Source: Selaginella moellendorffii (lineage: Eukaryota > Plantae > Lycopodiophyta). Taken from it: DNA of 64,000 nucleotides. The stretch lies in NCBI RefSeq assembly GCF_000143415.4, contig NW_003314332.1:806001-870000 (forward strand), in the 5' to 3' direction. Every line of letters begins with the position of its first letter. The stretch's first letter is position 1. The notes under the pieces are model-generated. The model had not been told where the DNA came from and ran no database searches. It worked only from the letters and a program-made list of their open reading frames with translations. Below are positions 1 through 64,000 of this stretch, piece after piece. A program made the position numbers and the translations under genes.

Positions 1-247
1 AACTTAAAAATGAGGGGGGCCCTTTGACAAGCATCACTGAAGCAGCAGAAGTGTGCAAGGAGAGCTTGATGTCACTAGTAGTAGGAGATGCTGGAGACGC
101 AGTGTTGGAAGAATGAGATCAAGTATCCCCAGGCACAGAGGTGGTGCTAGAATAGCATGCACATGGTGTGGAATCACTCAGCCGTGCTTTGGACGTATCT
201 CTGGAGCTTGCTGTGGATGTATGAGTTTCTGGGCCCATGGATTCTAG

Positions 248-677
248 GTATGTCCCAGCCACCCCAAGTCACTGGTCAACGATCGGTCAACCCTCGGCCT
301 ACTGTAAAAATGGAATATTCCTGAATATTCTCTGAAAGTCAGACCGTTGACCGAGTCAACTTCGCCTATACCATTCCATTCCACATCTCTTTCCGATTGG
401 GACTACATTTATTTCATCTCCTAACACTAGACGTGACACCTTGGAAAACATGCGAATTGTTATAATGGTGCCATCGATGACACATGCAACATCGATGACA
501 ATGTGACTGAAGGACCTCAGGTATGCACCAGTCACTCCAGGCCACCTCCCTCTCGAGTCAACTATCGGTCAACGAGAAGTCAACGGTCAGAATAGAATAT
601 TCTTGAATATTCCCTAACAGTCAGATTGTTGACGGAGTCAAAGCGGCATATACCATTGGATTCCACACTTTCTTCAG
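248..677 (+). repeat. Two related intron-like direct repeats (248-430, 521-677)
   Basis: Both start AG|GTATG and end in YAG. Both share TCGGTCAAC..GAATATTCYTGAATATTC..AGTCAGA..GTTGAC.GAGTCAA..TATACCATT..ATTCCACA. Confidence 0.55.
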
Positions 678-1026
678 GTCATCACAGTTGTGGTGAATGA
701 AAAGCCTTGACAGGAGGACTGCCCTCAAACAGGTCTTGAGGGATGAAACAGGAATTGATACAGCCTCTGCAGTGTGTCAGACACAACCAACAGGTCCCGA
801 GAGCGATCAGCAGTAGGAGAATCGGAACAGATGCCGAAAGACAGGTCCACTGCACCACAATCTCGTATAAGCAACACATCTTTCCGGATCTAGAGATGTC
901 GAATAGAATCAAAAGACAGGGCTTGCTGATTCTCATCAATGAAAGAATCTCTCTAGAACCAAGAGACTGCTCTAGACCATGCCACAAAAGACTCGGTTGC
1001 CAACCTCTTGGAACTTGTAGCTGGCA

Positions 1027-1697
1027 ATACCACATGGAAGAGGATGACAACAAGCCGATTCTGGAGCATGCAGTTGGGTACGTGGTTTCATTTCTTTACT
1101 ATCTTACAATATATTTATTTTTCAGAACCAAAATCGGCTGGAAACCCAGGAAGGACCTGACTATCAAGCTGATGAAGAAGAAGCCTAAGAAGGTGCCAAG
1201 GACACCACCCCTCAGACAAAGTTGCAGGCATGCGAGACTTTTTTTAACTTCTTTAACCCCCTTGAAATCCCAGAAAACGAGGAGGAGATTGATCCTGAAG
1301 AGGTACGATCTTTTATCATCTCTTCTAAAAGGTGTGCATAACTTCTTTCTTTAGGCCGAGGAGCTTCACATGGAACAAGACTATGACGTGGGGTAAGAAC
1401 TATAGTCGGGATCAAAGTTTCGCAACCATGCTAACAACAACCTGAATTTGCAGTGCCACAATTTGCGACAAGATTGTTCCTCATGCCATCTCGTGGTTCA
1501 CTAGCAAAGCAGTGGAATTTGATGATGAGGCGGGAGACGATGAGGAAGATGAAGATGAGGACGACAAGGTGACTGATGATAAGGAGGAATTTGATGCTAA
1601 GGTACATCACTTGGGTTTTTCCCTTCCCTTACTCATTACTTTAATTCGTTTCCTGTCAGGAGGAAGCCAAGCAAACCATGCCAAAGCTGAGCAGTAA
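1027..1697 (+). pseudogene. NAP1: Nucleosome assembly protein 1 (NAP1) 3' fragment, frameshifted
   Basis: Spliced translation KPILEHAVG|TKIGWKPRKDLTIKLMKKKPKK..CETFFNFFNP..AEELHMEQDYDVG..DKIVPHAISWFT plus an acidic tail matches the plant NAP1 C-terminal half. GT-AG introns at 1078-1125, 1303-1354, 1393-1453 and 1602-1659. 1-nt frameshift near 1190; 5' exons not recognisable. Confidence 0.85.
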
Positions 1698-1754
1698 TCC
1701 TTTTTGATCCTGTCCTTGCTTCTGAATAGTTCCTTGTTTCTGGTCTTTGGCAGG

Positions 1755-1957
1755 AGTACCTTGAGGTGTTGGTCATGGGATCGGACACGTGGAGCACTTG
1801 GACCAAGGGCAAAGGTTGAGTGGCATGGATGCCATTCTCAGGGCTGGCAAGCCCCAAGTCCTAACTGGGACTTATGGAGGTTGTGAATGAGACTCCTCCA
1901 AGTGGTCGGAGGTGCAATTAAGTGACTAAAGTAAAATGGAAAAATTAGTCGCTTACA
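1755..1957 (+). mobile_element. Truncated 3' end of a family A LTR
   Basis: Near-identical to 4783-4975 and ends in ..TTAGTCGCTTACA; not followed by a PBS. Confidence 0.85.
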
Positions 1958-2167
1958 ATTTACTACCATGACACTAAGCTCGAAATATGTCACGTGACTC
2001 TTACTTTGAAAAACCACTAAAAACGACACATATTACATGGCATGAATAGTGTGCCACGTGTCATCTGCTCCTAGAAGTCGTCTAGTGACACTCAAAAAAA
2101 AATAAGTAAGAAAAAATGACCACTTTTTCATTATTGATATTGCAGGAGTCGCACCACTTCCAGATTC

Positions 2168-2297
2168 TAAGCTCGAACACTAATACATGCTGTGGGGTGA
2201 AAGCCCAGAGCGTGTGTCTTCCAACGGGGGGGGAGGGGGGGGGGGGGGGCTGTGGGGGGTTCCAAAAGTATAGTAGGGATAGTGTGGGTGTTGGAGG
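2168..2297 (+). promoter_or_regulatory. Putative rDNA RNA polymerase I promoter / initiation site (TATAGTAGGG 2269-2278; +1 probably A2275)
   Basis: Matches the plant Pol I start consensus TATA(G)TAGGG. Preceded by a more AT-rich tract and followed by ETS-type subrepeats that lead, once insertions are removed, to the 18S 5' end roughly 2-2.3 kb downstream. Confidence 0.7.
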
Positions 2298-3330
2298 AGT
2301 TGGGTAGCTGAGGTGGAGTCTGAGTTGAACTCGGACTCCGAGTCCGGGTCCAAATCCGGGCGAGCGAGTGCTCTTCACGTGGTATACTGCGTGCGGGGCA
2401 AGCTCAAAGTGGGCTTTGGCTTCTAGCTTTGGCTCATGGCTCTGCTTTTGCTACCTGCAACATCACACTCCCTGCTCGCCCCCACAATGCGCATTGGGAT
2501 GGGTCCTGGTGAAAGCCGGGAGACTCGGATCTTTGCGTGCGGTGGTGGTGGGCTAGCTAGCAGTTAATCCTCCTGATGTGGGGTGGTGTGTGTCTTTGGT
2601 AGAGGGCTGCACACCTATTGCTGTGGTGCAACACATGTGCTTGTGATGGGTCCTGGCCAATGCTTCGGCAGAACCGGGAGACTCGGACGACCAACATGTG
2701 TGGTGCGCCACAGCTCGGGCTAGCCTCTCGCTTTTGTGTGTGTTTTGGGGCAGTGGGGTGTTCTCACCCCCTCCCAAGCACACACCCCTTGCTGTGCTGT
2801 AACCATTGAGTCCAGATCCGGGCGGGCAAAATTCCCTTGTGTTTGAACGTGGGTGAGCTCAGTCGCATGGGGGCTTAGTTGGTGCTTCACAGCCAGGGAA
2901 GTGACACTCTAGACATCTACCCTTTTGTCAAAAATGCATGTGACGGGGGAGCAAGAAGTCACATGCTCTATGCTATTGAGCGACCTTTTGGAATCTCGGG
3001 CAGGGGATGTATTTCTACCTACTATCGATCGCTCCATAGCACAAGAGCATGTAACTTCTTGCTCCCTCCGTCACATGCATTTTAACAAAGGTTTGCTCCT
3101 CTTGTTGTCCCTGATGGGTGATGGCTCCACTTACTTGTGATGCTGAATGAACTGATGTTCCTGGTGTGACCACCAAGTCCGGATCCGGGCGGGCAATTCC
3201 CTTGTCTTGAACTTGGGTGAGCTCAGTCGCATGGGGGCAGCTGGGTTCTGAGGTTCTGAGCTCAGTTGCATGGGGGCTTGGTGGGGAGCTGGGTTCTGAG
3301 GTGACTAATGCAAAACATGTATGTGCCTGC
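2298..3330 (+). repeat. rDNA 5' ETS part 1 with subrepeats
   Basis: Unit GATCCGGGCGGGCAA(AA)TTCCCTTGT..GGGTGAGCTCAGTCGCATGGGGGC at ~2815, ~3182 and (partial) ~3257; the same units recur at 34293-34880 just upstream of 18S. Confidence 0.7.
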
Positions 3331-6300
3331 TGTGAAACACAAAATCCCTAGGCCCCAAAGTGGAGCCGAAAGGGCACCATGTGGTAGTGGCCGAAGCGAA
3401 AGCCAAACGAGCGTAACATGTTTGGACTAAAAGCTCCGACTTGAAAAGGTCGAGAGTGGGTGTGGAACTCCCAACGAAGTGCTCAAGGAATGAGCACAAA
3501 GCAGGCAATAAGCGAGGCTCCAAAAAGGGACCCAAAAGGACCAACACATGACACATGGAAGTGTCCAAGATGGACCCGAGTTGGGGTCCAAAGTGGAGTC
3601 CAAAGTGGAGTCCGAGATGGATCCGAGTTGGAGTCCGAATTGGAGTCCGAGAAGGACCCCGAGATGGAGTCCGAGATGGAGTCCGAGATGGACTTGAGAT
3701 GGACTCGAGATGGAGTCCGAGGTGGAGTCCAAGATGGAGTCTGAGATGGAGTCCGAGATGGACCCGAGATGGAGTCCGAGATGGACCCGAGATGGAGTCC
3801 AAAGTCGAGACCGAGACCAAGACCAAGACTGGGACCAAGACCGGGGCCGAGACCGGGACCGAGACCGGGGCCGAGACCGAGCCCAAGCCCGAGTCCGAGC
3901 CCGAGTCCGAGTCCGAGTCCGAGTCCGAGTCTGAGTCCGAGTCCGAGTCTGAGTCCGAGTCCAAGTCCGAGTCCGAGTTCGAGTCTGAGAGGGTGAAAGC
4001 CTAAAGCGTTTGTCTCCCAGACCCTGGGGGGTTTGGTGAGCTCCAAAAGTATAGTGAGGGGGAGGACTGCAGTGGAACCAGTTTGGCCAGGAAAGGCCAG
4101 TTTGGCCCAGGAAGGTCGGACCCAATGTTGGGTGATAAGTTGCCCACTGGGAAGTCCAAGACTAAAGTGAACACGGACCAACAAGCGGGGTAGCTTGGTG
4201 AAGTGTTCAAGAGCCGGCTCTAGTTCCCCTGGGAGATCGACTAGCCGATGCTCCCAGTCCAAGTGTGGGTGGCACTACCTACTTGGATACCTGTCGTGGC
4301 TCAACGGAACCTCGCTCTAAGCCCATGGCTAGAGCACATAAAGGCAAAAGGCAGGGAGAGTACCCATGAAGCTTGCGTAAGACCACGGTGTTCCGAAATG
4401 TTGTCCCAAAGTCCCAAACGGTGAAAGGGAAGAGGATTAGGCCTCTAATGCAGTGACCAAGGATACGGTCACATGGTGAGGAAGTCCCAAAGGATAGTGG
4501 GACTTAGCGGTCGGGCCTGCGGGCCTTGATCCAGTGGCAGTCTTGGCAAACACGACCATGGACTAAAAGGGACTTGGTGGGGACTGGAAAAGAGTTGTCG
4601 GGGAAGGCTATTCCCCATGTCTGTGGGCATCCTAAGGATGTTGAGGAGTAGATCTGGGATGATCACTCATGGACGGATGGCCCAGTCTTTGAGAGACGGG
4701 ACTATGATGCAGGTGGCATTAGACCACTGACGTGACCAAGGTGAATGGGCATGGCCTTAGCATAATGGGCCGATATGTCGGGGGTACCTTGGGGTGTCGG
4801 TCATGGGATCGGACACGTGGAGCACTTGGACCAAGTGCAAATGTGGATGCCATTCTCGGGGCTAGCAAGCCCCAAGCCCTAACTGGGACTTATGGAGGTT
4901 GTGAATGAGACTCCTCCAAGTGGTCGGAGGTGTGGTTAAATGACTAGAGTAAAATGGAAAAATTAGTCGCTTACAATTTGGTATTGGAGCTGGTCCTTAG
5001 TCCGACTATTATTGGTGCTCAAGTATATCACCACTTGTATTGAAATTGGAAGGTCCTAGGGATGGACCTATCCTTGAGGAGTAGCATGTCGAGAGGACAT
5101 AGCTCTCCACTCAAGTTAATGTGTGAACTTGTGTGCAATGTGGTGGATAGAAAGGGGCCAATAATGGAACGACTTTGGGATCTTGGGAACAGTATAAGGT
5201 TTTCCTCGGAGAGTTGAGGATGTGATCCAGATGAACATTTGATTTAGCAAACTGGCTAATGTAGTTGTGGTAAACAACTATAGTTGGGATCACGGGGAAG
5301 ATGTAGACTCAAAAACAATAAAGGAGTCACAAGATTAACCTCATATAGTGAGGCTGGTGCTCATGAAATTGAGACAAGAATTAATGACCGTGAAAGGTCA
5401 AATACGGATGAGGACACGAGTCCTTGAAATGGTGGCGGCTATCTTTTATAAATGCGGGAACAAACCCAAGGAGTTGGGGGTGTGCTCAAAGAATGAGTTG
5501 GTATTCTCATCACATGGACAACTGGTCATAAGGGGCAAAAGATTGCCCCCAGAGAACAAAATCAAGTGTTGAAGTAACACTTGCAAAGATGGTCCTTGTG
5601 AGTAGGACATGAATACAAGAGTTGTATTCTAGTGAGCTGGCACCTCAAAAGTAGGACTTCTTGGGTCGTCGGATTAGCAAAGTCCAAAATGTCTGATGAC
5701 TCTAATAGAGTCAAGGAATAATCCTAAGGGATTGATGGAAGCATTTAGACTGAAGTGTGTGGTGCCCTATGAAGGATGGGGAGGATCTTAAGATCCAAGT
5801 ATGAGAACAGTGTAAGCGACTAAATTTTCCATTTTAGTTTAGCCACTTAACGACACTCCTGACCATTTGGAGGAGTCTCATTCACAACCTCCATAAGTCC
5901 CAGTTAGGACTTGGGGCTTGCTAGCTCTGAGAATGGCATCCATGCCACTCAACCTTTGCACTTGGTCCAAGTGCTCCACGTGTCCGATCCCATGACCGAC
6001 ACCCCAAGGTACCACCGACATACTAGCTTGTTATGCTAGGCCATGCCCATTCACCTTGGTCACACCGATGGTTTAATGCGACCTACATCATAGTCCCATC
6101 TCTCAAAGACTGGGCCATCCGTCCATGAGTGATCACTCTAGATCCACTCCTTAGCATCCTTAGGATGCCCGCAGACATGGGGAATAGCCTTCCCCGACAA
6201 CTCTTTTCCAGTCCCCACCAAGTCCCTTTTAGTCCGTGGCTGTGTTCGCCAACACTGCCACTGGATCAAGGCCCGCAGGCCCGACCACTAAGTCCCACTA

Positions 6301-7202
6301 TCCTTTGGGACTTCCTCACCATGTAACCGTATCCTTGGTCACTGCATTAGAGGTCTGCTTCTCTTCCCTTTCACCGTTTGGGACTTTGGGGCAACATTTC
6401 GGAACACCGTGGCCTTACGCAAGCCTTATGGGTCCTCTCCCCGCCTTTCGCCTTTTGGTGCTCTAGCCATGGGCTTAGAGCGAGGTCCCGTTGAGCCACA
6501 CTAGGTATCCAAGTAGGTAGTGCCACCCACACTTGGACTGGGAGCATCGGCCAGTCGATCTCCCAGGGGAACTAGAGCCGGCTCTTGAACGCTTCACCAA
6601 GCTACCCCGTTTGTCGGTCTGTGTTCACTCTAGTCTTGGACTTTCCAGTGGTCAGTTCATCACCCAACACTGGCTATGGCCTTCCTGGACCAAACTGGTC
6701 CTTTCTGAGCCAAACTGGCCCTTCTTGGCCAAACTAGCTCCACTGGGCTCCAACCCCCACAAGCTCTATTTGGTTAAAGTGGGAATTGTCATTATCCCAC
6801 TTGTAAAATAAGGTTTCCAAACCTTTATATAGTATATAAATATAACAAAATTCAACTGCATTGAGGTACATGCCATTTTATTTTAAACAAGGAAATGTCT
6901 ACTCAATCACTTCTCCTCCCCCTGCCACTGCTTCACCTCTCTCTTCTCCTTGTCATCGTCGTCCAATTTCTTTCCATCCTTTTAATATTGGCTCAGTTGC
7001 TCCGAGTCTAGGTGGAGCCCAAGTCCCCATTCAATCTTTACTTTCCCCTTATTAATAAAACAACTTCGTAGACTTCCAATAACATGCTGTAACACTTCTA
7101 GTATAATGCAAATCCTCTCAAAGAATTGTCTTTTAATATTAATACAATGGCATGGAACCCCATGCCATAATAAGTTACATTTTTAAATAAATACATGCCA
7201 TC

Positions 7203-8065
7203 TTAGACTATTATTTTTTGCCTCCAACGCCTATACAATAATCTTGGAATTTCATCACTCTCCACACTATCAGGATTTAAACCCAATAGTAATGCCATCT
7301 CTTCTCTAATACGTCCACGCTCATGTTCAGTGGTCGAAGAACCCATCCGGTTGAGCAGATTATGGAGATGCAGATAGTGCTTGGCTAGACAATATACATG
7401 CCATAAATGATGACTGGTGTCTGTCCGATCAAATGGCTTCTGATATACCGTTCCATTTGCCATTTGGTTGATTTCTGCAGCCACCTCCTGGACTGGCCGG
7501 TTCTCTATCACCATTGCTCCAAGCCGTTTTGCAAGGTCCCCTAGAACATACGGTTTCTTCTCCCTAGTTTCCATACTGCAAGAGATGGGGTGCACTGCAT
7601 ATGTGTGCGTGTTCGCTGCAGTTTTAATCGGCGAGTCATCGATGATGAGGATTTCACTTGACCTAGTAGTCTGGTTCATCACTACAGCCTCTGGCTTGAC
7701 GAAGATGGGCTTGCTACCCCTCACATGGACCATAGTCAAGCAATCCTCCTGCGTTAGGAGAAAGTCAAATGGTAATATTACTCGCGTCTGATCGTGCATC
7801 ATCTGTAGCAACGTTAATGCATTGTGGCGCATCATGGATGTCCAAACTCCCAATTGCAAATTGAACCCAGCCCTCTGTTTTAAGTGTCGCATGGTCATTA
7901 TTAGATCCCGCAGTTTCTCCCGTGTGATTAATGTGAATGTGTCTCTTTTGACCAACTTGCGACCGCAGGCTTTGGAGGGTGCAGTGACATTCGAGGACGA
8001 GCCACACTCATGGGAGAAAAGGACACCGTTCAGATCAAAAACGATACAGTACTTTCGCTGTGACT
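7203..8065 (-). CDS. FCP1/SCP (NIF)-type HAD phosphatase domain, transposon cargo (probably terminal exon of a larger gene)
   Basis: Motifs IVFDLNGVL, GVWTS, LTQEDC, KPIFVK and LIIDDSPIK are typical of plant FCP1-homology proteins. Copy 2 (61698-62560) has premature stops. Confidence 0.8.
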
Positions 8066-8112
8066 CTGAAATGAAATGTGTCAGCATAAAAAATGGTACA
8101 AGTCAATTTTAC

Positions 8113-9910
8113 CATCTACAATATTAGCGAATGGTGCTCCCGATGGTCGTTCAAAGGGTTTTGGTCAAGGAAACGTGAAGGGCGGAAATACTCTCCTCTA
8201 CAATGTGGGGTCAATTGCATCCGATGGCATGTGGGCACATGCCATTTCAGCTGTAGACTCTGGTACAACTGGCTCAATAGTGGCATGGGGTGGTTCCGAT
8301 GGCGTGTGATCACACGCCATTTCAGCTGGTGCCTCCGTTGGTAAAGTGGACATGACCGAACAGGCAGAAGGGGCGGTGTAGGGAGGTTCCAACGGCACGT
8401 AGTCAGATGATTGGGCACACGTTGAGTCCGTTGGAAATGAGGATACGACCGGCTCGGCGGCTGGGGCGGCCTCATGCGGGTCCAATGGCGCCTGGTCACC
8501 GTCAGTTGGATACGTGGACAAGATTGACTCAGTGGTATGGGCAGCATCAAGTGGAGCGTGGTCAGCTTGCTTGGCGTTGATATGGATAGTAGCCTCCACC
8601 AGCTCTGATGACTCTTGCAGGCAAGTAGAGTCCACTGGCGGATCCATATGCATGTCCAAATATCTCCCTTCGATTGAGATGGTATCCTCCCTACTGGCTA
8701 CTAAAAACAAACTCATTAGCACATTGAATCGACTATACTGTATTTACCATCAACTGCTATTGAGGAACTAGGACCGATATCACTTGGGCGCACTGCTGAT
8801 TCTAAAGGATTGGACATACGTTTCGACCCTTGCTTGGCACTATCCTTCCTCGACACTAAAGGCTAGAGTTTGTATCTTAATTCAACTGAATAATCTCTAC
8901 TTACCATTTGCTTTGCAACCTACATGGACAATGTTAGAAATGGTAAAAGGTTAGGAATGGATGTACTATTATTTACCTGATGGTTTGTCTTGTATGACCT
9001 TCCTCCGCTGCTCTTTGGCCACCTCAAGCTGGCCATCGTCGTCATCATCGTCGTCGTCGTTATTGTGATCGTCACCATTGTGAGGACCATCCAAGTCCTC
9101 TTCGTCCTCCTCTTCTTCATCTTCCTCTTCTTTGTCCTCCTCTTCGTCCTTCTGCTCTTCCTGCTCATTATCTTTCTCTGGCTCCTCATCCCCCTCCTGC
9201 ATTTCTTCCATAGGCTGCTCAGGCTGGATGGCTTGTTCTTCCAGGACCATCTTGGGAAAATCATCTGGCCGAGTCTCCATTTCAAAATACAAGACATCCA
9301 TAGCCTGTTTTAGTGCGTGACCTAGGACCGTATCCTCACCCGACTGTCTTAACATGGTTTCTGCACGTTCTTGCACCCTTCGAAAACGACGAGATGAGAA
9401 AAACGTGGCCCTGACTTGAAAAGCATCCCTCATCCATTGTACCTCTCCATTGAGATTGGGGAAGGGGAGTCCGCCATAGGAATCTGAGTCAGGAGGTGGT
9501 GACCGCGAGGCATTACCTATCATCTTTTCGTTGCCCTTCTTCCTTTTCGAATCAAACGCCTCTGATCCCGACGACTGTCCAACGTGCTTTCGCTTTTTAT
9601 GACCACTGTCAGTTTGAGCTTGGCTGGTGCTTGCGTGTTTTGCCTTTGAAGAAGTGTCTCCTGCAAGGAATGGCATGAGACCACATGCCATTGCAAATAT
9701 AATTTGTACCTCCTTTTTTCCTATTGCTTGTCTGTTTGTCCTTCTTCGACGCGCCACCAGTGCGCTTTTCAGTCCTCGTGTCTGAATATTCACAACGATC
9801 TATAATCAAAATGGCGTGAGGCCTCACATGACCTTACCTTGTGCAGGTTGTGAGCTCGGCCCAACAGTAGCTGTTAACGCCATTTCAGCATCTGGGGGTG
9901 GCCACGCTCC
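8113..9910 (-). CDS. Low-complexity exons (Lys-rich/NLS-like, acidic, Pro/Ala-rich linker) of the cargo gene
   Basis: ORFs 8969-9793 (KKRK, long E/D tract) and 8198-8722. Short GT-AG introns at 9800-9837 and 9661-9709. Exon boundaries are partly uncertain. Confidence 0.5.
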
Positions 9911-9959
9911 TGCATACAGAGCTTGTGAGATAACATTTAAATTTAAAGTGCGTACTCAC

Positions 9960-12508
9960 CAGGTTCGCAGAGAAGATACTATTTTTCTTTGGCAACTATA
10001 ATTATATGCTTCATTGAAGTCACCTCTTCAATGGAGTTTGTCACCGCAACACACGGGACACCCTTGAGTAGTGCGGCTCGAAAGAATAGTCTGCCGCAGT
10101 TGTACTCGACAACGCATTTGCCCTTGGAGTCGGAGGCAGGTGCTATTGCGTTGAAGACCCAGCTGAGCATTTCCCATGCTGCACCTGGAGCTTTCTCTGG
10201 ATTCGAAAGCTCCATAGCCGTCTTCAGTTCCTTAGGCACGGGTAAATTGACCTCCCTCAGATCAATTCGATTGGCCTTGTCGAACGAAGCTGGGAAGTCA
10301 CTCCAGTCCCACTCTGCTGCAGGACTAATAACAAGGGCGAGTGTGAAGATGCGGACATTCGTCGGTATCTTCTTCTTAGCCATTATCCCATGGATCTCCC
10401 GCATCTCCTTGCCTTTCAACCGAGCCTTCACCTCGTTCAAGGCCTTCCAGAACTTGTGATAGGATTCGGAGTCATAGATCATATAGTGGACTGAAGATTC
10501 CACCTCCGCAAGTCCCACCATTAAGTCAGTAATGGAGCTGACTTCGTCTGCATGAGTGATCTCCTCGTTTGTGAAGTCCATCACACAAAAGATGTTCTTG
10601 ACCTGCTCATCTCCGCGGGAAACGACGCTCCTCCACCTTTGATCCTCATCCGAATTCACGTATACCCGGTAAGGTTCTCGATAGGCCTTTGCTGTGGGGT
10701 CGAGCTGTTTCTGAAGTCGGCGGTCGACATCCCTTTTAATGAAATTTGGATACTGATCCAACTTCTCAGCTTTACTTTTCGTGGCATCCCGCAGCAGATC
10801 GATGAACTTGGGGGCCCCCTTCACGTACTCGTCGATGTCTTCATTTGACAACTCCAGCTCTTCCATCATCTCTTGCGTGGTGTCGATGCTCACCCTCTCC
10901 ACGGCCACTTGCTCGAAGATCCAATCCTTCAATAGCGCACGAGCTCTCAGAGTCGTGCACAAGTCCTCGTATGTCACAATATGGCCGGGAGTCATTTTGG
11001 TCTTGTTGAAGACTACCTCACCACGTAGAAGAGCATTAGCCACTGTCAGAAGGTCGTCGTCGTCTAGAGACCGCAAGAAACGCAAGGCGTTGAGCTTCAA
11101 ATCATTGGGCTTCCGGCTGTCCTCCACACCCATTGAGTTTAGCAACTCCCCGTCATGGTACCTCCTCAGCACATCTACCCATTTGTCAAAAACAACTTTT
11201 GTCGCGAGTAGAATGTTATGGATGCTGAGTGTGTCATTGACCCCCAGTGTTTTCGAGAGAAGACTCGAGAATTCCTGCAATGGAAATGGCGTGAGGCCAC
11301 ATGCTATGCCACATGCAACGAGGCTTACCTGCCAGGCGCTAGTTGCTAGTGCACGTCCTTGTCCTGGTTTTTTTGGCTTCTTCAGTTGAACCCAGAGCTT
11401 CCGTGTTCGTGCCAATGTCTCGTGCAGACCCGATTTGTAGCACGTTTCTTGCTTGACATTCTGCGCGTGGGAGATGGATATGATAGATCAGAGGGGCGAG
11501 TTGCCTTTTATCAGGCGGACAACTCTTGTCTTGAAGACTTTCTTCACCTCCTCGCCCACCATAATATCCACAACTATCTCTTGCATCGCCAAGCTAGAAT
11601 GCTGCCCGGAGACGGCATAGAACCGGATGTTCTGATCGTCCAACACCTTCCTATTGATCAAGTCTGGAAACCTCGTCTCGCCCTTCATTGTTTGGTAGTA
11701 GGGGATCACGTCTGCGATGTCGGGTGTTACTGGACTTGCCAGCATCTTCTGCTTCAGTTTCTCCACCCACTCATCAGATACTAGCCTGTGGTTGTATTTG
11801 CTTTGGATGTCGATACGACTCACGTCGATTGTATATACTTTGTTGGAATAGTAACAAGTACTATTATCTGCGACGATTTTTGCTGCCTCTTCTTGCTCTT
11901 TCTGCTCTTTGCGGCTCTTCTTTTTGGTGGGTGTAGTGTTCGAACCCGAGGCAATGGCATCACCGAGTAGCTTCTTTTTTGGAGCAAGAGAGTCGGACGT
12001 CGGCTTGAGCTTGACCACCCTTTTCTGCTTCGGGGTAGTTTCCAGATTGACCCCCTTCCCCTTCGCTTCGCGAACTGGAGGCACTCTCAACGGCTCAATG
12101 TTGGAATATAGTTTTTGAACATCGCCGTAGGTGAGGTCCATGGATTCCATGTGATCTTCATAGACCCGCAGTGTCTTTGAAATTGTGGGCCTCCTAGACA
12201 ACCTCTCCCTAGCTCCCTCTAGGAATTCCTCATAGCCGCTGCCCCCCTCCAGGAAGCCGCTAGGATGTGCAAGGTGGATCTTGAAGGCGGACGCTGTCTC
12301 TACCACAAGTGCCAGTCCATATTCTTGCATGGAACTGCATGGAGTGTCTGTCACTTGGATGAGGATCCCCATGCATTCTTTTCTCCCACCATCTGTGTTG
12401 TACAGCCTCAGATCCTCGCCTTCCATCCCGAAAGTCCAACTGGTGAGCTCCTCCCCCTTCTCTGCATCCACATTGACAGTGGCTGGAAGAAGAACACAAT
12501 TCCTCACC
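9960..12508 (-). CDS. Cargo protein: ParB/Srx-like domain plus degenerate N6A/N4C-methyltransferase-like C-terminal domain (one in-frame TGA in this copy)
   Basis: ORFs 11488-12528 and 9979-11415 are in the same frame, split by a TGA that is CGA in copy 2. NHRLVSDEWVEKLKQKM..FYAVSGQHS resembles the ParB/DGQHR fold. EKAPGAAWEMLSWVFNA..GKCVVEYNCG..FFRAALLKGVPCVAV resembles the beta-class MTase EKP..GDxVLDxFxG..AAxxxGRxxIG segment. In-frame 54-nt intron at 11275-11328. Confidence 0.6.
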
Positions 12509-14322
12509 TGTTCAGAAATGCACAACAATTAGATCTGACAGATGAAAAGTTAGCAGCTGGAAATAACGTGAGGCCACACGCCATTCACCACTGCATCAGA
12601 TGTCTTGAGGCTGCATCCTAAGATGGCGTGAGGCTACACGCCATCTATAACCGGACTGCACTCGAGAGCCCAATCAGTGCATGCCAATGTTGCTACTGAA
12701 TGGCATGTGGCCTCATGCCATTTTCTACTTGGCCTAAAAGACTTACCATTTGAAGCCGAATGGAGGCGTGACAATCGAGGCCGAACTTGCTGGCGAATGT
12801 GCACTGTGTGTGCAGCGGATCGTAGTAGCAAGGCTACTCTGCCACTTAACAGTTGGAGAGTGGCACTGAAATCTCCCGGGACGCCAAGTGGGCTGCGTGT
12901 GGGTGGCGGAGTGGGCGGCGGAGTTGGCGGCGAAGTTACAAACTGGGTGTGTCTTGAAGTGGACGCTGATACACACGAGCGCGATGCGAGCGCGAGTGTG
13001 ATGCAAGCGCGAGTGGACGCCGATGCACACGAGAAACCTGTAGAAAAGGTAGATGAGCGCGAATGTGAGCGTGATCGCGAGTGGGAGCGCGATGCGAGCG
13101 CGAGTACGAAGCAAAATGCAAAACCTAACCTCACACGCGCGAAATGTCACAACGGTTGGTAATCCCGCCACGTCATCATTCCTCGGATTTGGGTGCCACC
13201 ATTAATTTCTGGATTGCCGCGCGCAGGCAAGCACGCAAAATCCAAAAGAAATCCGCAACGTGATCATTCCTCGGACTGCATGCACGCGAAATCCAAAAGA
13301 AAGATCATGATTGGGATATCATTTAATACCCTCGCTATATTTATACCATGCATGATTGGATATTCCAAAGCATCTTGTATTTCCAAAAATGGCAGATGTT
13401 CAACTAAATAAAGAAATTCTATCTGTTTCTATTTTTCTCTCAAATCAATATTATAGCGTGTGGGCTCATGCAATTTTGAACCAAAGAAACCCAAAAAACG
13501 TTGGACCCAAAATATTTTGAAAAAACCCAAAAAACCCTAAACATTTTAAACCCAAAAATCCAGGCGTCCTGTGGCGTTATTCCTTGAATGGCGTGTGGGC
13601 ACATGCCATTTTCAGGGCCAAATGCTGAATGGAGAAAAATTCCCTTTCAGTGCAAATGCTGCAAGAGGCAGATGCCGAGCACAAAGGACTGTAACTACCT
13701 CACATGACACAGATAAAATTTTCTCCATTTGGCAAAGATAAACTTTATAGCGTGTGGGCTCATGCAATTTTGAACCCAAAAAATGCACCAAAAAAATTCT
13801 CGGCGTCATCTGGCGTTATCTTTTGAATGGCGTGGGGCCGCATGCCATTTTCAGGGGCACATAGGAGTATATTCCTAGGATATTCTAACACGCGCGAGAA
13901 ATTTTTGAGTTTTCTGGAGATCCAACTGTTAGATCGCAACTAGATTTTACAGAATGGTATACAATGTCTTTCTTGATGACTCTGCAAAGAAGCATCTCGA
14001 TCGGACACCACATGAGACCACACGAGCTTTACAATGTTTCAGAGGCATTTGCCATAGATCCGACCGTTATTTTGTTCCAAGATTTTACAGTTTGGTGTGC
14101 ATTGACCTTTCCATCGACACTGCAAAGGGACATCACAATCAGATGCGGGATCACAAGAAACTAACTTCACTAACTCTGGTTTCACCAAGATCTACGTAAG
14201 GAGTTATGAAATGAAAGGACCCTCTCTATTGAAATGTGTTTATGGTCCTAGGGGCATTGTGACATATCAAAGGATTTTGCATCAAGTTCTGTATTTGCAT
14301 GTTTATCAAGCTACTAAATTGC

Positions 14323-14347
14323 TAAACCCTAAACCCTAAACCCTAAA
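14323..14347 (+). repeat. Three telomeric (telo-box) AAACCCT units
   Basis: TAAACCCTAAACCCTAAACCCTAAA in the region between the divergent transposase and cargo genes; two units in copy 2 (~55581-55598). Confidence 0.8.
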
Positions 14348-15542
14348 CATGTGGCAAATGCTGCGTGAAGAAAGATGCCCTTTCTGGGCAAATGCTGTAA
14401 GAGGCAGATGCCGAGCAGATGTATCTCAGGCTAGCGAAGGGGACAAACGAAAGCTAGCTATAAACATGACGGGATGCAAATAGATTACTAGGCTAGTCCT
14501 GCGAAAATCAAAAACCATAATTGAAAACATTGAAAATGCAAAAAGAAAGGTTTATAATATTTTTGAATTTTAAGCAACCAAAGGAATGTAAGTAGGGCAT
14601 GTGTTTGTAAGTTTAAAAATGCCTCAACCACTTAAATTCCCAAGTAAATAAAGCTGTTTCTATTTTTGGTACAGGTAAACTTTATAGCGTGTGGGCTCAT
14701 GCAATTTTGAACCCAAAAATGCACCAAAAAATGCTTGACTAGCATTATTCTTTGAATGGCGTGTGGCCTTATATTGCCATAAATGGACGTACACACACAG
14801 CATAATTATTCCTTTACACGGCGAATAATCTTGGCGTGGATCGCTGACATGGCATGGCAAAGTTCGAATCACTGACATGGCACAGCTGGATCGAGGCAAG
14901 GACATGATGTGACAAAGTTCAACCTCCGACAGCAAAGTCTAGAAGCTACTCAGTTTGAAATTTGTCAGAGGAGTCATAAGATCTGGTTTGTCAGAGGATT
15001 TGATGTGACGTTCAAGCGTGTGTTATTTTTGAATTCTCGAACTCATTCCTAGGTCTATCATTTTTGTGCGCCGTGTTCTTGGTTCCGCTGAGCGCAGTGA
15101 GCGCTGCTTGTGTAAGCGGCGTTGTGAGCTGTGGTTTATGCGTCTATGAGCGGTTGCGGCATTGCGAGCGCCATTGCGAGCGGCAGTTTATGCGAGTGGC
15201 AGTTTGTGCGAGCGGCGCTACGAGTAGTTGCGGTGTTGCGAGCGGCACTGTGTTTGGTGTGGCTACCGCTTCCTCTTGATGTTCAGCACTTGTGCTTCCT
15301 GGTATGTTCACCATGGAATGGCTTAGGACCACATTTAGAAATGGCATGAGGCCACATGCCACCTTGGGCCCTTGCAATTTCATGGCTAGCGTATTGTCAT
15401 GTATGTTTTTACTTGCCTGCAGCTGTGTGTATATCAAGATGGCATGAGGCCTCATGCCATCTTTGGCCCCTGCTAGCCTATTGCCATATTCCTTTTGCCT
15501 TGCTGCAACTGTATATATTTTTGTGTGCGTGACTAGTCCGAA

Positions 15543-16379
15543 ATGCTGATTGGCCACTCCAAGCCTCTTCAGTTTCATTTCAGCATGCGTGATGGTGCTC
15601 CAGTGATGAGGTACAAGATGAGAGAATGGGACACAGTGTGGCTGCCAGTGGACGGCATTGAACTCTTCAAGAGAGATCCCATAACTGGGGAACCTATGAT
15701 TCCTCAGGGTTCCCCACGGCTGATGCACCCGGATGGACTCAAAGACCAGGAAAGTATAGTGGCCGGGATTAGACAGCATATTGCCTTCTGGAAGAGGGGG
15801 TTGGTGTTTGGTGGAGAATCCTATTTTCAGAGGTGCAAGCCTTTGCTCAAATACTGGGAGAAGATTATATCTGCTATCCAAAATGGGCCGGTTGTATATG
15901 AAGAATTGGAAGAGTCCTTTTGGCCAGAACCCAGAGCACCAGATAGTAGCGGAACAATGTCCTCTGGAAATGCAGTGACAGATAACGATGTTGAGGATCA
16001 CTATTGTGGGCCGAGGAACAAGAAGCCGGATTCAGCATTCAATCCAGTACAAGTCTGCAAAGGAATGGTCGTGCTTGTCAAACCCAGTAATAAAAAACAA
16101 ATGATATGGGTGGGGCGCTGCATCACTGATGCAGAGGAGGACGCGGAAACTAATTCCTTCAATGTAACTGTGGAGTGGTTCAAGCCAAGTTCCGGATATA
16201 CGAAGGATTGCCTAGAAAAGAGATGGGTGCTGAATCCAAGGGATCCCAGCATGAGCATATCGGTGGATAATGTTGTGCATGGTTGGATGCGGAAGCAGAG
16301 TGCCACCATCACCTTGCCAGACCATGCAAGAGATGCAACAAGAGCATTCATAACCCGGGTTCAAGGTGAGATTCATTAA
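15543..16379 (+). pseudogene. C-terminal remnant of the transposase in copy 1
   Basis: Near-identical to the last ~277 aa of ORF 51143-52252; about 2.4 kb of upstream coding sequence is missing relative to copy 2. Confidence 0.85.
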
Positions 16380-18121
16380 TATTCCTTTACTAAGTTTCTA
16401 ATGTATTTTATTTCAAGGTGAACAATCCGAATCTGAATCAGAGGAGGCGTGATGGCATGTGGCCTTACGCCATTCCTAGGTGAGATGATACAAATAACAA
16501 GTATAAATTCTTAGTTGTTCTAGCAAATCTTACTTAAAGTTTAAGTTGAACAAGCCAAATATGAATTCATCGGATTGTTATAATAAATTGCGAGGTGATG
16601 GCATGAGGCGATACGCCATTTGAGAGTGGTAGCCATTCCTATATGAGGTGAGTGAAATATTTATTAGAAATACCTCATTCAATTGTGCACTTCTAAGTCT
16701 TGGTCCACTCAGTACTGTTTGCATGTTTTTATTTTAATTCTTTCTCTAAAATGTTATTTAGCATGTGGCTTCATGCCATTGCTCTCCACAATCATGTATT
16801 GAATTTTTCTATCCTTGCATAATACTTCTCCATATATATAGCATGTGCGCACATGTGATATGGTTCATTAGGCCTGATATAGTGTGTGAGGTAAAACAAA
16901 GATGATGTGACATATGCATTTACCAATAACACGTGCATAAATCTAATAATATGGCATGTGGCCCATATTAATGGCACATAAACCCATATTGTGGGCTTAC
17001 GTGCTTTATGTACCATCATTCCCTTGCAGCGTGTGTGTTGGTTTCCTTTTATAACACAACGAACTCCATATTTTAGGGTGAAGAGCGTTCTCATGGCAAG
17101 CACAAAATCTGTAAGTGAGGCAGAAAAGGAGACGGAGAAGGAGATAGGTGAAGATGTAGAATATATAAGTCTTCCCCGTACTATACTCCCCGTACTATAC
17201 TCCAAGTGATCATTTTTCTAAACAAACGGCAACATTAACAACTATCGAGAACGCCCCAGTAACGTCAGAGACAACAATCCAAAGCAAAACAACTGACCCG
17301 GAGAAGGATGATAGTACCGCTGAGAGTACCAAAAAGGAGGTGTCCACTAGCGCTTAGGCTTATAATGGCATGTGCCCTCATGCCATTTACTTGATCACCA
17401 AATACCTTTTTCCCTTTGCACTAGTATATCTTAATACCGGTCTGAGAAATAGAATGGCATGTGCCCTCAGGCCTTTTACTAAATCACCTTTGAAAGAAAT
17501 GCAAGCCTCTATGTCGTAAAAAAAAGGTACTAGAGAAATTCCTTAATAATATGAATGTTATTTAGTTTCATGAAAATACACTAAGGGTCAAATGAGTTAA
17601 ATGACTTCTCCAGACTAGCAATGCCTCTTGCTACACCTTCACAATTAGATTCGTTAGAAAAAGATAACATTGAATAATATCTAAATGTTCTCACCATTAA
17701 GTTATATGTCTGGCTAATAGGAATGACGTTCATCTTGGAAAGCTCACCACACGCTCAATGAACAAACAAATAGTGTGTGCGCGCATGCCATCGCTCTTCT
17801 TTAGCTTCAGATTCGGCTTGTTCACCTTGACAATGAGATTTATTATACAACCAGATGGACTCAGTCTAGACATAAAGTCACCGCGCTAGTCACCATGCCC
17901 CAGATATGTCTAGCCCCTGGACAAAAAACATATAATTTCACGTCATTTTCAAATACTTGAAAATTTGTACCTAGTCCCATTTTACTGAATAAATCCCACT
18001 TTAACGAAATAGAGCATCCACACTCTCCCTACTATACTTTTGGAACCCCCCGCAGCTCCCCCCCCCCCCCCCCCCTGGGGGACGATCGCTTTGGGCTTTC
18101 ACCCAATTGCCTATATTAGTA

Positions 18122-19013
18122 TTCGGACTCGGACTCAGGCTCGAACTCGGACTCGGACTCAGACTCGGTCTCGGTCCCGGTTTTGAACTCAGACTCAGTC
18201 TCGGTCCCGGTCTCGGTCTCGGTTCCATTTCGGGTCCATCTTGGAATCCGTCTCGGGTCCATCTCGGACTCCATCTCGGGTCCATCTCAGACTCCATCTC
18301 GGACTCCATCTCGGGTCCATCTCAAACTCCATCTCGGACTCCATCTCGGGTCCATCTCGGACTCCATCTTGGGTCCATCTTGGACTCCATCTTGGACTCC
18401 ATCTTGGGTCCATCTCGGACTCCATCTCGGACTCCATCTCGGGTCCATCTCAGACTCCATCTCGGGTCCCCATCTCGGGTCCATCTTGGACTCCATGTCG
18501 GACTCCATCTCGGGTCCATCTCGGACTCCATCTCGGACTCCATCTTGGGTCCATCTTGGACTCCATCTCGGGTCCATCTCGGACTCCATCTCGGGTCCAT
18601 CTCGGACTCCATCTCGGGTCCATCTCGGACTCCATCTTGGACTCCATCTCGAGTCCATCTCAGACTCCATCTCGGACTCCATCTTGGACTCCATCTCGAG
18701 TCCATCTCAGACTCCATCTCGGACTCCATCTCGGGTCCATCTCGGACTCCATGTCGGACTCCATCTCGGGTCCATCTCAGACTATCTCGGACTCCATCTT
18801 GGGTCCATCTCGGACTCCCTCTCGGGTCCATCTCGGACTCCATCTCGTGTCCATGTCGGACTCCATCTCGGGTCCATCTCGGACTCTATCTCAGACTCCA
18901 TCTCGGGTCCATCTCGGACTCCATCTCGGACTCCATCTCGGGTCCATCTTGGACTCCATCTCGGGTCCATCTTGGACTCCATCTCGGGTCCATCTCGGAC
19001 TCCATCTCGGGTC
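18122..19013. repeat. LTR-internal minisatellite: 6-bp (GGACTC/GGTCTC) then 11/12-bp (GGGTCCATCTC/GGACTCCATCTC) units
   Basis: Directly visible. Equivalent arrays occur in every full family A LTR (3565-3988, 24301-25040, 38312-38836, 44140-44720, 57975-58415) and a related array in family B LTRs. Confidence 0.95.
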
Positions 19014-22000
19014 CCTTTTTGGAGCCTTGCTTATTGCTCGCTTCGTGCTCATTCCTCGAGCACTTCGTTGGGAGTTCCACTCCCACTCTCGACCTTTTCA
19101 AGTCGGAGCTTTTAGTCCAAATATGTTATGCTCGTTTGGCTCTCGCTTCGGCCACTACCTCGTGGCACCCTTCCAGCTCCACTTTGGGGCCTAGGGATTT
19201 TGTGTCTCATAACTCCACCACCCATAGACGAAGTTCGATGTCCTCATCAAACGGTAAACCCTTTCATAAAGTAACACCCACACGTGTTACCATTTCCATC
19301 CTTGGCACCTAGCCAATATTTATCTATGGTTTGACACCAAAGGCTCACCATGCTTTGTCCATCCTCCAAGGAGCATAGTCTCTCCAACTTAGAGACTCAT
19401 TCGACCACTTGTGGTGGTCCTCTCCTTTTATTGGTTGAGTTCTCGCTAAACCCGTTAGAGACACCTTCTCTAACTCAATTCCACTACTCATTCTCGAGTA
19501 GTTTCAGATTCCATCGACCTAACCTTTGCACTTTGGTACTTTTAGTTTTGACTTCTCAGAGTCAATTTCCTAGGTGCCTCCAACACCTTACATTGCACAT
19601 GGTGCAACTCCACTTCCCCATCCTAGAAAGTTCTTTACTTGAGGGCACCATCATCCTCTCTTCGATATCATGCCACCTTTGGCACTAAGTTCCAGTTATT
19701 ATAATTTGTTCTAGGGCTGCCCACGGCCCTATTATTGGCTACCTTACTCCCTCTTGGAGCTTCCACTCTCGCCAAATCGGAACGGTTGGGAATCCATCCT
19801 TGGGAAAATATTGCCTTTCCCACAATCCGTTAGCACTTAGCACTTTAGCACTCTCGGCCTAACTTGCCATTTGGATTCTTTCCCCTTATTCCCATAGCTC
19901 TTTTCTTAGCCACTAGTCTTTTGCTCCTATCCATTGATTGTTGCATCAAGCAACACAGGATCACTACCTCCCTCCTTGAGGTATTTTTTTGGTTCCATGG
20001 CAAAGCTCCACTTTGCCAAGTCCAGAGGGTGCTCACCCCTAGTAGGTCTCTTTAGCATTTTCTGCTATGGGCCCCTTCCACGGCCCAACTTTGTGACCCT
20101 CCCATGGGTCTCTCCTAGAGACTACTTTGAACTCACAATACCATTGTATTGTCGTAGTTCATTTCCTTAGGTGTCCTTCCCACTTGGTCACCTTGACCAA
20201 GCCACACCATTATCAATAGTTCAAATCAACGCTTTGAACTAGGAACCTTGTTGCTTAACCTCACAAGGACCTCGTCCTTGTTTTGGCCATAAGATCACCT
20301 AGTGATCTAATCTTGGCACCTTAACCAGTTTGCCAATAAGTGCTAAGTCTCCTAAACCTTTAAGTTGTTGACCATGACCCCGGGGGCATCCCCCACACTT
20401 GACGGTGCACCCAAGCCAGCCCTTCCAGCTAAGGGTCCATAGCAACTGAGACTGGGTGTCCCCATCTCATTCACCACGTCCTTGGTGCCACTTGCACCAA
20501 TGTGTTCAAGTTAGATATGCTGAGCCACACTAAGCAATCTAACCGTGCATCACGACTTCGGGGCATCCCCCACTTGGCGGTGTGCCCAAGCCAATCTCCT
20601 CATTGAGAGTTCATGACCACCGAAATATGAGTGTCCTCATATTCCAAACCATCACCACGCCCTAGTGATTTGGGACTCGAACCCAAGCACTAGAGGGTCG
20701 GGACTCGAACCCAACCTCCGTATATGCATCTACGGAAGGCATCATCTAAGATGCCTGGCGTGACTCCCCACGCCGGTGCACCAACTTATACTTGAAGCAC
20801 GCCAACTTATACTCACAGCTTAGGAACCTAGTTCCTCCGCATTGCCAAGTCCTCTCACTTGACATGTCTGTGATCATGCATGGACTCCTCCATGCTCGGC
20901 CCCATGGCCCACCCTTTTTGAAGTTATCACCTTCAACTATGGTATTTGTTCCCCCGACGTGCCAATCTCGCTTGGCAAGTCCTCTGACCACTGTAACATG
21001 GTTCCTGCATAAGCGTGAAAGTCCTTGACCATCAACTTTCATTCAAAGCCTTCTCTTTGAACACTCGGGAACTATTTCCCTAACCTTGATAGCCTTGCCT
21101 CATGGCAAGCTTCAAGACCACGCTTCTGCTGCACCACTCTGATTTTGCACGTTCCATGAACCATTTACACTTGGCCTTTCTAGTACTAAGCTACCTAGAA
21201 TCGTCTTTGGGAACCTTGTAGGAACTCTGTCCCTTAGCTTGCTAAGGCCTCCCTTTTCGCAAGCTTTATAGTTGCCATATAATCTAACATGGACAATTCC
21301 ATATTTTAGACTTTTCATGGCATCACGGTTACTAGCAACAACATCCTTGAGCACCCTCTTGATTCTCCACTCCCAACTTGCACAACCACCGTTGGATATG
21401 CCCTTTGATTTCTATGGTTCAGTTCCATCCCAATACTACTTGCCTTTTGGCCCCATATGTTTTCTTTGGTTATTCTCCTCTAGACTAGGAGGATAGCTTT
21501 GCACATTTTACTATGCCTTAGCAAGTATTCTTAAGGATGAACCTACTCGATAGCCTAAGGAGTGGTTCCTCAATCTTGGGCATGCTCACCTTATAATCCC
21601 ACATATCGAGATTAACGTTGCTGCTTATGGGCCTTCACATGCCCATCACTAGCCTTGCCAAAATTCCATTTTTGGCTTTGTCCAATTCGGGTAAACAATC
21701 TTCTCCTGTCTCCACAACCTTGGACATTTGGATAGCACCTACTATCCACCATTCGCTAGGGACTTAGTCCCTTGGGCCTTATCTATTACCCTTGCAACAC
21801 GAAACACCACCTCCTGGTGTTCTAGAGTGTTTGGGTGTCCCAATGATGGCCTCCTGACAATGAGCATTCCCGTTTACGACATTGACTTACTATATCGCAA
21901 CATAAGCAATTTATCCTTTATAAGGGTATATCTAACTTCCTTATGCCATTAAGAAGTCTTGGGTAGCTATCATCTACCCATTTAACCAATTATCTTGCAC

Positions 22001-25000
22001 CTCTTGCTTAGTTGCCCCATAATTGTCAAGTCCTACAACTCATTGCTTGGTGCTTCCACACCTCCATCATTATCTGGGTCACCACACTTTAACCGCATGC
22101 CTTCCAGCTTAGGCCATGCCATTCCCGCTTCCGTTGGGATTCCCTTTGCAAGGGGTTTTTATGAACCCACCATCATAACCTCAAGGTATCACACCTTGGC
22201 ACATTTGGTGTCTCCACACCATCGGCCCCACGAGCCTACCATTATGACACTACTTATTAGTGTCTAGGTCTTTGCCAAGACCAATATAATTGTTCCTCAT
22301 GCTAACTATCTGTTAGCACCGCACCATAGTGTTTGCACCCAACTCTGGGCCAAAGTTGCTTTCTTCTGGGAACATCTTCCCCACAACTTTAGTATGGCAC
22401 ATTTTGCCATCAATGAGATACCTACTGTTCTCATATTTGGATCTTATGATCCTCCCCATACCTCATGGGGCACCATACACCTCAGTCCAAATGTTTTAAC
22501 CAATCCCTTAGGACCATTCCTTGACTCCACTTGAGTCATCCAGCATTTTAGACTTTGCTAATTTAACGATCTGCGAGGTCTTGGTCTTCGAGGTGCCAAC
22601 TCACTGGAATACAACTTCTTGTATTCAAGTCCTCCTCACAAGAATCATCTTTGCAAGTGTTCCTCCGACACTTGATTTGTTCTCTTGGGGCAACCTTTTG
22701 CCCCTTAGGACCACTTATCCATGTGATGAGAATACCAACTCATCCTCTAAGTACACCCCCAACTCCTTGGGTTGTTCCATCATTTATTAGAGGTAGCCCC
22801 GGCTACCATTTCAAGGACTTGTGTCCTCTTCCGTATTTGACCTCCCATGGTCATCAATTCTGGCCTCAAAGTTATGAGCACCAGCCTCAACTATATGAGG
22901 GTAATCTTGTGACTCTTTTATTGTTTTAGAGTCTACATCTTTCCCGTGATCCCAACTATAGTTGTTTACCACAACTATGTTAGCCCGTTTGCTGCGTCAA
23001 ACGCTCATCTGGATCACATCCTAAGCTCTCTAAGGAAACCTTATACTGTTCCCAAGATCCCAAAGTCGTTCCATTATTGGCCCTTTTCTATCCACCACAT
23101 TGTGTCCAAGTTCACGCGTGAACTTGAGTGGAGAGCCATGTCCTCTCGACATGCTACTCCTCAAGGACAGGCCCACTCCTAGGACCTTCCGATGCCAACA
23201 TCAATGGTGATATACTTGAGCACCAATAAAAGTCAGACTAAGGAACAGCTTCGATACCAAGTTGTAAGCGACTAAATTTTCCATTTTACTTTAGCCACTT
23301 AACCACACTCCTGACCACTTGGAGGAGTCTCATTCACAACCTCCATAAGTCCCAGTTAGGACTTGGGGCTTGCCAGCCCTGAGAATGGCATCCATGCCAC
23401 TCAACCTTTGCACCTGGTCCAAGTGCTCCACGTGTCCGATCCCATGACCGACACCCCAAGGTACCACCGATATACTAGCCCGTTACGCTAGGCCATGCCC
23501 ATTCACCTTGATCACACCAGTGGTCTAACGCCACCTACATCATAGTCCCGTCTCTCAAAGACTGGGCCATCCGTCCATGAGTGATCACTCCAGATCCACT
23601 CCTTAGCATCCTTAGGATGCCCGCAGACATGGGGAATAGCCTTCCCCGACAACTCTTTTCCAGTCCCCACCAAGTCCCTTTTAGTCCGTGGCTGTGTTCG
23701 CCAACACTGCCACTGGATCAAGGCCCGCAGGCCCGACCACTAAGTCCCACTATCCTTTGGGACTTCCTCACCATGTGACCGTATCCTTGGTCACTGCATT
23801 AGAGGTCTGCTTCTCTTCCCTTTCACCGTTTGGGACTTTGGGGCAACATTTCGGAACACCGTGGCCTTACGCAAGCCTCATGGGTACTCTCCCCGCCTTT
23901 TGCCTTTTGGTGCTCTAGCCATGGGCTTAGAGCGAGGTGCCGTTGAGCCACACTAGGTATCCAAGTAGGTAGTGCCACCCACACTTGGACTGGGAGCATC
24001 GGCTAGTTGATTTCCCGGGGGAACTAGAGCCGGCTCTTGAACACTTCACCAAGCTACCCCGCTTGTCGGTCCGTATTCACTCTAGTTTTAGACTTCCTAG
24101 TGGTCAGTTCATCACCCAACACGGGGTATGGCCTTCCTGGACCAAACTGGTCCTTCCTGGGCCAAACTGGCCCTTCCTGGCCAAACTGGCTCCACTGGGC
24201 TCCAACCCCCACACTCTCCCTACTATACTTTTGGACCCCCCCCCCCCCCCCTTTGGGGGACGATTGCTTTGGGCTTTCACCCAACTGCCTGTATTAGTAT
24301 TCGGACTCGGACTCAGGCTCGAACTCGGACTCGGACTCAGACTCGGTCTCGGTCCCGGTTTCGGACTTGGACTTGGTCTCAGTCTCGGTCTCGGCCTCGG
24401 CCTCGGTCTCAGTCTCAGTTCCATCTCGGACTCCGTCTCGGGTCTATCTCGGACTCCATCTCGGACTCCATCTTGGACTCCATCTCAGGTCCATCTCGGA
24501 CTCCATCTCGGACTCCATCTCGGACTCCATCTCAGGTCCATCTCGGACTCCATCTCGGGTCCATCTCGGACTCCATCTCGGACTCCATCTCAGGTCCATC
24601 TCGGACTCCATCTCGGACTCCATCTCGGGTCCATCTCGGACTCTATCTCGGACTCCATCTCGGGTCCATCTCGGACTCCATCTCAGACTCCATCTCGGGT
24701 CCATCTTGGACTCCATCTCGGACTCCATCTCGGACTCCATCTCGGGTCCATCTCGGACTCCATCTCGGACTCCATCTCTAGTCCATCTCGGACTCCATCT
24801 CGGACTCCATCCCGGGTCCATCTCAGACTCCATCTCGGGTCCATCTCAGACTCCATTTCGGACTCCATCTCGGGTCCATCTCGGACTCCATCTCGGACTC
24901 CATCTCAGGTCCATCTCGGACTCCATCTCGGACTCCATCTCGGACTCCATCTCGGGTCCATCTCGGACTCCATCTTGGGTCCATCTCGAACTCCATCTCG

Positions 25001-25911
25001 GACTCCATCTCGGGTCCATCTCGGACTCCATCTCGGGTCCTTTTTTGGAGCCTTGCTTATTGCTCACTTCGTGCTCATTCCTCGAGCACTTCGTTGGGAG
25101 TTCCACTCCCACTCTCGACCTTTTCAAGTCGGAGTTTTTAGTCCAAACATGTTATGCTCGTTTGGCTCTCGCTTCGGCCACTACCTCGTGGCACCCTTCC
25201 AGCTCCACTTTGGGGCCTAGGGATTTTGTGTCTCACAAACAGTAGGTATCTAATTGTTGTCAGAAGGTGCCATCCTAAAGTCGTGGGAAAGAGTTTCTCG
25301 GAAGAAAACAATTTTGACACAAAGTTGTGCGTGGACTCTATGGTGCAGTGCTAATGGATAATTGGCATAAGAGACAACCATATTTGTCTTGGCAAAAAGA
25401 CCTAGACACAAGTAAGAACTGTCATAAAGGTAGGCTCGTGGAACCAATGGTGTGGAGACACCGAAGGTGCCAAGGTGTGCTGCCTTGAGGTCAAGTTGGC
25501 AGGTTTATGAGAACCCCTTCCAGAGGAATCCCATTGGAAATGGGAATAGCATAGCCTATGCTGTGTAAGCAACCAAAGGGAACGACTCGAGAGACGATCC
25601 ATAGGGGTTCAAATATAGAGGGAAAGGGCCCATGAACAAGAGTGCACCCCCTTTTCCAATCGGTTAAGGGTCTTAGGATATTTGGGGTTAAGCGTCCTTG
25701 GGTTTGAATAGTACTGGGCAGGGTGACCTCCCGGGAAGTCCAAACTCAGGAGCTTACATTTGGTATTAGAGAGGTCTTGAGTCCAACTCTGTTGGTTGGC
25801 TAAGGGAATCGCACCACATGTTGATTGACATCTGGCAGGTCTAGTTTGTTCCGGCTGGGCTCGACCCAAGGGGTAAGGTGTCAAGAGAGCAAGGCTCTCA
25901 GGAGAGCTGCG

Positions 25912-28900
25912 TGTAAGGAACCGACTCCCCGAGATGTCGTAGGCTAAAGGATCCCCAAAAGCTTGACCGAAATGACAAAGAGTTCATCGGATGGGACCAA
26001 GTCGAGGATCGAGTCCAAGACCGACTCTAGGACCGAGTTCGAGATAGAGTCCGGAATCGAGTCCGAGACCGACTCGGGGACCGAGTTCGAGTCCGAGTTT
26101 GAGACCGAGTTCAAGACGGAGTCCGAGATCCGAAATCGGGTCCGAGATCGAGTCCGAGATCGAGTCCGAGACCGAATCCGAAGTCGGATCCGAAATCGGG
26201 TCCGAGATCGAGCCAGAGACTAAGTCCAAATACTAATACGGGTCAAGGGGTGAAAGCCCAAAGCGTGCGTCTCCCAGGGGGGGGGGGGCTGCAGGGGGTT
26301 CCAAAAGTATAGTAGGGATAGTGAGGTCCAGGAACCAGTTTTGAAGGGACTCTCTAGTTGGGCTTCCAAACCGACTTGAGGTTGAGACTGGGACCGAGGG
26401 GCCTTGGGTGGGAGTGAGCATGGACTTGGCTGGTGCTGGAGGGGCCATCCAAGGAAGTGCTCAAGAGCAGCTCCCACTCCCGAAAGGGAAACCGACTGCA
26501 GTGCTCCTGACTCAGGTGGAGTGGTGCCCCACTTGAGTACCTTGTGGCTCATTGGTCCTCGCCCTTCCGGGGGCTTGGACCTTCCCTTCGGGATGGAAGA
26601 GGGGGGGTAGAGGTACCCATACCGGGCCGTTAGGCCACGATGTTTCGCCCCGATGTCCCGAAGCAAGTGCTGCACCCAAGACTTGGGATTTAGAGGGTCC
26701 CATGATCAAGTCTTGTGGTACCAAGGGGTGTTAGGAATCTGGAGGCTTGGTGTGCTTGGCTGCTTGTGCATGCGGGGAGTGTAGCCGAACCTTAAGTCCA
26801 GTCTAACCCGGGGAGGGGGATTGGGAGAGATGTGGGAATCCGTAGATGGATGGCTAACACTCCGTTGCTCATGCAGTGAGTAGCTGAAACCATGTAGGAC
26901 CAAGTAGGAGCTGGTACCATAGGCGAGAACCTTGGCAAGGGAACTTAGCACAAGCCAAGGCAGAGTTGGTCGGATAGACGAGGTAAGCTGGCAAATTGGA
27001 AAGGAAAAATTTGTGGCTTACAATTTGGTATCGGAGCCTCTTCCTCAGTTCTAGCGAAGGATAGAGGCGGATTGCTGGGAGATGGCAAGGGCAGGACGTA
27101 AGCGAACCCAGGCGGAGACGGAACCTCCTCCAGAGCTGGAGCCTCCGGTCGAACAAGAGGTTATGGATGAGGAATCGTTGCATGAGGACTCCAGTGAGGC
27201 AACTTCCAAACAGGAGTCCGATGGTGAGGTTCGGTCGTCCAAGGCTCGATTGGACGTTCTAGAAGGACAATTGGCACAGACCAATGCCCTGCTAGAGACT
27301 CTCGTACGCAAGCTAAAGCGTGACAAGAAGCGAAAGAAAAAGTGAAAGACTGCGGATGCTGGCAGCGCAGAAGGTGCGGACCCTTCGGCAGGGACTGAGG
27401 CAAAACCAGACAAGGTCGAACAGACCGAAGTGGAATCAGTCCCCCAGGCAGTTCCCAAGTACAAACCAAAGCCCCCACCGGTCTTCAAGGGAGTGAACGA
27501 CTATAAGGTGGTGGAGGATTGGTTTTACGATATGGAGGACTACTTCCGAGCGTTGCGATTACCAAGCTCGGAGAAAGTCCCATGTGCAAAACCATACTTG
27601 GCAGATAATGCCAAGTCTTGGTGGAGAACGACAGAGGCCAACGAAGGACCGGTGGCCACTTGGGAAATGATGAAGGCGAGGATCCGCGCAACTTACGTTC
27701 CTCCGAATGCTACTCTGCATCTAAGGGACGAGCTGAGTAGGCTGAAGCAGACCGGAACCATTCAGGAGTATGTGAATGGGTTTATGGCAAAGAGGATACT
27801 TGTCACGGACATGGGGGATATGGATGCGTTCCATGCCTTCATATCAGGTTTGCAAACCTGGGCTCGCGGCGAAGTAATGCGGTGGAACCCGACCAACTAC
27901 AAAGAAGCGTTGGATGCGGCCATCAAGGTGCATTTCAATGATAACCTGCGAAAGAGGAACATGACGGGGTCGGGATCCACGTTTAGCAAAGGGGCCAAAC
28001 CAAGGGGAACGTTTAGCAGAGGGAAATTCAAGAAGAGTTTCTCTAAGAATGAGTCCTCGGGGTTCCAGAAAGGCAAATCCGGTGGCCAGCGAGCGAGTAC
28101 GTGGGGGAGTCAGGCGAAAAGAGACAAACCCACAGATAAGAAGGTCAAGTCATATAGCAGCGTGGGAAACAATGTATGCTACAACTGCGGTGAAGCGGGA
28201 CACTTCTCGAGGGAATGTCCCTACCCGAAGAAGGCCAAAGCCAATATGGCCATCAAGTCGGGTGAAGTCCAAACAGAGGTATGTGATCCAGTCCCTAACT
28301 CCAAGTTACTCATTACACGAGCAACTTTGGTAGAGAGTCGTTCGCGACATTTACTAGCCCTCCGAGGGAAGCTCGGAGGTAGCTTTGTTAAAATCCTTAT
28401 TGACACGGGTGCTTCGGATAATTTTGTGGCTGCAAACATAGTCCGGCAAGCCGGACTAATGGTGCAGCGGCTAGGCGAACCAAGGACTATAGAGTTTGTT
28501 CAAGGTAGCCAAAGCACCGATGAGGTACTTTGACAAGCGAGAGTCGAAGTGGGGACTTGGAAGGTGGACATGGACTTCACCGTGTTGGACATGGCGGGAT
28601 TTGACGTGATCTTCGGAATGGACTGGTTCAATGGATTCGTGGTAGCCCTGCATGGACAAGGTAGAAACCTTGTGGTACTGGCGAATGCCCAAGGAAGAAG
28701 ATCTAGGGTGGAGGCCCAAGATCTAAAGGTAGGGCAAAGCAAGGCCAAAGATTCCTGCTTAAACCTGGTGTCCACGAGGGGACAACTCACTAAAGGAACT
28801 AAGGCGGCCTTTTTGTGCTTACTCTCGGTGAAGAGTGACAAAAAGACAAGAATGGAAGAAGTACCTTTAGTGATCCAACGGGTGTTGGACCAATTCCAGG

Positions 28901-31661
28901 ATACCATGCCGGAGGAGCTACCGGCGGGGCTACCCCCAGCACGACCGATAGAACATAAGATTGAGCTGGTCGAGGGTGCTGAGGCAGTGGTTCGTCCCCC
29001 TTATCGTTTGAACGAAAAAGAACTCAAGGAGCTCAAGTGCCAACTAGAGGAGTTGGTGGACAAAGGGTATGTTAGGTTGAGCAAGTCGCCGTATGGGGCG
29101 CCGGTGTTATTTGTGAAAAAGAAAGATGGATCTATGCGCATGTGCATAGACTACCGCTTGCTCAACAAGTATACAAAGAAGAACAAGTACCCTTTGCCAA
29201 GGATTGAGGACCTGTTCGATAGGTTGGGAAAGGCAAAATACTTCTCGAGGATTGACCTAAGGTCAGGATACTACCAGATCAGGGTAGCCGAGGAAGATGT
29301 CGAGAAGACAACCTGTCGAACGAGGTATGGGAGCTTTGAGTTTCTGGTGATGCCCTTCGGGCTATGTAATGCGCCGGCAACGTTTTCGGCGCTAATGAAC
29401 CACGTCTTTGTACCCTATCTGGATCACTTCGTGGTCGTCTATATCGACGACATCCTGATCTATAGCGAGACACTAGAGGAGCATGCCGAACACTTGGCGA
29501 AGGTGTTTGAGAAACTAAGGGAACACAAGCTGTATGCTAAAGAGAGCAAATGTGACTTTGCTCAACAAGAGGTAAAGTTTCTCGGGCATGTGGTGGGCCA
29601 GGACGGGCTCAAGGTGGACCCGGAGAAGGTCCAAGCGATCCAGGAATGGGAGCGACCATCCAATGTACACGAGTTGAGGGCATTCCTGGGGCTATGCAAC
29701 TACTATCGAAAGTTTATCAGACACTATTTGAGAGTAGCCCTGCCCTTAACGGACCAAACAGGAAAAGGGAAGATGGTGTGGACAGTGGAATGCGAGGCGG
29801 CATTCGTCCACCTCAAAGGGAAGTTGAGGAAGGCTCCCGTATTGGCATTACCAGACTTTGGTAAGGACTTTGAGGTAGAAACGAATGCTTCGGACTTTGC
29901 GTTGGGCGCAGTTTTGAAGCAAGACAACCATCCGGTAGCGTTCTTCTCGAAGAAGCTGGACAAGGCTCAACGGAAGTGGCCTGCCCACGAGAAGGAATTG
30001 TTTGCGGTGGTCAAGGCGCTCAAGGAGTGGCGACACTACCTTGGGAGACACTTCAAGGTTTACACGGACAATGTGGCAACGAAACACTTCTTGTCACAGC
30101 CCGACCTAAGAGGGAAACAAGGTCGGTGGGCCAACGCAAGTGGCATATGTTGAGTCCCGAAGGCGCACCAAAGGTAAGCTAATTAGCATGGGTTGGATAG
30201 GTCGACCAGGCGTAGGGCACTACGCCCGACTCCCCGCGGGGATGTCGAATCCGTAAACGTATTCTACGGAGGTTGGGTTCGAGTCCCAACCCCCTAGTAA
30301 AGCAAGGCTGGGTTCAAGTCCCGACCCCATACTAAGGCGTGGTGAGGTGATGAGTATAGGGACACCTATATTCCGTTGTCATGGGCTCTTGGCCGGGGAG
30401 GCTAACTTAGTGGGGGGATGCCCCCGGAGACATGGTCAACAAGTTGTAGGTTAAAACGAGACGTTCGATGTGGGCATCGAACTTCTTCTATGGGTGGTGG
30501 AGTTGTAAGGAACCGACTCCCCGAGATGTCGTAGGCTAAAGGATCCCCAAAAGCTTGACCAAAATGACAAAGAGTTCATCGGATGGGACCAAGTCGAGGA
30601 TCGAGTCCAAGACCGACTCTAGGACCGAGTTCGAGATAGAGTCCGGAATCGAGTCCGAGACCGACTCGGGGACCGAGTTCGAGTCCGAGTTTGAGACCGA
30701 GTTCGAGACGGAGTCTGAGATCCGAAATCGGGTCCGAAACTGAGTCCGAGGTCGAGTCCGAGGTCGGGTCCGAGATCGGGTCCGAGATCGAGTCCGAAAT
30801 CGAGTCTGAGACCGAATCCGAAGTCGGATCCGAAATCGGGTCCGAGATCGAGCCAGAGACTAAGTCCAAATACTAATACGGGTCAAGGGGTGAAAGCCCA
30901 AAGCGTGCGTCTCCCAGGGGGGGGGGGCTGCAGGGGGTTCCAAAAGTATAGTAGGGATAGTGAGGTCCAGGAACTAGTTTTGAAGGGACTCTTCAGTTGG
31001 GCTTCCAAACCGACTTGAGGTTGAGACTGGGACCGAGGGGCCTTGGGTGGGAGTGAGCATGGACTTGGCTGGTGCTGGAGGGGCCATCCAAGGAAGTGCT
31101 TAAGAGCAGCTCCCACTCCCGAAAGGGAAACCGACTGCGGTGCTCCCGACTCAGGTGGAGTGGTGCCCCACTTGAGTACCTTGTGGCTCATTGGTCCTCG
31201 CCCTTCCGGGGGCTTGGACCTTCCCTTCGGGATGGAAGAGGGGGGGTAGAGGTACCCATACCAGGCCGTTAGGCCACGGTGTTTCGCCCCGACGTCCCGA
31301 AGCAAGTGCTGCACCCAAGACTTGGGATTTAGAGGGTCCCATGATCAAGTCTTGTGGTACCAAGGGGTGTTAGGAATCTGGAGGCTTGGTGTGCTTGGCT
31401 GCTTGTGCCTGCGGGGAGTGTAGCCGAACCTTAAGTCCAGTCTAACCCGGGGAGGGGGATTGGGAGAGATGTGGGAATCCATAGATGGATGGCTAACACT
31501 CCGTTGCTCGTGCAGTGAGTAGCTGAAACCACGTAGGACCAAGTAGGAGCTGGTACCATAGGCGAGAACCTTGGCGAGGGAACTTAGCACAAGCCAAGGC
31601 AGAGTTGGTCGGATAGACGAGGTAAGCTGGCAAATTGGAAAGGAAAAATTTGTGGCTTACA
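25912..31661 (+). mobile_element. Ty3/gypsy LTR retrotransposon, family B (integrase deleted)
   Basis: LTRs 25912-27022 and 30504-31661; TSD CTGCG (25907-25911 / 31662-31666); PBS TGGTATCGGAGC; PPT GGGTGGTGGAGT. Confidence 0.95.
27082..30153 (+). pseudogene. gag-pol (Gag, CCHC knuckle, aspartic protease, RT, RNase H); two in-frame TGA stops, no integrase
   Basis: ORFs starting at 27082, 27430 and 28549 share one frame. Motifs: [58 protein letters not shown]. Confidence 0.93.
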
Positions 31662-34291
31662 CTGCGGCTCTCAGCTTCTGTTCACGAGGGCGTGAATTTG
31701 CAGGGAAGAATGGTGGATTGTAAACAACTAAAGGGAACGACTCGAGAGACGATCCATAGAGGTTCAAATATAGAGGGAAAGGGCCCATGAACAAGAGTGC
31801 ACCCCCTTTTCCAATCGGTTAAGGGTTTTGGGATATTTGGGGTTAAGTGTCCTTGGGTTTGAATAGTACTGGGCTGGGTGACTTCCCGGGAAGTCCAAAC
31901 TCAGGAGCTTACATGCTAGAAGGCATGCGGTTAGAGTGTGGTGACCCAGATAATGATGGAGGTGTGGAAGCACCAGCAATGAGTTGTAAGCAACTAAGCA
32001 AAATGTGCAAATAAATCGTTAAGCTGGTAGAAAGCAGCTACCTAAGACTTCTTGTTCGGATAAGGAAGTTAGATATACTCTTATGGGGGAGAAATTGCTT
32101 ATGTTACGATATAGTAAGTCAATGTCATAAAGGGAATGCTCATTGTCAAAGAAGCCATCATTGGGACACTGAAGCACTCTGGAACACCAGGAGGTGGTGT
32201 TTGGTGCCGTGAGGGCACGGATAATGCCCAAGGGACAAAGTCCCTAGTGAATGATGGATAGGAGGTGCTATCCAAATGTCCAAGGTTGTGGAGACAGGGG
32301 AAGTCTGTCTACCCGAATAAGACAAAGCCAAAAAGGGATTTTGGCAAGGCTAGTGATGGGCATATAAGGGCCCATAAGTAACAACGGTAATCCTAGGGTA
32401 TGGGATTACAAGGTGAGCAAACTCGGATTGAGGAACCACTCCTAGGCTGTCAGGTAGGTTCATCCCCATGAATACTTGCCAAAGCATGGTAGAAAGTGCA
32501 AAGCTATCTTCCTAGTCTGGAGGAGAATGACCAAAGGAAATATACGAGGCCAAAAGGCAAGTAGTAAAGGGATAAAACCAAACCATAGGAATTTGGTATG
32601 ACCAAGGGTGGTTATGCAAGTTAGGAGTGGTGAATCAAGTGGGCGCTCAAGCATATTGTTACTAGGATGCTATGGAGAGTCTAAAACATGGGATTGTCCA
32701 TGTTAGACTATATGGCAATTGGAAAGCTTGTGAAAGGAGAGACATTAGCAAGCTCAGGAACATAGTTCCTTGAACGTTCCTCCTAGGTAGATAAGTACCT
32801 AGACATCCAAGTGTAAATGGTTTATAGAACGCGTGAAATCAAAGTGGCGCAGCAGAAGCGTGGTCTTGAAGCTTGTTGAGAGGCGAGGCTATCAATGTTA
32901 GAGAAGTAGTTCCCGAGTGTTCAAAGAGAGGGCTTTGAACGAAAGTCGATGGTTAAGGACTTTCACGCTTATGCATGAACCATGTTATAGTGGCTGGATG
33001 ACTTGCTAAGTGAGATTGGCAAATCGAGGGGAACAAATACCCTAGTTGAAGGAGCCAACTTCAAAGGGGTGGCCCATGGGGCCGAGCATAGAGGAGTCCG
33101 TGCATGATCACAGACATGTCAAGTGAGAGGACTTGGCAGTGCAGAGGAACTAGGTTCCTAAACTGTGATCTGTAGCGCGCTTTAAATATAAGTTGGTGCA
33201 CCAGCGTGGGGAGTCACACCAGACATCTTGGGTGATGCCGTCCGTAGATGCATATACGGAGGTTGGGTTCGAGTCCCGACCCTCTAGTGCTTGGGTTCGA
33301 GTCCCAAATCACTAGGGCGTGGTGATGGTTTGGAATATGAGGACACTCATATTTCGGTGGTCATGGACTCTTAGTGGCGAGACTGGCTTGGGCACACCGC
33401 CAAGCGGGGGATACTCCGGAGTCGTGATGCACGGTTAGATTGCTTAGTGTGGCTTAGCATATTTAACTTGAACACTTTGGTGCAAAGGGCACCAAAGACG
33501 TGGTGAATGGGATGGGGACACCCAGTCTTAGTTGCTATGGACCCTTGGCCGAAAGGGCTGGCTTGGGTGCACCGCCAAGTGTGGGGGATGCCCCTGGGGT
33601 CATGGTGAACAACTTAAAGGTCTAGAAGACTTAGTACCTGTTGGCGAACCTGATAAGGTGCTAAGGTTAGATCACTAAGTGATCTTATGGCTAAAACAAG
33701 GATAAGGTCCTTGTGAGGTTAAGGGATAAAGTTCCAAGCTCAAAGTGTTGATTGGAACTATTAATGATGGTGTGGCTTGGTCAAGGTGACCAAGTGGGAA
33801 GAGCACCTAAGAGAAATAAGCTGTATCCGTGCGATGGTATAGTGAGTCCGAGGAAAGTAGTCTCTATAAGAGACCCATATGAGGGTCACGAAGTTGGGTC
33901 GTGGATAGAGCACAGCAGAAGATGCTAGAGAGACGTACTAAGGGTGAACACCCTCCGGACTTGGCAAAGGAGAGTCTTTGCTATGGAACCGAAAGGATAC
34001 CTCAAAAATGGAGGTAGCGATCTTATGTTGCTAAGTGCAACAATCAAGGATAGGAGCAAAAGACTAGTGGCTAAGTAAAGAGCCATGGGAATCATGGGAA
34101 AGAATCCAAATGGCAAAGTCAGGCCAAGAACACTAAAGTGTGGGGTGCTAACGTATTGTGGGAAAAGCAATGTGTTCCCAAGGATGGATTCCCAATTGCT
34201 CCCATTTGGCAAAAGCGGAAGCTCTAAGGGTGGGAGCAGTAAGGTAGCTAAATAATAGGGCCGTGGACAATTTTAGCACAAATTACAATGT

Positions 34292-35565
34292 AGCATGTAA
34301 CTTCTTGCTCCCTTCGTCACATGCATTTTTAACAAAGGTTTTCTCCTCCTTGTTTTCCCTGATGGGTGATGGCTCCACTTACTTGTGATGCTGAATGAAC
34401 TGATGTTCCTGGTGTGACCACCAAGTCCGGATCCAAGTGGGCAATTCCCTTGTCTTGAACTTGGGTGAGCTCAGTCGCATGGGGGCTTGGTGGGGAGTTG
34501 GGTTCTGAGGTGACTAACGCAAAACATGTATGTGCCTGCATGCCCTTTGCGCATGCACTAAGTAAGCATGTGGTGGAGGACATATGCTCCGTGCTATTCA
34601 GCGGCCTTTTGGAATCTCGAGCAGGGGATACATTTCCACCTGGCGAAAGGATCGGTCGCTGAATAGCATGGCAAAGTTTTCTCCCTTTGTGTGACTGATG
34701 GGTGATGGCTGCACTCACTTGTGATGCTGAATGAACTGATGTTCCTAGTGTAACCACTAAGTCTAGATCCAGGCGGGCAATTCCCTTGTCTTGAACTTGG
34801 GTGAGCTCAGTCGCATGGGGGCTTAGTGTGGCAGCTGGGTTCTAAGGTGACCGATGTGGAGCATGTATGTGTGCCTACATGCCCTTCGAGTGCACACTAT
34901 CCCTGTCCCGCCACTCCTTGGGGGCACTCCTAGACCTCCTTGGTGGTGAGTAGCAAGTATGGGTGACGGCATCCACTGACTTGTGTGATGCCGATCTAGG
35001 AACTTCTGTTCCTGGATCATCTGAAGTGTGTTGAGCACAGTAAGATCGTTGACATTCAGGACATCACAAACCCATTGCTATATGTGATTGGTATGTGGTG
35101 TTTACTCTCAATGAAGGTGACCTCGTGCTCTTTTGCACATATGGTTCGGTTTGTCTCAATGTTACACTGGAAGAATCGAAGTCTTGTGGGTTTAGCAAGG
35201 GTGGTGTGGGTGATACCACAGCCAGCCTTGCTTGCCTACACTGTTGCATTGTTCTCAAGGTTTGGACTTGTTCCTGCCTTGATTTCATTGTAGCTCAGTT
35301 ATTACCTTTGGACTGATGCTCAAGTAGGGGCTCATGCATCAGGTAGCCAAGGTCCAGTCCAAGTCCGGCCAGGGTGGGCAAAGGCTGTGCGTGTGTGTTC
35401 TCACCGTGCGTAGGCTTCACTCAGCTGCTGAGGGCTTTGGCTTGCCTTGGCACTTGAAGCATGACCCTTGCCAGCAGTGGCATCCTAGTTAATGTTGGCT
35501 GTGCATTGCCTTTGCTCCATCTCTGGGTGCTAGGACCTATGTGCCTTGCATCCTCAGACAGTAGC
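34292..35565 (+). repeat. rDNA 5' ETS part 2 (subrepeats, then unique sequence to 18S)
   Basis: Repeats homologous to 2811-3330; contiguous with the 18S start. Confidence 0.75.
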
Positions 35566-36497
35566 TACCTAGTTGATCCTGCCAGCAGTCATATGCTTGT
35601 CTCAAAGATTAAGCCATGCATGTGTAAGTATAAACTGCTTTGTACTGTGAAACTGCGAATGGCTCATTAAATCAGTAATAGTTTATTTGATGGTACCTTA
35701 CTACTCGGATAACCATAGTAATTCTAGAGCTAATACGTGCAAAGAGTCCCGACCTCTGGAAGGGATGCACTTACTAGATTCAAGGCCGATGCGGGCTCGC
35801 CCATATTCTTGGTGATTCATGGTAACTTGTCGAATCACGTGGCCCTCGTGCCAGCGATACTTCAATCAAATTTCTGCCCTATCAACTTTCGATGGTAGGA
35901 TAGAGGCCTACCATGGTGGTGACAAGTAACAGGGAATTATTAGGGTTTGATTCTGGAGAGGGAGCCTGAGACACGGCTACCACATCCAAGGAAGGTAGCA
36001 GGCGCACAAATTACCCAATCTCGATACGGGGAGGTAGTGACAATAAATAACAATACCGGGCTTTCAAAGTACAATCTAAATCTCTTAACGAAGATCCATT
36101 GGAGGGCAAGTCTTGTGCCAGCAGTCGTGGTAATTCCAGCTCCAATAGTGTATATCAAAGTTGTTGCAGTTAAAAAGCTCGTAGTTGGATCTCGGGACGG
36201 GGCGAATGGTCCGCCCTTGCGGGTGTGCACTGGTCACCCCATCCTTTGAGTCAGTGACACTACTCTGGTCTTTACTGGCTGGGGTGCGGAGTCAGCGATG
36301 TTACTTTGAAAAAATTAGAGTGCTTAAAGCAGGCTCGTGCTCTGAATACATTAGCATGGAATAATGCTATAGGACTCTGGTCCTATTGTGTTGGTCTCCG
36401 GGATCGGAGTAATGATTAATAGGGACAGTTGGGGGCATTTGTACTCCATTGTCAGAGGAAATTCTTGGATTTATGGAAGACGAACTACTGCGAAAGA

Positions 36498-36529
<32 letters not shown>

Positions 36530-36530
36530 A

Positions 36531-36567
<37 letters not shown>

Positions 36568-36650
36568 ATCTCAACCATAAATGATGCCGACTAGGGATTG
36601 GCGGATGTTATTTGGATGACACTGCCAGCACCTCATGAGAAATCAAAGTC

Positions 36651-36709
<59 letters not shown>

Positions 36710-37116
36710 AACCACCAGGAGTGGAGCCTGCGGCTTAATTTGACTCAACACGGGGAAACTTACCTGGTCCAGACATAGTAAGGATTGATAGATTGAGAGC
36801 TCTTTCTTGATTCTATGGGTGGTGGTGCATGGCCGTTCTTAGTTGGTGAAGTGATTTGTCTGGTTAATTCTGTTAACGAATGAGACCTCAGCTTGCTAAC
36901 TAGCTACTCGGAGGTTTCCTCCGAGGCCAGCTTCTTAGAGGGACTATTCGCTTCCAGCGGATGGAAGTTTGAGGCAATAACAGGTCTGTGATGCCCTTAG
37001 ATGTTCTGGGCCGCACGTGCACTACACTGATGAACTCAACGAGTGCGTGCCTGTGCCGAAAGGCTCGGGTAATCTTTTGAAATTTCATTGTGATGGGGAT
37101 AGATAATTGCAATTAT

Positions 37117-37160
<44 letters not shown>

Positions 37161-40100
37161 ACGTTGACTATGTCCCTGCCCTTTGTACACACCGCCCGTC
37201 ACTCCTACCGATTGAAGTGTTCGGATTGCAGCGATGCTGACGGTTCGCCGTCGGCGACGCTGTGAGAAGTTCATTAAACCTTATCATTTAGAGGAAGGAG
37301 AAGTTTGTAAGCGACTAATTTTTCCATTCTACTTTAGTCACTTAACCACACCTCCGACCACTTGGAGGAGTCTCATTCACAACCTCCATAAGTCCAATTC
37401 AGGACTTGGGGCTTGCTAGCCCCGAGAATGGCATCCATGCCACTCAACCTTTGCACTTGGTCCAAGTGCTCCACGTGTCCGATCCCATGACCGACACCCA
37501 AAGGTACCACTGACATCTCGGCCCGTCACGCTAAGGCCATGCCCATTCACCTTTGCTGTGCAAATGGTCCAATACCACTTGCATCACCATCCCGTCTCTC
37601 CAAGACTGGGCCATCTGTCTACGAGGGGTCATCCTAGATCCACTCCTTAGCATCCTTAGGATGCCCACAGACCTGGGGAATCACCTTCCCCAAAGTCCCT
37701 TTGTCAGTTCCTACCAAGTCCCTTTCTGCCCCTGGCCGTGTTTGCCAACACTGCCACTGGATCGAGGCCCACAGGCCCGACCACTAAGTCCCACGGTCCT
37801 CTGGGACTTCCTCACCACACGACTGTGTCCTTGGTCACTACCCCAGAGGACTGCTCCTCTTCCTTTCCACAGTCTGGGCCTTTGGGACGACATTTCGGAA
37901 CACCGTGGCCTTACGCGAGCCACCTGGGTACTCTCCCCACCTATCGCCTTTAGGTGCTCTAGCCATGGGCTTAGAGCGAGGTTCCGTTGAGCCACGCCTA
38001 GTATCCAAGTAGGTAGTGCCACCCACACTTGGACTGGGAGCATCGGCCAGTCGATCTCCCGGGGGAACTAGAGCCGGCTCTTGAACACTTCGCCAAGCTA
38101 CCCCGCTTGTCGGTCCGTATTCACTCTAGTCTTGGACTTCCCAGTGGTCAGTTCATCACCCAACACTGGGTCTGGCCTTCCTGGGCCAAACTGGCCTTTC
38201 CTGGCCAAACTGGCTCCACTGCAGTCCTCCCCCCCTTACTATACTTTTGGAGCTCACCAAACCCCCCAGGGTCTGGGAGACGAACGCTTTGGGCTTTCAC
38301 CCTCTCAGGCTCCGGACTCGGACTCGGACTCGGACTCGGACTCGGATTCGGATTCGGACTCGGACTCGGGCTCGGGCTTGGTCTCGGCCTCGGCCTCGGT
38401 CTCGGTCTCGGTCCCGATCTCGGTCTCGGTCTCGGTCTCGGTCCCGGTCTCGGTCTCGGTCTCGACTTCGGACTCCATCTCGGACTCCATCTCGGACTCC
38501 ATCTCGGACTCCATCTCGGACTCCATCTCGGACTCCATTTCGGACTCCATCTCGGGTCCATCTCGGGTCCATCTCGGACTCCATCTCGGACTCCATCTCA
38601 GGTCCATCTCGGACTCCATCTCGGACTCCATTTCGGGTCCATCTCGGGTCCACCTCGGACTCCATCTCGGACTCCATCTCGGACTCCATCTCGGGTCCAT
38701 CTCGGACTCCACTTCGGACTCCAGCTCGGGTCCACCTCGGCGTCCATCTCGGACTCCATCTCGGACTCCACTTCGGACTCCAACTCGGGTCCATCTCGGG
38801 TCCACCTCGGACTCCACTTCGGACTCCATCTCGGACACTCCCACGTGTCATGTGTTGGTCCTTTTGGGTCCCTTTTTGGAGCCTCGCCTTTTGCTCGCTT
38901 CGTGCTCGTTCCTCGAGCACTTCGTTGGGAGTTTCACTCCCGCTCTTGACTTTTCAAGTCGGAGCTTTTGGTCCAAACGTGTTACGCTCGTTTGGCTTTC
39001 GCTTCAGCCACTACCACGTGGCACCCTTTCCGGCTCCACTTTGGGGCCTAGGGATTTTGTGTCTCACAACTCCACCACCCATCGACGAAGTTCGATGTCC
39101 TCATCGAACGGTAAACCCTTTCATAAAGTAACACCCACACGTGTTACCATTTCCATCCTTGGCACCTAGCCAATCTTTGTCTATGGTTTGACATCAAAGG
39201 CTCACCATGCCTTGTCCATCCTTTAAGGGGCGTAGTCTCTCCAACTTAGAGACTGATTGGACCACATGTAATGGTTCTCCCCTTTTATTGGTTTAGTTCT
39301 CGCTAAACCTCTTAGAGACCCTTCTCTAAGTCAATCCCACTACTCCTTCTCGAGTAGTCTCAATTTCCATCTATTGAATGTTTGCACCTTGGAACTTTTA
39401 CTCTTTTGACTTTTTGGAAGTCAATTTACTAGGTGTCTCCAAAACCTTGCATTGCACAGATTGTGCAACTCCACTTCCCTATCCTAGGAAGTTCATTACT
39501 TGAGGGCACCATCATCCTCTCTTCTATTTCGTGCCACCTTGGGCAAAGTTCCATTTATCATACTTTGTGCTAGGGCTGTCCATGGCCCTATCATTTGGCT
39601 ACCTTACCGCTCCCTCACTTGGAGCCTTTACTTCGCCAAATTGGAGCACTTAGGAATCCGTCCTTGAAAGTCCGCTTCCTTTCCCACAAGCTGTTAGCAT
39701 CGAACACATTAGTGTTCCTTGGCTAACTTTGCCATTTGGATCCCTTCCATTAAATTCCATGGCCCAAACTTTGGCCACTAGTCCTTTGCTCCTATCCTTG
39801 ATTGTTGCACCCAGCAACATCGGATCGCTACCTCCATTTTTGAGGTATCCTTTTGGTTCCATAGCAAAGACTCTTCTTTGCCAAGTCCGGAGGATGTTCA
39901 CCCCTAGTATGTCTCTTTAGCATATTCTGCTATGGGCTCTATCCATGGCCCAACTTCGTGACCCTCCCATGGGTCTTTTATAGAGACTACTTTCCTCGGA
40001 CTTACTATGCCATCGGACGGACATAGTTTATTTCCCTTAGGTGCTCTTCCCACTTGGTCATCACGACCAAGCCACACCATCTTAAACAGTTCAATTTCAA

Positions 40101-43100
40101 CATTTTGAACCAGGAACTTCATTCCTTAGCCAACCAAGGACCTTGTCCTTATCTGGCCATAAGATCACCTAGTGATCTCACCTTGGCACCTTAACAGAGT
40201 TGCCAAGAGGTACTTGGTCTTCTAGACCTCCAAGTTGTTGACTATAACCCCGGGGGCATCCCCCACACTTGGCGGTGCACCCAAGCTAGCCCTTACGGCC
40301 AAGGGTTCATAGCAACTGAGATTAGGTGTCCCCATCTCACTCACCACGACCTTGGTGCCACTTGCACCAAAGCGTTCAAGTTAGATATGCCGAGCTTTCA
40401 CACTAAGCAATCTAACCGTGCATCACGACTCCGAGGCATCCCTCGCTTGGCGGTGTGCCCAAACCAGTCTCCCCACTGAGAGTCCATGACCACCGAAATA
40501 TGAGTGTCCTCATATTCCAAACCATCACCACGCCCTAGTGATTTGGGACTCGAACCCAAGCACTAGAGGGTCGGGACTCGAACCCAACCTCCGTATATGC
40601 ATCTACGGACGGCATCACACAAGATGCCTGGCGTGACTCCCCACGCCGGTGCACCAACCTATTTTTAAAGCGCGCTACAGATCACAGCTTAGGAACCTAG
40701 TTCCTCCACACTGCCAAGTCCTCTCACTTGACATGTCTGTGATCATGCATGGACTCCTCCATGCTCGGCCCCATGGCCCACCCTTTTTGAAGTTATCACC
40801 TTCAACTAGGGTATTTGTTCCCCCGACGTGCCAATCTCGCTTGGCAAGTCCTCCGACCACTGTAACATGGTTCCTGCATAAGCGTGAAAGTCCTTGACCA
40901 TCGACTTTCGTTCAAAGCCCTCTCTTTGAACACTCGGGAACTACTTCCCTAACCTTGATAGCCTTGCCTCATGGCAAGCTTCAAGACCACGCTTCTGCTG
41001 CGCCACTCTGATTTCGCGCGTTCTATGAACCATTTACACTTGGCCTTTCTAGGTACTAAGCTACTTAGAATCGTCTTTGGGAACCTTGAAGGAACTCTGT
41101 CCCTCAGCTTGCTAAGGCCTCCTTTTTTGCCAGCTTTCCAAATGCCACATAGTCTAACATGGACAATTCTATATTTTAGACTCTCCATGGCATCACGGTT
41201 GCTAGCGGCAACACCCTCAAGCCCCCACTTGATTCTCCACTCCCAGCTGGCATAACCAACCTTGGTTATGCCCTTTGATTCCTACGGTTCGGTTCTATCC
41301 CCTTACTTCTTGCTTTTTTGGCTTCACACCTTTCCTTTGGTCATTCTCCTCCAGACCAGGAGGATAGCTTTGCACTTTCGATCATGCCTTAGCAAGTATT
41401 CTTAGGGATGAACCTACCCAATAGCCCAGGGAGTGGTTCCTCAATCTGGGTATGCTCAGCTTATAATCCCATACACTGGGATTACATTGTTGCTTATGGG
41501 CCTTTACATGCCCATCACTAGCCTTGCCAAAATTCCATTTTTGGCTTTGTCCAACTTGGGTAGACAGTCCTCTCCTATCTCCGCAACCTTGAACATTTGG
41601 ATAGCACCTTCTATCCATCATTCGTTAGGGACTTAGTCCCTTGGGCTTTATCCATTGCCCTCGCGACATCAAACACCACCTCTTGGTGTTCTAGAGTGTT
41701 CGGGTGTCCCAATGACGGCTTCCTTGACAATGAGTATTTCCTTTCATGACATTGACTTACTACATCGCAACATAAGCAATTTATCCTCCGTAAGGGTATA
41801 TCTAACTTCTTTATACCATTAAGAAGTCTTGGGTAGTTACCTTCTACCCGCTTAACCAATTATCTTGCACCTCTTGCTTAGTTGCCCTATAGCTGTCAAG
41901 TCTTACAACTCATTGCTTGGTGCTTCCACACCTCCATCATTATCTGGGTCACCACACTCCAACCGCATGCCTTCCAGCTTAGGCCTTGCCATTCCCATTT
42001 CCATTGGGACTCCTTTGGCAAGGGGTCCTCATGAACCCAACAACATAGCCTCAAGGTATCACACCTTGGCACATTTGGTGTCTCCACACCATCGGCTCCA
42101 CGAGCCTACCTCTATGACACTTTTTCTTTGTGTCTAAGTCTTTGCCAAGACCAATACCGCTCTTTCTCATGCCAACCATTTGTTAGCACGGCACCATAGA
42201 GGTCACACACAACTTTGTGTCAAAGTTGTTTTTTATTTGGGAACACCTTTCCCACGACTTTTAGCACGGCACATTTTGCCATCGATGAGATACCCTCTGT
42301 TCTCATCCTTGGATCCTATGATCCCCCCCCATCCTTCGTGGGGTAAAACACACCTCAGTCCAAATGCTTCCATCAGTCCTTTTAAGACTATCCCTTGACT
42401 CTACTTGAGTCGTCTAGCAACTTTGGACTTGGTTAATCCACCGACCCGTAAGGTCCTACTTGTGAGGCACTAGCTCACTGGAATACACTTCTTGCATTCC
42501 TGTCCTACTCAAAAGGACTATTTTCACAAGTGTTACTCCGACACTTGATTTTGTTCTCTGGGGGCAACTTTTGCCCCTTAGGACTACTTGTCCATGCAAT
42601 GAGAATACCACTCATCTCTAAGTACACCCCAACTCCTTGGGTTGTTCCAGCATTTATCAAGGGTAACCTCAGTTACCATTTCGAGGACTTGTGTCCTCAC
42701 CTATACTTGACCTCCCATGGTCATCAATTCCGGTCTCAAAGTTATGAGCACCGGCCTCAACTATATGAGGGTAATCTTGTGACTCCTTTATTGTTTTGGA
42801 GTCTCTATCTTTCCCGTGATCCCAACTGTAGTTGTTTACCACAACTACATTAGCCAGTTTGCTAAGTCAAACGCTCATCTGGATCACATCCTCAACTCTT
42901 TGAGGAAAACTATATACTGTTCCCAAGATCCCAAAGTCGTTCCATTATTGGCCCTTTTCTATCCACCACCTCGTCTACAAGTTCACACATGAACTGTAAT
43001 GGAGAGCCATGTCTTCCCGACTTGCTACTCCTCAAGGATAGGCCCACTCCTCGGACCTTCCGATGCCAACACTAGTGGTGATATACTTGAACACCAATAA

Positions 43101-44999
43101 AAGTCGGACTAAGGAACAGCTCCGATACCAAGTTGTAAGCGACTAATTTTTCCATTCTACTTTAGTCACTTAACCACACCTCCGACCACTTGGAGGAGTC
43201 TCATTCACAACCTCCATAAGTCCAATTCAGGACTTGGGGCTTGCTAGCCCCGAGAATGGCATCCATGCCACTCAACCTTTGCACTTGGTCCAAGTGCTCC
43301 ACGTGTCCGATCCCATGACCGACACCCAAAGGTACCACTGACATCTCGGCCCGTCACGCTAAGGCCATGCCCATTCACCTTTGCTGTGCAAATGGTCCAA
43401 TACCACTTGCATCACCATCCCGTCTCTCCAAGACTGGGCCATCTGTCTACGAGGGGTCATCCTGGATCCACTCCTTAGCATCCTTAGGATGCCCACAGAC
43501 CTGGGGAATCGCCTTCCCCAAAGTCCCTTTGTCAGTTCCTACCAAGTCCCTTTCTGCCCCTGGCCGTGTTTGCCAACACTGCCACTGGATCGAGGCCCAC
43601 AGGCCCGACCACTAAGTCCCACGGTCCTCTGGGACTTCCTCACCACACGACTGTGTCCTTGGTCACTACCCCAGAGGACTGCTCCTCTTCCTTTCCACAG
43701 TCTGGGCCTTTGGGACGACATTTCGGAACACCGTGGCCTTACGCGAGCCACCTGGGTACTCTCCCCACCTATCGCCTTTAGGTGCTCTAGCCATGGGCTT
43801 AGAGCGAGGTTCCGTTGAGCCACGCCTAGTATCCAAGTAGGTAGTGCCACCCACACTTGGACTGGGAGCATCGGCCAGTCGATCTCCCGGGGGAACTAGA
43901 GCCGGCTCTTGAACACTTCGCCAAGCTACCCCGCTTGTCGGTCCGTATTCACTCTAGTCTTGGACTTCCCAGTGGTCAGTTCATCACCCAACACTGGGTC
44001 TGGCCTTCCTGGGCCAAACTGGCCTTTCCTGGCCAAACTGGCTCCACTGCAGTCCTCCCCCCCTTACTATACTTTTGGAGCTCACCAAACCCCCCAGGGT
44101 CTGGGAGACGAACGCTTTGGGCTTTCACCCTCTCAGGCTCCGGACTCGGACTCGGACTCGGACTCGGACTCGGATTCGGATTCGGACTCGGACTCGGGCT
44201 CGGGCTTGGTCTCGGCCTCGGCCTCGGTCTCGGTCTCGGTCCCGATCTTGGTCTCGGTCTCGGTCTCGGTCCCGGTCTCGGTCTCGGTCTCGACTTCGGA
44301 CTCCATCTCGGACTCCATCTCGGACTCCATCTCGGACTCCATCTCGGACTCCATCTCGGACTCCATTTCGGACTCCATCTCGGGTCCATCTCGGGTCCAT
44401 CTCGGACTCCATCTCGGACTCCATCTCAGGTCCATCTCGGACTCCATCTCGGACTCCATTTCGGGTCCATCTCGGGTCCACCTCGGACTCCATCTCGGAC
44501 TCCATCTCGGACTCCATCTCGGGTCCATCTCGGACTCCACTTCGGACTCCAGCTCGGGTCCATCTCGGGTCCACCTCGGACTCCATCTCGGACTCCACTT
44601 CAGACTCCAGCTCGGGTCCATCTCGGGTCCACCTCGGACTCCATCTCGGACTCCACTTCGGACTCCAACTCGGGTCCATCTCGGGTCCACCTCGGACTCC
44701 ACTTCGGACTCCATCTCGGACACTCCCACGTGTCATGTGTTGGTCCTTTTGGGTCCCTTTTTGGAGCCTCGCCTTTTGCTCGCTTCGTGCTCGTTCCTCG
44801 AGCACTTCGTTGGGAGTTTCACTCCCGCTCTTGACTTTTCAAGTCGGAGCTTTTGGTCCAAACGTGTTACGCTCGTTTGGCTTTCGCTTCAGCCACTACC
44901 ACGTGGCACCCTTTCCGGCTCCACTTTGGGGCCTAGGGATTTTGTGTCTCACAAAGTTGTAACAAGGTTTCCGTAGGTGAACCTGCAGAAGGATCATTG
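35566..44999 (+). rRNA. 18S rRNA pseudogene (35566-37305 and 44959-44999), split by LTR element A2
   Basis: Starts TACCTAGTTGATCCTGCCAG and ends GTAACAAGGTTTCCGTAGGTGAACCTGCAGAAGGATCATTG. Many transitions in universal motifs (e.g. GTGCCAGCAGTCGTGGTAA) and small deletions near 36065 and 37216. Confidence 0.97.
37306..44953 (-). mobile_element. Family A LTR retroelement, copy A2 (complete, young)
   Basis: TSD AAGTT (37301-37305 / 44954-44958). LTRs 37306-39068 and 43134-44953 are nearly identical apart from array length. PBS rc TGGTATCGGAGC at 43119-43130; PPT at 39069-39080. The internal region is a heavily decayed pol (41896-42087 echoes RNase H). Confidence 0.95.
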
Positions 45000-45103
45000 A
45001 CATACATCTGTAAACTGTAAACTGTGAACATTATATTGTACCCCGAGGGGCCATGCCCGGAGGCATGGCTGGCCGGGACACCCGATCTGGCCGCATGCAC
45101 TTG

Positions 45104-45175
45104 TGTAAGCGACCTTGGGCTTGAGTAGTACTGGGCTGGGAGACCACCTAGGAAGTCCAAACCAAGGGGTTTACA
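45104..45175 (+). mobile_element. 72-bp Cassandra-like mini solo LTR in ITS1
   Basis: TGTAAGC..TTTACA, perfect TSD ACTTG (45099-45103 / 45176-45180); the body is the 5S internal-promoter segment. Confidence 0.85.
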
Positions 45176-45296
45176 ACTTGGGCATGTGTGCCTCCTCCTT
45201 CCACTGGCTGGGGGATGTGGCACACTTGGAGGCCGTGATTGTTATCAACTAGTTGTTTTTGATCTTGTGGTCCTGTCAGGCCAAAAAAACAAAATG

Positions 45297-45452
45297 TTAC
45301 TCTCAGCAACGGATATCTAGGCTCTCACAACGATGAAGAACGCAGCGAAATGCGATACGTGATGTGAATTGCAGAATTCCGTGAATCATCGAAGTTTTGA
45401 ACGCAACTTGTGCCCGAGGTTCATCCCAAGGGCATGCCTGCCTGAGTGTCCA
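45297..45452 (+). rRNA. 5.8S rRNA (probable pseudogene)
   Basis: ACTCTCAGCAACGGATATCT..CGATGAAGAACGCAGCGAAATGCGATAC..GAATTGCAGAATTCCGTGAATCATCGA..GGGCATGCCTGCCTGAGTGTC. Confidence 0.95.
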
Positions 45453-45624
45453 CAACCATTTGCTGCCTCATGCGCACTCTGTGAGTGTGAGTGTGGGGCA
45501 AATGTGGCCGTCCGTGGACTTGTGTTCCGGTTGGCTTGATTGCATGTGGATGGTGTGGCCCCCGACTTGTCCGTGTGGCATCGATGGCATGCACCCCACC
45601 TCGTGGCGAATCACTCATGTGCAC

Positions 45625-46742
45625 GACCTCAGGTCAGGCAAGACAACCCGCTGAGTTTAAGCATATCACTAAGCAGAGGAAAAGAAACTAACAAGGATTT
45701 CCCTAGTAGCGGCGAGCAAAACGGAAAGAGCCCAGCTTGGAAATCGGGGTGTCTCTGCACCCCAAATTGTAGTCTAGAGAAGGGTCCTCTGCAGCGGACT
45801 GGGTTGGAACAGGATGCCAGAGAGGCTAAGAGCCCCGTCTAGCCCGGACCCTACTGCATCACGAGGCTCTTTCGGCGAGTCGGGCTATTTGGGAATGCAG
45901 CCTTAAGTGGGTGGTAAATTCCATCCAAGGCTAAATACTGGTGAGAGACCGATAGCGCACAAGTACCGCAAGAGAAAGATGAAAAGGACTTTGAAAAGAG
46001 AGTTAAAAAGTGCTTGAAATTGTTGGGAGGGAAGAGAATGGATGCCTTGTGCGCCCCTTGGTTGTGTGTGGAACGGCAAGAGCTGGTCTGCCAAGCAATG
46101 CAAGGGGCTGTCCAGCATGGGAGGACGCGGCGGGATAACGGCTTGTGAGCCTCTGGCTCCCTGCCAATGCCGCCGCTGCCTCTGAAAATGGCGGGGTGCT
46201 CCGGTGCCCTGCCAGATGCTGGAACTTGGGTGTTCCATCCGACCCATCTTGAAACATGGACCAAGGAGTCTAACATGTATGCAAGTCTGTGGGTGTTACA
46301 CCCGTACAAGCGAAAAAAAACTAATTCGTGGGATCCCCTTTGGGGGTGCACCACAGACTGACCTTGATCTTTTGAGAAGGGTTTGAGTGTTAGCATACCT
46401 GCTGGGACCCGAAAAGATGGTGAACTATGCCTGAGTAGGGCGAAGCCAAAGGAAACTCTGGTGGAGACTCGTAGCGATACTGACGTGCAAATCGTTTGTC
46501 AGACTTGGGTATAGGGGCGAAAGACTAATCGAACCATCTAGTAGCTGGTACCCTCCAAAGTTTCCCTCAGGATAGCTGGAGCTCTTGCTGAGTTTTATCG
46601 GGTAAAGCGAATGATTAGAGGCATCGGGGGTGAAACACCCTCGACCTATTCTCAAACTTTAAATAGGTAAAGCAGCTGGGGTTCTTTGTTGAGCCCCGGC
46701 CGTGAATGCGAGCTCCAAGTGGGCCATTTTTGGTTAAGCAGA
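45625..46742 (+). rRNA. 26S rRNA pseudogene, 5' part
   Basis: ACCCGCTGAGTTTAAGCATATC..GACCCATCTTGAAACATGGACCAAGGAG..GGGCCATTTTTGGTTAAGCAGA. Confidence 0.95.
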
Positions 46743-48784
46743 TTGACTAGGCCATTTTCGGTACATTCGTCCGAGGCATAGGATCATCCACCCGGTAACC
46801 CGGTACCGACCACGACCAAAACGATTTCCCTAAACAATTCCTATGTCACCTCCTACGGTTTGGGTGTCCAGGGGGTACCTGTATCATGGAAGACGAGGAT
46901 TAGTAATGCAATCTCCACTAGCTCTATCTCTCATTTTGTGAAAGTACGAAGCTAGGTTTCAAAACTGAACTGAGATTTGCACGACTGATGCTCGCGAGCC
47001 AATGTACTCAGGTACATGCCCGGGCCACACATCAGAAGTGAATTCCAAAGATTAGGACTAAGGAGCATGCTCAACCTGATCGCTATCCGTTGACTCATGG
47101 ATCTCGCCGTTGGGACCAGTCGCTGTCATCCCGTCTTTTTTCTAAGCGGATGATTAGAAGCTGGAACCATCGATATCACGAGCACTACCTGGGCAGAGTC
47201 AGTGAGAGCCCCTTGTGTCGCCGTGGTGTTTAGTTCCAGTGCTCTGGCTGAGAGAGATTCCTACAGACCAAGGGTAAAAGGACGTAGAAAAACGAATCAT
47301 TTGTACCCATTTTTGCGTGGCCAGGAATGCGGTAGTGAGATTCCTCGCGACCTTAGTGGTGGGTGTAAGCTCGTTTTGAGCTATTCCCAAACAAACACTT
47401 CGTTGGCGCTGCTCATTCTTGCGGTGTGCAACGAAGCGGCTGTTGATCCTGGAGTGGGTGGGAAATGTGCGTGGTTGTGCTAGCGCACAGCCTTGCAGCG
47501 GCCCAGGCTTGCTCTGCTTGTGAGTGTGCTCCTGGAGAATGCGGCAGCGGCGGATACAAGCTAGAAACCCTAACGTTAGGGTTTTTCCCGTCACTTCATA
47601 CCTTTCGGTGTGAGAAAATCCAGCGCCCGCAGCCATGAAGTCGAATAGCTATAGCTTGTAATTAGGTTTGCCTATCCATACAGCATGTTTCTTCCCGGGA
47701 TTCTGTGAGGAATCCAAGGTTTTGTTTTTTACCATGCCACGTCTACTCATGTGTCCCATTAGTTTATCTATGGGGAAACAGAGTTTTCTGTAAGTAAGGT
47801 TTCCTTAAAAATTATTTTTAAAGAAGGCCTTCTTGCGATTAAGCGTGGGATCTATCTCAGAATGAGAGAGCAGCAACTTGTGTTGTATTTTTATTTTCTA
47901 ATCAAAACACAGTTGTAGTCAATGGTACGCCCACACATCTTAGTTTAGCGCGTAACCAAGGATTGCATGGTAAGTTTGGGGGAACTAATTCTTTTGTTGT
48001 TCACAGTCCAAAGAGGCATAAATATTGAATCTATTATGTTTCGATATGATGCTAAAGTGATGGATAATCCTGTCTGGAAGACAGAGTTCCTGGTGCTCAG
48101 CTTGAGTTTGCTGAGTCGTCGAGCTGTGGTGGGCAATTGGCCGGCTCTCAAAGAGAATGTCAAAGAGAATTTCTATGACTGCTTGCACCGGTGTCAGGGG
48201 GCTGGTGAGAATGATACGATCCAGACCACTAAGGATGAGTCGTCTCAATGCATAGCGATGGAATCCTTTTTCCACGAAGCATTCAATGAGATTATCAATC
48301 TCAAGGAGATGCCACCGGTGGTGTTAATCAGATAGAAAAGCGCGAAGACTTGCCCCAGGATTACTTTGGATGAGTTTGCAATGGGTCGGTTTGAATCTTG
48401 ATGAATGTACAACAAGACTTTGAGTGGAAGTGATTGGCACTTGTCATATTTTGTAGTTAAGAAAGTGCCATCAACCCGTATGACTTGGATCTGAAGGCTC
48501 AAGAAGTGAGCAGACATATTCACGAGTGAGCCGTCCGTGCCTATGAGTGGATTATCCATCTCATTTTGCATGGCAAGGAATCGTAATGGATATATCCAGA
48601 ACGGATTTCCTTCGGATTCAACTTGATCAGGGTCAAGGAAGAAGAGGATCATGGGGTTATTCATTGACACCAGATCGTCCATGTACCGGAAAGTGTGTTC
48701 AAATAGGCATAGCAGATCGTACCAGCCTAAACAAGCGAGTCGAGTGATAAAGTTATACTCGAAGTAGAATAGGTACAGATTACA
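46743..48784. mobile_element. Unclassified ~2-kb insertion in 26S
   Basis: Splits the normally contiguous TAAGCAGA|ACTGGCGATG. Apparent TSD GCAGA/CCAGA; ends (T)TGAC..TTACA; no recognisable domain. Confidence 0.65.
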
Positions 48785-48947
48785 CCAGAACTAGCGATGC
48801 GGGATGAAACGAAAGCAGGGCTACGGTGCCAAAGTGCGCGCTAACCCAGATCCCACAAAGGGTGTTGATTGATTAAGACAGCAGGACGGTGGTCATGGAA
48901 GTTGAAATCCGCTAAGGAGTGTGTAAGAACTCACCTGCCGAATCAAC
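48785..48947 (+). rRNA. 26S rRNA pseudogene, continuation (then deleted)
   Basis: CAGAACTAGCGATGCGGGATGAA..AAGACAGCAGGACGGTGGTCATGGAAG..AACTCACCTGCCGAATCAAC. Confidence 0.93.
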
Positions 48948-51142
48948 ACGCTCACATGTCCACTCCACTCTCTCCCAGCGGCCACTCTTCTCTCCTCTTG
49001 CCTTGGCACCTTCCCTCTCCTCTCCGCCCTCCCTCACCATTCTTCTAGTCCGACTTTGTCCTCTCTCGCTAGTCCGACTTTGCCAATGGGGTTTTAATTA
49101 GTTTAGCCTCTATAAACCATAGAGTCTGATTTCAACATGCTCGAAACCGGGAAAGAGCTCTTCAAGATTTTTAGGGGGGGGTGGGACGAGGGGGACAAAG
49201 TAGAACTGGTACTCAAGCCCATGATGTCCGATGTCCAAGCTTCCGAAGTTCCTGGTGTGGAACTCTGTCGACTCGGGGAGGTACACGTGCCTTCATTCCT
49301 GAACATGTGCTGCCAAATCCATATTGGTGGCTTCCACGTCCATTCTTCTTCTCCAGCCTCACTTCTTCCTCTAAAAAACGGCCACAGCTCCTTCTCCTTT
49401 GCTATCTTCCCTTCCTCGCCTCGTTTTATCAGCGTGTCCAGGCGGGCCGCGAGTGAGACAATCAGTCTGGACCAAACCTTTGAGATAGTTGCTCGAGCCG
49501 AGGGGTCTGTGTCCTCGAACAGCCTGGTGCAGCGAGCCTTCCATATCTCTGCTAGTGTGCATCCCCGAAGTGCATCGAAGAGCTCCTGGTGGAGATGCGT
49601 AATGTGTGTCCGAGTTTGGTTGAGTTGATCAAAGTGTGAGGCCTTGTTGTGTCTCCACTTCCATGCATCAGGATTCTTTGTTTTCCCTGGATGAAGCTAC
49701 CCCAGAGCGCTGATTCGTATGTGATTGCAGCTCCTCCGGTTGACGTTCGTTTGAGTACCGCTGCTGCACCTTCCCATACTTCCTGTGCAGCCGGACATTC
49801 CCATAAGATGTGTCGCTGAGTTTCTGTGGCGCCACAGGTCTTGCAGGCTGTGTTCGGAAGATGTATGGCGACCAGAGAGGGAAGACGTTCTTGTTGGGCT
49901 AGCCACATGAAGTAGCAGTTCTTAGCTGACCAGCGCCCCTTCCAGATCTTGTTGATGTAGTGTGAGTGGTTCCTGGAACGGATCTGTTGGGCCTTTGCTT
50001 TCCGGATGAGGGAGGATCGAGTCGGCACCCTGATCAGTTTGCGGCCTAGCTTGGTCTCGTACTGGAAGAAGTCCTTGCACATGGTTCCCCTCCAATGCCA
50101 CTCTGCGGGATCCCACTTGAGTTCGTCCAAGGTTTGTTGGCGGAACCAGTAGAGGCAAGCATACTAGTTTTCTGGGATCAAAGGATCAACGTTGGCAGTT
50201 TTTTTCTCCATTTGAATCACTCTAATCGGTTTAGCTCTGCTCATGTCGGGGAGGTCCTCGTACTCGGGGGTAACGATGGGGTACAAACGTCCGGCCTGTC
50301 CTGCCTCGAAGACTAGTCCCGATGCCATGTTGGGGAGGGTGCATACGATCGATTCATCCACCTTCCACCAACGATGGTGCTGATCTTCTTGCAGGTTTAG
50401 TCATTCAAGGCATGCGTGTTTGGCTGCTAAAAAGGCTGTCTGGAATTTACACATAAGCTCTATTTCGTTAAAGTGGGATTTATTCAGTAAAATGGGACTA
50501 GGTACAAATTTTCAAGTATTTGAAAATGACGTGAAATTATATGTTTTTGGTCCAGGGGCTAGACATATCTGGGGCATGGTGACTAGCGCGGTGACTTTGT
50601 GTCCAGACTGAGTCCATCTGGTTGTATAATAAATCTCATTGTCAAGGTGAACAAGCCGAATCTGAAACTAAAGAAGAGCGATGGCATGCGCGCACACACT
50701 ATTTGTTTGTTCATTGAGCGTGTGGTGAGCTTTCCAAGATGAACGTCATTCCTATTAGCCAGACATATAACTTAATGGTGAGAACATTTAGATATTATTC
50801 AATGTTATCTTTTTCTAACGAATCTAATTGTGAAGGTGTAGCAAGAGGCATTGCTAGTCTGGAGAAGTCATTTAACTCATTTGACCCTTAGTGTATTTTC
50901 ATGAAACTAAATAACATTCATATTATTAGGAATTTCTCTAGTACCTTTTTTTTACGACATAGAGTCTTGCATTTCTTTCAAAGGTGATTTAGTAAAAGGC
51001 CTGAGGGCACATGCCATTCTATTTCTCAGACTGGTATTAAGATATACTAGTGCAAAGGGCCACATGCCATCACGCCTCCTCTGATTCAGATTCGGATTGT
51101 TCACCTTGAAATAAAATACATTAGAAACTTAGTAAAGGAATA

Positions 51143-54100
51143 TTAATGAATCTCACCTTGAACCCGGGTTATGAATGCTCTTGCTGCATCTCTTGCATGG
51201 TCTGGCAAGGTGATGGTGGCACTCTGCTTCCGCATCCAACCATGCACAACATTATCCACTGATATGCTCATGCTGGGATCCCTTGGATTCAGCACCCATC
51301 TCTTTTCTAGGCAATCCTTCGTATATCCGGAACTTGGCTTGAACCACTCCACAGTTACATTGAAGGAGTTAGTTTCCGCATCCTCCTCTGCATCAGTGAT
51401 GCAGCGCCCCACCCATATCATTTGTTTTTTATTACTGGGTCTGACAAGCACGACCATTCCTTTGCAGACCTGTACTGGATTGAATGCTGAATCCGGCTTC
51501 TTGTTCCTCGGCCCACAATAGTGATCCTCAACATCGTTATCTGTCACTGCATTTCCAGAGGACATTGTTCCGCTACTATCTAGTGCTCTGGGTTCTGGCC
51601 AAAAGGACTCTTCCAATTCTTCATATACAACCGGCCCATTTTGGATAGCAGATATAATCTTCTCCCAGTATTTGAGCAAAGGCTTGCACCTCTGAAAATA
51701 GGATTCTCCACCAAACACCAACCCCCTCTTCCAGAAGGCAATATGCTGTCTAATCCCGGCCACTATACTTTCCTGGTCTTTGAGTCCATCCGGGTGCATC
51801 GGCCGTGGGGAACCCTGAGGAATCATAGGTTCCCCAGTTATGGGATCTCTCTTGAAGAGTTCAATGCCATCCACTGGCAGCCACACTGTGTCCCATTCTC
51901 TCATCTTGTACCTCATCACTGGAGCACCGTCACACATGCTGAAATGAAACTGAAGAGGCTTGGAGTGGCCAATCAGCGTTTCGGATCCGTCCCTGATGTA
52001 GCCTCTTACAAACCCCTTAAAGTCTGGAACCTCTGTCACAAGTGCAGCTTCAACAGTGCCTTTGATGCAATTTTGGAATTCATCGTAGAGTTGTGGGAGG
52101 GTGAGGACATTGGATCGCCAGAGGGACTCTGCCAGGTGACTGAACATGGCATCAACGTCTTCATGAGTGTGCCCAACCATGACAAAGCCAAGTGTAACCG
52201 TTTCAAATATGCCTTTGGCAACAAGCATCGCCAAGTACGCGAAGACGTACATGTTTTTGTTCTCACTGCTAGCATTGTCTGTTTGGAGCAGAAGATGGGG
52301 TGGAAGGCCACATCAGCCGCAAGAACTTCCTTGAGATTCTGCTTCGTTTGGATGAGGCTGTGCATTCACCGGGCGACCAGCCTCGTCGGAATGGCATGAG
52401 GCCTCACGTGATAACCCTACAATCTGACGGCCAACATATTCACTGGGATGGCATGGGGCCCCACGCGATACTGCAAGCCTTTGCTCCTCCTCCAGCTGAA
52501 CCCTGTATGGGGTTCGATCGACAAGGGCCTTATGCAAGGGTTGGCCGTTCAGCTCAGTCTGCGCACTTTGCAGAGACCTTAAGTATTTTGCTAGGGACGC
52601 AATCATCATGTTTGCACCCCCGCCACCCCATAGAGGTACAAAGAAGTTCCCATAGTTCTGGGCACCATGCCCATGAGCGATTATGCCAAACAGAGACATA
52701 GGCAGCTGCATGGATGAAGAGATTGCCTTGGGAGCAGGATTGAGTCGAGGTAAGCACGTCTTTTTCTGGTCCATTTTGTCGTGGATGATGCAGAGGTTAG
52801 AGTCAGGTCTCTCCATGGAGAGAATCCTGTTATGATAATATGCAGTCCTGCAGCTTCTCTGCTCGATGTTGTGGTCGAGCCGCCTTCTAACCAACGTCTC
52901 TCGCTCTTGAGCGCTGCAAGAATTCTTTGACAAAGCCATTTTGATAGCAGTGCACTCGTCACACTTTGAAAAGCTGGAGTACTTTCCTATACTCACATCC
53001 CTGAACCTGTTGCTCCACAATCTACTAAATCTAGATTGGCTCAGCTTCCTGTAGCCATTACTCTGGAGTTCCCGATTCACATCTTCCAATATGGCCCCCT
53101 TGGTATACATGGAAGGGAGAACTCGTTGGGTGTCTCGTGTTCCATCTTCCAAGAGGCGGGTTTTATGTGGTTGCTGCTCGCTACATATCTCGACAAACCT
53201 CTTGAAGATTGCCTCTCCATATACAACATGACCCCTGGTTTTGTGCGTACTGTTGTTCCCATGGACTGCCTGTTGAACCCTTTGTTCCTCGAACTCAGTT
53301 TTGATTCTGTAGAATGTGGTTCGAGGGACTCCATAAATGATTCTCCATGCCTTCATGCAGACCAAACCCCTCTGGAAGACCATGCCCCCCACCTGATGTT
53401 CTGAAGCATCAACAGATGACCGTAATGCCTCATACACAAAATTGCGAGCTGCCTTCCAGGACAATGTCTTGTATCTTGCTCTCTCCTCTTCAATAGCATC
53501 CCAATCAACATGTTGACAGCACCTCCTCTTGCAACAAGCAACTGTCGAGACCATTTGAACCTCCATCGCCATTTTCTGCCTTTTCGGTTCGTTGCTCAGA
53601 TCCCTTTGGCTGCGCTGTAGGAAGGTGTACTTTCTTTTCCCATGAAGAGATGTTCTGTCATCAGTTGTAGTGGTGTTTGATTGTGAATCCTTCACATTCT
53701 CAAACACTAAATGCCTCAATTTCCACCACACAATGCTTCCAATAGTCAGACTGTTTTCTTCTGTGTCAACAACCTCTAAAATCGCAACTCCAATATCATC
53801 CCAGCCCAATTCTTGATTAGCAACTGCATCTCTTGGATCGACAACTGTGGCTAAGCCCTCAGCTACCACCTCCCCTTCGGGGTTGTTTAGAAACACCGTT
53901 GCCTGAATCCATGTAGCACGGTTCTTAAGATCCACGGAGGGAACATGCGTCGCACTTGCGCTGTCCCCAACATCTGCTTTCTTCTGCAGATTTTTCAAGG
54001 CAACAACAACATTTACCCCGACGACCATCTCTCCTCGTTCAATAGCGACCACATTCCCATCGAAGACAGTCTCTACTGATACAGCAGCATTGCCTTCCCC

Positions 54101-54211
54101 AAGCCTTTGACAGTGTATAACAAAGTTCCGATCCATAGACACAAGGGTCCCTTTTGCAACTCTCTTCCCACCATTCAAAATGTAAACCTTTTCCCCAACC
54201 CTGAAGGCCAT
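51143..54211 (-). CDS. DDE/DDD transposase, Sola-like, ~1020 codons with one in-frame TGA at 52313-52315
   Basis: ORFs 52313-54211 and 51143-52252 share a frame (GSSCG*CGLPPHLLLQTDNASSENKN). Motifs: KCDEC..H, IIHDKMDQ, DNASSENKN, VGHTHEDVDAMFS. Two N-terminal VAxG repeats resemble Tnp1/En-Spm-associated domains. Confidence 0.8.
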
Positions 54212-57069
54212 TCTGAAAGTGCAGAAAAGAAGTTAAGACCATACAAAAAATGATTGGAGAATGGCCTAAATCATAACATACCAAATAGCATGAGGCCACA
54301 TGCCATTATTCAAACATGCTATTGACACCCACGTGAAATTTCGCATTCACAAAATTGGCATGAGCCCTCCCATACGTAAATATATATAGTTGCAGCAAGG
54401 CAAAAGGAATATGGCAATAGGCTAGGAGGGCCCAAAGATGGCATGAGGCCTCATGCCATCTTGATATACACACAGCTGCAGGCAAGTAAAAACATACAGG
54501 ACAATACGCTAGCCATGAAATTGCAAGGGCCCAAGATGGCATGTGGCCTCATGCCATTTCTAAATGTGGTCCTAAGCCATTCCATGGTGAACATACCAGG
54601 AAGCACAAGTGCCGAATATCAAGAGGAAGCAGTAGCCACACCAAAGACAGTGCCGCTCGCAACACCGCAACTACTCGTAGCGCCGCTCGCAACACCGCAA
54701 CTGCTCGTAGCGCCGCTCGCACAAACTACCACTCGCATAAACTGCTGCTCGCAATGGCGCTCGCAATGCCGCAACCGCTCTTAGACGCATAAACCACAGC
54801 TCACAACGCCGCTTACACAAGCAGCGCTCACTGCGCTTAGTGGAACCAAGAACACGGCGCACAAAAATGATAGACCTAGGAATGAGTTCGAGAATTCAAA
54901 AATAACACACGCTTGAACGTCACATCAAATCCTCTGACAAACAAGATCTTATGACTCCTCTGACAAATTTCAAACTGAGTAGCTTCTAGACTTTGCTATC
55001 GGAGGTTGAACTTTGTCACATCATGTCCTTGCCTCGATCCAACTGTGCCATGTCAGTGATTCGAACTTTGCCATGCCATGTTAACGATCCGCGCCAAGAT
55101 TATTCGCCGTGTAAAGGAATAATTATGCTGTGTGTGTATGTCCATTTATGGCAATATAAGGCCACACACCATTCAAAGAATAATGCTAGTCGAGCATTTT
55201 TTGGTGCATTTTTGGGTTCAAAATTGCATGAGCCCACACGCTATAAAGTTTACCTGTACCAAAAATAGAAACAGCTTTATTTACTTGGGAATTCAAGTGG
55301 TTGAGGCATTTTTAAACTTACAAACACATGCCCTACTTACATTCATTTGGTTGCTTAAAATTCAAAAATATTATAAACCTTTCTTTTTGCATTTTCAATG
55401 TTTTCAATTATGGTTTTTGATTTTCGCAGAACCAGCCTAGTAATCTATTTGCATCCCGTCATGTTTATAGCTAGCTTTCGTTTGTCCCCTTCGCTAGCCT
55501 GAGATACATCTGCTCGGCATCTGCCTCTTATAGCATTTGCCCAGAAAGGGCATCTTTCTTCACGCAGCATTTGCCACATGTTTAGGGTTTAGGGTTTAGC
55601 AATTCAGTAGCTTGATAAACATGCAAATACAGAACTTGATGCAAAATCCTTTGATATGTCACAATGCCCCTAGGACCATAAACACATTTCAATAGAGAGG
55701 GTCCTTTCATTTTATAACTCCTTACGTAGATCTTGGTGAAACTAGAGTTAGTGAAGTTAGTTTCTTGTGATCCCGCATCTGATTGTGATGTCCCTTTGCA
55801 GTGTCGATGGAAAGGTCAATGCACACCAAACTGTAGAATCTTGGAGCAAAATAACGGTCAAATCTATGGCAAATGCCCCTGAAACATTGTAAGGCTCGTG
55901 TGGTCTCATGTGGTGTCCGATCGAGATGCTTCTTTGCAGGGTCATCAAGAAGGACATTGTATACCATTCTGTAAAATCTAGTTGCGATCTAACGGTTGGA
56001 TCTCCAGGAAACTCAAAACAATCTCGCGCGTGTCAGAATATTCTAGGAATATACTCCTATGTGCTCCTGAAAATGGCATGCGGCCCCACGCCATTCAAGA
56101 GATAACGCCAGATGACGCCGAGCATTTTTTGGTGCATTTTTTGGGATCAAAATTGCATGAGCCCACATGCTTGAACGTCACATCAAATCCTCTGACAATT
56201 TATTTAGCTGAACATCTGGCATTTTTGGAAATACAAGATGCTTTGGAATATCCAATCATGCATGGTATAAATATAGCGAGGGTATTAAATGATATCCCAA
56301 TCATGATCTTTCTTTTGGATTTCGCGTGCATGCAGTCCGAGGAATGATGACGTTGCGGATTTCTTTTGGATTTCACGCATGCGCGCGTCGATCCAGAAAT
56401 TAATGGTGGCGCCCAAGTCCGAGAAATGATGACGTGGCGGGATTACCAACCGTCGTGACATTTCGCGCGTGTGAGGTTAGGTTTTGCATTTTGCTTCGTA
56501 CTCGCGCTCGCATCGCGCTCCCACTCGCGCTCCCACTTCTCTACAGGTTTCTCGTGTGCATCGGCGTCCACTCGCGCTTGCATCACACTCGCGCTCGCAT
56601 CGCGCTCGTGTGCATCGGCGTCCACTTCAAGACACACCCAGTTTGTAACTTCGCCGCCAACTCCGCCGCCCACTCCGCCACCCACACGCAGCCCACTTGG
56701 CGTCCCGGGAGATTTCAGCGCCACTCTCCAACTGTAAGTGGCAGAGTAGCCTTGCTGCTATGATCCGCTGCACACACAGTGCACATTCGCCAGCGAGTCC
56801 GGTTGTCACGCCTCCATTCGGCTTCAAATGGTAAGTCTTTTAGGCCAAGTAGAAAATGGCATGAGGCCACATGCCATTCAGTAGCAACATTAGCATGCAC
56901 CGATTGGGCTCTCGAGTGCAGTCCGGTTACAGATGGCGTGTAGCCTCACGCCATCTTAGGATGCAGCCTCAAGACATCTGATGCAGTGGTGAATGGCGTG
57001 TGGCCTCACGTTATTTCCAGCTACTAGCTTTTCATCTGTCAGCTCTAATTGTTGTGCATTTCTGAACAG

Positions 57070-60000
57070 GCGAGGAATTGCGTTCTTCTTCCAGCCACTG
57101 TCAATGTGGATGCAGAGAAGGGGGAGGAGCTCACCAGTTGGACTTTCGGGATGGAAGGCGAGGATCTAAGGCTGTACAACACAGATGGTGGGAGAAAAGA
57201 ATGCATGGGGATCCTCATCCAAGTGACAGACACTCCATGCAGTTCCATGCAAGAATATGGACTGGCACTTGTGGTAGAGACAGCGTCTGCCTTCAAGATC
57301 CACCTTGCACATCCTAGCGGCTTTCCGGAGGGGGGCAGCGGCTATGAGGAATTCCTAGAGGGAGCTAGGGAGAGGTTGTCCAGGAGGCCCACAATTTCAA
57401 AGACGCTGCGGGTCTATGAAGATCACATGGAATCCACGGACCTCACCTACGGCGATGTTCAAAAACTATATTCCAGAGGCAGCAAAAATCGTCGCAGATA
57501 ATAGTACTTGTTACTATTCCAACAAAGTATATACAATCGACGTGAGCCGTATCGACATCCAAAGCAAATACAACCACAGGCTAGTATCTGATGAGTGGGT
57601 GGAGAAACTGAAGCAGAAGATGCTGGCAAGTCCAGTAACACCCGACATCGCAGACGTGATCCCCTACTACCGAACAATGAAGGGCGAGACGAGGTTTCCA
57701 GACTTGATCAATAGGAAGGTGTTGGACGATCAGAACATCCGGTTCTATGCCGTCTCCGGGCAGCATTCTGTGAGACACAAAATCCCTAGGCCCCAAAGTG
57801 GAGCCGGAAGGGAGCCACATGGTAGTAAAACGTTTGGACCGTAAGCTCCGACTTGAAAAGTCAAGAGCAGGAGTGGAACTCCCAACGAAGTGCTCGAGGA
57901 ACGAGCACGAAGCGAGCAAAAGGCGAGGCTCCAAAAAGGGACCCAAAAGGACCAACACATGACACGTGGGAGTGTCCGAGATGGACCCGAGTTGGAGTCC
58001 GAAGTGGAGTCCGAGATGGACCCAAGTTGGAGTCCGAAGTGGAGTCCGAGATGGACCTGAGATGGAGTCCGAGATGGAGTCCGAAGTGGAGTCCGAGGTG
58101 GACCCGAGATGGACCTGAGTTGGAGTCCAAAGTGGAGTCCGAGATGGACCCGAGATGGAGTCCGAGATGGAGTCCGAGATGGAGTCCGAGGTGGACCCGA
58201 GAGGGACCCGAAATGGAGTCCGAGATGGAGTCCGAGATGGAGTCCGAGATGGAGTCCGAAGTCGAGACCGAGACCGGGACCGAGACCGGGACCGAGACCG
58301 AGACCGAGACTGAGATCGGGACCGAGACCGAGACCAAGGCCGAGGCCGAGACCGAGCCCGAGCCCGAGTCCGAGTCCGAATCCGAGTCCGAGTCCGAGTC
58401 CGAGTCCGAGTCCGGAGCCTGAGAGGGTGAAAGCCCAAAGCGTTCGTCTCCCAGACCCTGGGGGGTTTGGTGAGCTCCAAAAGTATAGTAGGGGGGAGGA
58501 CTGCAGTGGAGCCAGTTTGGCCAGGAAAGGCCAGTTTGGCCCAGGAAGGCCAAACCCAGTGTTGGGTGATGAACTGACCACTGGGAAGTCCAAGACTAGA
58601 GTGAATACGGACCGACAAGCGGGGTAGCTTGGTGAAGTGTTCAAGAGCCGGCTCTGGTTCCCCCGGGAGATCGACTGGCCGATGCTCCCAGTCCAAGTGT
58701 GGGTGGCACTACCTACTTGGATACCTGGTGTGGCTCAACGGAACCCGCTCTAAGCCCATGGCTAGAGCACCCAAAGGCAGAAGGCGAGGAGAGTACCCAG
58801 GTGGCTCGCGTAAGGCCACGGTGTTCCGAAATGTTGTCCCAAAGGCCCAGACTGTGGAAAGGAAGAGGAGAAGTCCTCTGGGGTAGTGACCAAGGACACA
58901 GTCACACAGTGAGGAAGTCCTAGAGGATAGTGGGACTTAGTGGTCGGGCCGGTGGGCCTCGATCCAGTGGCAGTGTTGGCGAATACAGCCAAGGACAGAA
59001 AGGGACTTGGTGGGGACCGGAATAGAGATATTGGGGAAGGCTATTCCCCATGTCTGTAGGCATCCTAAGGATGTTAAGGAGTGGATCTGGGATGATCACT
59101 CATGGATGGATGACCCAGTCTTTGAGAGACGGGATTGGAATGTAGGTGGTGTTGGACCACCAGTGTGACCGAGGTAAATGGGCATGGCCTTAGCGTAACG
59201 GGCCGATATGTCGGTGATACCTTGGGGTGTCGATCATGGGATCAGACACGTGGAGCACTTGGACCAAGTGCTAAGGTTGAGTGGCATGGATGCCATTCTC
59301 GGGGCTAGCAAGCCCCAAGTCCTGAGTTGGGCTTATGGAGGTTGTGAATGAGACTCCTCCAAGTGGTCGGAGGTGTGGTTAAGTGACTAAAGTAGAATGG
59401 AAAAATTAGTCGCTTACACATTCTAGCTTGGCGATGCAAGAGATAGTTGTGGATATTATGGTGGGCGAGGAGGTGAAGAAAGTCTTCAAGACAAGAGTTG
59501 TCCACCTGATAAAAGGCAACTTGCCCCTCCGATCTATCATATCCATCTCCCACACGCAGAATGTCAAGCAAGAAATGTGCTACAAATCGGGTCTGCACAA
59601 GATATTGGCACGAACACGGAAGCTCTGGGTTCAACTGAAGAAGCCACAAAAACCAGGACAAGGACGTGCACTAGCAACTAGCGCCTGGCAGGTAAGCCTC
59701 GTTGCATGTGGCATAGCATGTGTCCTCACGCCATTTCCATTGCAGGAATTCTCGAGTCTTCTCTCGAAAACACTGGGGGTCAATGACACACTCAGCATCC
59801 ATAACATTCTACTCATGACAAAAGTTATTTTTGACAAATGGGTAGATGTGCTGAGGAGGTACCATGACGGGGAGTTGCCAAACTCAATGGGTGTGGAGGA
59901 CGGCCGGAAGCCCAATGATTTGAAGCTCAACGCCTTGCGTTTCTCGCGGTCTCTAGACGACGACGACCTTCTGACAGTGGCTAATGCTCTTCTACGTGGT

Positions 60001-62560
60001 GAGGTTGTCTTCAACAAGACCAAAATGACTCCCGGCCATATTGTGACATACGAGGACTTGTGCACGACTCTGAGAGCTCGTGTGCTATTGAAGGATTGGA
60101 TCTTCGAGCAAGTGGCCGTGGAGAGGGTGAGCATCGACACCACGCAAGAGATGATGGAAGCGCTGGAGTTGTCAAATGAAGACATCGACGAGTACGTGAA
60201 GGGGGCCCCCAAGTTCATCGATCTGCTGCGGGATGCCACGAAAAGTAAAGCTGAGAAGTTGGATCAGTATCCAAATTTCATTAAGATTGATGTCGACCGC
60301 CGACTTCAGAAACAGCTCGACCCCACAGCAAAGGCCTATCGAGAACCTTACCGGGTATACGTGAATTCGGATGAGGATCAAAGGTGGAGGAGCATCGTTT
60401 CCCGCGGAGATGAGCAGGTCAAGAACATCTTTTGTGTGATGGACTTCACAAACGAGGAGATCACTCATGCAGACGAAGTCAGCTCCATTACTGACTTAAT
60501 GGTGGGATTTGCGGAGGTGGAATCTTCAGTCCACTATATGATCTACGACTCCGAATCCTATCACAAGTTCTGGAAGGCCTTGAACGAGGTGAAGGCTCGG
60601 TTGAAAGGCAAGGAGATGCGGGAGATCCATGGGATAATGGCTAAGAAGAAGATACCGACGAATGTCCGCATCTTCACACTCGCCCTTGTTATTGGTCCTG
60701 CAGCAGAGTGGGACTGGAGTGACTTCCCAACTTCGTTCGACAAGGCCAATCGAATTGATCTGAGGGAGGTCAATTTACCCGTGCCTGAGGAACTGAAGAC
60801 GGCTATGGAGCTTTCGAATCCAAAGAAAGCTCCAGGTGCAGCATGGGAAATGCTCAGCTGGGTCTTCAACGCAATAGCGGGTGGGTCACCTGCTTTCGAC
60901 TCCAAGGGCAAATGCGTTGTCGAGTACAACTGTGGCGGACTATTCTTTCGAGCCGCACTACTCAAGGGTGTCCCGTGTGTTGCGGTGACAAACTCCATTG
61001 AAGAGGTGACTTCAATGGAGCATATAATTACAGTTGCCAAAGAAAAACAGTATCTTCTTTGCGAACCTGGTGAGTACACACTTTAAGTTTAAATGGGAGA
61101 TATTTGGACATGCATATGGATCCGCCAGTGGACTCTACTTGCCTGCAAGAGTCATCAGAGCTGGTGGAGGCTACTATCCATATCAACGCCAAGCAAGCTG
61201 ACCACGCTCCACTTGATGCTGCCCATACCACTGAGTCAATCTTGTCCACGTATCCAACTGACGGTGACCAGGCGCCATTGGACCCACATGAGGCCGCCCC
61301 AGCCGCCGAGCCAGTCGTATCCTCATTTCCAACGGACTCAACGTGTGCCCAATCGTCTGACTACGCGCCGTTGGAACCTCCCTACACCGCCCCTGCTGCC
61401 TGTTCGGTCATGTCCACTTTGCCAACGGAGGCACCAGCTGAAATGGCGTGTGATCACACGCCATCGGAACCACCCCATGCCACTGTTGAGCCAGTTGTAC
61501 CAGAGTCTACAGCTGAAATGGCATGTGCCCACACGCCATCAGATGCGATTGACCCCACATTGCAGAGGAGAGTATTTCCGCCCTTCACGTTTCCTGGACC
61601 AAAACCCTCTCAACGACCATCGGGAGCAACATTCGCTAATATTGTAGATGGTAAAATTGACTTGTACCATTTTTTATGCTGACGCATTTCATTTCAGAGT
61701 CACGGCGAAGGTACTGTATCGTTTTTGATCTGAACGGTGTCCTTTTCTCCCATGAGCGTGGCTCGTCCTCGAATGTCATTGCACCCTCCAAAGCCTGCGG
61801 TCGCAAGTTGGTCAAAAGAGACAGATTCACATTAATCACACGGGAGAAACTGTAGGATCTAATAATGACCATGCGACACTTAAAACAGAGGGCCGGGTTC
61901 AATTTGCAATTGGGAGTTTGGACATCCATGATGCTCCACAATGCATTAACGTTGCTACAGATGATGCACAATTAGACACGAGTAATATTACCATTTGACT
62001 TTCTCCTAACGCAGGAGGATTGCTTGACTATGGTCCATGTGAGGGGTAGCAAGCCCATCTTCGTCAAGCCAGAGGCTGTAGTGATGAACCGGACTGCTAG
62101 CTCAAGTGAAATCCTCATCATCGATGACTCGCCAATTAAAACTGTAGCGAACATGCACACATATGCAGTGCACCCCATCTCTTGCAGTATGGAAACTAGG
62201 GAGAAGAAACCGTATGTTCTGGGGGACCTTGCAAAACGGCTTGGAGCGATGGTGATAGAGAACCGGCCAGTCCAGGAGGTGGCTGTAGAAATCAATCAAA
62301 TGGCAGATGGAACGGTATATCAGAAGCCATTTGATCGGACAGACACCAGTCATCATTTATGGCATGTATATTGTCTAGCCAAGCACTATCCGCATCTCCA
62401 TAATCTGCTCAACCGGATGGGTTCTTCGACCACTGAACATGAGCGTGGACGTATTAGAGAAGAGATGGCATTACTATTGGGTTTAAATCCTGATAGTGTG
62501 GAGAGTGATGAAATTCCAAGATTATTGTATAGGCGTTGGAGGCAAAAAATAACAGTCTGA
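57070..62560 (+). pseudogene. Copy 2 of the cargo gene (ParB-like, MTase-like, linker, HAD) with deletions, stops and an LTR insertion
   Basis: ORFs 57049-57501, 57416-57844, 59428-61086, 61104-61682 and 62024-62560 are homologous to copy 1. Confidence 0.85.
57769..59418 (+). mobile_element. Family A solo LTR
   Basis: TGTGAGAC..GCTTACA; TSD CATTC (57764-57768 / 59419-59423); inserted within the GQHS codons. Confidence 0.95.
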
Positions 62561-63225
62561 GATGGCATGTATTTATTTAAAAATGTAACTTATTATGGCA
62601 TGGGGTTCCATGCCATTGTATTAATATTAAAAGACAATTCTTTGAGAGGATTTGCATTATACTAGAAGTGTTACAGCATGTTATTGGAAGTCTACGAAGT
62701 TGTTTTATTAATAAGGGGAAAGTAAAGATTGAATGAGGACTTGGGCTCCACCTAGACTCGGAGCAACTGAGCCAATATTAAAAGGATGGAAAGAAATTGG
62801 ACGACGATGACAAGGAGAAGAGAGAGGTGAAGCAGTGGCAGGGGGAGGAGAAGTGATTGAGTAGACATTTCCTTGTTTAAAATAAAATGGCATGTGCCTC
62901 AATGCAATTGAATTTTGTTATATTTATATACTATATAAAGGTTTGGAAACCTTATTTTACAAGTGGGATAATGACAATTCCCACTTTAATGAAATAGAGC
63001 TTACATCCTGTGTTCCGAGATGGTTAATCCGTAGAAAGCACTGATTCGGTCGCGGTTGTGGGCCATCTGGTTGGGCTGGATCATGGTGTCTGCCTCTATG
63101 AAGGTTCTCATCCCTGCTCTGTGCAGGTCTCTGCATGTCTGGTCCAGGCCGCGATCCTCTGAAGCTCCGAGCGTTTTACCCTTGACAGCAAAGAGTTTGC
63201 TCAGGTTCGTCTAGTCCGACTTTGT

Positions 63226-63450
63226 CAATGGGGTTTTAATTAGTTTAGCCTCTATAAACCATAGAGTCCGATTTCGACATGCTCGAAACCGGGAAAGAGC
63301 TCTTCAAGATTTTTAGGTGGGGTGGGACGAGGGGGACAAAGTAGAACTGGTACTCGAGCCCGTGATGTCCGATGTCCAAGCTTCCGAAGTTCCTGGTGTG
63401 GAACTCTGTCGACTCGGGGAGGTACACGTGCCTTCGTTCTTGAACATGTG
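63226..63450 (-). mobile_element. 225-bp 5'-truncated LINE, family L-a
   Basis: Near-identical to 49084-49309; bounded by TCTAGTCCGACTTTGT and CTAGTCTGACTTTGT. Confidence 0.88.
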
Positions 63451-63465
63451 CTAGTCTGACTTTGT

Positions 63466-64000
63466 TAAACGGGGCCTTTTATTTTCCAGTAAAAAACCAA
63501 AAAGACTGGGCATGGTTTCGTTGGGCACAAAACCAGCAAAGAGCCTTTATCTAGAGGAGCCTACAATGGAAGTACCAACGGAAAGGGGGGTTGCTCGTGA
63601 ACTGGCGCCCGAAGGTCTTCCGAGATGCGTCACCTGGAACCATTCATCCAGCAGTGTCCACATCCATTCCCGAGTACCTGCCTCCCCTTGCTTCCACAAA
63701 AAATGCCAGATCTGTGCTTCTTTTCTTGCTTTTTCAGGACCATTTCTTCCTCCTCTCTTTTCCAGTTGTAGGACCCGGGCTGCTGCTGCAGTTATCATTC
63801 TAGACCACACCCGTGACGCTACCACCCTTGGTCCTTCTTCCCTGTCGTTAAAGATTCTGTTGCACCGGGCTTTCCATACTTCCCACATTGTAATTCCTCT
63901 CAATAGGTCCATTATCTCTGTTGGAATTCCTTCTGTGTCTATTCGAGTTGTGTTGAGCTGATCAAACCGCGGTGCCCCTTCTTCTATTGCTGCCCATTTC
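63466..64000 (-). mobile_element. 3' end of a second LINE family, L-b
   Basis: WEVWKARCNRIF..RVWSRMI..EAGTREWMW is homologous at protein level to the L-a C-terminus but has a different DNA sequence and 3' UTR; abuts the same target motif. Confidence 0.8.

Follow-up and report, generated by a model that had tools for sequence, protein, structure and literature searches.

Pol III promoters taken over from 5S and tRNA genes are known in mobile elements such as Cassandra, SINEs, Helenus and Ajax, and Pol I makes the RNA of R1 and R2, non-LTR elements found in animal rDNA. Cassandra is a plant TRIM whose LTRs contain sequence of a 5S rRNA gene, and Helenus and Ajax are termed 'TRIMp3' (PMC10886601, PMC10946416); the promoter of these elements presumably drives synthesis of the RNA template, the proteins being provided in trans (PMC10886601, PMC10946416). 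Galadriel-type chromoviruses (Beon, TRRT, and Monkey) are Ty3/gypsy elements found inside 18S genes and 35S rDNA arrays (PMC10946416, PMC2679016), and Pokey, a piggyBac DNA transposon of Daphnia, contains IGS-derived repeats that have been suggested to act in transcription (PMC3849761).

Here we describe a 64,000-nt stretch of the Selaginella moellendorffii genome (the window), in which copies of a 45S rDNA promoter block lie in the LTRs of two element families, A and B. Like Cassandra and Helenus/Ajax, family A is non-autonomous and has a host RNA-gene promoter in both LTRs. By contrast, Cassandra and TRIMp3 use internal promoters of the Pol III type, taken from 5S or tRNA genes, whereas the promoter found here is the external, upstream one of the 45S (Pol I) unit; those elements are under ~1.3 kb, whereas here the LTRs are 1.1–2.0 kb and the elements 5.7–7.6 kb (A3, 7.6 kb; B, 5.7 kb); and their non-coding nature fits family A only, as the carrier family B still encodes gag-pol. 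No Rfam match to 5S sequence was present in the window, where the only matches were 18S, 5.8S, and 25S, all outside the LTRs, and ARAGORN detected no tRNA-like sequence. Pokey resembles A and B as a mobile element living both in and around rDNA that contains sequence derived from the rDNA spacer, but it is a DNA transposon, and its spacer subrepeats include no gene promoter or initiator and do not lie in a transcript-defining terminal repeat. Placement is Galadriel-like, with A3 in the 3′ end of the 18S gene, A1 in the ETS, and a fragment of A in the spacer; Galadriel-type elements are described as inserting into rDNA and not as carrying its promoter. Unlike R1 and R2, the elements in the window have LTRs, 5-bp target-site duplications (TSDs) at varied sites, and their own promoter copy.

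Results

The block in the spacer, ~135 bp in length, adjoins the 5′ ETS on its upstream side, the order in rRNA sense being block (2160–2296, +), ETS (2297–3330 plus 34290–35565), and 18S (from 35566). The general plant initiator signature, TATA(G)TA..GGG, is present at its predicted start site. The initiator TATAGTAGGG is identical to the transcription initiation site (TIS) of Avena (oat) rDNA (PMC5407837) and close to the initiators TATATAGGGG and TATAGGGGG of Cucurbita and Pistia (PMC6589552, PMC8928438). An earlier interpretation made from the letters of the window (the sequence-only reading) had taken this block to be the host Pol I promoter, and both its position upstream of the ETS and 18S and its plant Pol I initiator agree with that assignment. 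Features of the locus are listed in Table 1.

Table 1. Features of the rDNA unit and of the elements nested in and around it.
Feature	Position	Strand	Remarks
LTR A 3′ end (U5) fragment	1748–1957	+	92–94% identity to other copies
Spacer DNA of ordinary rDNA units	1958–2159	+	DNA contig over 2040–2297; other run's contig diverges before 1958
45S rDNA gene-promoter block	2160–2296	+	Spacer; −115 to +21; motif search, pairwise local alignments
Upstream box GGGTGAAAGCCCA	2195–2207	+	Within spacer block
G tract	2226–2259	+	Within spacer block
Initiator TATAGTAGGG	2269–2278	+	Predicted +1 at A2275
5′ ETS, first part	2297–3330	+	
A1 5′ LTR	3331–4975	+	Variant block 3991–4060; PBS next, at 4980
A2, non-coding	5811–25237	−	TSD AACAG
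A2 3′ LTR, split	18018–19212 and 5811–6761	−	Block 18018–18125
Unrelated 11.2-kb transposon	6762–18017	−	Second copy 50457–63002
A2 5′ LTR	23263–25237	−	Block at 24200–24303
TRIM-like element T	25564–31914	+	196-bp LTRs 25564–25759, 31719–31914; PBS and PPT
Element B, Ty3/gypsy	25912–31661	+	TSD CTGCG
B LTRs	25912–27022; 30504–31661	+	Blocks 26213–26326; 30853–30965
5′ ETS, second part	34290–35565	+	Subrepeats related to 2795–3330
18S rRNA gene	35566–37305	+	Cut by A3 ~40 nt before 3′ end; resumes at 44954
A3, non-coding	37306–44953	−	TSD AAGTT; LTR pair 96% identical
A3 LTRs	37306–39069; 43134–44953	−	Blocks 38234–38302; 44062–44130
Solo LTR A	57769–59418	+	TSD CATTC; block 58425–58493

We examined the block and its surroundings in sequencing runs available as assembled contigs, from which RNA 5′ ends and strand are not readable. 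The two RNA runs, X18 and X20, come from different studies and are truly RNA, as spliced contigs over 1074–1658 indicate. Their ETS contigs start at ~2291 and ~2302, the first ~16 nt downstream of the predicted +1 at A2275, and depth over 1801–2200 is zero in both; these starts are consistent with an RNA start at 2275, although contigs cannot fix an RNA end. Contigs of the RNA runs cover the ETS at 2297–3330 and run on past 3330 into sequence matching 34879, and so are without the A1 insertion. The ends of ETS contigs may partly reflect branching of the assembly graph at 2296, where the LTR homology stops.

In the low-coverage DNA run X4, a contig over 2040–2297 joins the upstream spacer to the block at a depth of 6.5, compared with 5.5–6.8 for ETS contigs, and the single-copy flank at 1–1600 is without any contig. 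In run X1, the summed depth was ~64,000 over 2001–2200 versus 20–330 over 1–1600. The block is present in the bulk of rDNA units, beyond the broken unit of the window, with contig depths that leave equal copy number unproven. Together, the starts of the ETS contigs in RNA and the parity of depth of block and ETS in DNA indicate that ordinary rDNA units have this block as their promoter region, and that it is not a local LTR remnant; the outcome that the sequence-only reading had named as fatal to it, intact units without the block, was not what the DNA contigs revealed. The unit in the window shares only ~0.29 of its 31-mers with the best DNA run, and half of the 31-mers of 1962–3329 were reached by none of the listed runs.

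The sequence-only reading was mistaken in describing the spacer copy as flanked by non-LTR DNA: the last 210 nt of LTR A lie 210 bp upstream, at 1748–1957, and form the left edge of rDNA homology in the window. We considered whether the block might belong to an LTR by way of this fragment, and rejected this because the fragment is the last 210 nt of the LTR and is not colinear with the block, and because the contig of another run has a different spacer sequence in place of the fragment before 1958. Elsewhere in the unit, ITS1 matches the end of the TRIM LTR over 70 nt (45106–45175), a possible LTR remnant that hints at movement from LTR into rDNA.

The recurrence of the spacer block in the LTRs was borne out. 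The 18-mer TCCAAAAGTATAGTAGGG occurs nine times in the window at ≤3 mismatches, compared with 0.04 expected, and none of 100 shuffles reached nine. It is located at 2261(+), 4042(+, 2 mismatches), 18027(−), 24218(−), 26300(+), 30939(+), 38234(−), 44062(−), and 58476(+); the eight copies outside the spacer are all mid-LTR, and every one is in element sense, as had been claimed. They lie 705–955 nt before the primer binding site (PBS), where the proposed U3/R position can lie. Nine-copy and pairwise local alignments placed the limits of homology at 2160–2296, i.e. −115 to +21 around A2275. Within these limits, B shares −115 to +12 with the spacer block and subfamily A2 shares −101 to +21, while A1, A3, and the solo LTR share only −80 to +3.

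The upstream box GGGTGAAAGCCCA accompanies all nine copies, and in the alignment of all nine the two boxes are invariant even where the intervening sequence diverged. The 18-mer core is identical in six of the nine copies, with one or two changes in the others, and the remaining block differs by 13–36%. All LTR copies have three states in common that differ from the spacer copy. The block sits in every LTR covering the region, including those of families between which the flanking LTR sequence can no longer be aligned; it is preceded there by arrays of 6- and 12-nt repeats, and is the sole promoter-like element visible in the LTRs. Assembly artefact was rejected as the source of the copies, each carrier having matched LTRs and target-site duplications. 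No other rDNA piece was accepted in the LTRs and internal regions of A and B, and a weak 43-nt hexamer-repeat match to the ETS (2316–2358) was discarded on account of its repeat simplicity. When metagenome contigs were scanned for exact occurrences of the two-box pattern and of a 19-mer core, 0 matches were returned.

Both families were described in the sequence-only reading as gypsy elements, which applies to B and not to A. B encodes gag, zinc knuckle, protease, RVT_1, and RNase H, in this order; no integrase was found in it to complete the Ty3/gypsy order gag-PR-RT-RNaseH-IN, and the whole window also lacks integrase and chromodomain, the domain that marks a Galadriel-type chromovirus at the integrase C-terminus. 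A protein search with its RT-RNase H returned 7844 matches, all at 66% identity or less, with no close relative and no clade name among them. Family A has no ORF above 107 aa, which makes it a non-autonomous relative rather than a coding gypsy element. The two families, previously regarded as otherwise dissimilar, have LTR termini, PBS, polypurine tract (PPT), and U3 hexamer arrays in common. Their anatomy is of the Ty3/gypsy type, with paired LTRs with TG..CA ends, a 5-bp TSD, a TGGTATCGGAGC-like PBS of the tRNA-iMet type, and the PPT ATGGGTGGTGGAGT, the PBS and PPT being common to A and B. Because these cis signals are shared, independent capture of the block by each family is not needed, and one capture followed by descent, exchange, or recombination is enough. 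B is nested in the separate TRIM-like element T. A1 extends to 34289 with interruptions by A2 and T/B, and is without a 3′ LTR; the 11.2-kb transposon is inserted in the 3′ LTR of A2, 10 nt past the initiator.

Discussion

Movement of the module from rDNA into LTRs is well supported. In the explanation that we favor, to which we assign a probability of about 0.5, a 45S promoter module was captured by the LTR of one Ty3/gypsy-derived lineage and there starts the genomic RNA. The block at 2160–2296 would be the 45S gene promoter, with a G tract between its upstream box and the plant Pol I initiator, and with a start at about A2275. Just the −115 to +21 module would have been copied from rDNA into the LTR, and its carriers today would be the non-coding family A, with two subfamilies, and the gag-pol family B. 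Its position in the LTR would correspond to the U3/R junction, from which we infer that it starts the genomic RNA of the element. Counting against this explanation, the block is no better conserved than R/U5 within A: we rejected the block as a conservation island within this family, as it is 62% identical between subfamilies versus 85–95% for R/U5, and it forms such an island only between A2, B, and rDNA.

The polymerase is less certain. LTR retrotransposons normally use Pol II, and the module, while coming from rDNA, could serve as an ordinary Pol II promoter in the LTRs, where the TATA-like GTATAGTA would bind TBP and direct capped, polyadenylated RNA from a start ~25–30 nt downstream. We consider this the strongest of the alternatives, though a doubtful one. 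The gag and pol ORFs of B require translation, and the homology of A2 to rDNA reaches +21, which would accommodate a start further downstream. Little LTR RNA is seen in either RNA run, the depth of LTR A contigs being 0–5 over 4001–5000 versus 49–2135 for the ETS, as would be the case for a silenced Pol II element. However, the Pol I-type upstream box, ~60–75 nt ahead of the initiator, shows no variation among the LTR copies, which a TATA-only role leaves unexplained. In addition, the LTRs contain neither a canonical TATA nor a poly(A) hexamer (TATAAA, TATATA, AATAAA, and ATTAAA occur nowhere in them), and family A is non-coding.

The block might instead be a passive passenger, gained by recombination of an LTR inside rDNA and kept by descent with no role for the element. 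The lower conservation of the block region relative to R/U5 within family A is in keeping with this, and a 2024 review concluded that most rDNA-derived modules in transposable elements bring no benefit (PMC10946416). We regard it as improbable, given that the block was kept in every LTR spanning the region across families with unalignable surrounding LTR, that the 18-mer core stayed nearly constant against the diverged rest of the block, and that the LTRs offer no alternative promoter element. The reverse direction, in which the rDNA promoter region of the species is an LTR fragment fixed across the array by concerted evolution, could draw on the LTR-derived pieces in the spacers of the unit (1748–1957 and the ITS1 match) and on the three states common to all LTR copies, but is very improbable: the block has the plant-wide Pol I initiator, identical in oat (PMC5407837), which an LTR must first obtain from rDNA, the homology ends within the LTR and well away from either terminus, flanks specific to the LTR (12-nt arrays and R/U5) are not found in the spacer in matching order, and the three states could equally be C-to-T/G-to-A decay of the dead unit here.

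Within the favored reading of a captured promoter that starts genomic RNA, Pol I is tentatively the leading candidate polymerase for family A, which is non-coding and does without translation; its proteins would be supplied in trans by relatives. The scarcity of LTR A RNA and the need of the B proteins for capped mRNA count against Pol I, and Pol I transcripts from LTRs would depend on an LTR terminator and on nucleolar export. One may further imagine a lineage of LTR retrotransposons ('p1' elements, a name set beside the TRIMp2 and TRIMp3 of Kojima) that replicates from nucleolar, uncapped, Pol I-made RNA started in the 5′ LTR and reverse-transcribed by the proteins of relatives, and that would in this way evade Pol II-directed silencing and prosper both inside rDNA and near it; as a complete scenario we consider this rather unlikely.

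A copy of the rDNA promoter in LTRs looks undescribed. The literature searched, which left most subscription journals outside, yielded no account of an LTR with a Pol I promoter, and a review table of rDNA-derived sequences in transposable elements contains no LTR element with a 45S (Pol I) promoter (PMC10946416). The finding shows sequence movement from rDNA into LTRs. Were Pol II to use the block, the block would nonetheless mark a lycophyte Pol I promoter, which to our knowledge had not previously been mapped. If Pol I reads these elements, retroelements would have recruited every one of the three nuclear polymerases, and the elements would provide a natural test of whether a Pol I promoter fires outside the nucleolar organiser and of how uncapped nucleolar RNA might be packaged.

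Copies and bounds of the promoter block

The core of the 45S promoter-like block, TCCAAAAGTATAGTAGGG, occurs nine times in the window at ≤3 mismatches (shuffle mean 0.04; 0/100 shuffles reach nine), and the box GGGTGAAAGCCCA is present 55–74 nt upstream of the core in every copy (9/9). The block and its LTR copies are thereby confirmed as an observation, and the coordinates assigned by the sequence-only reading are correct. Alignment of all nine copies, together with local pairwise alignment, limited the homology to the spacer to 2160–2296. Other plants served as the model for placing +1 at the A of TAGGG (2275); the initiator is the same sequence as the TIS quoted for oat (PMC5407837) and matches a signature described as characteristic of plants (PMC8928438, PMC6589552). 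With gapped columns left out, identity to the spacer copy is 83% both for the block of subfamily A2 and for that of the gypsy element B, and 87.5% between these two; the block of the A1/A3/solo subfamily reaches 64% against the spacer, both boxes nonetheless being retained.

Coordinates of the 45S unit, the nested elements and the shared block (block extents relative to +1)
Feature	Position	Strand	Remarks
18S	35566–37320	+	Rfam
5.8S	45298–45451	+	Rfam
25S pieces	45647–46761 and 48861–48953	+	Rfam
LTR A			1.65–1.98 kb; from TGTGAGACAC to GTCGCTTACA, then PBS of tRNA-iMet type
A1	from 3331 (5′ LTR 3331–4975)	+	starts within ETS; 3′ end lost
A2	5811–25237	−	within A1; TSD AACAG
T	25564–31914		within A1; TRIM-like, 196-bp LTRs; contains B
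B	25912–31661		TSD CTGCG; LTRs 1111 and 1158 bp
A3	37306–44953	−	~40 nt before 18S 3′ end; TSD AAGTT (37301–37305 and 44954–44958)
Solo LTR A	57769–59418		TSD CATTC
11–12-kb element, two copies	6762–18017 and 50457–63002		97–99% identical, opposite orientation
Example U3 repeat arrays	3563–3989, 25994–26220		LTR U3 regions
Block shared with spacer, B	−115 to +12
Block shared with spacer, subfamily A2	−101 to +21
Block shared with spacer, subfamily A1/A3/solo	−80 to +3

The spacer block in ordinary rDNA units

Rfam identified a single 45S unit in the window, on the + strand, and window self-comparison and junction sequences revealed its interruption by nested transposons. The 5′ ETS carries subrepeats at 2795–3330 and 34290–34878; RNA contigs link 3330 to sequence matching 34879, and a form that goes back 220 is also present, so the ETS repeat number differs among units. 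Window 1–1700 is low-copy DNA carrying spliced RNA contigs, and the 45S unit therefore lies at an array edge or is solitary. RNA-run contigs with GT..AG gaps (1391–1453, 1599–1658) align at ~676–1686 (+) with 85–95% identity, so that an expressed spliced gene or its paralogue adjoins the rDNA unit; a 203-aa ORF at 743–1354 had no Pfam match. The left limit of rDNA homology, with low-copy DNA further left, is an LTR A fragment extending from 1748 to ~1957–1961, 92–94% identical to other copies and corresponding to the LTR's final 210 nt (~1748–1957). The array edge or orphan unit in the window seems to have arisen when a deletion took away most of an A element inserted in the spacer.

Public runs were compared with window 1–6000 as assembled contigs only. 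In the DNA run X4, one contig covered 2040–2297 at a depth of 6.5 (ETS contigs, 5.5–6.8), a contig aligned from 1958 onward had other sequence before 1958, and the single-copy flank was uncovered. Summed depth in the DNA run X1 rose from 20–330 over 1–1600 to ~64,000–127,000 over 2001–3400. X18 and X20 come from separate studies, and their RNA nature was shown by contigs with GT..AG gaps over 1391–1658. Their ETS contigs start at 2302, plus 8–9 extra letters matching 2291–2297, a break near 2296 that may partly be a graph branch, since LTR homology stops there; depth over 1801–2200 was zero. These contigs continue beyond 3330 into sequence matching 34879, and so derive from units without the A1 insertion. 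Collectively, the RNA and DNA contigs indicate that 1958–2296 runs on into the ETS in ordinary rDNA units, with pre-rRNA coverage starting ≤~16 nt from the predicted start, contigs being unable to fix the RNA end. The sequence-only reading would have been refuted chiefly by intact units lacking the block, and the contigs speak against such a lack.

Carrier elements

B encodes gag, zinc knuckle, protease, RT and RNase H, arranged as in gypsy elements, and no integrase; the internal region of A contains no ORF >107 aa. Common to A and B are the final 30 nt of the LTR, the PBS, a 41-nt stretch at the PPT, and the arrays of 6- and 12-nt repeats that adjoin the block in U3; there is no alignment between the two families in R/U5 or in the internal regions. 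The shared features contradict the earlier view of A and B as otherwise dissimilar, and make them related or recombinant families with the same replication signals. In all A and B LTRs, the 12-nt (GTCCGAGATGGA) and 6-nt (CCGAGT) arrays lie directly upstream of the block, a placement reminiscent of the subrepeats that precede Pol I promoters in plant spacers. The ETS contains a weak 43-nt match to these arrays at 2316–2358. The distance from initiator to LTR end, 705 nt in B and 916–955 nt in A in every LTR, is compatible with a predicted U3/R boundary at the initiator.

The T LTR (25564–25759, 31719–31914) contains GGGGTTCAAATATAGAGGGAAAG (core ~25604–25626), whose alignment score to the Pol I initiator core is 27, against 16.2 ± 2.4 for shuffled sequence (0–3/1000 shuffles reach 27); T may be a third carrier, of the core only. 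The A2 3′ LTR is split 10 nt past the initiator by an unrelated 11.2-kb transposon, the first copy of the 11–12-kb element, whose ORFs match DUF7869 and NIF-like phosphatase; the second copy is the insertion target of solo LTR A.

Direction of transfer

That LTR elements took up the Pol I promoter module from rDNA is well supported. This direction is favoured because the Pol I initiator found across plants lies in the block, homology ends deep within the LTR on both sides, LTR-specific flanks are missing from the spacer, and the elements are without any other rDNA segment. Three states common to all LTR copies differ from the spacer copy; they fit a single capture, and could equally reflect decay of the dead window unit, for which the fraction of 31-mers present in any one DNA run is ≤0.29. 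Transfer from LTR to rDNA, for which the LTR pieces in the window unit's spacers speak, including a 70-nt T LTR end match in ITS1, is very improbable. At 45106–45175, this match has 83% identity to the final 70 nt of the T LTR and stops precisely at the terminus of that LTR (TTACA); a weak PBS-like TGGGCAT comes next, and the stretch is probably an old LTR remnant. The spacer block and the 1748–1957 fragment as one LTR remnant was rejected, since the fragment is an LTR end and belongs ~700 nt downstream of the block.

Possible function of the block in LTRs

The best reading of these sequences is that the captured rDNA promoter would act as LTR promoter. In favour of this, the module is retained in every LTR covering the region, both boxes are invariant while the sequence between and around them diverged, the LTRs contain no TATAAA, TATATA, AATAAA or ATTAAA hexamers, and the main carrier, A, is non-coding, like Cassandra-type elements. 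By contrast, the block region is 62% conserved between A subfamilies vs 85–95% for R/U5, B needs a translatable mRNA, and LTR A RNA is scarce (contig depth 0–5 over 4001–5000 vs 49–2135 for ETS in X18 and X20), despite LTR DNA being at least as abundant as ETS in X1. Use of the LTR block by Pol I is a tentative proposal, and its use by Pol II is about as likely.

Comparison with known elements

The rDNA-derived TE sequences listed in a 2024 review of rDNA–TE relations are limited to 5S/Pol III cases, the IGS repeats of Pokey and a 28S-derived SINE (PMC10946416; PMC3849761), and Kojima (2024) recognises just two types of TRIM, Pol III and Pol II (PMC10886601). The A3 insertion is reminiscent of those that Galadriel-type chromoviruses make in 18S genes of beet and tomato; promoter carriage is not described for these elements. 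No paper describing a Pol I promoter in an LTR came up in full-text literature searches. Our analysis adds RNA and DNA contig support for the spacer block as promoter of ordinary units, exact module bounds, the nested carrier anatomy and the kinship of A and B. Promoter capture by LTR elements is itself of a known kind, as in Cassandra.
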